NCBI GenBank assembly: GCA_973895155.1
Contig: OZ316895.1
Coordinates: forward strand, 1,440,412-1,504,411
Reading direction: 5' to 3'
Length of the DNA stretch: 64,000 nucleotides
From: Marsupella aquatica
Taxonomy: Eukaryota; Plantae; Marchantiophyta
Part shown: piece by piece, positions 1-64,000 of the stretch
How positions within the stretch are numbered: position 1 is the first letter of the stretch
Layout of the letters: each line of letters starts with the position of its first letter
Program-made: the position numbers and the translations under genes
The notes under the pieces: model-generated
What the model was told of the DNA's origin: nothing
What the model saw: only the letters and a program-made list of their open reading frames with translations
The model's database searches: none

Positions 1-2555
1 AGTTTATCCTTGATATTCTGATTATCAGCCTGCGCGGTGTCCAACTGCCCCTGCATGATGTTCAGCTCATGTCGTTTAATCCGCAGTTCATCTTGGGCTT
101 TCTTGGCCGCCCTTAGATCTTCAATCTCGGCTTCCATCCTCCTAAGCCGCCGAATGACCTCGTCCTTCTTGCTTCTCTCTAAAGCCACCGCTTCTTCTAA
201 TTGGTGCTTCTCCAACTGCTTCCTATGGAAAAAGGGTCCTACCTCCAACTCCTCTCCAAAGATGCCGAGCGCAAGTTCCCCACACATCTCACCATACTCC
301 ATGGCTCTATTCTTAGCGTAGGTGGAGTAAGTAGAAGTGATTGGCATCGCCCATCGTGGCCTCTGCTCCCAAGCCGTCCTGCGGATCTCTTCAATCGTGG
401 CTAGAGGTTTGCTTCCTTTTTCGGCTAGCCGCCTGATGTCCTCCGGCCAATCTCCTCCTGGTAAATCCTTTTCCTTAGCCAGGGCGGCCTCCTCCTCCTG
501 CTTGATTCGCTCCTGAAATTCCTGCACCGTCTGTTTTATGCCGTCGAAGCTCGGGGGAGCAACATCTGGTGGGGGAGACTCAGGGCTACTCTGCTGGTTG
601 GGGTCCCCTCGCACTACCCTTGGAAGTGTGGGGACAAACCGGCCACAGGTCCTTACTCCTGGAACGTGATGGTCCGACCCATAGCCGGAATTATCATGGC
701 TGCAGTCCTCCACTGCCTCCTCTACCTCTTGGACGTCCGGCTTCTCCCTCTCCTCTTCGTCGGTAGGAGCTTCAGGCAATTCTGCCTCAGATTCGGAGCT
801 TGAGGTTCCCACGTACATTCGAACACCTGGCTTGGATTCCGGCCTGATTCTCTCCTTGTCTCCAGCAAAGGGGTTTTCTCTTGTGAGCCGGTGTAGGCCT
901 ACCTCTGTAGTAGTGTCCTGCATTGTTGCCGTTGCCGTTGTTGTTGCCGATGCCGATTTCTTTTCTTTCTCTAGTAGTTTCAGCAGACTCTGCATGCCTG
1001 GTTGCTGCATCGGCAAGTCTTCCTTCCTGGGCCTAAACACCTGCTCGATCGTAGGACTAACAGGTGGTTGAGGCTTCTCAGCCAACGGCCTCGGCGTTGG
1101 AGCTTCCTCGGGTGCCCTTACCTGTAGGGGAAGTACCGGGGCAAAAGTCTGACCTCTGGCATACCGGCACAACAGCGGCATGTGATAGCCAAGCCGCGAC
1201 ACGCTCCCCATGCTGATTACCTGCTGCTCCTCCTTTAAGATCTTCTTCAATTGGTTGAGGAGGTACCCGTTGTAGTCCCGGCTTGGGTCTGGCCTTTCTG
1301 CCAGATAGACCTGTGCCTTGCCGATCTCTGCCCTCGGCAAGTTACAATGCATGGTCACCCGCAAGAAGTCGATCATCTCTCCTATGTGCAGGTTGGTGCA
1401 GGTGTTCCGGAAGAAGCCATTCTTCGTTGATGGCCCGGGGAACGACCGGAACTCCTTGTCAGGCAAGGTCTTCCTGGTATCAACTTTGGTCTTATTGCCT
1501 ATCGGCAAGCCAAACACTTCGGCAATTACCTTAGGAGTAAGATAGAAATCCTTCCCATATATCCTCGTGCAATTGGTCTCGGGTTCCCATGACCCCACGA
1601 ATTCTAATAGGTCTGACTCCGGTACCTCCGGCTTCAGCCATGGTAATCTTACAAAGGCCTCTAAGCCGGATCCGGCCATGAAGCCTTGGTACTTCTTGGT
1701 CTGCATGGCCGTAAAGCATGCATCCTCCTCCCGTGCAAAATGTAGTTGCACCTCCACCGGTAGGGTTGCCGCCCAGCCCTTCCAGGTGTCATCCCTGGTT
1801 GGAATGGCCTTGATGGGATCGACCTCCTCCTCTTCGGCTTCTCCCTGCCTCCTGCTCTGCTGCTCGGCTGGCCTCTTTGGTGCCGCCGACCTCGTTCTTT
1901 TTGCCGGGGTGGCTTCATCGTTGACGGCCCCCTTCCTCTTCATCTCTGCTGCCGTGGAGGTTTCTCCTAGCACCGTTGCCTGGGTCCACCTTTCCGTGCT
2001 ACCCTTTAATTCCCAGTGTATGTCGTTGCAGTTCTTGATGGCCTCTCGGATGCCGACGACGCTGTCTTTGCAAAACAGAAGATCATCGAGTTGATTGGAA
2101 GTAGGCGTCCACAGGAACTCGTCCTTGATGAGTTCGTCTCCTAAGAAAGCCGTCTTCTGCAGCTCCCACAATCGAGCGAGCTCCTGCCGTTCTCGAGCTG
2201 CCCTTTCTGACTCCTCGTCCTCGTAAGTCTTGATGTACTCAGTTGCCCGTTCGAACAGGCATCCCCAGAAATGTGCCGCTTGATTGACGTTGCTCATACC
2301 CTCCTTAGGTCGATCGTCGGTATCTATTCTCTCCCCGAGTGCTTGCCTAAGCAGCTGACAGTAGTTGGCCTCCCGTAGTCGTCTGCCTAGTTCGTGCTCG
2401 CAAATGAGCCACCATCTCCTGCAAGCGCTCCTTACCCCTCTCCTCTGCCGGTCCTTCTTCCCGTTGATCCTTCCTAGCCGCCGACGCTTAACGCGCCCTA
2501 ACCCTAATCGGGTTTTCACCCTCAGCCTTACCTCCGGCCTCTGCCCGGGTTCCAT
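1..2555 (-). CDS. Long (>850 aa, runs off the window start) retrotransposon accessory ORF with a plant-transposon-protein-like domain and C-terminal coiled coil
   Basis: Absent from the ORF track because no stop lies inside the window. Manual translation from ATG 2555 is open to position 1 (MEPGQRPEV...). It contains GLEAFVRLPW..LLEFVGSW..IYGKDFYLTPKVIAEVFGLP, resembling PMD/Transposase_28/32-like extra ORFs of Gypsy elements, and ends in E/K/R heptads. Confidence 0.65.
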   Translation of the reverse strand, partial: MEPGQRPEVRLRVKTRLGLGRVKRRRLGRINGKKDRQRRGVRSACRRWWLICEHELGRRLREANYCQLLRQALGERIDTDDRPKEGMSNVNQAAHFWGCLFERATEYIKTYEDEESERAARERQELARLWELQKTAFLGDELIKDEFLWTPTSNQLDDLLFCKDSVVGIREAIKNCNDIHWELKGSTERWTQATVLGETSTAAEMKRKGAVNDEATPAKRTRSAAPKRPAEQQSRRQGEAEEEEVDPIKAIPTRDDTWKGWAATLPVEVQLHFAREEDACFTAMQTKKYQGFMAGSGLEAFVRLPWLKPEVPESDLLEFVGSWEPETNCTRIYGKDFYLTPKVIAEVFGLPIGNKTKVDTRKTLPDKEFRSFPGPSTKNGFFRNTCTNLHIGEMIDFLRVTMHCNLPRAEIGKAQVYLAERPDPSRDYNGYLLNQLKKILKEEQQVISMGSVSRLGYHMPLLCRYARGQTFAPVLPLQVRAPEEAPTPRPLAEKPQPPVSPTIEQVFRPRKEDLPMQQPGMQSLLKLLEKEKKSASATTTATATMQDTTTEVGLHRLTRENPFAGDKERIRPESKPGVRMYVGTSSSESEAELPEAPTDEEEREKPDVQEVEEAVEDCSHDNSGYGSDHHVPGVRTCGRFVPTLPRVVRGDPNQQSSPESPPPDVAPPSFDGIKQTVQEFQERIKQEEEAALAKEKDLPGGDWPEDIRRLAEKGSKPLATIEEIRRTAWEQRPRWAMPITSTYSTYAKNRAMEYGEMCGELALGIFGEELEVGPFFHRKQLEKHQLEEAVALERSKKDEVIRRLRRMEAEIEDLRAAKKAQDELRIKRHELNIMQGQLDTAQADNQNIKDK

Positions 2556-2688
2556 GGTTGCCCCTAATTGTTTATATTTTCCTTGTTTTGTCCCTATACT
2601 AAGGTGTTCCTAGGGTGCCTTCCTGCTTTACCCACTTAACCGGCCGAGTGATTCCTGTCTAGGCATCACAACAGCCAACAGCCGGGCC

Positions 2689-3660
2689 ATGGCGGAGACC
2701 CAAAGAAAGGAATGGGCGTTGAAAGGGGAGCTCGAGAAAATCCGCGGAGCCCTTGAGCAGAAGGAGGCCGAGTTAGGGAAATCCTATCAAGGGATTATGG
2801 CGCTACAGCAGGAGCTTGCGTCCCTGACGGCCAGCTTCAAGGCCGACCTAAGGGAGAAGGACGAGATGCTCGAACAGACTTACGCCAAGATGAACCAGAT
2901 GGAGTCTGTCATCATTGCAGAGCTCGACAAGGAGCTAAAAGCAACCCAGGAGGAGAGGACTACCTTGAAACAAGAACGGGAGGAAGCCCAGAAGGAACTA
3001 GAGGAGGCACGCAAGGACCTGGATGAGACCCAGGAGGAGTTGGAGGAAATCACGAGAAAGATGGAGAACCTCCAGCGGCGGGCCGACAACCAAACGGAGC
3101 GGCTAAAGAAACAAGCCGCAGTATTTAGGTGCTTGTCTTCATCAGGCCCAACTCCAATTGGGGCAACCAAGTTACTAGGAGTGGTACTGGCCGAAGAAAA
3201 AGCCGCGCCAACTGCACCAGTGCCGGAGGTAAGTGGGAAGGGGAAGGGACCAGCTGCCGAACCAGAAAAGAAGAAAAAGCGGAAACCTTCAGGGTCAAGG
3301 AGTAATCCGACTCCACAAGCCGTGGTGACCAAAGAGGTAGAACCAGCACCATCCTCCGACATGAATACGGCAATAGATCCCGCTATGATCACAGGTAGGG
3401 ATGGTGCGGCCCAAGCCGAACTACTCAGTAAGGAGGCCAGTATTCCAGATCCGCCTCTTGAGCAGGCCGGGGAGACCGTAGCCGAGGCTGAGGCCGTAAC
3501 CGATTCTCGAGCCGATGCCGACGCCGATGGTGGACCCAGTCAGGCCGATGGAGAGTTGACTCAGTCAAGGGCAGGTAATCTGTCAGGGAATGAGCCTACG
3601 GCAGTGGCTGAGGAGGAAGCGTTGGGGGCGTCCATTAAGGATCCACCACCAGTGTCGTGA
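2689..3660 (+). CDS. Coiled-coil protein (323 aa), probable retrotransposon accessory ORF
   Basis: Uninterrupted ORF with about 140 aa of E/K/Q/L heptads, a KKKKRK NLS-like run and an acidic low-complexity tail. It is divergent from the minus-strand ORF across 133 bp. Confidence 0.6.
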   Translation: MAETQRKEWALKGELEKIRGALEQKEAELGKSYQGIMALQQELASLTASFKADLREKDEMLEQTYAKMNQMESVIIAELDKELKATQEERTTLKQEREEAQKELEEARKDLDETQEELEEITRKMENLQRRADNQTERLKKQAAVFRCLSSSGPTPIGATKLLGVVLAEEKAAPTAPVPEVSGKGKGPAAEPEKKKKRKPSGSRSNPTPQAVVTKEVEPAPSSDMNTAIDPAMITGRDGAAQAELLSKEASIPDPPLEQAGETVAEAEAVTDSRADADADGGPSQADGELTQSRAGNLSGNEPTAVAEEEALGASIKDPPPVS

Positions 3661-5114
3661 CGGTGCAAGGGCGCCGTTCCTTTTAGGGAGGGCGGACGTG
3701 GAGGGAGGAGGCGTGAGTGGGCAGGGCGGGCGCGGATCTCCACGTTTAGGATTAGGATCAGAACCAGGAGCGGCCCTGACACTTAGCTTGGTGGGATTGC
3801 GGTCCCACTGGTAGGAGCAACACTTGTGCTCCTGCCTTGCTGTACATAGGTAGATTCGGGCAAGTAGATTACTGTTAAGTAGATTAGGCTTACGATGCAA
3901 AGAATGGCGGATCCACTACCAGGATAAGTACCTGGGCAGCGGGGAGCTCAGGGCCTCTTCTTTAGCAAGTTTTTAGTTTGCACCAGCCGGGCTGGGATCA
4001 AGTAGTACGAGAAGCTCTCGGTTAGTCATACAGTGACCCTTGTGTATATTCATGTTTCCTCATGCCTAAGAGCTGAATAGAGTTGGCCTCACGGCTTAGT
4101 TCGCAGAACTTGTGTATGAGATGTACTGTTTGTATGGCAAGTGCATGGTATGACTCAGTCAGAATGAGTCATTTTGCTATTTGTGTGTCGCATTAACTTG
4201 TGTGAAGAGTGCCCACATCAACAGAAGGAAGGAAAGTAAGCAGGGGAGTGAGAGTTGGATGTGTCGAGCTGAGAGAGGTCTTAGCGGCTTAACCAAGCCT
4301 ATTGGGGATCATTCCGGCGGCGGAATCCAAACATACCTAACAAGACAGAGGGGAAGACAGGGGAAGACAGGGGAAGGCCTATATTAGGCCGGCTACGTAT
4401 CTCATGACCCGATGAAGGATCTGTCCAGTATATGTGTGTAAAATGTTAATAGTAGTAGTAGAAGGTTAGCAGCGTCCCATGCCGCTAAGCCGCGGAAACG
4501 GCCTCGCCAAGCACGAAACCTGCGGGAATCGGCTTGAGCTGGGGGGTTTCTTGGGTTTAGGGAGCCATGGGACGCACCACACAAGGTCTTGTATAAGGTT
4601 GATATGTTTTGAAATGCAAAATACTCAAGGGTGACAATGTGAAATGTTATATACAACATTTCTTCAGCAGTCTACTGTAGCTGCATCGCTGACCTAATTA
4701 CTTGATGGCCCCCTTTCATATAATTCCTAGCTTGATTAGCCATGAAGTTTCAAGAGTTTCCAGGTGAGCCCCTATTTGATGCTTTTGTGCCAGTTATTCT
4801 TCTAGTGAATGTTATAACTTATCTTATGGCCTGTTTTGCCCACTCCACCCAAGTTGTTGGGTACACAAGCCCTCCATTTCACAGGAAAGGCACCAACACT
4901 AAGAAAAGTTTAAGTATCTCCTGTTTGATGGGCAAACAGGCAGGCTTTGGGTGGTGCAAGATTGCATAGCAATGCAGACATCCTTCAAGGTTGCCATAGC
5001 CAGGTATGATACAAAGAAACCTGCATGAAAAAGAAACAATCTATCTGTCCAACTTGGTGTCTTCTACACTTTCCATAGAAGCTTAGTTTCAAGTTTAATT
5101 TCAAAGTTTTCGCT

Positions 5115-5436
5115 GGGGGGGGGGTCACTACATGGAGGGCCATACATCGTATGCGACGTTTTAGGGTTTGACCCCCTAACTTATAAGTGAAAAATATTTT
5201 TTTGCAAAACCCTTTCTTTCTTTAAATTTTGTCATTTTTTACTAAAAACCCCTAAAAACTTTAAAGAAAGTATTTTTACAATTAAATAAGCCTATGTGTT
5301 CTTAAAAATTGACTTGTCAATGAAACATGCCCTATGTGTTCTTCCACCAAACTTTGGAAGTCTTCCGCCACATCTATTTAAATGGGCCTTTACTTTGTCG
5401 CACGTGATGTGCCACTTCCGTGGAAGTGACCCCCCC
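5115..5436. mobile_element. MITE-like element with about 40-bp imperfect terminal inverted repeats
   Basis: Left end G10TCACTACATGGAGGGCCATACATCGTATGCGAC matches the reverse complement of the right end, G7TCACTTCCACGGAAGTGGCACATCACGTGCGAC. Interior is AT-rich and non-coding; no clear TSD. Confidence 0.65.
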
Positions 5437-8400
5437 GAGAGTTGTTGACTAAGACATAACTCAGTGACCTATGCATATAACCATCTTTAACATTTAACCA
5501 TTTTGATCTATGCAATTAGCCTAACTGGGCGAGGGGCTATTGTGACTACGGAATCAATAATAAGGTAAAGCATGGGAGCTGGAACTCACAACCGAAGAAC
5601 ATTGTGTTCCAAAATATTGTAAGGGGCTCACTGGGCAACTTTTGAAATTTCAGGGCTCATTAAGAGAGGAGTTAGAGGGGCAAGGAAGCAAATCATGGAC
5701 CGTAGCGAGTGCAATGAGTACAGTAAGGAAGATCAGGTTTGCACATGCTCTGGGTCACAAAGTAATATCTTTACCTTTGAAATTATAGCCCAATACTAGA
5801 AATAATTTATTTAGAGTTCACTTTTCCCTTTAGAAACAATGTACACACTGATATGTCAGTGTTTACATCAATACACTTACAGCTTTCCTGAAATATGCAT
5901 CATAATCCTTTTCCAAATCTCAAAACTATCCTCAAATGTCATGAAGTTTTCCATGCAACTTTAAATAGCCAAAACATTTAAAAAATTACCAGGCTTGACT
6001 GGTGTCTGTTGTGCCTCTTTTCTTATTAAAGTTGCACTAAAGGAAACAATCGAGCTTGAAAACACTAGAAGAAACCGAGCCATTCTGAGACCCAGCCTTA
6101 CATGACTTGTGTGAGACCTTTGAAAATAAGTGACTCCAAGGTTTAGGGTGTCATCTTTGTTACATCTTCTTGACTCACTTTTGGTGAAGTTCTGGGAAGT
6201 CATGTATTTAACTATTGGGAAAGTTGCTTCTGTAACTGAGTTAAGGCAAGTATATTGAAGTTATATAAGTGACCATGACTTACATGATTTCCTTGCCCAA
6301 TACATATGATTTTGGATCCATCATATTAATCACATTATGTCATGCAATTATATATAGTTACCTCCCTTTGCTTTAACCATCACTGAGTTGCTCTTTATTG
6401 TTCCCCTGTAAGAAAGTATACATGACATTTTTACCCTAATTGAAGTTTAGGTAAGTAGGGCAAATTTGTGATTCTAGCTAGACAAGAACCAACCAAATTT
6501 AAGTTAACATTCATGTACACGGCCGCAACTGAGTTCAAAAAGGTGTGAAAATTTGTGCCATGCCCCCAAAAATAATGATGCACCCTAAACCCTAATACTC
6601 TACATACATAGTTACCTTAAAAAAGTCACCACAACCAATTAGTGGTACTTGTCACATACTGCTCACACACATATTAAAACTCACCGAGGAATGTCAGACT
6701 TGGGCCTGCTTTCATGACTGCTTTCATGACTGCTTTTGGGTGTTGTTTTTTGCCATCTGGGTGACTTAGGATATTTATCTAACCCAATGACTATACCCAA
6801 AATACCCAACTAAAAGCCCCCCCCCCAAAAAAAAAATGCATGCACCCTTGGTCTTAGTTACCGTTTAATCCTAACTGTGAACTTACGTCTAAATGTGTTA
6901 GGTGCTTGCAGAATGCCTATGAACGAGTCCTTCCAGTCGACTCAATGTTTAGGGTAAACGGATTTTGTAAAGGAAAATTGCACAAAGTGTCGACGGCTAC
7001 CACCAGGGTTTTCCTTCACGTTTCTGCAAGGGAATCCAAGGCCAAACACTTTGCGCCCGATAATGCACTTTTCCTCAGTTGCTCTCGACTCTTGCACCTG
7101 ATCGCACTCAGTCAATACATTTAGCGCTTTTGGAGGTGGGATTTCATGTCATTGCGTAGGGCTTGGAGCTTCGACCTTTGCTATATGACCCATTGTCGAC
7201 TGCAATCTCACTATAGGGTTTAGGTGGGCCCTAAATCTTACATTCGTCTTTCCTGTGGTGACAACGCGGGTGCTAAGGTGTATAGGAGCAAGGTTGTCGG
7301 GAGGTTTATCGCGGATGACTGGCGATTGGTGAGGCCTATTTGCATTCATCTCCACTATCATTGGGTACCCGAGATACAACGATCGACCTTCTATACAGAG
7401 GCGAGGAAGTGACGAGAACCTACAACTCTTTGCGGGAATGCGTGGTCTTCTGCTTACCTGATTGCCCTCATGCTTGACTGTAAATACATTAGTAAAGTTT
7501 TGCTTTGGCTCAACTTTGGTCTTTTGTGGCCTTGCGTGACTGCGCTCACTTCTCTCGGTTTCCAGTGTGCAGTTGGCTAAAGACCTGGATGTCATGCTGT
7601 GAGCGCAAGCTGCTAGTAGTTGTCCATAGCTTGGGGAAAGCGGTGGGGACTGAGGCCACAAAGGAGTTTGACCTGCACTTTTTTTTCTTTGCAGCAAGAG
7701 CGAGAGTGAGACGAGTTGCAAATTGAGTTTCATTGAGCTGCTGCCCTGGGCTTGGCGGAGGTCCTACACTCTTGTGTCGCTCACTTGTTCAGCTGCGGTG
7801 GGAGCGGGCTTTTGGTAGTGACCTGTTCAGTTGTAGTGGGAGCTGACAACTTTGGTGGCTGTGGTGTTGAGCTTCTGAGGAGGCCAAGCAACTGCGTGAT
7901 GTGCCCTTGAGTGAATGTCTCTTGGAGGAGCTGCGAAGTGGTGAAAGGGGAAGGAGGTGAGCTCGGGCCTGGAAGCAATGTGCTTCTCCAACATTTTTGC
8001 ACAATGCAATGCTGCTCAATCGTTTATCCTTCCTCTAAAGCTGAGTGTGACGCATCGACCTTTGACGGGAGTATCTGCATTACAGTTTGCTACATACGGC
8101 TGCTCTCTGTGTGGCAATCGCCAATAGCTAGCGCAATGGAGGGTTCGACGTCAACTTTGAGTCATTGATCAGTGCACACTACATCGCTCTCCCTTTGCTA
8201 AACCCTTTCTTTTGGCTTGGTTCTTGGTGCCTTTGGCATAGGAGCGACGTTATTGCTAATCAACTCCCGAATCAACTTTGGAGGTGCGGGTTAGAAGGGG
8301 TTGGAGAGAGGAGGTCCAAACCGAGAATGCCCTTCACCGTCAACGGTTTCTACTAGTCCCGGCCATGCAGCTGAAAGTGTGCTTCTTTCAGGTGTCGTAG

Positions 8401-10719
8401 CATTCTGCCAGCCGGGTGCTTGGACTGCAGAGAAGAGCAGCCACAGTCATTGAGTTCTTCTCCTAGCTCAGCTGCGCATTGTCAACCATCAAGCGCTGCT
8501 GCGCGCTAGCTGTGAACCCCAAGAGGAGCTGCGACAAGGAGGAGATGCAACCAAGAGGAGATGCGACGAAGAGGAGATGCGACCAAGAGAAGCTGCTGCA
8601 TCCCACATTGAGTTGGACATTGAGGTAGGGACGTGAGCTACGCACTTTCAACCATCAAGCAACCACCAAGCTCGGCAGCGCTCTGGGATTTGTTGGCCAC
8701 AGCAGACAAAGCGGAAGACAAAGGTGAGTGTTCGTGCACCGTTAGAGTAACCGCAAGTACTCTATTACATGCCTCGTTGTTCTCTATTACATGCCTTGTT
8801 CTCCCGCCCACTGTTTCCTGCGATTTTCTTTCTTCCATAAGAGAATGGTGATTTCTTCTTCTATCAAACAAAACCCCACCCAACCACCACACAAGAACGT
8901 GGGGTGCGCGCTTCTTAATCCTCCTCAAACTGGCCCATTGTTCATTGAAACCCCACATATTACCCACCGGCACCAAGGGTCCAGTCCCAACCCGTCTTCC
9001 GCTCCCCACCATCTTCACTCTCTCGTGCATCTATCTCCTGAACGGCGTCGCTCTCCCTTAGACGCAGAATGCTCCGCTGTGATATTGCCTCCAACTTTTC
9101 TAGTGCAGTCTAGGCAATTAGACTGCTTTTGCGAAAACTGCCCTTCTTAAAAGTGAGCAATACTAATAAGCCCCGGGGGTGAAGCGTTTGTTACGATGGC
9201 CGTGGACCTACCGTGGGCTATGGTAGAACACTCTATTGTCTATGATGATTCTGAATCTGCTTGAACTGCGAGTGGATGTGCTTTAAGGCAAACTTGTCGG
9301 AGAAATTAGAATGGGGGGACGGAGCTGTCAGTGCTTAGGTTGTGGCATTTTTGAGATTGTCAAGAGTAATCTGTGATCTCATTTCTAAATGGTTTGAGCT
9401 CCTCTGATGTGCATAGGAATCGGGCTGAGGAAAGCTTTTGGGAGCTATCATCGGAACTAGCTTTCGATCTATTTTTGCTACTTTTGAATTGGTACTTGGG
9501 AAGGCTTTGTATCGTTAAGCACTACAAGATTCACAGGCCAGACCTGCTTGCTAGTATGAGGGGCTTTGAAGGAATGTGTGGCCAGGGCTGATTAAGTATG
9601 GATTAATTTTGCATTGCCTGAGATACTAAAACTGCCACCCGCTTTGTTTCAATGCCTTTGATATTAATTGTTAATATCTCAAGAGGGTCGTCAACTAAGC
9701 TGAAAGGAGTCAAAGCTAACTACAAGCTAGCAAATACAGAGAATGCTCCCAAGTCGAGTCAGGAGGAAGTTACTAAAACTAGACCTTCACAACTCTCGAA
9801 ACTGGAAAGTGAAATTCAGCGTGAGACACGTAGCTGAAGGCCACAAGGATAACTATATGGCCACGCTGTCCCCCATTCAAGTCCAAAGTCCTCTTCAGAT
9901 TGTCTGAACTCCTATTGAATGTATTGAATAATTATTTCATCACATAAATTTTCAAAACAAACACGGAAGCACCAGGGGGCTGAGGATTGGATATTGAGGC
10001 TGAAGACATTGAGGTCATAAACTAGGTGTGGTTCGGGTGACAATGTTAGCAACTGATGCTTCTTCAGGGGAACTTCCCATGTGCAGTTTATCCACACATG
10101 ATTGACTTTGGTTCTTGCTGTTTTTCTTTTGGTGTACTCTTGAGTTTGGTGTCACTCTATCCTTTCCTGTAGCCTCGAAATAGGAACACACCTGCTTAGT
10201 GGTCCCCAATCGCCCAATGATTTATAATGACTGTGTCTAGGTGATGTATGCATTGCGTGTTCATTCCAGAAGAATGAATATGTACACTTTGCACAAACCT
10301 GGACAGATTTTGAATGTTATTTATCTGAGTTTCTGTTTGTGAGCTCTGACTTGGAGCCTTAACATTTGTGTTTCTGTGGGGCTGAGCAGAGTTTGTTCCA
10401 TCTAGAAGCTACTGTACTGAAGTGATCAGCCTCCGGCTTGGAGGTGAATCTTCAATTTTTTGTGGATCCGAGTGACTTCTGTCCAGCTGAGTTTTGCTTT
10501 GTCGGGACGATTGTGTTTGGCTAAGATGCTAGATTGTGGCTTGTCTTCTTGCTTCCAGCTTGTGTATTTTCAATTAATAGAAGTTGGGAACGAAGTGATA
10601 ATTGAATTTCCTTATATTAAGCATCTTCACCTAGAAACTCAATACATAAACTCCAGGATTCCCTCGGGACATAAAATGAGCCAAATTGTCTCAAAATTGG
10701 GAACCTGCACCCGCACTAC

Positions 10720-11062
10720 TCAAACAATTGTGTTGGGCTTGGTGGCCTTGTAAGTCTTCTTTAGCTTTCGCAATGGAGGTTGAATCTTGCAGTACGTCAA
10801 GGGGAACTTGATCTTTGAATCATGGAACTGCTTGGTACTTTCTCGCTTGCACAGAGAGACAGGGACTGTCGTAGTCTTCATGATCTGGATGCAAGGGAAC
10901 CGAACTCTATGACAAGAAGCCATCTCATCATACATCTGCTCTGCAGCTCCGTTTCTTGTGGTATCACAATATTCCTTGTACATGTTGTGATAACCTGTAC
11001 GACTCTGATACGTGGACCCAGATACCGAAGTTCTTAATTGTGGTGGGCTTCTTTTCGAAGAT
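10720..11062 (-). pseudogene. RPL18a: Captured terminal exon of 60S ribosomal protein L18a inside E1
   Basis: After a CAG acceptor it translates [16 protein letters not shown][+1 shift][57 protein letters not shown], the C-terminal half of plant L18a, with one frameshift and R-to-C changes. Confidence 0.9.
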
Positions 11063-12070
11063 CTGGTAGACACATTATTCAGCATTTGCTAACTTCGAAA
11101 CTAGAAGGGTAACACATTAAACAACAGAGAAACTCACAACATCCTCCTTTGGTCCTTCAGAGTCTGTACTTTGATTCTGAAGTTTGACTGAGTTTTTGTT
11201 TACTAAAAGAATGTGACTGTGTAAGAGTTCCGTTTGGCAGTGGATTGGTTGAAGCACTTCATGCTAGTGTGTTGTCCACAGCTCTTCAACCAGCTTTCGT
11301 CTTCCTTGTCTTTCACCACTTACGATGACATCAATTCAGCTAAGACCATAGAAGGTTCCAAAGCATCTAACTTGTAAAATCGCATTCTGTTACATCAAGG
11401 ACTAAGGTGTTGGGTGCCAAAGGAGACAGCACAACAAACACGCTGAAAAGACTTCAGGACTGGGTTCAACAAGGTAGTGAAGGTGCTTAGAGCCATAGTA
11501 AGTATGCATTCTGTATCTTTCTCTGTTGATGTGAGCTTGTGCATAATGGGAGTTGTAGTTGGCAAGAGTTCCAAATATGAATAGATCCAGAAGTATGTGA
11601 TCATGTACTTGCTCTATAAAGTTCTGACGATATAAGCATTTTCTGTTAGACCAGGCAACTTGGGAGTTGGTAAGTGTCACCTGCATCTGAGGGGCTACAC
11701 CGGGGCATCAGTGGAGGTTCACTTGCACAACACGACAACCAGTGAATTTTCTCTCTGCTGCAACTTGCAAGGTGAGACTTTCGGTCTTTCTAGATGAAAA
11801 AACAGGAGTTTAATATGATTGATATACATGTCCGTCGAGAATATGGGTTTATCACCAAGCTCTTTGTCTTAGGAAACTCATAAACTCAGAATCAAATATG
11901 TACTATGCACGTTTCATGCTATGTGTATACTATGACCTGTAGTTGGAACCAAGACAATGAGTGGGAACTGATTAGTTTAGGTGGTTGCTGTTGGCGAGGC
12001 AAGTCGACCTCCTGCTCACCTTGCTCATCAAAGGACGTGAACAGAGGACATCACAACGAAAGCAACACTT

Positions 12071-12520
12071 ATGGTGAGGACCCGCAACGCTGAACATGTG
12101 CGACTTGCACGCAAGGCAGAGATGTTGCGCCTTGAGTATGTCAGACTTGGGATCCTTCCAGCCCAGTCTGCATGGTACTTTGAGTACCCTGTTGTTTCCA
12201 AGAACAACTACAGCCGGCCTCTACCTGCTTCAGTACCCTTCCCGACATCCTTGGTATTTGTGTCTCTTGTACATGACCCACCACAAATTAGGTGCCAAGG
12301 GTGTGTACACAGTTGCCAATATGACTGTCCTGCCTGTAGGGCTTCTGGCCCAGAATTGGATGACCGTTCTCTTGGATGCCGATTTTTGCACAGAGCACAA
12401 TGTATCATCTGGAACCACTCGCCATCCTGCAGTGTGCCTGGTGATGTCACTTGTCCTGCCCTCCCAGACCCCACCACCGGTGACTTTGGTGTCTACACAT
12501 GTTTGGATCACATGCTCTAG
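12071..12520 (+). CDS. Cargo ORF A of E1: 149-aa Cys/His-rich protein of unknown function
   Basis: Intact ATG-to-stop ORF; 139/149 aa identical (manual count) to 29954-30403; pattern CxxC..CxxC..CxxxHxxxC..CxxH. Confidence 0.6.
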   Translation: MVRTRNAEHVRLARKAEMLRLEYVRLGILPAQSAWYFEYPVVSKNNYSRPLPASVPFPTSLVFVSLVHDPPQIRCQGCVHSCQYDCPACRASGPELDDRSLGCRFLHRAQCIIWNHSPSCSVPGDVTCPALPDPTTGDFGVYTCLDHML

Positions 12521-13290
12521 AGGACCACTTGTCACACCGCATGCACAGACCAGATACCATTGACCTATAGCTTAACACTCTGACTTCAACACAGAGGATA
12601 TTTACTTAAAATTTTGATGTATGAGCAATTTTGGGTCCAGGGTTTAGGGTCAACAGTACATAACTTATATCCTATTATGCCTGCACTAAGCAAAATATCC
12701 TAATTTAAGAGGCTAGCAAACTCGCATAAAAGTCTCTATTGAAAGACTGCTTTCATGACTGCTTTAACCTGGTGAACATTGCAACGTTGAATGAATTAAT
12801 GGGCCATGTGATAATATGCAAAATGATTTATGCCTCACTTATTTGTCTCAGCCACTATCATAACCTATTTAGGATGTATAAATTTCAACCCTTATGACAC
12901 TGCTTCATACCAATCCTCTTCGAAGAATGCCTGTTTTACATGTCACGACTATTGTATGTGATTCAAATGCATGAAATGTTGTTGCAGATCTCCTTTGGTG
13001 AATCATAGCCACAATTAAAATTGAGGTGTTGGTGGAGAAATTGTATTAGGGGATCAGTTTTGTGTGTGGGCTCAACATACCAAAAGTATGTGTGCTCTGC
13101 ATCCTTGTGTGGCCATTCCAATTCATTGCAGTAGCAAATGCCTTTGTACCTTAAATGCTAAATATATTTTACTTTCTGTGCAGTCTGCTAAATTGTAGAG
13201 TCTATCTAAATGCCTTTGTACCTTAAATGCTAAATATATTTTACTTTCTGTGCAGTCTGCTAAATTGTAGAGTCTATCTCATGCGCAGGC

Positions 13291-13949
13291 ATGGCACGGC
13301 CTAAAATTCAAGCCAAAAAGCGTGTGACAGAGGTGAGAAACACAGGTGTACTTGGGGCAGATGCTACTAACTTCTCTGCAAGTCAGATTTTCCAGAAGGC
13401 AGCTCATTGTTGTGCCATTTGTGACGATGGTGGGGGCCTGGTCATTTGTGAGGGCCCTTGCATGAGGCATTTCCACCTCAACCCGGAGTCTGACCTTGCT
13501 GCAGAAAACAACTGTCCAGGGGTGGGCCTCCCGTCAACACACCAGGGAGACTGGATGTGCACTGATTGTTTGGAGAAGCAGGCTAAGTGTGCACAGTGTG
13601 GGAAGTTGATGCTGCAGCAAATGTTAGGAAATGTCCAGACCGTTTTTGTGTGAGATTTTTCTGTTTTGAGTGTTTGCCTGCTCATGCCACAGCTTGCCCA
13701 CTTCATAGGTGCAAGGCATGTGGTGAGCATGATGATGACTACTGGACTGACATAGTCCACTGTGCTAGGTGTCCCACTATGTGGCACTATCATTGCCTGA
13801 AAGATCATCAAGCAGAGGGTTATGCTTGTGACAGAGAAATCTATGATCACTCTGCACATGGTGTTGATCGATGGATATTTTATTGTCATCGCCATGCCAT
13901 TGATCCTACCTCGCGCACTCCTGTGAGAGATCACATATCTTGGCTGTGA
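13291..13949 (+). pseudogene. Cargo ORF B of E1: EDM2-type composite PHD finger protein, frameshifted
   Basis: CAICDDGGGLVICEGPCMRHFH..CPLHRCKAC..CARCPTMWHYHCL..RWIFYCHRHAIDPTSRTPVRDHISWL. A 22-bp deletion relative to E2 at about 13610, bounded by GTTG microhomology, shifts the frame. Confidence 0.85.
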
Positions 13950-14541
13950 AGCTGAACATTGTACATGCACAGTGCACCTGATGTGGATGTACTATTTTTT
14001 GAGATTGCAGAGATTCCAATTTTGAAAAGGAGTTGGGTAGGCGAGTTTATATAGACAACACTTATCTTGTGCTCTGGCGTCAGTGGCTGGGTACATGCCT
14101 ATACAAAATTATCCTTACAAGCCTTCTTGGAAGTATTTAGGCTGAGTGGTCATTTTCATAAACACTTTCATCAGACTGCTAAATTAAAACAGGACTTCTA
14201 AGTTGTAAGCGTATAAATTATCAGGCATGCAATTAATCAAATTGCCCTATAAGTTTGTCATTGAATGTATCCTCCTTTACAACAAAATATGTATGTGCCA
14301 TGACAAGTTGGTTGCACTTCATTTCACCACGGATATGGATTTTGTAGTATATATTCAAACAATGTCCTGCATCCGTGCAGGTGCCTAGTACGTATTGTTC
14401 ACATATCCCTTGTACCTATCAAAATCGGACCTGAGCACCAGTGGGCCAGATCAACTCAAAAAGCAGGAATTTTGTTGTCCTTGTATTGTCAGGTGAACCC
14501 ATTCTTCCAAAATTCACTGTCATCACGTAGAGTGTGTGTAC

Positions 14542-15414
14542 ATGGAGCCTGGTAAACGTAGAAAGTGTGACCACCCAGCAGTGTTTACAGGGGTCAGAGC
14601 GATTTTGGTCCATGGCTAGCATGGGTTGACCAAAGTGCATTGGCCAACTGTACAGAAACGATTCTCTGAGCTCCATGGCACTGTAGTTCAGGACATCACT
14701 CCAGAGACTACACATGTTGTTGCAGGGACATGGCTATCAGTGATAAAGAAGTGGTCATGGTCCTACATGAATTCTGCAATTACTAAGCAAGGCCTAAAAG
14801 TAGTTGAGGCCTCTTGGATCACAGATTCCATAGCACATAAGATTGTACAGGATACTGAGCAATATGAGTTGTGGGAGGATGAAGAAGCTACTGCATCAGC
14901 TTGGGCTGAACAAGAAGTCTGGGAAGCAAAGGCACGGCTTGCTGATCTCCAATATGGACCTGTACTCAACAAAGGACAGAGCTCTACAAGGCTGAAGAGT
15001 ATGTTGGTTGAGGAGACGAAGCAACCAACCCCCATTCTGAAAGGGCTGAGCATGGTATTTGTGGAGGCGGGAATTGGAGAGGTTAAGTGCAAAGTGTACA
15101 AGTCCACAGTGCTTGACCTAGGTGGGACAGTGGAGGAGAATATAACAGAGGACACCACTCATGTCATTACTAAGTCATATCCCAAAGCCTGCCGCAAGTT
15201 TGGGAAGGGAGACATTCGCTTTTATGTCATGTCCCATAATGTGTTTGTGGTTTCATATGCTTGGCTTGTGGAATCAGTAGCAGCTGGGAAGCGTCAAAAC
15301 CCAATGGACTATGATCTTTTTGAGGCCTGGCCACGGAAGGGTCAGGATCCTTACAGAGAGGACTATGAGACAACAAGTGAGGAATGGGTCATTAGCGATT
15401 CTGAATCAGAGTGA
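14542..15414 (+). pseudogene. Cargo ORF C of E1: tandem BRCT protein with a premature stop
   Basis: Two BRCT repeats (HGTVV..TTHVV..VVEASWITDS; LGGTVEE..TTHVI..VVSYAWLVES). ATG 14542 aligns with the E2 start; in-frame TAG at 14617-14619. Confidence 0.85.
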
Positions 15415-15847
15415 GGAGTAGTAGCATCAGTTTGGACACAAGTTTTTTTGTATAAATCAGATCATTGAAATAAATGTGATCTTTGAACTAATGTACCTTG
15501 TTATGGTTGGTGGCAGTTGGGCTTATTTTACTGTTGGCGGATTGTTGTTTCCTGCTGCCTGGGGGTGTCACTGTAAATGTACATGCAGAGGCGGTACATT
15601 TGAGGACAGCGGAGGAGGTGGTGACACCCTCCAACATTTAGGAATTTTGTGTCATTCACTTGACAATAGGTACACTACTTGCGAACCTGTTTTTTTCTTT
15701 TGGGGTGGTTTAGGGTTTGTGAGAATTTAGTACACGTTATGTTAACTCTTTTGGCAGATACAGTCAGGGATATATGGAACACAAATACCACCATTAGGCA
15801 TCCTTGTTCACTGCTGTCCATGACTGCAGAGCTCCCAGCCTGTTACA

Positions 15848-18800
15848 ATGCACCCTGGTCACCACCCTCCCCAGACCCAGCCCAGGGCACAGGCACTGCC
15901 TTTGCATCATCCCACAAGGATATCACGCCATGATAATAAGCTTTGGCAGCGTGAAAGGTTACGAACCAGACTTTCAGGAGCCAGTAGGATGAGATGTCCT
16001 TGTGCAATCTGCCAAGGATCCCGTACCAGGGGTCTGAATGAGGTTTGGCGGCATATCGCGGTTCATGGAAGAGATCCACGACATCGAGTTTGGAATGATC
16101 CTGCAGAGGAAGATTCTTCCGACGAGGAGTGGAGGTTAGAATTGATGCTGCCAATGCTGCAAGACGGGCAAGTGAGGTTCTGCCTGGTGCATTTGAAAAT
16201 GTTGTAGCTGGTCTCTGTGGGTTGTCAGCTCTCCAACGGGATGGTGCTCAGGCAGCACCACGTGACGAAGGAATTCATGTGGAAGAGATGGTGAGAGACA
16301 TCTTCCAAGACTTGGATGCATTTCATGATGGGCTGGACAATGAAGAGGATACGGCTGCAGATGCAAGTGTGCCCCCTGTCGAAGAGCCTCTTGATGAATT
16401 TGAGATAGGGCAGGAAACCCCTGGGCATGATGGGATGTTTGGCTCTCCCCTACAAATACAGGAAGGCAGGAAGTCTTTGTACCCCGGTAGCAAATGTTCT
16501 AAACTGGGATTTGTCATCATGTTCCTGAACATTTGCGGCAACCACAATGTCCCCAACGTTTTGGTTTCTGAGTTGTTGGCATTCTTGCGAACAACTGTGC
16601 TACCAGATGGTAATATTTTGCCCAAGAACATGTACGAGGCAAAAAGATGCATATCTAATCTTGGATTGAACTATGATTCGATCCATGCCTGTCCTGATGG
16701 GCATGTTCTTTTCAGAAAGGAGTATAAAGAATCGTTGACATGCCCTAAGTGTGGGAAGCACAGGTATCGGAACTCAGGAAAGTCTATGGTTCCCGCCAAG
16801 GTACTTCGTCATTTTCCACTCATTCCCAGACTTCAGCGGATGTTCAGAAGCCGTGCCATCTTGGAGATGATGACTTGGGCAACTGACAAGAAAAGTGATG
16901 ATGGGCTACAACGACATGCTGCAGATTCAAGGCAATGGAAACTCATAGATGAGATGTATCCCGAATTTGCTGTTGAGCCGAGGAATGTCAGACTTGGGCT
17001 GTCATTGGATGGGGTAAACCCATTTGGAGACAAGAACAACAAATTTTCGTGCTGGCCTGTAACTATTTTGAATTATAACCTTCCTCCTTGGATGACTACA
17101 AAGCGATTTTTTGTTCTGATGGTCCTACTGATACCAGGGCCAGACAGTGCTGTATCTGCCAACATAGATGTGTTTCTGGCTCCCCTAGTGGAGGAATTGA
17201 GAAAGCTTTGGGAGGAAGGAGTTCTCACATATGATGTCCTACAGAGGCTTGGGAGGTTAAACCCATTCATCCTTAGAGCCATTGTCATTCTGACTATAGC
17301 TGACTACCCAGCCCATGGGATGATATCAGGCCAAACAACAAAAGGATATTGTGCTTGTACTATCTGTGGGCGCAATGTCACCAGTGAGTACTCCAGAGCC
17401 TTGCAGAAAGTGATATACATGGGCCATCGTCGTTTTCTGAAGGCAGATCACCCTTACAGAGAAAGACAGGCACTGATTGCACACTTTGGCAATGAGATTG
17501 AGCAACGTGGACCCCCGGCACGAGTGACCAAAGAGGAGATCAGGCAGTGGGGAGCATTGAGGGATGACTATATCAAACGAGGGGGCAGGGAAGATGGAGT
17601 GAGTGATCCAATAAAGCGATATGGTGTAAAAAGACTGAGCATATTGGACTTGGAGCTCAAGTACTGGAGGGTAAGCCTCTTGGAGTTGATGCTAATTGGG
17701 ATACATGTTTTGGTTCAGAGCATGTGCATTCATTTCGAAGAGAGAGACTAAACTTGAGGCATTTCCTGACGCTTTTGCATTGCAACGATGCAAGAGTTTG
17801 AGCCAAGCAAACATAACATTGATGTTATGCACATTGAAAAGAATATTTGTGAGAGTCTACTCAGATTCTTGTGTGGAGAGAAAGACACTGGTTCAGTGAG
17901 ATTGGATCTTGAACAGAGGGGAATGAAACCCCATCTTTGGTTGAGGCCACATGCCCACAGAGCTGATGTGCTCTTGAAGTACCAAGCACCCTATGTTCTG
18001 ACAGACACAGAGTGGGAACTATTTGTGCAGAGGTTGAGTTCTTTGAAGGTTCCTTCAAACTATGGCAGTGCTTTCAAGAAGCATATCATGACTAGAAAGC
18101 TTGGTAGTATGAAAAGCCATGACTACCATATGTTGATGCAATAGGTGTTGCCTTTATGCCTGAGGGGCCTGTTGCAGAAGCCTGTTCGTACTGTGATCAT
18201 GCGACTCAGTGATGTGTTTCGTCGTATTTGTGTGAAGGTTTGGGATGAAACACACTTCCCACAACTGACAGAAGATGTCGCTCAGGTGCTGTGTGACCTG
18301 GAGATTTATTTTCCTCCCGCATTTTTTGATGTCATGACCCACCTACTTGTCCATGTTGTGGAAGAGCTACACCAATTTGGGCCTGTGAGTGCTCGTTGGT
18401 TGTACCCTTTGGAACGGTACATGAAGCTACTCAAAGGTCACGTGAGAACATATTACAAACCTGAAGCAAGCATGGCTAAAGGTTACATCAAGGATGAGAC
18501 TCTGGGATTTCTGACCGAATACATAGCACAATATGAGCATGTGAAGACCAGGGTGTGGAATTCTGATGAGGAGGAAGGGGTGATAGGTGAAGTACTGGAA
18601 GGGGCTGCAACCACAAAGAACCTGACCATATCTATGAGAGACTTGGCACATGACTTTGTATTGCACAACACTGTGGTGATGGAACCCTGGATACAGTGAG
18701 TGCATACATGTGCTATAATTCAGTTCATGAGCTTAAATGTTGTGTTCGTGTGGTTTTCTCCTTCAGCCTGTTCATGTTTACCCAAGCTAATGCTGTGTGG

Positions 18801-19578
18801 TTGTTCGTTCAGGGAGTATGAGTCATTGAAGGCGGCCCATCCCACTGCAGGAACAACTTTTCCAGGTTTCATGGAGTGGATCAGAGTGGCAATTAGAGAG
18901 CATCACGAGACCCACCCAGACATGGATGCAGATGTTTACCTACTGTCTAATGCCCCTAGCCTGAAAGTGAAGACTTACAAACGGATGAGAGCATATGGGA
19001 ATCACTTCCGAGTGAAGGATGGTGACAGTGCCTACAGGGTGACGAATGACTGCGGGCTCATCACTGTATTTGAGCAACAGAGCCACAATCATGACAGGGC
19101 CTGGATGGAGATGGGATATGTGGGAGAATTAGTTGACATATGGGCTCTGGACTATGGGGCGGTGTCCAGTCCTGTGATTCTTATGAAAGGTTCATGGGTG
19201 CGGCAGGATTGGCTTGGTAACAGGGCTACCATGAAGAGAGACAACGATGGTTTCTTGCTGGCCAATTTCAGAGGGAAATTGCCCGAATGGTCTGAGCCAT
19301 TTGTGTTTCCTAGTCAGGTGGAGCAAGCTTTCTTCCTGGATGTGGAAGACTCCCCAGGTTGGCGTGTAGTGTGTCATAAACAGGCCAGGCAACGTCGGAT
19401 GGAAGGATCAAACCTTGAGTTTCATTTACACTCTCATAGTGCCTTTGATCGTCGGCGTTCAGACCAAGTGCCTGTAGTTCATGATAGCTGGGACTTCATT
19501 CCTGTGACAAGGGTAGATGCATTTGCTGAAGGAGGCGAATTCAGAGATGCAGATGCCAATAGTGTGCCTGTGCCATGA
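15848..19578 (+). pseudogene. TnpD/Tnp2-like CACTA transposase of E1 (3 exons), disrupted
   Basis: Motifs MRCPCAIC, YDSIHACPDG, LRHFPLIPRLQR, RNVRLGLSLDGVNPF, IDVMHIEKN, MKSHDYH, FPPAFFDVMTHL, EPFVFPSQVEQAF. Exons about 15848-17670, 17794-18695, 18813-19578. Lesions: frameshift near 16142, acceptor reading CAA at 17791-17793, TAG at 18142. Confidence 0.93.
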
Positions 19579-19730
19579 GTAATGTGAATTGTTTGCATGG
19601 ACATTAGTGAGGGGAAGGATGTATAAAGTAATTCTGAAGCAACACAGATGTATGGATGGATGCCTGGTGATTCTGGTTGCATTCTGTTATACGGGGTGAC
19701 CATAGATGACATGTTTTTGTGGTCCAGTAG

Positions 19731-22700
19731 GATGGAACAGAGTGACACAGAGATGTGTGAGTATGAAAGGAAAGCTATGGAACAACGAGCATACGTGAAA
19801 GCCAAAATCGCAGAACTGGATCTGGAAAAGGATGTGGCTGAATTGTAAGTGAACGATTCTCAACTACACCCCTCCGCTGAGTTTGTGTGAGATGAATAGT
19901 TCAATGCGGCACTGAAATTGTGACTGTATTCTCATATTGGAATGTCGCAGAGCCACAGCATTTTCAAAGAAACAAAAGGAGTACGCAAGAAGGGTGACCA
20001 ACACTATCTCTGGGCCTGTGCGTCGGAGTGACAGGTTGAGCAAGAAGGTCGTACCTACAATGGCAGAATGTGGAGATGACATTGATGCTGCACAGGTGGG
20101 TGCAGACACTAGACAAGAAGATGCAGATGATGAGTATTTTCCAGAGGAAATGGATGAGGATGGGGGTTATGAAGATGAATACATTGCAGAGCAGCCCCAA
20201 AAGAAACATGTAAGTAGTTTTCCCAACAAGGTTTTGAGTTAAAAACTCTTGTTTAGAGGTTTCATATGTTCAGTACTACACATATGTACCTTGCTTAGTT
20301 CCTGACATTGTAGTTGGTGATGTGATGCAGCGTCCTGCCAGTTTTGTTTTGCCTTCAAAGCCTGTGCATGCACCATACCAGCAGGGGGGGCTGACCTCTG
20401 ATCAAGGTTGGCGAGGTGGTAGTAGTGGTAGATCCCAGGCTGGTGCCCAATACTATGGCAGGGGGCAAGCTCTAGGTTATGCCCGTGGTAGAGGCAGAGC
20501 AGGTCCAAACCCACAATCTCGTGGGTATGGACGTCCACCTCAACCATGGGGATGTGAGTATATATCTATATGCCAGTTCTTTGTGAAGGCATGGCACTCC
20601 TGAATTTCAGACTGCATATCAATTTTTGACATTGTTTGGGATGTATTGGATTCAGACAACATGAAATTTTGTCCACCTGCCATTGCATGCAGATTCTGCC
20701 CAACCTGATTGGGCAAATGCTAGTAATGATCAGTTCCAATGTCCACAAGGACAGACATGGGTTGAACCAGGTTGGGAGGATGGTGGTGGGTCGTGGAATG
20801 AACAAGGTTGGGAAGGTGGTGAAGGTAATTGGCAGGGATATCAAAATTCAGTACCTACAAACGCTGGAAGAGGAGCAGGTAATGTCTGATCTTGTCAGCA
20901 ATGGAAGAACTCATTATATGTGGAGTCCATTCACGTGGGGGGGACTCTGCACATGTATAATGATAGAAAATGTATGTGTGCAGGTTGGACAGTCGAACCA
21001 TCGACTCAAGTATTCACTAATGCCCCTATGCAGATGCAGCACGGAAGGGGGACAGGTATGTCGGTGAATGTTCAGTTGTTTTCCTACAGTTTGTACTTAG
21101 TTTTCAGTACATATGTTTGCACACACATACCTAGAAAGTGACATCATCCGGCCCCTGTACTAGGCTGGACAGGTGGTCCAGGGTCGCAACAATTTTAGAG
21201 TGCAGTCCCTGCACAGGCATCTACAGGTAGAGCTACAAGTATGTATGTTTGAAGAATTTTTCTTGAAGTGAAGCATTGAATGTTGCCGTCATCCATTCTG
21301 CTATATGTAGTTCTCAAGCATGAATGGCATTGTATTTTCCCAGGTGGCTTCAGAACCCCAGGTAGGGTGAATGAAGGGGTGGCCAATACAACGCCCAGTA
21401 CTACCGAGAGCAGTGCACGAGGGGAGGTGACAAAGAAAGGGAACGTAAAGTTGAATGAGAGACAATGGGTGGATGCTGAGTGTCCTCGCAAGAACCGATG
21501 GCATGCTGATTTGAAAGCTGAAGTATTGCGTTGGTTAGATGTGAGTGTTATTAATTTTAAAAAACAGCATCCAAAAGATTGGAAGACTGTATGTGAAAAT
21601 GTTGCTGCCAAATGGAATTATGTGGGCAGTGATGATGGCGTGGACATAGGTTGCCTAGAGAGTACAGCAGGTAAAATTATCAAGCAAGAGAGGTGGAGAA
21701 TGCATAAGGCTTGGAAGGAAGGTGGGGAGAAGCCAGATATGCCTCCACCAGCCAGTTGTGATGATAAAGTGTGGGCAAGGTTAGTAGCTTATTTTGTAAC
21801 AGATGCTTCAAAAAAGAAGAGTTCACAGATGACCGAGGCCAGGTTGAGTGTTCAGAACCCTAATCTGACAGGAAGGACCGGCACTGCACCGACAGCTAAA
21901 CGTTTGGTAAGAATGAATGGCCTAGCTATGTAATTTATGCTACACTATGTACTATTTTTTAGTGTAAACCCATACATGTAAACTTTGTTTTTTAGTGTAC
22001 GTTCCCTGAATATTGATCGATAACTTGTGTTTGCCATGCATGTGCAGAAAGCCCAATTGGGGCAAAGCCCTTCAAAAGAAGAGTTGAGGGCTGAAATTGT
22101 GAACACCCGGGCTCAAGAGGGTGCATCTGAATCCTCCAAGCATGTAAGTTATATGAGTTCTGATTGGTAATTGAATGACCTACGTTGAATTTCAGGTGTA
22201 CACTGTATATAACATTGATTGTGCATATATTGCCCAACATTTCATATGGAGTGATTGAACCTATACCCCTGTGTCATGTAGGGAGGTGGATCTTCACTTA
22301 CAGAGATAAGTGGTCGTTTGAAGGCTGTCGAAACATGTCTTCCAGAGATCAATGAACGTTTGAATTCATTGACTGACTTGTTCCATGTGAACTTCAAGAC
22401 ATTAATGGAAGCTGTTGTGTCGGTGAGAGATAAAATTGATTCCAATTCTGCAGGAGTTCCACCATCACCACTTGAGGTGGCAAAGTCGATGCACTCTTCT
22501 GGCATGCCAACGACATGTAGGCTTGAAGGTAAGGCCTTTACAACTGTGTGGGATATGATTATTAAATGTATAGTTTGAATTGACATTGTTTGTTGAATGT
22601 GTTATTTTCAGTAACATATATTGTGGTTGTTGTGTCCATAGAGAATAAGACAGGTGCTACAGAGAAGAAGTATGAGAACCTGGCAAATACTCGCTGTAAT

Positions 22701-23438
22701 TTAGAGGCAACAAAGTTGTAGTCTGTACAAGCAACTTGTTTGACAGAGGGCAGTCAACCATGTTTGGATGAGGATGACATTGGCAAGGGAGTGGATGATA
22801 TCAATGTTGGGGCAAATGAGGATATCAGCAAGCATGACAATGATACCATTGAGCCAGATTCATGCTATGTAGATCTTGACTCCATTGCAGAGATAAATGA
22901 TTTGCAGAATGTATCATTCTCAATGACAGGTGTGCCTCTTGTTGAGATAAATCCAACCAAAGAGTTAGTTGGTATGACACTCCCAGGTGATGAACCTGCT
23001 ACTGTGACAGTCCTAACAGAGGAACCTACTGAGCCTAGCTTCACTACTGTGAAGAGAGGAAGCATGCGCACACGAAGCAAGTCTGCTGGTGGGAGCAGAG
23101 CCACGTCAAAGGTTTCATACAAACCTCCAAGAACAGTGCTGGCAGAAAGATCTAAGGTGGAAGTGGGGAAAGCACCTAATGCTGAGGGACAAAGTGGCTT
23201 GTTAGCTGTTGATGAGAGTGGAACACGAGTAGGATTTGCCAGAGTGCAGGTTGGTTCCACAACGTTCCATGGCAAGAGGATTCCCCCAGGTTATTCAATA
23301 GTGTTAGTCACATTACTAGTGAAACCTAAAGCTGTCCTTCCCATTCCAAACACAAATGATGATCCTCCTCAAAAGACACTTGGAGATGCTGCAGGTTCTT
23401 TGGTATTATGGCCAAGCAAGTTCATAGAGGATCCATAA
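19731..23438 (+). pseudogene. Multi-exon TnpA-like gene of E1
   Basis: Spliced exons including 21343-21906 (KNRWHADLKAEVLRWLD..W.RLV.YF..KKKSSQM..R) and a C-terminal FHGKRIPPGYSIVLV..LPIPN.NDDPPQKTLGDAAGSLVLWP typical of CACTA second ORFs. In-frame TAG at 22719. The 5' exon structure is approximate. Confidence 0.75.
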
Positions 23439-23939
23439 CAATGTCATGCCATTATTTGTTTGTAGTGTGAGTCATGTTATGTAGATTTTAGATGTCAAGA
23501 AGCAGTACAAGAATCATGTCCTCTTGGAGATTCATAGTATCATGCATGTGCTTTCAGTTATCTCATCCTACAGTCATCAATTATGAGTTCCTGTTTTGTC
23601 TAAATTACATTGATCACATTGTAAACTATTCCATTGGAATTCAAATGATCTTCATTTTTTAGCAAGATTGTGATTGTGTTTAATTCTTATGAATGTTTTA
23701 TGTAGGATCTGCTTATATGATGCTTTGTTTCATGTGGATGTCATTCATGCTATGTTCATTTCTTGTATTCAATGTGTTATATTTCTAAAGTTAGAACATC
23801 AGGTTTCTATGTATTGTAATGTCGAGTGCTCTCTCTCCTTATGAACTGTCCCTCTGTGTTCATTAGTCATGGTTATAACTTGCATGTGAACCTTATTAGT
23901 TATAAACATGAGTATATAGAGTCCCAAATGGTTCTGTTG

Positions 23940-24270
23940 TGTGACGCGGGCCAGGGTCTCCATTGGTCTCTCCTGTGACACTAAATAGTCACACGCTAGT
24001 CGTTGTTGAATGCGGGTAAGTCATGTATGTGACTTACGATGTGACTCGCTGAAGTCATATTGCAGTCACGTCGAAACAAGGCTAGACTCCACAATAAAGT
24101 CACAGATCAGTCACAAATGGGTATCAAGCAAGTTGCAAAGCCCAGTATCAATAGTGACTTCCATTTTTTGGTCTCAAACTTTTGCAACTCCAAGGGTCAC
24201 AGCGTGGGTCAAGTCACGTTGAGTCACAATGAAGTCACATGAGCCAAAATGAGTCATATATTGCGGTCTC
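23940..24270. repeat. E1 right subterminal repeats, AGTCA(C/T) in both orientations
   Basis: More than a dozen AGTCAC/AGTCAT/GTGACT-type copies directly inside the TIR, with similar motifs at 6100-6290. Confidence 0.75.
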
Positions 24271-27200
24271 AGTTCACCTCGGATTCTTCTAGTGAAAGCT
24301 TGTCTAACAATCAATGAGCACTCTCAGAGAAATATTTTTCCATCTACATCGATACTAAATGGTTTTTCAACTTTTTCATAACCACACAGAATTTACCGTT
24401 AGGTTTACTATCCTCAAGTTTTGTTCCAGGACCAAACTTTCAATAATTTATTATTTTTCTCGAACCTGATATTTTGGCAGTCCCTGGTTGTGAGTATTGA
24501 ACGAGGGCACTTGTTACGTTACCATTGGATGCTCTGGTCAAGGTTTTCAAGCTTAAAATTGTGTTCTTATTGGGGTACCAGAAGGAAAACTATTTTATTG
24601 TGTGTGCCACAGGTAGTGTTACAAAAGAAATGGAATCCCTTCTCTAGTGACAGAAACCAGACCACATACAAAGCACCGCTCAAAACAAACAAATGAATAG
24701 GGAGTTGGAAAACCTGACAATGAATAGGGAACTGAACAAGGGACTGAGCTGAACTGAAAAGGCGCACAGGCGGCGCCGGGCTGTGTATACACTTAACGGG
24801 TGGGCTGTGTATACACTTAACGAGTGATAGGAAAGGATCCGGATTGGAATGCGGAGATTCGAGCTGTGCTGCCCAGAAGGATGGCATAAGCGTTTAGATA
24901 GGCGGTGACAAGTGAGAGTTGATTGGACCCAGGTATCTTGGCTGGGGGTTATCGCGGCTGTAGCAAGATTTAGGTTCACTAGTAGAAATCGGGGTAATTT
25001 AGACCATACCTTATAGGACTAAGCCCACTAAGTCCTTCTTCCATACTTTAAATGACTCGCATCCATTGCCAAGGTTTTGTTAAAGACTATAAAAGACTTT
25101 GAGTGTTTTCCGGTTTAGTTAAAGACTATGAAAAGTAACCTTGCTACTTTGTGAAGGGTGAACACTCTAGGACATCATGGGTTTTGTTCTTGGAATCACT
25201 CTAAAGGTCCACACAAAGACTAGTATAATACAAAGTCTTACAAGGGTTCATGATAAGAGTATACTTAAGAAGGACCGGTGACATGCTACTTTTTGGCCTA
25301 AGTGCTTAAGGACATGCCTTGTATATATCACCAACCTTAACTAACATTGCACCGTAAATATCCATGTAACGGGTACTTTTCATAACTTAGGGTACAACTG
25401 TATTGGAGGGCTTAGGGTGGTTTCTAACCGGAACCGGAACTAATGCATCACTATAACCCTAGCTAGGTACAACTCCCACACCATGATATATTCCGCATTG
25501 CCAACTAGTGTCATTTTAATAGGGTCATGGCCACTAATTGGCACAATGAACAGTCTAGCCCGTGATTGATTTTAGTCTAAATGATGGTGCCTTTTGATCC
25601 AAGATTAATTCCACAAGGGGGGGGGGGGGAGGGTTAGGGTGGGGCACAACTAATTAAGTGGCCATGACTTTGTCACCAAAGGATTTTATTTAAAGTTATC
25701 CTTAACCCGTGTTAGTTTTGTGTCTTTTGTTGCCTAACACTCTGGCGCGGACGTACTTATTATGCTCAACGGGTCACCTCAACGGAAACGAGCTTACATG
25801 ACTGCTTGCACTAAGTCTTGGGTTAGGGTGACTGTAAGTGCTTTGGTCATCATAGCAAATTAGGAATATTGCATTTTAGGACTGGATTTAATGTTGGGCA
25901 ACCTTAATCCTGATTATGGCACAATAGAATGCCACTATGTGCCGACCATGTATGTGCAAATATGACCATTCATTGCCTTCTTAGGGTAATTTGCCAGGCC
26001 ATTTTTGCCTTGTTGGAGTCCACTAGTGTTTACAGAACATATGCTTCTGTGCTCAACGGCTCACCCCAACGGTTAGGGCTTTGTAAATTCCTTCCCCTAA
26101 TTCTGTTTAAGGGTTTACGCTTAACTTTTGGGCCGGACTAAACTACATGGGCAAGGCGCGGGAGAATTCTTCGTGACTTAGTGGTCGAAACAAGGTGGTG
26201 GGGTCTTGGGTGTTCGGGGTTTTGCCAAAGGGTTTTTCATTGACAATGAGCTTTCTCGATCAGTCCAAGCGTCATGCTGCTCTAAGTGTATACACTCTTG
26301 CCATCCCGAGCACCTCACGCGAGCTGTGAGCAGTTGCATCCTCCTGTTGTAAGTGCATTGATCTGCCAAGCGTTCAAATGCAAAGCTGCTAGCGTCTACT
26401 CCCTGTGCTGGTTGAATGTGTAGCGCTGTCTTGTGACGATTGAAGATTGCCCCTTACCTTTTACCGCCATCGCTGAATGCAGGATCGACCCGAATATAGC
26501 ACCTGTGCAGAGGCATTGGGTGAACATAGTGAATGCCGTTTGTGTCTTGTGCAAGGTTGTGGGCCTAACGTTCGTGAGTCGTGAGCTGCAGACTACATGC
26601 GACTCCAAAGGAGGCATTGGGGAGGACACGGTGAAGCAACAAGGAGCGGCGCGGGAGCTTAGAGTGGGCCAACGCTAGCTGAATCCAATCCAGGAGATGT
26701 TGCGCTAAGGTGAGACTCTGAGTTTAGGGTTGCTTCAGTGTCCAAGTAGGTTCTCTTTGCGTCGGCAGCTAGAAGGTAAGCTCGGGGGCTTTACAAAGGG
26801 TTAGTGTTGCGGACTTTCCCTCCTGGACGTTGCGTGTCTTCATTTGCAACTTGTTTGTGGACCTGTGATCCTGAGACTGTCAAAATTGTTGCGGCCGCAC
26901 CGACAACTTGACGACGCATTTTGTGGATGCACCGTTAGTAATCGCGACTACAGCTCTCCAATGATTGCACTTACCATTTTTGACCACCTTGCATGATGTC
27001 CATCCGTGGGCTGGACCCCAGGGAGTAGATTTCGGTACATTTCGGTAGATTTTGTCTATGCCCCCGTTCCTCATTTTGTGCAATGTCCGCCTGGCACTTG
27101 GTTCTTGATCCCTACATTGTCGTCTGCCGCTCGGCTGCTTGCGGAAGGGATCGAACAGATTGGAGGTCACTGTGGACTGACATTCAGGCCTGGGTCAAGC

Positions 27201-29953
27201 AAGGAGGTTAGAGTTGAAGTCGCCTATGCTTGGCCTTCTCTATTTTCTCTGCTTGCCACTACCTCTATTGTTGCTTACCATTTGCAGCTGGTGAAGCTGC
27301 ATGCGGGTTGCATCTATTCTACGGGCGCGCTACGGGTGTTTTATGGATTGTGGACTTTATGTGGTGTGAGAATCGGTAACAACATGAACCGGACTTTTTT
27401 TACAGTCTTGGAATGTGCGTGAGCTGTGAAGGTTGCACTTCAGAGCTGATATTCCTGTCGCCGCCTACTCCCATTGTTGTGTGTTCGTAACGTTGTGCAT
27501 CGTAACGTTGGAACTCGAAGCTGAGCTGCGCACTGTCAACCATCAAGCGCTATTGCGCGTTGTCAACCAAGAGGAGATGCCGCATCCCACATTGAGTTGA
27601 ACATTCAGCTAGGGACCTGAGCTGCGCACTTTCAACCATCGAGCAACGACCAAGCTTGGCAGCGCTCTGGGATTTATTGGCCACATTGACAAAGCGGAAG
27701 ACAGAGGTGAGTGTTCGTGCACCGTTAGAGTAACCGCGAGTACTCTATTACATGCCTTGTTCTCCCGTCCACTGTTTCCTGCGATTTTCTTTCTTCCAGA
27801 AGATAATGGTGATTTCTTCTTCAATCAAACAAAACCCCACCCAACCACCACCCAAGAACGTGGGGTGTGCGCTACTTAATCCTCCTCAAACTGGCCCATT
27901 GTTCATTGAAACCCCATATATTACCCCCCGGCACCAAGGGACCAGTCCCAACCTGTCTTCCGCTTGCCACCCTCTTCACTCTCTCGCACATCTATCTCCC
28001 GATATTTCACGCATAGCCGAGCCCACCGAAAGCTCTCTCCCTACAATCCCTCCCAAATCAACTTTCTCGTTTCCTGCTGCTGCTGATGTATGTTTGTTCT
28101 CCCCTATTTTTGTTTACTGAATTTGGTCTCTCCACACTTCTTGCTTGACATTACTGTTTTGCTCCTCCCTGGATCCAAACATGCCTTGTGCCCCGTGCTC
28201 CGACTTGCATCCTTTTCTTTACTAAGGGGGGGACCACAGCCTCCAGCCATACCTTGGATGTCGGGCCTGGTCAAGACGGTGGTCGGTAGCTCGTTTTTGT
28301 TTTTTTCTCTTTTGTTTCCCAAGCTTCTGGGCAAGGGCATTACCATTCTGGATTCTCCGCGAGGCGCCACTAGCTTTTTTTCTCGGTTGCCCGTGTGCCT
28401 GCCTTCTTAGTTTTGTTTTTTCCTCAAGTGACCAGGCCATCGCTGTATGCAGATTTTTCTTGTTGTATTCATATACAGTATTTTATTGTTCTATCTAGGC
28501 TGTGGCAAGCCAACAAACTGTTGACAACCAACATGGAATAACAACTATGCAGTGCAATGGCAGAGGACACTGTCCAATACAGGAATGACATGGTTATGTT
28601 TTCAATTCCCTGCTTGGATGAGGCATGGTGTTGCTTGTAATCATGTATTTCTTCACACTAGAAAAGCAGTCTGTCAGATGAGGTTGTCGGGATTGTCTGT
28701 GGGTCAGTCATCTTACGGACACCTAGCAACGTCAAATGAATGGCGGAAACGGGCCATGTTGTCATTTTGAAATTTGTCTTTCCTTTTGCCATGCTACCCA
28801 ATCATTTTGTTAGTCCATGAGTCATAGATTCATAGATTCTATGTTTTGTGCTTTGTCTAGAATGCTATGGCGCCCATGCTACAATTTGTGGTTTTTGTCT
28901 AAGCACAAATCCTCTCTGTGCCTGGTCTCTGTGTCCCGTCATTTGGATTGATTGTGCAGACGTTTCCTCTTCTCCCAGTCCTTGTCATCCACCAGCCAAA
29001 GCACATTGGATTGTTTTCAAAGGAGGGCTGTGTAGTTTGGAGGGTTTGATCTATGCAGCGGATTTGAGCAGATTGGCGGTTGTTAGTTTCTTCTTGTAAA
29101 ACCTGTCTGTCTTTTCTGCTTTTGGCCATGCTCCTTCACTTCTTGCTGCAAGCTCAATGTGCTTCAGCTATGGCAATATTCACTTACCCTATCCCAACGG
29201 CACTGCCATGAGCTGTAGGACAGCCAATAGAAGCAGATTGTATCAATTGCATGTAAGTCAGGGTATTTTATGTATTGCGGAACAACTGTCTAAGTATGCT
29301 GCAATGGTCGGTCTTGCGCAGCTGAATGAGCCAATTTCATTTTCCCTGTGCACTTCTATTTCTCAGAGAATTCCCTGGTCATGCTCATTTCCCCCAGAGT
29401 TAGAAAACAAAGAAGAAGAGCTGACTAATTGTAATTCCAATCCATATCCTGATCGGTCAAGGATTGTTCACTACATTGGCCTTGTCATTGGCCGAGGTCA
29501 CCAAATTTTGCTTGGTTTCATTCCTGTGGAGCACTGCTGTGATGGATTTGTCGTAGCATTCTGCAAACTCTCACGGTTTGCTTATGGCCATTATTTGCAA
29601 TTTGCTGCTACTAATATGTCTTCTTCTGAGCAGCATACACCAGAAGTAAGCAATAGTGGAGGTTTAACTGCACATCAACACATCTAGTGAACTACCTCTC
29701 TGCTGCTCACTGGAGGGTGAGACTTTCACTCTTTCTGGATATTGTAGTTTGTAAGCAAGTTGATTAGGAGTGTTTCATGCTATGTTTACACTGTGACCCC
29801 TAGCTGGAACCAATGGAATGACACAGTGAGTGGGAACTGATAATTTAAGGTTGGTTGCTGTTGGTGAGGCAAGTACAGCTCCTGCTCACCTTGCTGATCG
29901 AAGGTGCTTATCAGAGGACGTGAACACACGACATCTCCACAAAAGCAACACTT

Positions 29954-30403
29954 ATGGTGAGGACCCGCAACGCTGAACATGTGCGGCTTGCACGCAAGGC
30001 AGAGATGTTGCGCCTTGAGTATGTCAGACTTGGGATCCTTCCAGCCCAGTCTGCATGGTACTTTGAGTACCCAGTTGTTGCCAGGAACAACTACAGCCGG
30101 CCTGTACCTGCTTCTCCACCCTTCCCAACATCCTTGGTATTTCTGTCTCTTGTACATGACCCGCCACAAATTAGGGCCCAAGGGTGTGTGCACAGTTGCC
30201 AATATGACTGTCCTGCCTGTAGGGCTTCTGGCCTAGAGTTGGATGACCGTTCTCTTGGATGTCGGTTTTTTCACAGAGCACAATGTATCATCTGGAACCA
30301 CTCGCCATCCTGCAGTGTGCCTGGCGATGTCACTTGTCCTGCCCTCCCAGACCCCACCACCGGTCACTTTGGTGTCTACACATGTTTGGATCACACGCTC
30401 TAG
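29954..30403 (+). CDS. Cargo ORF A of E2: 149-aa Cys/His-rich protein
   Basis: Intact paralog of 12071-12520 with the same length and the same position in the cassette. Confidence 0.6.
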   Translation: MVRTRNAEHVRLARKAEMLRLEYVRLGILPAQSAWYFEYPVVARNNYSRPVPASPPFPTSLVFLSLVHDPPQIRAQGCVHSCQYDCPACRASGLELDDRSLGCRFFHRAQCIIWNHSPSCSVPGDVTCPALPDPTTGHFGVYTCLDHTL

Positions 30404-31072
30404 AGGACCACTTGTCACACCGCATGCACAAACCAGAGACCATTGACCTATAACTTAACACTTTGACTTGAACAGAGAGGATATTTACTTAAGATTTTGA
30501 ATTATGAGCAATTTTGGGTCCAGGGTTTAGGGTCAACAGTACATAACTTATCCTATTATGGCTGCACTAAGTACAATATCCTAATTTAAGAGGCTAGCAA
30601 GCTCACTTAAAAGTCTCCTTTCAAAGACTGGAATTAATGGGCCATGTGATAACCTGGAAAAAGTGATTTATGCCTAACTTATTTGTCTCATTCACTATCA
30701 TAGCCTATTTAGGATGTATAAATTACAACCCTGATCACACTGCTTGATACCAATCCTGTTCAAAAAATGCCTGTTTTACATGTCACGACTGTTATATGTG
30801 ATTCAAATGCATTAAATCTTGTTGCAGATCTCCTTTGGTGAATCATAGCCACAAAATTGAGGTGTAGGTGGAGCTATTGTACGAGGGGATCAGTTTTTAG
30901 TGTGGGCTCAACAAACCAAAAAGTATGTCTACTCTGCACATGTGTGTGAACATTTCATTGCAGTAGCAATTGCCACTCTAGTCTATATGCTACACTGTAC
31001 TTTTTGTACACTGCACTAAATTGTATTGTCTGTGCACTCTGCTAAATTGTACTATCTGTCTCATGCGTAGGC

Positions 31073-31753
31073 ATGGCACGCCCTAAAATCTGAGCCAAGA
31101 AGCGGGGGACAGAGGTGAGCAACACAGGTGTAGTTGGGCCAGATGGTAGTAACTTCTCCGCAAGTCAGATTTTCCAGAAGGCAGCTCATTGTTGTGCCAT
31201 TTGTGACGATGGTGGTGACTTAGCCATATGTGAGGGCCCTTGCATGAGGCATTTCCACCTCAACCCGGAGTCTGACCTTGCTGCAGAAAACAACTGTCCA
31301 GGGGTGGGCCTCCCGTCAGCACACCAAGGAGGCTGGATGTGCACTGATTGTTTGGAGAAGCAGGCTAAGTGTGCACAGTGTGGGAAGTTGGGGTCTTATG
31401 AGGGCTCTGTTGATGCTCCACCACTTGTTAGGAAATGCCCTGACAGATATTGTGTGAGGTTCTTTTGTTTTTCATGTTTGCCCGATCTTGCCACAGCTTG
31501 CCCACTTCATAAGTGCAAGGCATGTGGTCAGCACGATGAAGATTTCTGGGTGGACATAGTCCACTGTGTTAGGTGTCCCACCATGTGGCACTTTCATTGT
31601 TTGAAGGAGCGTCAAGCAGAAGGCTATGCTTGTGACAGACACATCTATGATCACTCTGCACATGGTGTTGATCGATGGATCTTCTATTGTCATCGCCATG
31701 CCATAGATCCTACTTTGCACACTCCCATGAGAGATCACATTTCTTGGCTTTGA
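31073..31753 (+). pseudogene. Cargo ORF B of E2: EDM2-type composite PHD finger protein (226 codons) with an early nonsense codon
   Basis: ATG 31073 aligns with the E1 start; TGA at codon 7 (31091-31093, CAA in E1). The remainder is open and carries the full Cys/His array through FYCHRHAIDPTLHTPMRDHISWL. Confidence 0.85.
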
Positions 31754-32353
31754 ACCTGAATAATGTACATGCATAGTGCACCTGATGTGGATACCTTGGA
31801 GATTGCAGACATTCCAATTTTGAGAAGAAGGACCTCTGTAGGAGAGGATGCTTAGGCAACAAGTACCCTAAGTTCATTACTTGTTCCTGGGTACATGCCT
31901 TCAAAATCTCCCCTTAAGCCTTCTAGGAACTTTTTTAACTCTGCAATCATTTTGATCACGACTTACATGACACTGCTTAAATTAAATCAGGACTTCTCAT
32001 TATGAGCATATAAGTTACAAGGCTATTTAATTTGCGAGAATTCCCTTAAAGTGTACCAACATTTTGTATTCTCATTGAATGTCTGCCCCCATACGAAACA
32101 TCTGTATGTGGCATCACAAAACAATTGCACTTGTCACCTTCAATATTGTGAAGGCACATATTCAAACTATGAAGTGCATGCTTGCAGGTGTCTAGTACGT
32201 TTGTCCCAATATTTCTCCCGTTTGGAATCGGAGCAGAGACTCACCAGACGACTGGACTGGACCAAGTTATAAACGCAGCATTTTAAGGGCCCTCCGATTA
32301 TCAGGTGAACGCATTATCTTCCGGTCTGCAGTGATTAGGTGGCCCGTGTGTAC

Positions 32354-33202
32354 ATGGCCTCTAGGAAACGTACAAATGTTGACCACCCGCCTCTGTTGGC
32401 TGGAATCAAAGCCATTTTGATTCCTGGCCACTATGGGTTCACCCAAGTGAGTTGGCCAATCGTACAAAAACGATTCTCAGAGTTCCATGGGACTGAAGTC
32501 AAGGACATCACTCCACAGACTACACATGTTGTTGCGGGGACATGGCTGGATGTGATGAACAAGTGGTCATGGTCCTTCATTGATTTTGCCATTACCAACC
32601 AAGGTCTAAAAGTAGTTGAAGTCTCTTGGCTGACCGATTCTGTTAAACATAGGTGTGTACAGAGTACTGAGCAATATGAGTTGTGGGAGAGTGAGGAGGC
32701 CACTGCAGAGGCTTTGGCTGAAAAGGAAGCCTATGAAGCAGCGGCAGAGAAACCCAACTTTGCTTCTGTCCAATATGGACCTGTTGTCAACATAGGACAC
32801 CATCCTATGCGTGCAGATGCTATATTGAATGAGCATGGCAAGGAGAGAAATACCATTATGAAGGGGTTCAGTGTGGTATTTGCAGAAGAAGGAATTGGGG
32901 AGACTAAGTGCAGACTGTACAAGTCTATAGTCGTTGAGCTAGGTGGGACAGTGGAGGAGAGTCTAACAGAAACCTCCACTCATGTTGTAGGTCTGTCATA
33001 CATGAAAATATGCAGAAAATTCTTTAAGACAACAGTGCGTGATTTTGTCATGAACAACAATCTTTGGGTGCTTTCCCCTGATTGGCTTCTGGAATCAGCA
33101 GCTAGAGGGAAGCGACAGAATGCTTGGGACTTTGATATTTTTGAGGCCTGGCCCTCCAAGATTCAGCGGAGATGTATGCTTAGCAAAGGTGGGAGAGAGT
33201 GA
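32354..33202 (+). CDS. Cargo ORF C of E2: intact tandem BRCT protein (282 aa)
   Basis: Two BRCT repeats with THVV and W(L/I)x(D/E)S signatures; basic N-terminus (SRKR); open from ATG to stop. Confidence 0.85.
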   Translation: MASRKRTNVDHPPLLAGIKAILIPGHYGFTQVSWPIVQKRFSEFHGTEVKDITPQTTHVVAGTWLDVMNKWSWSFIDFAITNQGLKVVEVSWLTDSVKHRCVQSTEQYELWESEEATAEALAEKEAYEAAAEKPNFASVQYGPVVNIGHHPMRADAILNEHGKERNTIMKGFSVVFAEEGIGETKCRLYKSIVVELGGTVEESLTETSTHVVGLSYMKICRKFFKTTVRDFVMNNNLWVLSPDWLLESAARGKRQNAWDFDIFEAWPSKIQRRCMLSKGGRE

Positions 33203-33342
33203 GGAGTAGGAGTCCCTCATATTTTTGTATAAATCACAATTTTGTAATAAATGTGATCCTTGAACTAACTCATCTTGTCATGGTTGGTCGCAGTTGAAGT
33301 GATTGTTGTTTCCTGCTGCGTGGGGTGTGACTGTGAATCTAC

Positions 33343-33912
33343 TTGCTGGGCTCTGTTTGGCTGAAGACTTTGGTGGGTATGCTGCCTCTTCCAGACCGTC
33401 AGGCCCTGTGTAGGGTCCTCCTACGGGTTGCATCGTGCATGGCTACTGCTTGGGCTTACTTGTGTGGATTGGTAACCAGACAGAGTGTAGCTCCATCCGA
33501 GATAATGCCTGCAGACCTTGGATGTGTTGTGAATGCTGTGGTGAATGAGGATGCACAGTCGGAAGAGGACATTTACTTTTCAGCAGATGAGTTAGACAAG
33601 CACGATGCTGTAGGTGGTTCCTTGTTGCCTGATTTGGCAGATGATATAGTTCTTACACATGTCTGGCCGAGGGTTCTTGTGGTGTCTGGCGCACAAGATA
33701 TCTGCAAATATAGACTAATTAGTACCCAGTGGAGGGACTTGGTAGCAACATGTGCACCATGGAGGGCACTGCTGCCACTGCTTGTAGGCACGGATCGAAG
33801 ACCACCATGGCATGAGCAGGGTTTAGACCTTGATGACTTAATGTACATGCCTGAGTACCTCAGGGCTGAGTGGCATCGACAACAAGATTGGTATCCGTAT
33901 TTGATGTGGTAG
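33343..33912 (+). CDS. Cargo ORF D of E2: F-box-like protein
   Basis: SLLPDLADDIVLTHVWPRV..ICKYRLISTQWRDLV..PW matches the F-box pattern LPxLPDD(I/V)..RxVSxxWRxL. The start codon is uncertain. Confidence 0.55.
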   Translation: MLGSVWLKTLVGMLPLPDRQALCRVLLRVASCMATAWAYLCGLVTRQSVAPSEIMPADLGCVVNAVVNEDAQSEEDIYFSADELDKHDAVGGSLLPDLADDIVLTHVWPRVLVVSGAQDICKYRLISTQWRDLVATCAPWRALLPLLVGTDRRPPWHEQGLDLDDLMYMPEYLRAEWHRQQDWYPYLMW

Positions 33913-34238
33913 TAAGATGAGGACATCTCACACCGGTCTCGCACCTGGCACCTGTGTCTATGACTATACATGATTGGACTCTGATATGGTCATGGATGTA
34001 CGTGCAGAGGCAGTACATGTGAGGACAGCGGAGGAGTTGACACCCTCAAACATTTAGGAATTTTGTCTCATTCACTTGAGAATAGGTACATGACTCAGGC
34101 ACCTATATTTTTTGTTTTTTTGTTTTTTTGGAACGTTACGTATTTTGGCAAGTACAATCGGGGGTGAAATCCTTAACAGGAAGTGTATTTTTCACTTGCA
34201 TAATAAAATGACAGGGTGCTGAGTGCGTGTGTATAGTG

Positions 34239-37200
34239 ATGGCTCCAAGGTTGCCTCTTCACAACCCATTTAGGATTAGGCATCATGATTCTAAATTGTG
34301 GATGCGTGAACAAGCCCGGGCCGCCCAAGGTAGGAGTAGGAGGATGAGATGCCCATGCACACAGTGCCAAGGATTCAAGTCATTGAGTTTGAACACTGTG
34401 CACCTTCACCTGCTGCGGCATGAAAGGCACCCTCGGTGGAGGGTTTGGAATGTACCAGCAGAAGAAGACTCCTCTGATGAAGAGTGGAGAGCTGACTTTG
34501 TGGATTCTAATACAGCTAGGCGTAGAGACTACGTAGAGCAGGACATAGACTGTGCAGAGGATGGTCCTGGGGTCCAACATGAGAACGTGGATGACCAAGA
34601 TGGAGATGCAGAGGCAGTCACTGAGGACGGTGGGATGGATGTCCCAAGAATGGTTCAAGAGATTTTTGAAGACCTTGATGCTTTTTACGACACAGTGGAA
34701 TCAGAAGAGGACAATGAACCGCAACCACACATTGGCGACGGCCAAGCTGAACCTGACTTTGACATTGGGGGAGGTGCAGCAGAGAGGGAGTGGGTGTTTG
34801 GGGGCCCAAAACACATCAAAGAAGCTTGCATTCCTATCTACGAGGGGTCAAACTGCTCCAAGCTGGGTTTTGTCGTGTTGTTGTTGAACATCTGTGGCAA
34901 TCACAATGTTCCCAATATATTTGTGACAGAGTTGTTGACCTTCCTGCGCCGAAATGTGTTACCAGATGGTAATTCAATTCCAAAAAATATGTACGAGGCT
35001 AGGAAATTGATGTCTAACCTTGGGCTGAACTATGTGTCTATTGACGCATGCCCTGATGGGTGTGTTCTCTTTCGCAAAGAGCATGCAGATAAATTGACAT
35101 GCCCTCATTGTGGTAAGCACAGGTACAAGAATGTAGGGAAATGTACACACCCTGCCAAGGTTCTTCGTCATTTTCCTCTCATTCCTAGACTACAACGTCT
35201 GTTTAGATGCCCTGCCATTTCCAAGCTGATGACATGGACTCCTGATAACAAGAGCAGTGATGGCCTGCAGCGTCACATTGGAGATTCCAACCATTGGAAA
35301 TTTGTTGATGAGAGGTGGCCACAGTTTGCTGCAGAGAAGCGGAACTTTCGATTTGGTCTATCACTGGATGGAGTAAACCCATTTGGAGACAAAAACAACC
35401 GTTATTCATGTTGGCCGGTTACGCTGCTAAATTACAACCTTCCCCCATGGATGACTACAAAGAGGTTTTTTGTCATGATGGTGCTGTTAATCCCTGGACC
35501 AGCTTCTGTGACCGAGCAATTCATAGATATCATGTTGGCTCCAGCAGTGGAAGAGTGGAAGACTTTGTGGATAGAAGGGGTGTTAACCCATGATGTTCTG
35601 AAGGGGCTTCTTCGACCCAGCCCCTTTAGACTGCATGCAATTTGTTTGCTGGATATAGCAGATTACCCAGGCCATGGCATCATATCTGGACGAGTGACAA
35701 AGGGCTATGTGGGGTGCACACCATGTGGGAAAAATGTGACAAGTGAGTGGTCGCATGCCCTGCACAGTATGAAATTTCAGGGGCATAGAAGGTATCTGCC
35801 TGTTGATCATCCTTACAGGCACACACGGTCTCAAATTGCACACTTCAACAACAAAACAGAGCTTCGTGGCCCACCACAAAGGGTCACCAGAGAGCAAGTC
35901 CTGAGGTGGGCAGCCAGGAAGGCTGATTGGGACAAGAGAAGTGCCACTGATCGAGAACCTGAGGATCCAGTGGTGAAACACGGTGTGAAAAGACAGACCT
36001 TGATGGACTTGGAGTTGGAGTACTGGAGGGTAATGTACTTAGCCTCCAGCCCCTGTATGATTGCAATTTTAGATTGGAGCAATGGTGGATTGATGTTGGT
36101 TACAATCCTCCTATGTGGTTAATTAGTGTTTCTGTTGTTGAATTCTTTGCTTTGTGGAGTGCAGGAATTCGAGCCCAGCAAACACAATGTGGACGTCATG
36201 CACATTGAGAAAAATATTTGTGAGAGCTTGCTGAAGTTCTTGTCGGGTGAGAAAGATACAGGAGCAGTTCGAGCTGATATGCAACAGAAGGGGATTCGCC
36301 CTCACCTTTGGTTGAAGCCCCATGCAAGCAATCCCAATGTACTTCTCAAGTTCCAAGCTCCCTATGTGTGCACACAGGATGAATGGAAGACATTCTTGTA
36401 TAGATTGAGCTGTCTGAAAGTGCCCTCTGGCTATGCTGGTGCCTTCAAGAAGCATATTACAAAGAATAAACTTGGCAGTATGAAAACACATGACTACCAT
36501 GTGTTGATGCAGCACATTCTGCCCCTATGCCTCAGAGGTCTCATGCAGAAACCAGTCCGTAATGTCATTCTTCGACTGTGCAATGTATTTCGCCGTATAT
36601 GTGTGAAAGTGTGGGATCCCCAAGGATTGGAGCAGTTGAAGCAGGATGCTGCTTATGTCCTCTGTGACTTGGAGATATACTTCCCCCCTGCTTTCTTTGA
36701 TGTTATGACTCATCTCCTAATCCATGTGGTAGAAGAGCTAGGGCAGTATGGGCCAGTCAGTACCAGATGGATGTACCCTATGGAGCGATACATGAAGTTG
36801 TTGAAAGGTCATGTGAGAACATACTACAGGCCAGAGGCTTCCATGGCATTGGGGTACATTAAGGATGAGACGTTGGGATTCCTAACAGAGTACATGGCTG
36901 GGTCTGGTGAAGCTATGACAAGAGTTTGGAAATCTGGTGAAGATGATGGAGTGAGTGGCGAGGTTGTTGAAGGTGTGGGACGTGCTGTTCAGCTGCCTGT
37001 TGCGATTCGAGACAAGGCTCATTCATATGTGCTGGCAAACACAGAGCCTATGCAACCATGGTGGAGGTGAGTGATTGAATTGACTTGCCTTTGTTGTGAT
37101 GCTTCTTGTCTGTTCCAAGGGTGATCTTAGGTTGTCATGTGTTGTTTAGACCTAACTATGCCTGTACCTCATATTGCAGGGAATATGATATGCAAAAAGC

Positions 37201-37939
37201 TGCACACTCTGGGCAGCAGGATCCCTTCCCACAGTTCGAGCAGTGGATTCGGGTGACAATTCGAGAGCATAGTAGACATCACCCAAATATGGAGAAGGAT
37301 TTGTATCTTCTATCTGTGCCACCACGATTGTCTATTCTGACCTACAAACGGATGAGAGCTTATGGAAATCATTATCGAGTGAGGGATGAGCAGGGTGACC
37401 ATTGTGTATCATATGATTGTGGTTTGATTTCTGTGTTTGAGCAGAGAACCTCTGAAGAACAGAGGGGGTGGATGAAGATGGGTTACGTGGGGGAGTTGAC
37501 CGACATTTGGGTGTTGAATTATGGTAACACAAGTGTCCCAGTGATATTGATGAAGGGATCATGGGTGAAATCAGAGTGGCAGAGACCAAGGGCCACCATG
37601 AAGCGTGATCATGATGGGTTCTTGTTGGCCAATTTTAGGTCCAGAGTACCAGAATGGTCTGAGCCTTTTGTTTTCCCTAGCCAAGTTGAACAGGCTTTCT
37701 TTGCAGATGTGGAGGAGTCACATGGCTGGAGGGTGGTATGCCATAGCCAAGCACGGAACAGGCGGATGGATGGAAGTAAAGTAGAGTTCAGTTTGGATGA
37801 CCATGCTGCATTCGAGCATCCTAGTCATGAGACTGTACTTCCAACTCGGGCAGGGACTGACTACATCCCCTTAACATTGAGAGAGACATATGATGAACCT
37901 GGGCAAATGGAATATGATGAGGTTGATGATTTGCAATAG
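34239..37939 (+). CDS. TnpD/Tnp2-like CACTA transposase of E2, apparently intact (about 1150 aa)
   Basis: Exons 34239-36029, 36165-37066 and 37180-37939 joined at GT-AG sites give 3453 nt in frame. Transposase-associated, Transposase_21, DUF4218 and DUF4216-like motifs are present; intron positions match E1. Confidence 0.93.
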
Positions 37940-38116
37940 GCAACAGCTGGCGATTGGCAAGTATGAGGTTGAGGATGACTACCTGCACAGAGTCACAGAA
38001 CGGGAATTGCTGCCTAGAATGATGTTTAGGATAGTTGGATATGCATGAAATTGATTGATACTTTGAATTTAGTGTGCTGATTCTCCCTGTTTGGTTGTGG
38101 GTGCTGTGCAGAAGCT

Positions 38117-41100
38117 ATGGGGGAAGAGGGTGATGACATGGAGACAGACATGGGGCTTGGAGAGTGGGGTGAAGAGGAAAGATTGGATATGGATGGAGAC
38201 CCAGATGCAGGGGGCTCACAGAAAAATGCACCTGTGCAGGATGCACAGGGCCCTCATCAAGTCCCAGGTAGGTGGGCAGCTAGAGAGAAATCACATAATC
38301 CATACCCTAGAAGGAGCCAGAGTTATTGGCAAGGGACGCCTGATAATTATGATGATGACTATGATGGAGCAGAAGATGGATGGGATGAATATGAACACCC
38401 AGAGCGTGGTAGAGACGGGTACAGAGGGCAATGGACAGGTGAGGAGGATGATTGGACAAGTAAGTGCCTTGTGCTAGTGATTTTGTGATGGTAGTAGAGA
38501 TTTAGCTCAATATGGACTTATCTGATGTGTAGCTAGGGCAAAGAGTTTATCTTACAAGTCCATGAGTGTGGCATGTACCTGTTGGTATGCAGACTCTGAT
38601 TGGGACAATCACGAAAACAACAAAGGCCATCCACGTTCAGATAGGCGGCAATCATTCACAGGCGGGAGAAACGGCCCTAATTCATCAAGACAAAGCAATA
38701 GGACAGGTGGTCCAGAACCATCTATGCGCCAAGGGAGAGGTAACTTGGTCATTGCAGAATTGCTCTGAAGTCCAGTGTATATTTGGCAGCAGGATTTATG
38801 ATTCATACTTACCTAATGTAAGTGACTGTAAATGGATCCTGTAAATGTGTAGGGACTCCAGGGAGGTTTGGACAATGCAATCCAGGCCGTGGGGGGAGAT
38901 CAGGCCGTGGAGGGACACCTAGTAGCGCTTCAGGGAGTACCAAGGCAGGAGACAGTAACAAATTTGGTAAAGTAGAAGTGAATTCCGAAGGTTGGATAAC
39001 TCCCACATGTGATGGTAAGAACCGTTGGCATTCTGACCTAAGAGGAGAAGTATTGCGTTGGTTAGATTTGAGCATTACAGAGTTTAGGAGTCAGAACAAA
39101 GCTGATTGGGCTGCTATCTGCAAGGACATTCTTGAACGGTGGGACTATGTTGGTAATGATGGTAAGGGCCCAGTTGAAGATTGCATATCAGATTATGCAA
39201 TGAGGATTTTGAAACAAGAGAGGCATAGGTTGAAAAGGATGTGGATAGACAATGGTTCTAACAGGAGAATGCCACCACCCCCATCATTGGAACTGGATCA
39301 ATGGACACGGTTAATCAAAGGGTTCATGTCGGAGGCTGGACAGAGCAAGAGTGAACTGATGTCAAATGCTCGAGGCAAAGTGAAACACCTTTCACAGGCT
39401 GGGAGAGGAAGTTATGCTCCAGTGAAAGAACAATTGGTAAGGCAGTGACATGCCTAATAGTAAGCCTCAAACTTATCATCTTGCTACCATTATTACATTT
39501 TCATTGACAATCAACACTTGGTTTCATTCATATGTATGTTGATGTGGACTGCAGAAGAAATTGACAGGTGAAGAACCATCAGCACAAGAAGTGAGAGAGG
39601 AGTTCATGAAACAAAGGAGTGAGGTGACAAGTGTGACTTCCAAACAGGTGATTATGTTGTAATTCTATATGTTCTGTGACTATTTGGCCTTGAGCATCAG
39701 AAAGAATTGTAGTAGGAAGTAAGCAACCAGTTCTTGGGGACAATTATCTGAGATATGTAAACTGTGTTATGACAGGGAACTGTTACAACTCTCACAAAGA
39801 TGTCTGAACGGTTGAAGTCATTAGAGTGTGGACTCCCTCGAGTGGAAAGTAAATTGGCTGATCGTTTGGATATTGTGGAGGCATCTGTAGCGAACCTTCT
39901 TGCATCAGTGGAATCTAATTTCAAGCTTGTGATTGAAAAATTGGGTGGTTCCCAACCAAACAATGAGGGCAACATTGTACAAAGTGTGCCCTTGTTAACA
40001 AAAAAGGGAATTGGAAAATCTGACACAGGTATGCAATGAGGATTTTGAAACAAGAGAGGCCCATTGTTCATTGTGTCCTATGTTCAAATGTTAGAAGTAA
40101 GTTTTCATGAATTGAGTGAATGGTTTGAATGCAGGAAGAGTGGAGGCAGAGAACCTGGACCCTGTAATCGGTAAGCAGAATGGCAAAAAGGTTGCTGAGA
40201 CAGGTAACCTGCTATGATCCAGTACATTACATTTGAAAAGTGCATGGAGTTTTGTGAAGCTTAAGCCGGTTGGAGGTAATCTTTTCTGTAAGAATTGGTT
40301 GGATAAACTGGGAATTGAAGTGACATCATGATTGATGTATCAGGTGATTCAAAGAGCAATGAAAAAGATGTGCCCAGTGCCTCAGTGACCATAGCCAAGG
40401 AGGTATCAGGTAAGCTGATGCTTTAAATTCCTCTCCTACCATTGTTGAGAAACAATTCAGTGGTTAATAGATTGAACCTGAATCTTGTGGTCTGTTTATT
40501 GATCAGCAGAAGCAGACATGGAGGATATGGCAATGGCAAAGAAGGGGAAGAAGGCTGTTCATAATGGTAAGGAGATAGTGACAACTTTGTGGATGGTGAC
40601 ATGTACATGGCGCACATGTGATGAGTGATTCACTTATGTTGGACAATGCATTGAATTGTAGTTGATGCAGAGTTGACAGACTCTCAACCAAGTGGGAGCA
40701 GGGTGAAGCGACGTCGAAACTTGGGAGCAACATTGGATGCAAGTAAGATTGTAGATGCTTCAATTGAAGCAAGTACAATGTTAGCAGATACTGAGATGAT
40801 GTCGCAAGGAAATCCTGCTACACAATCGGAAGTGTCAAATATGGATGCAGATTCTTTGAAGAAGAGTGTAGCCAATTCTCGATCACCAGCACAAAACACT
40901 CGTGCCAAAGTCATGACTCGCAACCAAGGTATGAATAATGTCATGTATAAGCCACCCAGGAAAGCCAAGAAAAACAGCCAGGGTAAGGTGGAGGTGATAG
41001 CCACAACAGAGCCAGTCCATAATCTTCTATCATGGGAGAATGACTCGCAGGTATGTGTGGGTACAGGCATTTTGCGACCGGATCATGCTAAATTCCATGG

Positions 41101-41266
41101 CAAAGTGGTCCCGGATGACCATGTAGTAGTGTTGTTGACTACAGTGATTGTATCTGATTGTAATTTGCCATTTCCGAATAGAGACGATGATCCACCTCAA
41201 GAAATAATTGCAGATGCAGTAGGATCTCTTGTGCTCTGGCCATCAGAGTGTGTTAGTCTGCAGTGA
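38117..41266 (+). CDS. Multi-exon TnpA-like gene of E2
   Basis: Exons include about 38853-39436 (KNRWHSDLRGEVLRWLD..KQERHRLKRMW) and a last exon ending FHGKVVPDDHVVVLL..LPFPNRDDDPPQEIIADAVGSLVLWP, homologous to the E1 gene. The small internal exons are approximate. Confidence 0.75.
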
Positions 41267-41769
41267 CTGAATACAAGTGTAGATAGAATCATGTGAATTG
41301 TGTTACATTTTGACATTGCCTTGGAAAAATCCAAGAAATATCTGTACCAATTTTTCCATTTGGTAAAGAGGATGAAGGAGCCGTTGTGTGTGACATTGAT
41401 ATTTCTGAATTCTGTATGTATGAAACAAGTGATTGATGTCAAACTATGGCTCTATGGTGATTGTCTATGATACTTGAATCTGTTTTGTATCAATTCAGTA
41501 TTAGTGTGTATGGTATAGACGAATGCTTTGTGACCTTCTTTGTAGTCTATGATGTTTGAATCTGTGAATTCATATTAGTGTACATGGTATAGAAGATGGC
41601 TTTCTGAAAATTTGTGTGAGGTTCTAATGTTAACATGGTGAATGGTGACCTTATAGAGTGAGTTCATTCCAAGTACACAATAAAACATGAATGAAATGTG
41701 TTATTTGTGCACAAGAGTGAGTTCATTCCAAGTAGTATAGTGGGGTCTTCATCACTCATTTCCAGTTGA

Positions 41770-42135
41770 CATGAAAGACTTGTACATACCCCACAAAGTG
41801 TCTACTTTAGTCGTTTTATAAACCCCCACAAAGTGTCTACTTTAGTCATTTTATAAACCCACAAAGTATATTTAAAGACTACCCTCCATAACCTTTTGAG
41901 TTGTTCCCAACGACTCACCATCGCAGCCCATAAAAGACTGAAAAAGACTCACCAAAGCTACCCACACAAAGACTAAAATAGACTGAAAATCCAGTCTATT
42001 AAACGACTTATAAACCAGTTCTATAAAGGACTCAGTTGATTATAGTAACAAAACATACGACTCGCAGTCCTATAAAGGACTAGAGTCCTTCCCAGTCGTT
42101 TCCAAGTCCTATACGGTATTGAATAGTCGTTTAAT
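41770..42135. repeat. E2 right subterminal repeats (AAAGACT/CGACT/AGTC motifs plus a short tandem duplication)
   Basis: Many (A/C)GACT copies; CCCACAAAGTGTCTACTTTAGTC repeated at about 41790-41850; the same motif recurs at 25010-25240. Confidence 0.75.
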
Positions 42136-42359
42136 GGGGTCTAAATACCCCCCGGTTTCTACTAGTGGTTGTGCCAGTAAGGTCACTACGTGTGGTATGG
42201 GTGTCCCTGCAATTTTTTCTGGAAACTTGTTTATTTTTAGCATATCACAAGATTTACTTACACTTTAGACACCTTCCGGCCAACATTTACTTGTTCTGGA
42301 CACTTATAGAAATATTTGACATCTCCGGCTTTCCTGACGATTCCTAGTGTACTTTGCCC

Positions 42360-42655
42360 GACGCTGTGACCAGCGCCCGTTTCTTTTACTCAAGACGCTG
42401 CGGAAGCGTCCAACCTCCTCATGACGCTTTTGGCAGCGCCCGACCGCCACCAAGACTCTATGAGGATTTCGACCGCCACCAAGACTCTATGAGGATTTCG
42501 ACCGACGCTGTGGAAAGCGTCAGCTTCAACACACGACGCTGTGAGCAGCGTCCACCCTAGTATTGACGCTGTGAGCAGTGTGAGCAGCGTCCGTTGGTTT
42601 TACTTAAGACGCTTCTAGCAGCGTCCAGATTCTCCCGACGCTTCTAGCAGCGTCC
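42360..42655. repeat. Array of about 8 imperfect GACGCT-N6-AGCGTC palindromes plus a 29-bp tandem duplication
   Basis: Examples GACGCTGCGGAAGCGTC, GACGCTGTGAGCAGCGTC, GACGCTTCTAGCAGCGTC (twice); CGACCGCCACCAAGACTCTATGAGGATTT twice at 42441-42498. Confidence 0.75.
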
Positions 42656-44066
42656 GCTCAACACTTAGTTTTTGAAGTAGATTACTAGTAAAGTAGTATT
42701 CTACCACCCTTGTTGAAGTACTTATGCTGTGCTTCTCCCTTGTTTAGTTTTAAGCTTGGAAAGGCACGACTGTTCTTACCTCCTCCATTTTAGGATTCCA
42801 GCACTTATAAGACAGAGTAGAATGCTCATTTGAAGTAGAGAGAAATAGAGTTAATACTGTATTCAGAATTGAGTCTTCTGAATAGTTTTCTCCTCCTTCC
42901 ATTGTAACAAGGCATGCTGTGAGTGTTTTGTATGGAAGTAAAGCTATATTGATTGAAGTTAAGATTGAATTCAAGAGATTCCTGTGGTGATTGAATTCAG
43001 TTGCAGATTTCTGAAACTCGTATTGAATTCACTGCTAGGCTTGCTTGCAGAGTCGGAATTCGCTAGCCAATTCAAGAATAGTTAATGATAAATGAGAAGT
43101 AAATTCTGATTCTCAGAGTAGTTAGTACCGTTGCTTTGATTCTGGAATATGGTTTAGAGTTTGACTGAATTGCGTATCGCTGATGTCAAACCATGTTGAC
43201 GGCATTTTAAATCATATCATTCATTTGCAATCAGAAAGCTTCTGCTTCATCAGATTGAGAATTCCATTATCATTAACCTTTGTGTTTTGAAGAGTGAGAT
43301 GGATGAATTATGAGATAGATTTCATGTCTATACTGAGCCCAAATCCTTTCTGAAGGAGTGGCAGTAGCAACTTGTAGTCTCTAAATCCTTACTCATTTCT
43401 TCTCTAATTCACAAATCAGAAGTTCAGTTACTTTGTTGTTTGTTTATTCGATTTTTTTTTATTGAGAAGTGAAGTCAACATAGAGCTCAAGACTCTAAAT
43501 CACTCGGAGTGATAAAAGTTATACAATTCATTCTGAAATCTGTTCTTAAAGGGATCGAAACCCTGGTTTTAGGTGAGAAGAGTCACTTTTGATACTTAGC
43601 ACTATACGACACTACGCAACAGTGGACTCTGTTGCTTCAAGGCGGTGGATGAGGGGACACTTTCTTGCTGAGGTTGGTCCCCGTGGAGCGCTTTTGGTGG
43701 GGTATAAGGGTGACATTGGCACAGGGCCGTTGCACCAGGAGGATGCTATACCACGTCTTTTTCGGGAGTCAAAACGGGAGGAATGTTCTGGTGGATTCTG
43801 ACTCTAGAAGATAGGTGGGCATTTGCGCTGTACTGTGGGATTCTTCACTAGGATCTCAGAGGAGCACTATTGCGGTGTCACTCTGAAATCGTGGTGGAGC
43901 AGCTCATCGTGACTCCAGAGATCATATGTATGTAAGTGATTGGGAGATGCGGGGATTCTGATTGGGAGCCGCTCTGAAGTGGGAGAAGGTACGTCCGATT
44001 TGTTTTCTTACCTTTCGCTTGGTTGCATTGTTGTTACCTTGCGACTGTGGAAGCAGGGAAGATACT

Positions 44067-46139
44067 ATGGCAACAATGGATTACTACGGAAAGGTGGAAC
44101 CCTTGGTGCGAGATAGAGGGGTGAGAGGCGGACGCATTCATACGACCGGTAGGGAGATGGGTGAGTTCGGAAGGCAGCTTGAGAGGGGGCCCGCGGAGCT
44201 TCAGTATGGTGGCACTGGCGAGGCAGAGGATCCTGGTAGTAAGGAGCATTCAGGGGACAAAAACGGGGGGTTGCGGGAGCGATTCTCGGCTCAAGATGCT
44301 AGGCGAGATTCGGAGGTGAGCCGGGGTTTACTGCCGGTCAGAGGTGGCAGTAGCTCGGCTATCGGGATTAGAAGCATTGTAGACTCACAAGCGCGTCTGG
44401 ACTAGGGGGATCAGATGGAGGTGGAAAGCGAGATGCCTGGAGGTGATCCTGTAGTAGGGGGGCATATATGGATGGACTCAGAAAATGCGCTGAGAGATGT
44501 GGGCCGACGGGAGTCTGCACTGGGGGAGCTGAGGATTCCTGTTGAGGAGGAGGCTTCTGAAGAATGTGTGCGAATTCTACAAAATATTGGGATTCGATCT
44601 AAAGGGAATCTTGATAAGAAGCTTTTCACAACTCTCGATTGGACTATGGCGGAAGCTGCTCTCAACGTGAGACAACTGTATAATTGTGCACTTATGTGCT
44701 TCTTCACGGACAGGCCACCTCTGCTACAGGTGTTTTGAGAGTGGGTGGAGGAGGTGATGACTAGCCAAGGTAATTGGCCGGTCCTCCAGATTAAATTTGT
44801 GGGGAAGGGGTTTTATATGATTGTCTTTGAGCATCCGGATCATCGGGACATGGCGCTAAACTCTGCCCCCTGGTTTATGGATCGGAGATTTGTATACACG
44901 TTCCCATGGGACCCCTCTTTTGACATTAAAAATGAGACATTCACTAAGCTGCCGGTATGGATAGAGCTTCCTTTTCGGGATCTTGCATTGGAGGGATGCA
45001 GGAGGCAGATTGCTTGCTCACTGGGCCCTCTGCTTTATTACATCCAGGGAGATCAGTTTAGCTCCTTCCCCCATGATAGAGCGTGCATTCTTTGGGACAC
45101 GGATCGGGAGGTCCCTGCTAGTGTTAGAATTCAAATTAGGGATGATATCGTGATATGGCAACCAGTGACATTTCGCAACATTCCATATCACTGTTATAAA
45201 TGTAATAAGAAGGGTCACCTGGCGCGTAATTGCGGAGAATCAGGGGCATATGAGCCGCCTATGGTGGTTGAAGCAGAGATTCCAGATGAGAAGGATGATG
45301 AACGCCATTCGGAAGCAGATGCGGAAGAGGCTCAACGGGCTTTGGATAACGCCAAGGCCAGGGCGGAATTCAGGGCGGCCAGGGCATTGCAGGTGGAAAA
45401 CCAGCAAAGGAAGGCTGTGGAGGTAGATATGGAGCAGAATGAGAGGATGGTCTCTGAGAGTAGCAGGCACAAAAACCGGGCTGAGGGTTCGGGCTTAATG
45501 ACAGGTGAACCTGTTCATCTGTATGCGGGGATGCCCTTGGCAGTGGTGGCTAGAAATGAGTTGGCTCCGGTGGAGGTGAGTCTCCCATTGGCGTGCAGGA
45601 GCAAGTATGGAAGGAAGGAGACTGTGCTGGATGCCAAGGCTTTGATTTTTGAGCCGCCCCCTTTTCCTGTGGAGCAAGGGAACTCTGGACTGCTACAGGC
45701 CTCTGACTTGAATCGGGGGGACTCTGGCAAAGAAGCTTTCTCGTATCATGGTGATTCGGACGCTGAGATGTCTGAATATGAGACTTACATTTCAAACAGT
45801 AAACTCAAGGCCAGAGCACGGAAGCAGGAGCTGAGAACTCCTCCCACTGATACCAAAGACAAACTGAAAGGTGATTCCAAGAAACAACGTTCCCTAAGCT
45901 TCTCACGAGGATGCTTGTCTGATGCAGGTGGCAGTGACAGGTCCTCACGGGGACACAAAGGGCTGGCAGGTACCGAGCGATCCGATGGAGAGGAGATAGG
46001 TAAGGTTGTGGGAGAGGGGTCCTCTGGTGTAAACAGGGGTGGTAACCGGCTTAAGTTGATACCTTTTGCTGCAGTCTCAGGCAACCTGAGAATTAGCTCG
46101 GATGTGGAGATGTCTCCGGGGGGACGCGCTCGAATTTAA
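44067..46139 (+). pseudogene. LINE ORF1 (DUF4283-like region plus CCHC zinc knuckle)
   Basis: Three ORF-track segments share one frame, split by TAG 44403 and TGA 44736. Motifs GKGFYMIVFE..APWFM..W, LPVWIELP and CYKCNKKGHLARNC. Confidence 0.88.
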
Positions 46140-46195
46140 CTCAACTCGGAAGCAGAGATGGAGGCCGCTGCTTCGGTGATTCAAAATTAGGCTAG

Positions 46196-49100
46196 ATGGG
46201 CGAATTGCTGTTGTTGGCGTCGTGGAATGTGTGTGGTTTATGTGAGACTAATCGTAAGCATGTAGTAAAGAATTGGGTGCAGTCATTACGGGCCCCTGTC
46301 AGCATCCTGGCTCTACAAGAAGTTAAAGCTGAACAATTTCGCCTGGATTTGGCTTTGAGGGCTATCCTCCCTACGTATCAATTCTTCTCGTCGGCTCCTG
46401 ATGAGGGAAGAGGAGGCACAGCTCTGCTAGTTCACCCGGAGTTGAAGGTAGTGGCATCGGGACTGTTAAAACTGGGGCGGGCGGTGTGGATTATCCTGGA
46501 GATTGGTGGAGAAAGGACGGGAGTAGTATCAATTTACGCGCCTAATTCAGCACGACAAAGGGCCGTGCTGTGGTATGACCTCAAGGTGGGGCTACCAGCG
46601 GAGAATTGGATTCTGTGTGGGGACTTCAACATGACTGAGTTGCAACAGGACTCAACTGGTGGCTCATCTCTTATCGGTGGCCGGGAGGCGGAGTTCTGGA
46701 GATTTCTTAAAGTTCGGTTTGACATGGAAGATGTGTACACACTAAGAGGTGGTGCTGTGGGAGCTAAGTTCACATGGAGAAGGAACCGGAATGGAGTTTG
46801 GTCGCAGTCCAGACTGGACCGTTTTTATATTAGCGGCAAAGGCTGGTGGCTAGGCGAAATTATGGAGTTGCGACATGAGGGGGGTTTTGCATTATCGGAC
46901 CATGACCCGATTATGCTGTGGGTTCGGCTGCAAGGAAATTGTACTGATGGGGAGAGAGGTAAAGCAAAGTTTTTCAAGGCAAATCCGGCTTTACTTAGGA
47001 GGCAGGCCGACGTGGAGCTGCTCGAGTTGGCCTGGAAGGAGGGGAGGAGAGGATTCATGGATCCTCACCTTCGGTTTGCCAAGGCAAGTATGCAACTAAG
47101 AAGTACTTATAAGGCGCTGCAGGCACGACCAAAGGAGGCAGAGGAAGGACTGGAGTTCTTAAGGGCAAAATTGCGCGCTCTTAAAAATGCCATTTTGGAC
47201 TCACAGACTGAGACAGACATTCTGGATTACGTGCTAATGGAGGATACTTTGCATTCGACAGAATTTGAAGTGGCAAACAGAGGCCGTAGACTTGCAAGCG
47301 TTAAATGGCTTGGAAGCAATGAAGTTGCTGATAAGAGATGATGGAACGGAGATTACAGAACCACGGATTATACTGAAGGAAGTACAGCGGATGTGCTCGG
47401 CTCTTTACTCTCCTCCTGAAATGACCTGGGACGAGGGAGTGGTGCAAAGGAGGGAACGGTCAAGGCTTTTGCAGAACATGAGGTTTGCACTTTCGAATGG
47501 GGCAATGAGGAGAATGGATGCTTTGCCCACAACTAAGGAAGTGAAAGATGTATTATGGATGCTCCCTTGCGACAAATCACCTGGGCCGGACGGGATGACT
47601 GCAGAGGTGTACCGTGCTTGTTGGGACTTTATTGGAGAAGATCTGGTAGAGATGATTCAAGCATTCTGGCTTACTGGGGAGCTGGACAGGGGGATCAAGG
47701 AGGGGATCATCAAGCTTATTCCGAAAAAACCTGACAAACGACTCCTTAAAGACTGGCGACCGCTCACGATGCTCAACACAGTATACAAGATCATTGCCAA
47801 GATCTTGGCTTTGCGGCTGAAGCCTCTACTGAACCAGATGATCAGCCCGCAGCAGACTGGTTTTATCCCAGGTCGTCATATCCTGGAGAACATTTCACTG
47901 GCATGGTTGGCGTGCGATTGGGTGCAGAAGCAGAAGGCTGAATCACTTTTTCTAAAGCTGGACTTTGAAAAGGCGTTTGATCGAGTTAACCATGAGTATA
48001 TATGGGAGACTATGCACGTATTGGGCATAAGCAGTCATTTCATTAAGCTTGTACAAGCTCTTCTTTCACAAGCTTCATCGAGGGTCCTGGTGAATGGTTA
48101 TTGCTCTGGGCCGATTGAATTGCTAAGGGGTGTGCGTCAAGGCTGTCCTCTATCGCCACTGCTTTTTGTCATCTCAACCCAACCATTAATGGACTTCCTA
48201 GATGCGGAGTTGGCTGCGGGTAGGATGAGTGGTATTGCAATCTCAGAAACATTGACTATCTGTTATCGTCTGTTTGCGGATGATGTGGGTATGTTTATTC
48301 CTGCCTCAGAGCAGGCTTTCAAGGAGGCCACGGTGGCGTTGGCGTGCTATGAGACGGCCTCTGGAGCCCGGTTGAACCTGCGTAAATCTGTGGTGATCCC
48401 GCTGGCTCTTAATGTCATCCCACGGTGGCTGCTGGAAGTTGGATGTCACGTTTGCCAGAGAGGGGAGATACAAAAGTACCTGGGGGGCCCCCATTGGTGT
48501 GGGTTTGAGGACTGAGCAACTTCACAAATTCTGTCTGGATAAAGTGAGTGGTCGGCTAGCATCTTGGACTAACAAGCTGCTCTCATTTACAGGGAGGACC
48601 TTATTAGTAAAACATGTGTTGCAGGCAATCCCAATTTATCACGTCATGCATTTCAAAGCTTCAGCCGAGTTGGCAATGAAACTGAGTGCTCTCAGTCGCG
48701 ACTTCTTGTGGGGTTATAATCCGGCTGGAGGGAGGAAAATTCCGTTGGTTGCTTGGGCAAAGATGTCTCTGCCAAAGGTTGAAGGTGGCCTGGGCTTTAA
48801 AGACTTTAAGAGCCACTCAGATGCTCTTTTGTCACAGTGGTTTATTAAAGCTCTGAATTCCCCTGATATGGAATGGGCTAGAATGCTTGCTGCAAACCTC
48901 TCCTTAATGGGCTGGTTGAATTACAAAGTCATACGCAGGAATCAGTATTCGCTCAAGGATAAGCTTTTGCTGTGTTCTCCCCGCACCGGAGGTGGTCTTT
49001 CATATACCGCTGGTCTGTGGAAGGCCTGGGAGCAGGTGAGAGCACATCTCTCGTTCGAACCTGGTATGTGGGGTATTCCAGGGCGCTGGAGCATTCAGGA

Positions 49101-50064
49101 TACCCTGAGATGCATTACAGAGTTTAACTCGCTGCCAAACGTGGATATATTAGGAATTACTGCCATTTGTGGCAGGCTGGGCTTGAGAAGTATTAAGGAT
49201 GGATGGTGTACGGAGAGTGCTGGTTGGAAGGAGATGCCCCTGCGATGGCATCAAATGAGGGGTTTCTCTGAGGAGCAACGCGGGTTAACTAAGGCATTTT
49301 TGGCGAAGATCTGGGCGTCTGGCTCCTGTTCCCTGAACCTGGACCCTGGGGCTCGGAGGTGGAGATGGGCTGATAAGGTTGGGCCCCTGAAGAACTTTGA
49401 TATTGCCAATTGCAGGGTGTATGAGTTTCTTAGACCATCTGTGTCATTCTATGAGCGTCTGAACTGTATCTGGTCATCGAATGGGACTGAGATGGAGTGA
49501 AATAAGAGATGGAGTCTTCTGTGGAGGTCCGATCTTTCTTGCAGGGCCAAGACCTTCATTTGGAGGGTGATTGTTGGGGGTCTGTTCACGGGTGAGAGGG
49601 CTCTTAGAATTAAAGCTAGTAACGGCGAATGCAAGTATTGCAGTGGGCTGCTGGAGTCGATGCCACATCTGTTTGTTCAATGCAGGTTTGCTATCAGGTG
49701 CTGGCAGATGTATAGGGATGTGCTTGGGACTCTGCGGGTGCCTTTCGGAGTTGGTCTGCTGCCCCTGTTGGATGATTCCCTGGGGAAGGAAGTTACTCAT
49801 TCTGTGAAGCTGTTTATGCTTTACCAAATGTTGTGGATGATCTGGAGGGCCCGTAATGATCATATGTTCCAGGCCGGTGCTAGTAGGAAATTTGATTTTG
49901 GTTTGGTGCTCACTGAGACGGCAGATCACTTGTTTGCTGTGGGCTGCCGTTTTCCGCTTGGCAGGCGTCATGCCCGGGTGAGCCGGGCCGGCGAATGGCT
50001 TGCTTTTCATCGTCAGGATTGGTTTCGGGCTGGTCGGCTTCGCTTTGGTGGTGGCGTGGTGTGA
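46196..50064 (+). pseudogene. LINE ORF2 (AP endonuclease, reverse transcriptase, zf-RVT)
   Basis: SWNVCGL, LQEVK, GDFN, SRLDRFY, SDHDP; KSPGPDG, WRPLTMLN, KLDFEKAFDRV, GVRQGCPLSPLLF, LFADD; CKYC..ESMPHLFVQC. Frameshifts near 47330 and 48485, stop at 49498. Confidence 0.92.
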
Positions 50065-50781
50065 TGTCTTTTGGCGTGGTAGTGTCATTGTTAGTTGCTC
50101 ATTGGTTTTCTTGGGCTCCTAGGGGCCCTGTTGGGGGTGTGGGGCTGCTGGGGAGTGTTGGCCCCGGACTGTTGCCCCTGCTGTGTTGTTAGGTTCTGGC
50201 TGCATTGGCCTTTGTTGTCCCCCCCTATCCGTGGGGTTTCACGGTATTAAAATTTATAAAAAATCCATTCCAAGGAAAACCTGACAATTGGAGTCCTTAA
50301 GCTAAATTTATGGGGCCCGTCTCTAGATTCTAAGAAGTAGGAAATAACCCAATTCACTGTACCTGGTCGTCAATGTGGAGCAAAAGACTTGATGGGCCCC
50401 TCTAGGTAAAGATATCCTTGAAGAGCCCCTCACTTTTTAATATACTTTCTGGGCCCTGCAACCCTTCTTCGTGACCTGTCTGATTATCTTTTCACATTTT
50501 TCCTTTAAAATTATCTTTTCACATTTTTAATTCTAACATCTTACTTACAGCTATGTATGTCAGTCAATGAGGTGACTAATCTTTGTCACATCCTTGTTTT
50601 TTGTCCACTCTCATTTCAGTTTTGTCTTTAATTGAATCCATCTCATTTTTGTTCATCTTCATAATTTATTTTTTATTGAGACTCATGATCACTTTTGTAT
50701 GTATTAAGAGTTACTATCTAGAGGCTTCACTCTAGCCCCTACTGTAGGCCCTTAAGAGTACACTTAGTTTGGGCTTTTATA

Positions 50782-51025
50782 CTAAGACGAGCCCTATGCC
50801 CATGCGTTGCACGGGGCAAGGAGGGCCTACCCATCGGGAGTAGGGCCAGGGCATTTACGGGCCAGCCTGGGGAAGCACATATGCACAAGGGGTACTCATT
50901 TCCTTTATCAATGGTAAAAAAAGACAGCTAAACTAATCCAAAGGCTGTGGATCTTTCCCACCCAGGAGTTTTTTTGTATTGGGATGAAGAAGAAAAAACA
51001 GGGGATCCCTTATCATAGTTGTAGA
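50782..51025 (-). mobile_element. Possible short non-autonomous Helitron remnant
   Basis: The minus strand shows a hairpin CCCGTGCAACGCATGGG shortly before ...CTTAG|T, like a Helitron 3' end. The terminus is imperfect and the other end is uncertain. Confidence 0.35.
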
Positions 51026-53059
51026 CGTTACAATTAAAAAAAAGGTTGGAGGGACAAGGGGCCCCACTAGTTGAGGGGCTCGGATATCTTTTCCAAGTAT
51101 TTTGCTGCGTCAATAGAGGGGCCCATCAAGTATTTTGCTGCGTCAATGTGTGCAGAATCGCCGTGATACTTTTTCCACTTTCGAGGGCAGATTCTGCGGA
51201 CATGCTATTACGAGTACCGGTCCCCACTAAAGTACAGACTGAGCACTGCGTGTTTCAATTTCTGTCCAGTGATCTGCATGGCTTGCTTCTGTTCTGACCT
51301 TCGAAGAATAGAATGATGCTGATCACCGAGAACCACACGAGGGGATACACTCATGATGACAGAATCTTGGGCAAATTGGGCTCATGGTTGGTTGTGGAGG
51401 GTACACCTGGTTTGCAATCAGGATTTTATAGGCGAGATTTTCATGGTACCCCACATTGTTGAACGAAACATATTAATTATGCAGTAGATGTGGTACCTAT
51501 GTGGGTACCTCTCTCATGGATAGTAAGCTTCAAGGGTGTGTGGTGATTAGGGCATCTCCACCGGTGGCACGCCCTCTGCCCAGGAAAATAGCTCCTGTCT
51601 GGGACGAAAGAGCTTTTCTCCACTTGGAATGACAAAGCTTTTCGATGGTCCTCTTTCTTGAAAATGTGGAGCCTCGATCTTGAGAGAAACAGTACCAGCA
51701 ATGCACCCTGATGCATAGAATTGCTTTGTTACACTTTTTGAATCCGGTGGCCTGCAGACACCCTTTCTATTTTCCGTCACGGCTCTCTGCTATTGGGATT
51801 CGGCTATATTGATTGCAGATGGGATGCAGGTGAACTGGAGGTGTGCTGCCTGCAGAATTGACCGTGGACAAGGCCGCATTGGTGGTAATTTGCGGGTACT
51901 ATTCGTTTCCACTTTATTTCGCTTACAGCATACTTCCCACTTTCTAAGAGAACACCCCCGATGAAGAAGATACATACAATCGAGAACTCATGCTATTCAG
52001 TCACTCGGATGTATATCCAACGACAAAGAGAGAACTCCATCAATTTGAGGTGAAAGGGTATTGGAATATAGGAGAGGCTCAATCGATACTAGTCTGTTCG
52101 AGCTGAGGATGGATAGTGCAGTGGCCAGATGCAAGATTACTTGAGAAGTCTCTAAATTGTACGTACTTTCTTGGAAAAATTATCAGTCGTCATTTCCCCC
52201 CCCCTGCATTTCTTCGTGAAACTTTTGTAAGGAAAGGCCTATCGTCGTTCATGACAAACTTGTCAATTGGGATGAGGAAGGCAGAAAGAGGTGAAGGGAT
52301 ATATATGTGTAGACTCGTTCTGTCTTTGAAGAACTTTGTTCTGTCGCTTGGCCCGATTTGGTCTACCAGAGCATGGAATGTCACATATGTATTTTTAGGA
52401 CAGAAAGAGATGACGATGGAATTCCAGAGGAGGATTTGCACATAAACCGAATCGCATTTATCTTAACAAGTTGTGTGGGAGCTTTTGTCAATTAAAGGCT
52501 TAGAGAAAGATGTCATAAGGAGAGACGCAGAAGAGGACAGTGAAAGTGAGATGATACTCATGGGAAGGAAATTGCACCTGGGATCCGAACGGACGGAGTC
52601 AGTCGTGGTTAAGAGAGAGGCAATGCATGGAACTTAGAACCCAAGGAGACAGAATCAGGCTGATAGAATCAAGCTGTGAAACTACACGACGCAGAACTGA
52701 TTGGGTGCGATGATACTACTTTTTAATGTACAGCGTGGATGAGCGGAGTGAAACCCAGGAAGAGTGAAGTGAGGCTGATCAGAGGCACTGAATTACGTGG
52801 AGACAGAAATTGACGCGCCAGCCTGCCACTTCATGTGTGCATTGTCTGTCGCCGTTTTATATTAGAGGGAAGGAGAGATGAGCAAATTACGGTGAAGACC
52901 TGATCTTTGATGATTGCCCTGTCGCCCCGCAGGTCAAATTATGACGGCAAGAGGATTTGTTTCTTTTAAGTAAGATGTAGGATCGAAGTGCTGCAATAGT
53001 TGCACCATTTGGAGTGTTATCAGCTCGTCAGTCATCCTTCGAAGGCAGACGACGAAGCA

Positions 53060-56000
53060 ATGGCGCAATCTACAGACTCAGCCCAGGACACTCAACACTC
53101 GGTAATGGAGAGAACCAATCTGGTGGGAGTGGAGGGCGATGAAGAAGTGAGAGTGGAGCCGATACGAACAAAATGGTCAAGATTGGCTCTGGGAGTTATT
53201 TTGTGGTCAGCTGTGCCCTACTACATAGTTCTGAATGTTCTACTTCCGACAGAACTCGGTCAATACTATTTATTGGAGACTTGGATTCAGAAGGCACAAG
53301 CATTTATGCCTTACTATGGCACGCATGGTCAGATTTCTTCGCCTTTCTCCCAGATTCGACTTCAATTTGTAGAAAAAATCATCAATGTCTTCGACAATCA
53401 TCTTCCTGGTGTGGGCTCTTTTTGGTAGGTAAGTTTTTGGTTTCTCACGTGATAAAACAGAAAGTCCAAGCTGTTATTTCAATGTCGTTGGTAGTATTGT
53501 ACGAGATAAAGATGTACTACTCCCCGCTTGGCAGTATAAGAACACGAGTTGGAGGTCTCTGCAAATATAAGCAGAACCGTAGATCATGGAAAGTAACCTC
53601 TGAAAGTTACGTTTTAGCGAAAGACACTCCAAATAGTTCTATGAATCAAATTGTGATAAGTGGAAATTACGATTTGATTTCTCTGATCCATTACCGGAGA
53701 TGGACCAACGAAATGAATGACTGAGTAGTGAACTGGATTCGCGACATTCAATTGCTGACAAGGAATGGGAACCACTGGATTCTATAGTTAGCATAAAGGA
53801 AGCGGGGTTTTGGTCCACAAGCAATGATAAGGGATTTACAAATTATGTCGAGGAATGCTACGGATCTACATAATTATACACACTGGCTGATTGCTTATGT
53901 CCTCATAATGTCTTAATTTCCTCTCGTGCACAATTCAAAACAAGAAATACAAACTGGGTGCCAGCAGCAACCCTACAAGAGAGCGGCAGTCGATCTAATG
54001 ACGCTTTAATAGTACTCTTCACCTGCTATGGTGTAGGATGCTTCGTTCTTGGTATCAGTCGTTGTAAATTAGTGAGCTCAAATGATTTCTTCTGCCTATG
54101 GAAGAAGCTCGAAATTTAAACTCGTGGTAAAGCGTAGAAAATAGACGGGACTGGAATTATGATCAGCGGTCATAATTGACCATGTATGTCAGCCATTATG
54201 TGCACGAAAAGCCATGAGGTAACTGCATATACCATGTCCAGGTGTCTCGCAGGATAATGAAGTCCTCTTTCCTTCTGTTGGGGAGAAGGCGCGGTAGGGG
54301 GGGGATAATGGGTTGCTTAGTTTTGACTTTTTGTGTGTCCTTTGGCTGGATGCTGCAGGAGCGTACATACTTCTCTGGGGTGGCCCGATTTTCCTCCTTG
54401 TCTTCGGTGGAGTTATCTATCTATACCTCTTTCCCAGATCATCTCGACGGTATGCTTATTTTGATGCAAACTGAGAAAGGTCCAACGTCAAAGATCGGTA
54501 CCTTTTTCAGGAGCAATTTCGAATGAATAATTGGGCGACTTTACCATTATAGGATTTTACCATTCTTTATTCATCGCTCTCAGGAATAGGCACGGCTTAC
54601 TACAGGTGTCGTGATGGATCCTTTAAGATGAGACGAGCATTGCTAGCTTCGGCCCATAATTACTTACGAAAGTTCTCCTGGAAACTGCAGACCTATTAAA
54701 CGGAAGGCTCCAAGAGCTAGTCTCGGAAATAATCCGTTGATCGTCAGCGGTCCTTTTGGAGTAGTCTCTGCAGCAGAGCTTCTCTGCATCGTGACCTTCA
54801 CTCTTGTCATAACGTGGTTACTGGTCCTGGAAATTCTCCGTAGGATCCCGATAACCGCGGAAAAGTTCTCTTCAGCCCCTGCTTTGTAAGTCACATCGCA
54901 CATGGGGGTCAGTTTTACCTTCCGTGACTTTTCTTAATTCCGGTGATACTCCTCATCATAGATTGTGGAGCGTACTTCAAGGGGCCAGGCATCCTTTGGT
55001 GGACAAATGTTTTTCCTCCCCGCGAGTAATATTCCTTATTTATGTCCGAAGTATTTAGAATTGAAATGAAATGTATGTTTGTGGCACGCAGGTGGCCGTT
55101 TTTCCTAGGATCGGTGGGAGGTTGCTTTGGATTTGTTGGTCAAGTCTGTTTGGGCCTGCTCTTCTTACCTGTGGCAAGAGGCTCTGTTCTACTACGACTA
55201 ATTGACATACCATTTGAACATGCTGCAAAGTATCACGTCTGGCTAGGTCATTTCACCATGGCCATGTTCTCGTTACATGGCCTCGCCTTTGTTATTGCGT
55301 GGACAGCAAGAGGAGTGTTGATATCACAAGTAATTTGCAATCCCTTCTCTATTTTGGGAAATTTTATGATGTAACGTTGCACAATGCTTCGCATTCTTAT
55401 GAAGCTGCAGACAAATCGGTACTGTAGAGAAGTCTCTGTGTCTCTACAAACAGTGATGTTGATCACGTTCTCAAATTAATATTGCAACTTGCAAACGGAT
55501 CAAAAGTTACTACATGATTGAGATGATTCTGGGGTGCAAGGTTTTGCATATATATGATGAGACAGATCATAGAAAGCTTAACCCTTTGCTTCAGATCGTC
55601 ATTGGAATGCTTATGCTGGTTTTGTTAACGGTTTTTATTTTGTGTTCACAGCTACTTGCATGGAAAGCTGATTTTGGGATTGCCCATCTGCCTGGAGTTA
55701 TTGGTCTGTTGGTTGGATTGTGTATGTGGGCAACCTCTTTCCAGTCTACCAGGATACGTGCTTTCGAGCTCTTCTACTACACACATCAGCTCTATATTGT
55801 CTTCATCATATGCATGGCCCTACATGTTGGTGATTACATATTTGGGATATGTTTTGCTGGAATTTTTCTCTTCACATTTGACCGATTTCTGAGGTTTTGC
55901 CAGTCAAGGATAAACGTGTCTTTACTCTCAGCAAAAGTCTTGCCATGTGGGACCTTTGAGGTTGTCCTACCTAAGCCCTCAGGTACATATTCTTTCCTCA

Positions 56001-57574
56001 CGATATGGCTTTGCATGTGGGCAGTCTTTTGAAGTGTGAAAATTGAGCTTATGTTGGCTTACGATGTGCAAGATTGAGATTTTTGTAATATCCAACCTCA
56101 CTTACATGAAACTAACTTCAGCTCCTTTACTGTTGCACTACAGACCTACAGTACAATGCCTTGAGTTTCGTTTTCCTCAATGTTCCGGTATTAGGTCGAT
56201 TGCAATGGCATCCGTTTAGTGTGTCATCAAGTCCCAAAGATGACCCCGAGAGCATAAAGTTTCTGATTAAACCCTTGGGGACCTGGACACGGCAATTCAA
56301 TCGAATAGTAAGCGAAGCAGCAGCTGCAAAGTGCCCGTTCCGTTTGAAAGCTGGAGTGGAGGGTCCATATGGGCATGAGACGAGCTACTTTCTAGAGTAA
56401 GTGTTCCGTTGGTTTGTTTTCCCTACTTTTCACTCGGTCATTCAGACTTAGACTTTTGAACAAACCTGTCACTGATAACTGTACTTTGTGCTGAGCAGCT
56501 ATGAAGCGCTTCTATTGGTGGCCGGAGGTATTGGCGTTTCACCTTTTGTCGCTGTAGTCCGAGACATTCTTCAACGCTATCAGCAAAATGAGCCTCATCT
56601 TCCTAAGGATATTACACTAATTTGGGCAGTGAAACATAGTAAGGAGCTGGCCATTCTGGACTCTCTGTCTCCATCGGCCATTTGTCCTGAATATGCCTCC
56701 AGGTTCAATCTGACTGTGAAGGTCTACGTTACGAAAGAAATGGAAGACGACGTAGAGGCAAGAAGCCTTTCTCAAGCGGACCTTGCCAACTACACACAAT
56801 CCACAGAACGCAACCTTGATGCAACCCAGAAGACGATCTCTCGTTTGGTGGGCACCGGAGACATTTTGTGGGTGGGAGCGTCAATTGCAGCATCTCTATT
56901 CGGTTACCTTGTGATAACGGGTCTCGCAGGCAAATACTACCTTTTCCCGGTAGATCACGACTCTTATGATGTCATACCGTGGTGGGTGAGAGGAGTTATT
57001 GTCTGTTTAGGTATTATATTTGGCGTTTGGTTCTTTGGAGGCAGCGTTATACTTTTGTGGCATTTCACGAGTTCAAGATCATCAAAGAAGCTATCACCTG
57101 CAGCTGAGCCTCTCTTAAAAGATTCTGATCATGGAGAAACCGAGATTTCAGTCGGGAAATTGGTGCAGCCCTCTAACACGGTTTATGGATGTAGACCCGA
57201 TTTGCAAGGTGCTCCTCGAGCCCTCTCTCTCTTTTTGTATAATGACTCCTCCATCATTCCATAGTCGTGCACCCAACTTTGTGCTAAGAGGAATGAAGTG
57301 AAAGGTCAATGTGAAGCTCTTGTACTCACTTCAAATCGTGCTAATTAGAATTGGGGTCACTGACTAAGAAGTGGGTTCACTGATGGATGTGGCGAAAACA
57401 GACGTGTTTGAAGGATGTGCAAAGCGACTGGGTGGGAGCAATGTGGGTGTGCTAGTCTGCGGACCCGAGGGATTGCAATCGAGCGTAGCCAGTCAGTGCC
57501 GGGCTTTCAACTCAATCTCTTATAGCCGCCAGAAAGTGGCATTCAGTTACCACTCTGTTAGTTTTGATTTATAG
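53060..57574 (+). CDS. FRO: Ferric reduction oxidase (ferric-chelate reductase, FRO6/7-like), 8 exons, about 752 aa
   Basis: Exons 53060-53327, 54359-54449, 54691-54885, 55092-55329, 55652-55982, 56144-56396, 56499-57208 and 57402-57574 join in frame (2259 nt). Motifs [75 protein letters not shown]. Confidence 0.93.
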
Positions 57575-59085
57575 TCTTGAAAGTATTAAGCTCAGAGGTG
57601 GTAGGATCGAATGAGAAGATGTACTATTTGACACTATGGCTCGACGAAAATGAGGTGGTGTTCCAACCAGGAACCTCCTCTCAACCTTCTATTGTTGTGG
57701 TCTACTCTACGTGTATATATACATGGAGGTGGAAGCTCCGGCTTTACTCAACAAAATGAAGCTGGCTTCAATTAAGGCGCAACCATTGAAGCGGCAGTCT
57801 ACTCTTCGCTTGGGGACTACCTCCGTTGGGGCCTTCCATGGGGAAGATAGAGTTCTCCTACCGGATTTTTCTTTCGAGATTTCCTGCACTAGCAATGGTC
57901 TGCATTTTCCTTGATTAGTGTGCTACCCGATAGTGTACTCCTTGCTCTCCCTACCATTAAGCTCAGTTGTCCGTCAAATGAAAAGGCTATAATGAATTTT
58001 CCGTGTGCGATTAGGCTAGACTGGGTGTCACATGCCAGCCTGACTTTTTGTGGCTAAACGTGGTAGTCGAGAGTCAACAGCTTGGGAGTTTTGTTGGTAC
58101 CTAGTATTTTCGGGAGTTTCTGCGTTGGAATCACAAACTGACTAAGCGTGATTGGTAGTGTATTCCTTAGTGGATGAGAAATTATATCTAAAGTATTGGT
58201 TAGAATGGAAATGGACTGCCTGGTGGGTTAAAAGGTGATTATCCTTGATTCCTGGATCTGCTGGGGACCTCGGGCCTATGGTTGCTTGTTTACATTTCTG
58301 GTGTATTTCATGGTTTGATTGGTGAGGTGACTGACATTTCCGTGCCAAAGAAACGAGTAACAGAGGACAGTATCAAGCTGACGAGATACCAACCATCAAC
58401 GCTTCAATCACTGGTAGAAACGTGTAAATATCTAACACTGCAGTTTCAGTACTTACACTGACACAATGTAGGTCCATTCTGGCTATTTCTGATAGCTTAG
58501 CCCAATCACGGTCTGCTGGCCCGAACTCCGTATCTGAGAGAAATATTTTGTAGCATAGTCTTGCCTTCGCAGGGAAGCATGGCGATGACTTCATCAAGAC
58601 AGTGATGACGATGATCGTCTACTGCTGGATGGCAAAACAGACAGCATGGACCAACTGTCCTGGGCTCTAGTCCGTAGGTGGAAGGAAGAGCCGTTTCAAC
58701 TGCTGATCTGGTTTTATTTTATTTGTACTTTAACAAGACAGGTTCAGCTTTCTTTGTATTCGGGTGTCAGTAAATTCTTTCCATCCCCTACATTTATTTC
58801 GGCAACTGAATTTGAGTCCAGGTCTTGTGTGTTCTGGACACCCTTTACAAGATTTTACAAGATTAAAGTTTCCCCTTTCACACCCTCTCCAACTATAGGT
58901 GCCTTCTATTTTCACTTGGCTATGGCCTGGCAACCTGCACAGCAACTGGTCCCAGTGATGGCTGCTACTGAAACCTTGTTACAAGGCCAGAGTTTGGTCA
59001 CCAGCGTCTGTGTTGCAAGGTTCGAGTGGTCTGTCATACTGTAGCATTACTCTCATGTAATTTTAATTCCAAAATGTTAAAATGT

Positions 59086-60139
59086 TCGTAAGAATTTAAC
59101 GAGGCAATATGTGTATAATAGGACGCTCGTAAGAATTTAGCGAGGCAATATGTGTATCATAGGACGTTCCTTTCCTACCTGCTCCTTCCATTTGTGCCCC
59201 TGCATGGAAAGGACAAGGAGTGGCTGCGCTGTTATTTTCAGAGATGAGGTGGGGACTCCATAGCGTCATAGACAACGAGGAGTCTGTCTACTGTAGGTAC
59301 GAGACTTCATGGCAATTTTTTCTTTTAAAAAGTGATACTAAACAGGATGAAAGGAGTGGACTCCATAGACAATGAGGAGTCTGTCTACAGTAGGTACGAG
59401 ACTTCATGGCAGTTTTTTCTCTTAAAAAAGTGATAGGGAGTGGCTGCGCTGTTATTATCAGAGATGAGGTGGGGACTCCATAGAGTCATAGACAACGAGG
59501 AGTCTGTCTACTGTAGGTACGAGACTTCATGGCAATTTTTTCTTTTAAAAAGTGATACTAAACAGGATGAAAGGAGTGGACTCCATAGACAACGAGGAGT
59601 CTGTCTACAGTAGGTACGAGACTTCATGGCAGTTTTTTTTTTTCTCTTAAAAAAGTGATATTAAATAGGAAGAAAGGAGCAATGCTGGATAAGTTTGGCC
59701 TGAGAAAATTAGCTAGGAAGAAGAGAACAGAACATCCCACCTGATGAAAACAGGATGAATCAAGTTTGCAGATTATTTACATGCGCACGTTAAACCACAC
59801 CTGCCCCTATAATGGGCTACAGGTAACCCGTAGCTCTCATTGTAAAGAGAAATTGTTCAAGAATGTACTTTGAACTCCACAAAAGGTGCTGACTGCAAAA
59901 CCTTCTTTTGACAAGTATTTCACAAAAGGTGCTAGCCTTCCACCTTTTATGGTGAGTAGTGAGACATGGAACCCCTATAATGGGCTATGGGTAACCCGTA
60001 CCTCTCATTGTAAAGAGAAATTGTTCAAGAATGTACTTTGAGCTCCACAAAAGGTGTTGACTGCAAAACCTTCTTTTGGCAAGTATTTCACAAAAGGTGC
60101 TAACTTTCCACCTTTTATGGTGAGTAGTGAGACATGGAA
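59086..60139. repeat. Cluster of tandem duplications: 41 bp x2, 220 bp x2 (each with an internal sub-repeat), 168 bp x2
   Basis: Units start at 59086/59127, 59217/59437 and 59804/59972 and are near-identical by eye. Confidence 0.85.
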
Positions 60140-61564
60140 TGAGGCTTTTATAGTGGCAGGTGTGATTTAAACCAAAACTCTCCTTGCTGAATCCGGTAAT
60201 CCTCAGCTTCGCCATAATTTGATGATTTTCCTGAAATTGTGGAGAAGACTGACAGTCTTAGAGGAGGACGTGAAAAAAGAGGTCAGGCTTGGACCTTATG
60301 GTGGTGTAAAGAAAACACCCAAAATTGGGTAAAGGGTTGAGGAGAGGTTGGTTATGGGTTTCCAGAAAGGCTTTTCTTCTTTGCAAGGGCTGCTTTCTTG
60401 TACAATGCTGGCTATGGCAACCCCGTTGGGCTATGACCGTTTAGACAAGTGTTCTGACTGAAGTTACATAGACAATCTGTTTTATAGTCTGTCTAAATAC
60501 TTCCTTCACCAAACGGGTGAAAAGCATGGTGGGAACAACATTGAGAAGTACCAGATCATGCTGCAGATGCTGCTCATTACCCTGGGAATCGTTTCTACCG
60601 GCTAGTTTTGGAGGACCTGGGATTCTTTGACCGTTTCCTTTGAGCTTGTGCAGTTTTCTGTGTAGAGGAGAGACCTTATTCCCCAATTTTGGTCTTCACT
60701 AGCTTCTTTTGACAATGGGTCCCTTGCCCTACAGAGGGCTCAGGCATTCACCATATTTTATAAGGTCGGGGTGGTTGGTTGGAGACCTCTAGCCAAATTC
60801 TTCTTGGGGACACTCTTATGTACATTACTTTGGAGAACTAGGCTTTTAATTGCTGTGCAGTACGATTTTAGTTCTTTTTGCCATTTGTGGATACTAGTTC
60901 GCTCTTGGGCTCTTCCGTTTCCCAGGGTTTTCCACTTATATTCTCCCATTTATTGTGTCTCATTTCTTTGGGGTCCTGCCTTCCTGATTGGCGGTTCGTG
61001 CTCGTTGTGAGTGTTATAATAATAAAGCGCTTATAACAAGAATTTACCACTTCCTGTCACTTCTCCTCAGCAATGCACACCCGTATCCTTCATCTGCACC
61101 TGTCAGTTGATTTCTCTGCTCAATCTTCAACGAGTACAAAACTTCCATGTATTTACACCTGGCCAGCCTACTGGCTCTGGTCGTCTCCGCACACTCGTCC
61201 TACTGCCACTACTGATGATACCCACACTTAATTAATTCTGCTTGAGACCTTGCACCTGTACTTTAGAATAGCACAGCACGAGTAGCAGAGCATTCACTTG
61301 TGCAGGGAGCCACGACGAGGGGACGGTAGAACAGCAATTTGCTTGTCTGCCACGGCTCCGTGAGTATATCAGTGCACACACATTGTCTGCATCAGTGGAA
61401 CACAGAAACACAGAAATCTTCTTCATTCTGTGCACTAGCTCACTCTATTCATGCTGCATCAGTACTGAAGTCGGTTTGCATCTTCGATCTAGCCTGAGGC
61501 TGTTTTGATAGTCCTGTTCTCATCTGCATTCTATACTGTCAAGGTCTGTCTTCCACAATCAATC

Positions 61565-62185
61565 ATGTCTTCAACCACAACCAACTCGTACACTCCCCCT
61601 TCCCCACCAATCCGCCGTCCCTATCACGGGTCTTGCCACTGCGGCCGCATCCGCTATGTCGTGCTCATTTCCCTTCCGCCTGTTGCCGTCGGCCTCGATG
61701 TCCGAGGAAAGAACACCGTCCGATTCTACAAATGCAATTGCACACCCTGCCAGAAGATGGGCTTCTTCCACCTCCGTGCACCGGACCCTCCTCATGACTT
61801 TTATCTCCTCTCCCCACCAGACTTAACCACCCTGTCCGACTATCAATGCAACCGGATGAAATGTCACTGGTACTTCTGCTCCAATTGCGGTGTTCGCTGC
61901 TTTTCGTTGATTGGGGAAGGCGAGGTTGTTGAGGTTGATTTGGAAGCTGCGTTGGGGAAGGAAAGTGAAGGGAAGATGACCAAGGTGTGGAGATGCAAGG
62001 AAGAGGGATGGTTCCAGCCGGGCATCTTTAACTATTTTAGCATCAACGCGCACACGATTGAGTCGGGGCAGGAGGGATTTGATTTAAGAGAGCTCGCGGA
62101 CAAGAAGTGGGTTGCCTATTTGGACTACAAAGACGAGAAAGCAGAGGATCGCTTCGACTATCCGCACGAGGGTGGGACTTGGTGA
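61565..62185 (+). CDS. GFA/CENP-V (Mss4-like, DUF636) zinc-binding protein, intronless, fungal-type, 206 aa
   Basis: RPYHGSCHCGRIRY..YKCNCTPCQKMGFFH..DFYLLSP..WYFCSNCGVRCF..SINAHTIESGQEGFDLREL. Confidence 0.88.
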   Translation: MSSTTTNSYTPPSPPIRRPYHGSCHCGRIRYVVLISLPPVAVGLDVRGKNTVRFYKCNCTPCQKMGFFHLRAPDPPHDFYLLSPPDLTTLSDYQCNRMKCHWYFCSNCGVRCFSLIGEGEVVEVDLEAALGKESEGKMTKVWRCKEEGWFQPGIFNYFSINAHTIESGQEGFDLRELADKKWVAYLDYKDEKAEDRFDYPHEGGTW

Positions 62186-63499
62186 TGGAAGTTTTCTGCT
62201 GTCTCGAAGGACCTGCCGACGACTCCGGGCAACCGAGAAGATAGGGGACCATCATGAAGTAGCTCGTTCTACTCCACGGTAGTATTTCAACCTTAGTTCT
62301 AAACCCAGTTGCCTCAAAACTGTATTGGCAAAATTTCTTTTGCTAGGGAATAAAGAATAAAATTGCTTCTCGTCGTTATGGTGCCCGAAACATGGCATTG
62401 TCCCTTGATTGCTTGAAAAAGTGTTTTTGGTACACGATGTAATCCGTTAATTTCACAGGGGTTGGTCCATTATCGATATGGAAATCAATGCGCTCACATT
62501 GCATATATCTGGTTTCTTCATTGATTGTGTGCATCATCAGGTGCCGTGTCATATGACAATGTTCTCCACGTCTCCTCCCATTACTTCACCAATTCCCAAA
62601 GTTCCACCAGCACGAAGCTTAGCTATGTTCCGTTTAGGCCCCTGTTTCCCATCTCATCACTCGACTGGCGATCAATCTCTGGTTACTATGAAGGAGCTTG
62701 TGGAGTTTTTGGAGCCCAATCACCTGTGTAATCCGTGCTTGTTGACACCCAGTCTTTGGACATTTTCTCTTTGTACTCGTGGTTGAAGTTTTGTTAAATT
62801 CCTGTCACATTGGGTGTCGTGACTAAGAGTCATCCTCAGGCTGGGTATTCTGGCGCACAAGCTCGCCAGCGCAAGGGCGATTCTAAGTGACACCCTCTTG
62901 ACAGGGGTTTATCGAACTCAAAAACTTGGTTTCATATTTCCTGGTACAATTGATAGATGCAGTGCAGCTGCAATAACAGAATAGCGCAAATCTCGGTGCC
63001 CAAAAAGGAGGCCCAAGAGTCCAGGACACTGATGCCTTGCTTGGATACGTAGTAGTCCTCAGCAAACCACCCAAAGGATTCTATCAGAGCCGACTCTGTA
63101 CTGAGGTGTTTCATTACATGTGATGAGGACCAAATTGTTTCTTACGAGTTACGACCAAGGCATCTTGAGACTGAAGTCCCCACTCTTTTCGTTGCAAAGC
63201 TTCACAGTCGAGTGGACTCCTTTTGCACTCCCAGTTTCTTACCATAGCTACACTTTGATTCAATAGACGTCGTTTGGCCTGCTCAGACTGCTGAGCAAGG
63301 TTTCCCTCCCAGCTGGCAATCCTATCTGAAGCTAAACTATATAATCGCTATCGAAACAAAGTCTTCAGGTTATAAACGAGATCAAAAGTATTCTGGGGAC
63401 ACTATCATAAAGACTGTCTTAAGACCTGTAACAGATATTGAAAGGAAAACAAGTCACGCTTAAACCAGCACTAGCCATGACAAAATCTGATTTCACCAT

Positions 63500-63956
63500 A
63501 CATAGTATAATTTTTTGAATTTGTGGATCCATATGGAAGGAATTTGTGGTGCAATATGTACCATAAATAGTATCCTTTCCTGAATTTGACAAAACCTGAT
63601 TTTACCTTAAATAATATACTTCCTTGAATTTGTGGAGCCATATGGAAGGAATTTGTGGTGCAATATGTACCATAAATAATATCCATTCCTGAATTTGTGG
63701 AGCGATATGGAACTAATTTGTGGAGCAATATATAAGGGGAGAGGAAAAGAATGAGAAAGAAAGTGAAAAAAGAGGAAGTCTTGGACACTTCCCTCTCTTA
63801 TATGGCTAGTGGTGGATTAAGAGATATAAGGGTGAATTTTTTTGGGAAACTTGAGAAAGAAAGTGAAAAAAAGAGGAAGTCTTGGACACTTCCCTCTCTT
63901 ATATGGCTAGTGGTGGATTAAGAGATATAAGGGTGAATTTTTTTGGGAAACTTGAG
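63500..63956. repeat. Short dispersed GAATTTGTGG repeats and a 100-bp tandem duplication
   Basis: GAATTTGTGG(A/T) recurs over 63518-63725; a 100-bp unit is duplicated at 63752 and 63852. Confidence 0.8.
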
Positions 63957-64000
63957 ATTGTGTCAGTCCACTATCTGCCCCCCATCGCAAATTGGGTCGT

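Follow-up and report, generated by a model that had tools for sequence, protein, structure and literature searches.

What two neighbouring transposons carry in front of their transposase genes, and whether this cargo serves them, is the question raised by the 64,000-nucleotide stretch of liverwort DNA analysed here (the window). The window contains two elements in identical orientation, E2 starting 682 bp behind E1:

6063..24294, plus strand: E1, CACTA/EnSpm element of 18.2 kb; termini 6063-6092 and 24265-24294; target site duplication (TSD) AAA; copy decayed
24977..42167, plus strand: E2, CACTA/EnSpm element of 17.2 kb; termini 24977-25008 and 42136-42167; TSD GTT

The initial annotation had described both as bounded by terminal inverted repeats (TIRs) and TSDs. 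This was confirmed by CACTAG at all four ends, with one mismatch per pair in the first 14 bases, and by matched 3-bp TSDs (AAA/AAA in E1, GTT/GTT in E2). Subterminal 7-mers near the ends are of the CATGACT/AGTCAC type in E1 and the AAAGACT type in E2, as counted without a chance control. Both elements encode a TnpD-type transposase and a TnpA-like protein:

15848..19578, plus strand: E1 transposase of TnpD type, encoded in three exons; this copy has a frameshift near 16141 and a TAG at 18142-18144
34239..37939, plus strand: E2 TnpD-type transposase; GT-AG introns 36030-36164 and 37067-37179; spliced frame open over 1150 codons
21280..23438, plus strand: E1 TnpA-like exons 21280-21933 and 22722-23438; Transposase_24 match in the first exon, below cut-off
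38822..41266, plus strand: E2 TnpA-like exons 38822-39448 and 40655-41266; 38% and 34% identical to the E1 exons

Transposase_21, DUF4218 and DUF4216 lie downstream of the cargo (Pfam E 1e-70 and 1e-59), and the spliced E2 transposase frame contains C(2)C and H(3-4)H motifs. The transposases of E1 and E2 are 59-71% identical. Their TnpA-like exons are homologous at 34-38% identity, with Transposase_24 matches (E 1.5e-4 and 0.013) under the cut-off. By TIRs, TSDs, TnpD-type transposase and TnpA-like gene, E1 and E2 belong to the CACTA/EnSpm superfamily.

Directly upstream of the transposase, both elements carry a cassette of small proteins (149-290 aa):

12071..12520, plus strand: E1 Cys/His ORF, 149 aa, intact
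29954..30403, plus strand: E2 Cys/His ORF, 149 aa, intact; protein 93% identical to that of E1
13291..13949, plus strand: E1 triple-PHD gene of EDM2 type; this copy is frameshifted by a 22-bp deletion near 13607
31073..31753, plus strand: E2 triple-PHD gene of EDM2 type with 226 codons; open in this copy except for TGA at codon 7 (31091-31093)
14542..15414, plus strand: E1 double-BRCT gene; TAG at codon 26 (14617-14619) in this copy
32354..33202, plus strand: E2 double-BRCT gene, 282 aa, intact

The plus-strand order is identical in the two elements (Cys/His ORF, PHD, BRCT, transposase), and E1 11911-15586 matches E2 29772-33346 at 77%; order, common orientation and position thus agree with the initial annotation. 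Its description of the ORFs as intronless applies to the open frames only, and the frame is kept in both Cys/His ORFs and the E2 BRCT gene but broken in both PHD genes and the E1 BRCT gene.

The lesions in the PHD genes and the E1 BRCT gene and the frameshift of the E1 transposase are private to the window copies. Position 14617, where the E1 BRCT gene has its TAG, reads C in 4/4 runs at full depth; runs X5, X7 and X9 retain the 22 bp lost from the E1 PHD gene, X1 and X5 have the base that E1 lacks at 16141, and 14 X2 contigs read through codon 7 of the E2 PHD gene. Many copies were found on public contigs, and both families appear abundant in X1; the cassette is therefore not confined to E1 and E2. 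A 1381-base X7 contig, 92-95% identical, reaches from BRCT into the beginning of the transposase, and none of the contigs examined spans the whole cassette together with the transposase. Deletion derivatives occur in low-depth contigs. Stand-alone relatives of the cargo proteins (P0001-P0004 and P0016-P0025) lie on contigs of 0.9-2.9 kb, for which a transposon context is assumed.

The Cys/His protein is predicted to bind zinc. Eight of its ten matches are proteins of 144-200 aa with 28-56% identity, and intact stand-alone relatives exist; our search for a named relative or a fold match yielded neither.

The assignment of the PHD protein to the EDM2 type held. All 11 longer matches, scored among the 7995 candidates sharing most words, have the EDM2 architecture (28-32% identity over at most 85% of the cargo protein), and NSD-type PHD models of Pfam matched the ORF at E 1e-5 to 6e-3, under curated cut-offs. 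The cargo protein retains 25 of 29 host-invariant Cys/His columns and the TPxRDH tail; the intact stand-alone relatives P0003 and P0004 match at 83% and 75%. It has the composite PHD module in common with plant EDM2 (EDM2/ELP1; PMC7529245, PMC3632883, PMC7472560) but is transposon-encoded, only ∼226 aa long and basic at its N-terminus. The RFD (PF12047) and methyltransferase-like (PF26055) domains were absent from the 220-226-aa, PHD-only cargo proteins and from the flanking frames scanned. The PHD protein of the cassette represents a module derived from or related to EDM2 rather than EDM2 itself. An acidic stretch before PHD1 has a net charge of -12 to -15 in 10 of 11 host matches (nearly all from Solanaceae and hence not independent). 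In the cargo, a basic stretch (+2, +6) takes its place, so that histone binding may be altered or lost. The PHD fingers of host EDM2 are described as binding H3K9me2 chromatin, and EDM2 as suppressing proximal polyadenylation and altering the silencing of some transposons; it represses Mu1 but activates COPIA4 (PMC7529245, PMC3632883, PMC7472560), and the effect of a cargo PHD protein could therefore have either sign.

Two stretches of the third protein match the Pfam BRCT model (E 7e-14); taken separately, the N-terminal half scores E 5.6e-4, just under the cut-off, and the C-terminal half E 2.8e-9. From these matches the protein carries two BRCT domains. Intact stand-alone relatives (P0001 and P0002) are ∼60% identical to both E1 and E2, and AATAAA follows the stop codon after 43 nt in E2 and 54 nt in E1. 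PDB matches were weak (DNA ligase IV BRCT, E 1e-3; TdT BRCT, E 0.18), and no single donor family is picked out because BRCA1 scores as well as ligase IV. Tandem BRCTs that bind phosphopeptides, as in BRCA1 and MDC1, are characterised by tight tandem packing and by a phosphate pocket of Ser/Gly plus Lys in the first BRCT. In the weak BRCA1 alignment, the phosphate-pocket Ser and Lys positions are occupied by aromatic residues in the cargo; the structure model is of low confidence (pLDDT 34).

E2 carries one further ORF:

33379..33912, plus strand: E2-only ORF of 177 aa; weak F-box-like motif around 33613-33789

The initial annotation had listed an F-box, in brackets, with the shared cassette and read it as an SCF adaptor. 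The ORF is present in E2 only, E1 lacking the 649-bp segment, and has deletions in its 5' part in some other copies; an SCF adaptor is not supported. The F-box match is sub-threshold (Pfam E 0.082 for the whole ORF and 0.025 for the motif alone; 15 bits versus a cut-off of 20.5), with FBXL5 at E 0.95 in the PDB search. A frame of this length is rare by chance (5/2000 simulations).

From the one sequence pair on which all estimates are based (E1 versus E2), dN/dS was 0.22 for PHD (95% interval 0.12-0.39, P 8e-9), 0.57 for BRCT (0.40-0.81, P 9e-4), which is only moderately below 1, 0.38 for Cys/His (0.13-1.05, P 0.04), an interval that includes 1, and 0.21 for the first transposase exon. The earlier proposal that these ORFs are selected as transposon genes is thus supported by the PHD and BRCT values and by the intact stand-alone relatives; for PHD and BRCT, the values depart from the dN/dS near 1 of neutral, Pack-CACTA-type decay. 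Captured host fragments carried passively or as camouflage might also display low dN/dS, a relic of their past as genes of the host or a result of paralogues having been captured repeatedly. Camouflage through captured host sequence has been described (PMC13317346), deletion derivatives exist, only three of the window's seven cargo ORFs are both unbroken and paired, and E1 contains what looks like an ordinary passive capture:

10720..11085, minus strand (antisense): plant-type ribosomal protein L18a (eL20) fragment, 5'-truncated, E1 only

The cassette genes, however, occupy orthologous positions in E1 and E2 with alignable spacers, indicating that their divergence arose within the elements. 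They start and stop at domain borders that recur in their relatives, and their CG depletion (0.24-0.41) resembles that of the transposase (0.32-0.36) and not that of host regions (0.65-0.71); the Cys/His family is without a named relative. Passive carriage is already weakened by these observations, and we regard it as very improbable.

The two families are not separate witnesses of long conservation, since divergence is far lower in the cassette than in the transposases. Differences at fourfold sites number 43/215 in the cassette versus 163/247 in the transposase (P 5e-24); the cassette spacers align at 74-89%, and the transposase introns and element ends are at or near shuffled controls. The cassette split far later than the transposases and was likely swapped as a module rather than independently conserved; on this sequence comparison, exchange between the two CACTA families is likely, a point that the initial annotation missed. 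Divergence also rises along the cassette (Cys 8/71, PHD 4/38 and 7/30, BRCT 24/76; P 0.007), indicating separate moves of the genes. The cassette could have been passed on by recombination between CACTA families residing in one genome, with two or more transfers of which that of the Cys/5'-PHD part was the latest.

The same gradient bears on the idea that the genes, though selected, have unrelated roles (for example, self-restraint of transposition or host benefit) and stand side by side only through an insertion-tolerant position. Separate moves and the presence of the F-box-like ORF in one family fit this idea, and parallel capture at tolerant positions has been discussed for TET/JBP cargo (PMC12730594). 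It is nevertheless quite unlikely, given that gene order is kept in both families, that PHD and BRCT both indicate chromatin or DNA-break biology, and that both families appear abundant in X1, as expected if the cargo aids spread.

Alternatively, the cassette may help transposition itself. RAG1, which belongs to the same broad transposase clade, works with the PHD-bearing partner RAG2. By this parallel, the PHD protein would tether the transposase complex to a chosen mark for target choice or activation, and the BRCT protein would recruit end-joining. The position of co-oriented cargo directly upstream of the transposase agrees with such a role, as do the weak ligase IV and TdT matches, the catalytic motifs common to EnSpm and RAG1/Transib (PMC12730594) and the reported binding of the end-joining complex by PolX BRCT domains, although BRCA1 scores equally well. 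A tight transposase partner should track transposase divergence, yet nearly identical Cys/PHD genes sit beside transposases of 59-71% identity, TnpA-like exons of 34-38% identity and different subterminal repeats. We therefore consider a helper role rather unlikely.

We give about even chances to a counter-silencing reading, in which E1 and E2 represent two multi-copy land-plant CACTA families whose accessory cassette experiences purifying selection, has likely been transferred as a module and likely acts as a portable anti-silencing unit, the function being proposed from homology and analogy. The PHD protein would serve as an EDM2 reader module that binds methylated-histone chromatin on the element and competes with or substitutes for host EDM2; the transposase gene downstream would thereby be more readily transcribed or processed to full length. 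The Cys/His protein may bind zinc and nucleic acid and so confer element specificity on the module, as VANC does for VANDAL, the BRCT protein may act as a protein-interaction adaptor in break repair after excision or insertion, and the F-box-like ORF would be an optional add-on. More tentatively, a land-plant CACTA lineage may have turned the reader module of EDM2, a heterochromatin RNA-processing factor of its own host, into a stand-alone protein. With a BRCT adaptor of repair type and a zinc protein of a new family, this would form a self-contained, enzyme-free counter-silencing module spreading between families.

To our knowledge, there is little insight so far into how non-VANDAL plant transposons escape silencing by H3K9me2 and DNA methylation. 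In the present case, the PHD module of EDM2, the host factor in charge of transcripts that cross heterochromatin, has a selected stand-alone relative in a family amplified recently. If this more tentative reading is true, it would be a second plant anti-silencing system beside VANC, mechanistically distinct in acting via reader mimicry. The proteins are small, natural intact versions exist, and direct tests are feasible; with a positive outcome, reader mimicry would join the counter-silencing strategies already known, and a compact chromatin-targeting part would become available.

The initial annotation had read the cassette as a host-manipulation kit, a function that is at most putative, and knew of no description of this combination; ordered chromatin-enzyme cassettes on giant EnSpm-superfamily elements have been published, and accessory genes of EnSpm-type elements have precedents for portability (bioRxiv 10.1101/2025.02.11.637652; PMC12730594). 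The nearest precedents are red-algal Plavaka/EnSpm, fungal TET-carrying EnSpm and VANC, which encode enzymes or a DNA-binding protein, as opposed to the enzyme-free reader/adaptor domains here. Our literature search, with Repbase outside its coverage, found no enzyme-free reader/adaptor cassette on a CACTA element. The red-algal elements (17-19 kb) likewise carry an ordered three-gene cassette (PAG1-3) beside the transposase, chromatin-related, with one gene of unknown function and mobile among transposon families (bioRxiv 10.1101/2025.02.11.637652). Their PAG2 (adenine methylase plus SET) and PAG3 (ParB-like plus 2OG oxygenase) are predicted enzymes, and PHD, BRCT and F-box are absent from the main text of that report, whereas E1 and E2 encode non-catalytic PHD, BRCT and Cys/His proteins in a plant TnpD plus TnpA-like layout and a land-plant host; PAG-type methylase/SET and ParB/2OG-oxygenase domains had no Pfam match in the 42 and 68 window frames scanned. 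Fungal DNA transposons carrying TET/JBP, including EnSpm, resemble E1 and E2 in a separate accessory gene proposed to act against silencing and in passive transfer between transposon lineages, with gene order often kept, but carry a single enzyme gene, with PHD, BRCT and F-box absent from the main text (Kojima 2025, PMC12730594). VANC/KIU of Arabidopsis VANDAL is a separate accessory gene of a plant DNA transposon and the tested model for anti-silencing by transposon-encoded proteins; it differs in belonging to the Mutator superfamily and in encoding a sequence-specific DNA binder of experimentally shown function, some elements also carrying Ulp1 (PMC5735166, PMC13317346). The searches made here brought up no similarity of the cargo to VANC. 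Rehavkus, a Mutator-related DNA transposon of animals, also encodes a PHD finger, but a single one fused into the transposase rather than a stand-alone triple PHD of EDM2 type (PMC6446971). Enlarged En/Spm elements of Chondrus crispus, in the same superfamily, have 16-20 kb and 4-5 ORFs (PMC6431247).

One further block is common to both elements:

8582..9041, no strand assigned: E1 block corresponding to E2 27566-28002; 88% identical by blastn, 92% over aligned bases

Its frames gave no Pfam match, and the block is possibly a promoter or leader.

When every pairing of CACT/AGTG ends in the window was checked for target duplications, two qualified, confirming the pair of TIR/TSD-bounded CACTA elements proposed in the initial annotation:

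E1: 6063-24294, CACTA/EnSpm transposon with target duplication AAA
E2: 24977-42167, CACTA/EnSpm transposon with target duplication GTT

The two elements lie 682 bp apart in identical orientation, each with a TnpD-type transposase and a TnpA-like gene. Splicing out two GT-AG introns leaves 1150 uninterrupted codons in the E2 transposase; that of E1 contains a frameshift and a stop. The common cargo order described earlier also held: a Cys/His ORF, an EDM2-type triple-PHD ORF and a double-BRCT ORF follow one another 5' of the transposase in both elements. The F-box-like ORF, previously counted as part of this cassette, belongs to E2 only and sits in a private 649-bp segment that E1 lacks. No additional cargo turned up in 61 further frames from the 5' arms and spacers, three weak unrelated matches being disregarded. 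The E1 left end (6063) and the E2 right end (42167) share 13 of 14 bases; movement or recombination of both elements together, as a single 36-kb unit, is thus conceivable. A second block common to both elements (8582-9041 and 27566-28002, 88-92%) closes a GC-richer zone in the 5' arms and contains a GTGAGT donor-like site; it is possibly a common promoter or leader exon. Donor-like and acceptor-like splice sites before the cargo ORFs are kept in E1/E2 at 11773/29717, 13289/31071 and 14500/32305, which hints at alternative splicing off a common leader. The E1 spacer upstream of the PHD gene carries an exact 72-bp tandem duplication (13136-13279).

E1 and E2 differ at 8/71 fourfold-degenerate sites in the Cys gene, 4/38 and 7/30 in the two halves of the PHD gene and 24/76 in the BRCT gene, versus 163/247 in the transposase exons (cassette versus transposase, P 5e-24; heterogeneity within the cassette, P 0.007). 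The cassette spacers are alignable at 74-89%; for the transposase introns and the 500 bp at either end of the elements, scores lie at or near those of shuffled controls. Judged by such sequence divergence, the cassette is younger than the split between the two transposases. Because its fourfold sites and spacers are far closer than the transposases, introns and ends, the simplest reading would be that it passed between families after transposase divergence, in at least two steps. The alternative, local conversion between the neighbours E1 and E2, was rejected as unlikely: in the public sequencing run X1 the dominant contigs differ from the E1 cassette at only 11 of 2288 bases, so the E1 cassette is the family state. 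These contigs have depths of 1300-1800 and rare variants 16-57, a pattern that fits a young, amplified family, contig depth not being copy number and X1 maybe being the source sample. In the available text on Pack-CACTA elements, hybrids form between closely spaced CACTA copies; by analogy, hybrid formation is one possible route of cassette exchange.

The earlier statement that the cargo ORFs stay in frame did not survive. The PHD gene is disrupted in both window copies, E1 having lost 22 bp and E2 reading a stop at its codon 7, and codon 26 of the E1 BRCT gene is a stop as well. The PHD and BRCT lesions of one element never occur in the other. Further copies came from 12 public runs (X1-X12) listed for the E2 cassette and transposase, none recorded as RNA and thus without bearing on expression. 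Matches, whole or partial, were present in 10 of the 12 runs (eight studies), with at least half the words in four. Copies were compared in seven runs; X8 and X10 (small share), X4, X11 and X12 were left out. On 6 kb of E2 we aligned 2415 contigs from X3, 5950 from X2, 272 from X5 and 97 from X6, in identity classes from 99% down to below 90%; on 6 kb of E1, 339 from X1, 411 from X7, 265 from X5 and 18 from X9. The initial annotation had made occurrence beyond the window copies a test of its proposal, and many matching contigs were found across public runs.

Variant tables were drawn from the best 40 rows of run contigs. The position of the E1 BRCT stop is C at full depth in 4/4 runs (X1, X7, X5 and X9; depth in X9 is below 10 over most of E1, and this run was not taken as a separate host). 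The 22 bp deleted from the E1 PHD gene occur in record 27 of X9 and in X5 and X7 loose ends, and the base lost from the E1 transposase in X1 and X5. Among the contigs listed, 14 from X2 read through the position where the E2 PHD gene has its stop, and none covers the entire cassette plus transposase; X7 record 19 (1381 bases) links the BRCT gene to the first transposase codons at 92-95% identity, with ~126 extra bases between. Internal deletions occur in low-depth contigs, and in X3, X2 and X5 the F-box-like ORF has deletions of 40 and 43 bases in its 5' part. A more distant family appears in X6 (organism D), with many contigs over three segments, 31108-31710 (PHD), 33520-33921 (F-box-like) and 34927-35127 (transposase), as well as PHD-like loose ends.

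For the E1/E2 comparison, dN/dS (Nei-Gojobori with bootstrap intervals, one sequence pair per gene) was 0.22 for PHD (0.12-0.39; 214 codons), 0.57 for BRCT (0.40-0.81; 268 codons) and 0.38 for Cys (0.13-1.05; 150 codons; Fisher P 0.04), with 0.21 for the first transposase exon. The other five frames of the Cys ORF gave 0.95-1.75 in four cases and 0.28 in one reverse frame. Stand-alone intact relatives comprised one BRCT cluster among 733 candidates, ~60% identical to E1 and E2 alike, and, out of 44 PHD candidates, two proteins with 83% and 75% identity. Eight of the 10 Cys matches are proteins of 144-200 aa with 28-56% identity; the other two, P0021 and P0024, were discarded as repetitive junk. 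None of the BRCT, PHD or Cys relatives bears an informative name, and their source contigs span 0.9-2.9 kb. The proposed selection as transposon genes thus stood for PHD and BRCT, with intervals below 1 and intact relatives, but less firmly for Cys, whose interval reaches 1.05. The cargo genes are very probably selected transposon accessory genes.

Passive capture does have its appearance within E1 itself, in an antisense, 5'-truncated L18a fragment (10720-11085, minus strand) that is near plant L18a (E 1e-48 to 1e-40 against plant ribosome chains; 1e-22 or weaker against others). These scores mark the window as land-plant DNA. Its depth in X1 is high, as for the rest of E1; an X9 contig 86% identical to it continues into other sequence and may be a host gene copy. 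For the cassette, a purely passive cargo seems very improbable.

The PHD search scored the best 7995 candidates, with matches mostly in Solanaceae; all 11 longer matches have the EDM2 domain set or name (28-32% identity). Of the Cys/His columns invariant in the host proteins, the cargo protein retains 25/29; it also has the TPxRDH motif at its C terminus, and is devoid of the RFD and methyltransferase-like domains. The stretch ahead of its first PHD finger is basic, whereas that of host EDM2 is acidic. Its alignment found no relative in the metagenome scan. The BRCT protein has two domains with a ~55-residue linker; its second domain may resemble plant DNA polymerase lambda. Its PDB scores are weak throughout, with BRCA1 and ligase IV level at E 1e-3 and TdT at 0.18, and the donor candidates BRCA1, ligase IV, Rtt107, TdT and microcephalin all score weakly. 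The BRCA1 phosphate-pocket positions are apparently not retained in a weak alignment. An AlphaFold model from four sequences had a pLDDT of 34, and the BRCT match P0001 falls in generic BRCT clusters of the atlas (<0.9). In the Cys family, C-x-H-x-C-x3-C-x2-C and, further on, a C and an H are kept in 9 or 10 of 10 rows. It gave no match in Pfam, PDB or fold searches, no relative in metagenome or viral-contig scans and no usable atlas match; for its model (pLDDT 66) Foldseek found nothing at E 0.001 (best Z 4.0), the fold being neither named nor excluded. NCBIfam returned zero matches for seven proteins. The F-box-like ORF scored 15 bits against a cut-off of 20.5, and a frame as long arose in 5/2000 simulations. 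Selected genes with unrelated roles are an unlikely reading of the cassette.

In the accessible parts of the literature, the PHD fingers of host EDM2 bind H3K9me2 chromatin, and EDM2 suppresses proximal polyadenylation in heterochromatic introns and alters silencing of some transposons in either direction (PMC7529245, PMC3632883, PMC7472560, PMC10241880). A predicted reader lacking effector domains, encoded 5' of the transposase, would compete with or replace EDM2 on the element. We infer, with about even confidence, that the cassette is an anti-silencing module. A targeting and repair helper of transposition, pairing a PHD reader with a BRCT protein, is a possible but lesser alternative; since the cassette lies beside two transposases that differ widely, each with its own set of subterminal repeats, a self-contained module acting on element expression is favoured over a transposase cofactor. 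The accessory cassette on these recently amplified plant CACTA families is real and selected, and likely exchangeable.

Accessory cassettes on EnSpm-type elements are already known. As far as the consulted sections go, red algae have giant EnSpm-superfamily elements, Plavaka, in which three accessory genes form an ordered cassette and travel from family to family (bioRxiv 10.1101/2025.02.11.637652), a parallel in ordered layout and, probably, in inter-family movement. Likewise in the portions available, fungal EnSpm and other elements bear TET/JBP genes that pass between lineages (PMC12730594), VANC is an experimentally tested plant anti-silencing protein (PMC5735166), Rehavkus has a PHD finger inside its transposase (PMC6446971) and Chondrus has enlarged En/Spm families of 16-20 kb (PMC6431247). 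The literature searched, with Repbase and most subscription journals outside its scope, held no CACTA bearing BRCT genes or PHD genes of EDM2 type; no PHD, BRCT or F-box is mentioned in the main text of an Arabidopsis transposon-product atlas or in that of a gene-capture review. The claim that the combination is undescribed therefore stands for the PHD/BRCT cargo in the texts covered, but not for the kind of cassette, given the Plavaka, TET/JBP and VANC precedents. The cargo is unusual and directly testable.

The rest of the window contains the following:

2614-3660 (+): frame of 348 codons with weak Pfam matches, coiled-coil-type only
43962-50118 (+): frameshifted plant L1-type LINE with DUF4283, zinc knuckle, endonuclease, reverse transcriptase and zf-RVT
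52000-57300 and 61493-62185 (+): two genes of the host, one for a ferric-reductase-type oxidoreductase and one with a GFA domain
59208-60139 and 63478-63957: tandem repeats of 100-220 bp near the window end

What the first reader, a model, noticed from the sequence alone, without database searches (positions are those of the whole stretch)
31073..31753. Stand-alone EDM2-like composite PHD domain encoded by a transposon
Seen: the Cys/His array CAICDDGG..CEGPCMRHFH..CGKLGS..CPLHKC..CVRCP..H.HCL..FYCHRHAIDPTLHTPMRDHI. From recall this follows the PHD region of plant EDM2, including its distinctive IYCxxHxIDxxLxTPxRDH tail. Established: EDM2 reads H3K9me2-containing chromatin and, in the ASI1-AIPP1-EDM2 complex, promotes full-length transcripts across intronic heterochromatin. 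Here only the reader module plus a basic N-terminus remains. Inference: it may be a decoy or mimic that shields the element or helps process its long heterochromatic pre-mRNA. The two copies have different lesions (22-bp deletion in E1, codon-7 stop in E2), so an intact 226-aa ancestor can be reconstructed.
Basis: partly seen in the sequence, partly recalled or inferred. Interest (0 to 1): 0.86.

Follow-up and report, generated by a model that had tools for sequence, protein, structure and literature searches.

The report
Transposon's histone reader with histone-like tail
A plant cut-and-paste transposon carries its own small gene for a zinc-finger module related to the chromatin protein EDM2, headed by a conserved stretch that resembles the start of histone H3; the protein likely acts as a decoy against the host's silencing machinery, though no binding has been shown.

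Summary
31073-31753 is a 226-codon gene for a stand-alone EDM2-family triple zinc-finger (PHD) module inside a complete 17.2-kb CACTA element; a second element next door has a copy. Both lesions (codon-7 stop, 22-bp deletion) are real but private to these copies: in a public run of matching genotype most copies are open, roughly 150 by depth, so no ancestor needs rebuilding. The gene is under purifying selection (dN/dS 0.23) and belongs to a family of about 30 stand-alone proteins that form one clade beside EDM2. New here: the 'basic N-terminus' is a conserved motif (unsupervised consensus MARPKVKAKK) in register with histone H3 residues 1-9; H3 1-9 ranks second among 104,262 background 9-mers. 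The first finger has lost the acidic residue kept by EDM2 relatives (0 of 20 against 90 of 92), so it may not read H3 as EDM2 does. Best reading (40%): a transposon-encoded H3-tail decoy on an EDM2-derived scaffold. A plain nuclear-localisation tail on a working reader is the main rival. No binding, expression or function was shown, and the transposon link is shown only for this genome.

The parts
24977..42167 (+). CACTA/EnSpm element E2, complete, 17.2 kb
   Evidence: 12-nt perfect TIR pair CACTAGTAGAAA, TSD GTT; transposase domains
31073..31753 (+). Accessory gene: H3-like tail plus EDM2-family triple zinc-finger module, 226 codons, this copy broken at codon 7
   Evidence: intact homologue P0001; dN/dS 0.23
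31069..31070 (+). Probable 3' splice acceptor 2 nt before the ATG (E2 cgtag|gcATG, E1 cgcag|gcATG); intron not shown by RNA
   Evidence: sequence context; inference
31076..31102 (+). H3 1-9-like motif A-R-P-K-I-x-A-K-K (residues 2-10)
31091..31093 (+). TGA stop private to this copy, likely a C-to-T change at a methylated CpG
   Evidence: C read at 31091 in 100%, 99%, 100%, 100% of contig depth in four runs; CpG O/E 0.26 in the ORF
31193..31750 (+). Three zinc fingers of EDM2/NSD type and the EDM2-family C-terminal tail
   Evidence: Pfam PF23011, PF22908, PF23004 below cut-off; AlphaFold2 pLDDT 89 for P0001; NSD3 PHD5-C5HCH Z 6.0, rmsd 2.6, 84 aligned
29924..30403 (+). Cys/His-rich accessory ORF of unknown family (first Met about 29954)
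   Evidence: open in both elements, 92% identical, dN/dS 0.37, p 0.017; no Pfam match
32354..33202 (+). Tandem-BRCT accessory ORF
   Evidence: PF00533 E 8e-14, two stretches; dN/dS 0.53
33337..33912 (+). ORF with weak F-box likeness, absent from E1
   Evidence: PF00646 E 0.082, below cut-off; E1/E2 alignment skips 33346-33996
34239..37939 (+). TnpD transposase exons
   Evidence: PF02992 E 1e-59, PF13960, PF13952, PF13963
38822..41266 (+). TnpA-like exons
   Evidence: PF03004 E 0.013 here, 1.5e-4 in E1
6063..24294 (+). CACTA element E1, complete, 18.2 kb, ending 682 bp upstream of E2
   Evidence: 11-nt perfect TIR pair, TSD AAA
13291..13949 (+). E1 copy of the gene, N-terminus MARPKIQAKK intact, frameshifted by a 22-bp deletion at 13604/13605
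   Evidence: an E1-type contig spans the site without a gap (X1 record 6)

Best explanation
This is a conserved accessory gene of a high-copy plant CACTA transposon, encoding an EDM2-family triple zinc-finger module behind a short tail that resembles histone H3 residues 1-9, and it likely works as a histone-tail decoy that blunts host silencing of the element. Shown: the gene, its place in complete elements, purifying selection, the EDM2-family origin, the conserved motif, and the loss of the acidic residue before finger 1. Inferred: the protein is made from a spliced transcript and loses its first Met (Met-Ala); the R2-x-K4-x-x-A7-x-K9 tail then fits H3-tail pockets of host readers or writers (PHD or WD40 readers of unmethylated K4, K9 methyltransferases, possibly host EDM2 itself), while the zinc-finger module, which probably no longer docks H3K4 in the usual way, serves as the scaffold that brings the tail to chromatin or to EDM2's partners.
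For: Motif: unsupervised Gibbs sampling of the N-terminal segments of 30 members gave MARPKVKAKK in the three best of 8 runs. 25 of 30 members carry [AST]-R-x-K; among these A7 18/25, K or R at 8 16/25, K or R at 9 20/25. A profile of these 9-mers scores H3 1-9 (peptide as printed in PMC9677696) at 17.5, reached by 1 of 104,262 background 9-mers and 1 of 3,513 lysine/arginine-rich ones; on positions 5-9 alone, which were not used to pick the motif, 0 of 77 background [AST]-R-x-K 9-mers reach H3's score. The K23/K27 peptide scores only 4.3. The motif stays while its distance to finger 1 varies from 28 to 48 residues and members are about 40% identical. 11 of the 25 have it directly after a Met, the published H3 N-terminal-mimic pattern iM-Z-R-X-K, found in 48 of 20,996 human proteins (PMC8166343). 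It is absent upstream of finger 1 in 111 of 111 non-family proteins scored (strict pattern, same 55-residue window). Function under selection: dN/dS 0.23, p 1.5e-8. Finger 1 lacks D/E at -4..-2 in 20 of 20 members against 90 of 92 others having it. The elements have been methylation targets (CpG O/E 0.39 against 0.70 and 0.76 in two non-element genes) yet reached about 150 copies by contig depth.
Against: The strict pattern (18 of 30, 0.08 expected) was written after seeing the data, and members are related, so the counts are not independent events. The match is imperfect: position 3 is usually Pro (12/25) and position 6 usually Lys (12/25), where H3 has Thr; dropping the two members with Thr3 lowers H3's score to 12.8. 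14 of 25 carry the motif internally, with no free N-terminus, and 5 of 30 lack it. The tail is basic enough to be a nuclear localisation signal. The background is EDM2-like proteins, not a plant proteome. The role of the acidic residue in K4 binding is recalled from other PHD fingers, not tested. No transcript was seen. Relatives outside this genome could not be tied to transposons (two loci of 1.5 and 1.9 kb).
Confidence: 0.4

Rival explanations
1. One reading: a miniature working EDM2 reader that binds heterochromatic H3 tails on the element and helps full-length transcription or shields it; the basic N-terminus is only a nuclear localisation or DNA-binding patch.
For: Zinc-ligand pattern, the DDGG/EEGG and CDG/CEG acidic residues and the EDM2 tail are kept; confident fold; EDM2 binds H3K9me2 and promotes full-length transcripts (PMC7529245 passages); the element has an accessory cassette in front of the transposase that needs processing.
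Against: Acidic residue before finger 1 lost in 20 of 20; RFD and methyltransferase-like domains absent; an NLS does not need a small residue at 1 and 7 and fixed R2/K4 spacing; in land plants DNA transposons are reported to carry H3K27me3 more than H3K9me2 (PMC11982613 passage).
Confidence: 0.27
2. Targeting factor: the module tethers the TnpA/TnpD transpososome to a chromatin state and steers insertion, with the tandem BRCT protein linking to repair at excision sites; silencing is not the point.
For: Sits in a cassette with a tandem-BRCT gene ahead of the transposase; the cassette has been exchanged between elements whose transposases are saturated at synonymous sites; accessory factors are described as modulating integration preference (PMC13547354 passage).
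Against: No link to the transposase was tested or seen; an earlier unchecked note places a similar gene in a P-type element, which fits a transposase-independent role better.
Confidence: 0.15
3. Autoinhibited reader: the H3-like tail folds back into the protein's own finger 1 and is released by modification or by a better chromatin ligand.
For: Linker of 28-48 residues is long enough; in single-chain models the tail is less disordered than the linker (P0001: residues 5-10 at pLDDT 50 or more with a bridge at residue 7, residues 11-22 under 50; P0165: residues 1-10 mean 64).
Against: These pLDDT values are low and no contacts were available; the acidic K4-binding residue is missing; internal motifs in 14 of 25 could not use an N-terminal pocket.
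Confidence: 0.13
4. Neutral captured host fragment carried along by the element.
For: Both window copies and both fetched loci are broken; many database members are truncated or frameshifted.
Against: dN/dS 0.23, p 1.5e-8; family-wide fixed changes over about 60% divergence (His to Cys in finger 2 in 21 of 23); clean Met-to-stop proteins of 206-245 aa; open majority copies.
Confidence: 0.05

Closest known systems
Arabidopsis EDM2 (EDM2_ARATH, P0172) and EDM2-like proteins
   Same: Same zinc-finger series and C-terminal YC-x2-H-x-ID-x5-TP-x-RDH tail; 29% identity over 211 columns, E 4e-25; family and EDM2 group fall on one side against two NSD-type modules, SH-aLRT 95.
   Different: 226 against 1,297 aa; no RFD, no methyltransferase-like (ELP) domain; no acidic residue before finger 1; Cys for His and about 20 residues fewer in finger 2; H3-like tail in front; transposon-borne.
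Liverwort EDM2-like paralogues with a C-terminal module (Calypogeia P0011, Riccia P0013, Marchantia P0015, P0061, P0065; names)
   Same: Best non-family scores against the family profile (141.6, 139.2, 139.1, 134.2 bits against 120.8 for EDM2); share RCP-x2-WH; P0065 and P0011 hold the two best background matches to the tail profile, 58 and 93 residues before finger 1.
   Different: They keep the acidic residues and the finger-2 His; a joint clade with the family was not recovered, only not rejected (p-AU 0.27).
NSD1/2/3 PHD cassettes
   Same: Closest solved relatives: NSD2 PHD1-3 by profile, E 8e-13; NSD3 PHD5-C5HCH by fold, Z 6.0, rmsd 2.6, 84 aligned.
   Different: No SET or PWWP domain; the NSD-type modules aligned here lack the EDM2 tail and score 84-96 bits.
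Transposon accessory chromatin proteins: VANC of VANDAL, Plavaka PAG2/PAG3, TnpA
   Same: Conserved extra genes inside large DNA transposons, mobile between families (bioRxiv 10.1101/2025.02.11.637652 passages; PMC12973397 passages).
   Different: Those are sequence-specific DNA binders or enzymes (SET, methylase, oxygenase); the passages read describe no PHD reader or histone mimic among them.
Histone H3 mimics: human H3TM proteins (iM-Z-R-X-K), influenza NS1, SARS-CoV-2 ORF8
   Same: Short H3-like motif; 11 of 25 members meet the iM-Z-R-X-K pattern and extend it to A7 and K9.
   Different: Carried by a plant transposon and fused to a reader-type module; binding and methylation untested here.

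Membership tests
CACTA/EnSpm transposon | CACTA-terminal inverted repeats with 3-bp target-site duplication | tested here: met
   both elements; chance about 0.02
CACTA/EnSpm transposon | TnpD (Transposase_21) and TnpA (Transposase_24) coding regions | tested here: met
   PF02992 E 1e-59 and 1e-70; PF03004 E 0.013 and 1.5e-4, below cut-off
EDM2-type PHD module | Atypical repeated PHD fingers alignable to EDM2 | tested here: met
   EDM2 described as 2 1/2 atypical PHD repeats (PMC7529245)
EDM2-type PHD module | C-terminal YC-x2-H...TP-x-R[DN]H tail | tested here: met
   17 of 23 family modules; absent from the two NSD-type modules aligned
EDM2 (full orthologue) | N-terminal RFD and methyltransferase-like ELP domain | tested here: not met
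   ORF ends after the tail; members 206-245 aa; RFD only in long proteins
EDM2 (full orthologue) | Nests inside the EDM2 clade | tested here: inconclusive
   sister to EDM2 plus EDM2-like on a long branch in quick trees; grouping with liverwort paralogues not rejected, p-AU 0.27
EDM2 (full orthologue) | Binds H3K9me2 chromatin and the AIPP1/ASI1 complex | not testable with these tools
   acidic residue before finger 1 lost; binding untested
NSD methyltransferases | SET and PWWP domains with the PHD cassette | tested here: not met
   no such Pfam match in the ORF or its neighbours
H3 N-terminal mimic (H3TM, PMC8166343) | iM-Z-R-X-K at the N-terminus | tested here: met
   E1, E2 and P0001 start M-A-R-x-K; 11 of 25 motif-bearing members, 14 internal
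H3 N-terminal mimic (H3TM, PMC8166343) | Binds H3-tail readers or is methylated at the K4/K9 equivalent | not testable with these tools
   no histone or host reader could be modelled against it
Transposon anti-silencing factor (VANC-like) | Reverses silencing of cognate elements in trans | not testable with these tools
   only indirect: selection, copy number

The most novel reading that the evidence does not exclude
Early land-plant DNA transposons have turned the host's own anti-silencing reader EDM2 into a histone mimic: a disarmed EDM2 zinc-finger scaffold carrying an H3 1-9 look-alike that titrates or redirects H3K4/H3K9 readers and writers, traded as a cassette between transposon lineages. 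This would be histone mimicry, known from animal viruses, used by a plant transposon as a broad anti-silencing device.
Probability: 0.35. Interest if true: 0.88.

Novelty: new variant of a known kind. Interest (0 to 1): 0.68.

Why it matters
Transposon-encoded anti-silencing is described for few plant elements, and broad-spectrum forms are called rare (PMC12973397 passage). A 226-residue, high-copy, selected protein with an H3-like tail gives a direct test of whether transposons use histone mimicry, as influenza NS1 and SARS-CoV-2 ORF8 do, and does so in a lineage with a genetic model (Marchantia, if the host is a liverwort). The family's fixed changes relative to EDM2 also mark residues likely to matter for EDM2's own histone reading; the PDB sequence searches returned no EDM2 structure.

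Tried and rejected
No whole genome is held for this window, so copies could not be counted or mapped directly. Search for longer fused forms of P0001: none among 190 candidates, weak evidence, since it also missed EDM2. Complex prediction of the tail (P0001 2-31) with the module (33-226): no answer, score 0.02 against a mark of 0.34, no evidence either way; peptides are untested with that tool. Sequencing-run search: no RNA holder listed, so expression is open. Related-locus scans: one alignment had no usable conserved stretch; 0 relatives in 247 metagenome stretches; 0 in 30 viral stretches; 2 short loci in the last metagenome scan, whose flanks match nothing else in the window. A first profile scan of H3 used a 10-column motif that began at the Met and so was out of register (H3 1-10 scored -18); redone with 9 columns. 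The careful tree did not finish; all trees are quick trees. Foldseek's top hits were PZP domains with TM-scores near 0.2 and are not taken as fold matches. The Atlas gave EDM2/NSD-type PHD clusters of Streptophyta for P0001 (0.93) and did not read the Cys-rich ORF. Lei et al. 2014 and Tsuchiya and Eulgem 2014 are not held, so the detailed peptide preferences of EDM2 are recalled only. Rejected: coding fusion with the upstream Cys-rich ORF (that ORF ends in its own stop at 30403 and relatives start at the same Met); AT-hook reading of ARPK (position 3 varies); H3K27 register; generic PHD or NSD origin.

Full report
1. Observation. A second copy starts at 13291 and has a 22-bp deletion flanked by a GTTG microhomology. 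A search for CACT[AG] ends found two pairs with long perfect complementarity and 3-bp duplications: E1 6063-24294 and E2 24977-42167 (about 0.02 expected by chance). Both hold TnpD and TnpA-like regions, and upstream of them a cassette: Cys-rich ORF, the zinc-finger gene, a tandem-BRCT ORF and, in E2 only, a weakly F-box-like ORF. The host is a land plant by its protein relatives (Atlas clusters of Streptophyta; best named non-family hits from liverworts). Earlier unchecked notes call the genome a liverwort's; I did not establish this myself.

2. The lesions are private. I laid 4 of the 13 listed runs, all contigs of unknown library type. At 31091 the letter read is C in 3,377.6 of 3,377.6 depth in X1, 44,722 of 45,197 in X2, 39,163 of 39,163 in X4 and 141.5 of 141.5 in X5, so most copies have no stop there. 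An E1-type contig (depth 1,813) crosses the deletion site without a gap (X1 record 6). X1 matches the neighbouring ferric reductase region with no difference over about 7 kb at depth 21.7, so it may be the source genotype and is not independent. The depth ratio suggests about 155 copies, about 90 E2-like and 85 E1-like; the tool warns that summed contig depth is a poor copy number, so this is an order of magnitude. Intact proteins are in the databases: P0001, 226 aa, 83% identical, and P0002, 220 aa.

3. Selection and cassette exchange. Nei-Gojobori counts between E1 and E2 give dN/dS 0.23 for this gene (218 codons, Fisher p 1.5e-8), 0.37 for the Cys-rich ORF and 0.53 for the BRCT ORF. dS is 0.11, 0.30 and 0.54 along the cassette but 1.8 or saturated in TnpD and about 2 in TnpA. 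The cassette has therefore moved or been converted between two old element lineages, as reported for the Plavaka accessory genes of red algae (bioRxiv 10.1101/2025.02.11.637652, passages).

4. Family and origin. phmmer against 1.84 billion representatives gave 246 hits at E 0.001, 150 listed; the best 7 and 10 more are short stand-alone relatives, most of the rest are EDM2-type proteins, and the first module that I examined and found to lack the EDM2 tail is at rank 129. A profile search added 12 new members. Arabidopsis EDM2 aligns at 29%, E 4e-25, the Calypogeia protein P0011 at 33%, E 1e-37. In quick trees the family is one clade (SH-aLRT 98-99) on a long branch; rooted on two NSD-type modules (P0145 from Polysphondylium and the unnamed P0131, neither an NSD enzyme) it is sister to EDM2 plus EDM2-like proteins, and a clade with the liverwort paralogues is not rejected, p-AU 0.27 (one search used 29 of 115 modules, long rows dropped). 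So 'EDM2 family' is supported and the exact donor is open. AlphaFold2 models of P0001 and P0165 are confident (pLDDT 89.0 and 89.3); nearest folds are NSD PHD-C5HCH tandems, Z 5.4-6.0, in the range that the tool calls middling. Outside this genome the transposon link is not shown: members sit on short contigs, two fetched loci of 1.9 and 1.5 kb are both frameshifted and show no transposase. Earlier unchecked notes report the same cassette elsewhere in this genome and an EDM2-related gene in a P-type element.

5. What changed relative to EDM2. In 115 modules: D/E within four residues before the first Cys in 0 of 20 scorable family members against 90 of 92 others; finger-2 His replaced by Cys in 21 of 23, with about 20 residues deleted; EDM2 tail kept in 17 of 23. 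That this acidic residue binds unmethylated H3K4 in AIRE- and BHC80-type fingers is recalled knowledge; the AIRE alignment shows it in place. RFD and the methyltransferase-like ELP domain (PMC7529245 passages) are absent.

6. The tail. The set was 29 database proteins plus E1; left out were near-duplicates (P0004, P0168-P0171), three members without an N-terminus (P0009, P0019, P0097) and the broken E2. Gibbs sampling without H3 information gave MARPKVKAKK. Column counts among the 25 members with [AST]-R-x-K: A/S/T1, R2, K4 by selection; A7 18, S7 5; K/R8 16; K9 13, R9 7; position 3 is P in 12 and position 6 is K in 12. H3 begins ARTKQTARK (peptide table of PMC9677696, passage). The profile ranks H3 1-9 second among 104,262 background 9-mers; 37 of 100,000 permutations of it reach the score; on columns 5-9 alone 0 of 77 conditioned background 9-mers do. 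One member (P0156) was taken in a wrong register and corrected. The two best background matches lie upstream of finger 1 in liverwort paralogues P0065 and P0011, so the motif may be inherited from a host paralogue rather than invented by the element. Against mimicry: 14 of 25 motifs are internal, 5 of 30 members lack it, H3's score falls to 12.8 without the two Thr3 members, and a basic tail can be an NLS.

7. Mechanism. Shown: a selected, multi-copy, exchangeable accessory gene with an EDM2-family fold, a conserved H3-like tail and an altered finger 1. Inferred: splicing at the acceptor 2 nt before the ATG, Met removal (rule quoted in PMC8166343, passages and section 12), and decoy action on host H3-tail readers or writers. 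I put this at 0.40, the working-reader reading at 0.27, insertion targeting at 0.15, autoinhibition at 0.13, neutral cargo at 0.05. One paper reports that DNA transposons of land plants are preferentially marked by H3K27me3 (PMC11982613, passage), which weakens an H3K9me2-only story; the CpG depletion of both elements shows past DNA methylation.

8. Novelty. Ten full-text searches (most results seen as listings only) showed no paper on a transposon-encoded EDM2-like module or a transposon-encoded H3 mimic. Passages read: PMC8166343, PMC12973397, PMC7529245, PMC13547354 (no mention of PHD, BRCT or EDM2 in the main text), PMC9677696, PMC3632883, PMC9292364, PMC11982613, PMC13165374, PMC12266144 and the red-algal preprint. 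No supplements were read; Table S6 of PMC12973397 lists Pfam domains in active elements and might hold a PHD entry, and Repbase-type annotations were not searchable. Subscription papers are not covered. Within this scan the EDM2-like cargo has been noted before; the tail motif, the lost acidic residue and the private nature of the lesions do not appear in the lines of those notes that I could see.

9. Verdict. Real feature; a new variant of a known kind (transposon accessory chromatin protein), with a reasonable chance of being a transposon-encoded histone mimic. Interest 0.68.

Noticed in passing
window 11911-15586 against 29772-33346: The accessory cassette is far more alike between E1 and E2 (dS 0.11 to 0.54, rising towards the transposase) than the transposases are (dS 1.8 or saturated): cassette exchange or stepwise conversion between old lineages.
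   Followed up: partly
window 29924-30403 and 12041-12520: Cys/His-rich ORF of about 150 aa, open in both elements, under purifying selection (dN/dS 0.37), no Pfam match; family unknown.
   Followed up: partly
window 32354-33202 and about 14460-15414: Tandem-BRCT protein carried by both elements (E1 copy broken at its 5' end); could bind phosphorylated repair factors at excision sites (inference).
   Followed up: partly
window 33337-33912: ORF with weak F-box likeness (E 0.082) present in E2 only.
   Followed up: partly
proteins P0065 (residue 21) and P0011 (residue 449): Liverwort EDM2-like paralogues carry the two best background matches to the tail profile upstream of their first finger; host proteins may have their own H3-like motif.
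   Followed up: partly
proteins P0034, P0041, P0104: Short stand-alone EDM2-like proteins (P0104 from the grass Eleusine) also start M-A-R-x-K; a separate clade from the transposon family, context unknown.
   Followed up: no
window 61493-62185: Intron-less ORF of the GFA family (PF04828, E 1e-5) that looks fungal by recall; possible horizontal transfer, not tested.
   Followed up: no
window 43962-50064: L1-type LINE (DUF4283, zinc knuckle, endonuclease, RT, zf-RVT) with frameshifts.
   Followed up: no
window 53000-57300: Host ferric reductase (FRO) gene, used as a single-copy depth reference.
   Followed up: partly
window 1-3660: Long minus-strand ORF running off the window start (869 aa) and a coiled-coil ORF on the plus strand, probably remains of another element.
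   Followed up: no
window 13136-13279: Exact 72-bp tandem duplication in the presumed intron just before the E1 copy of the gene.
   Followed up: no
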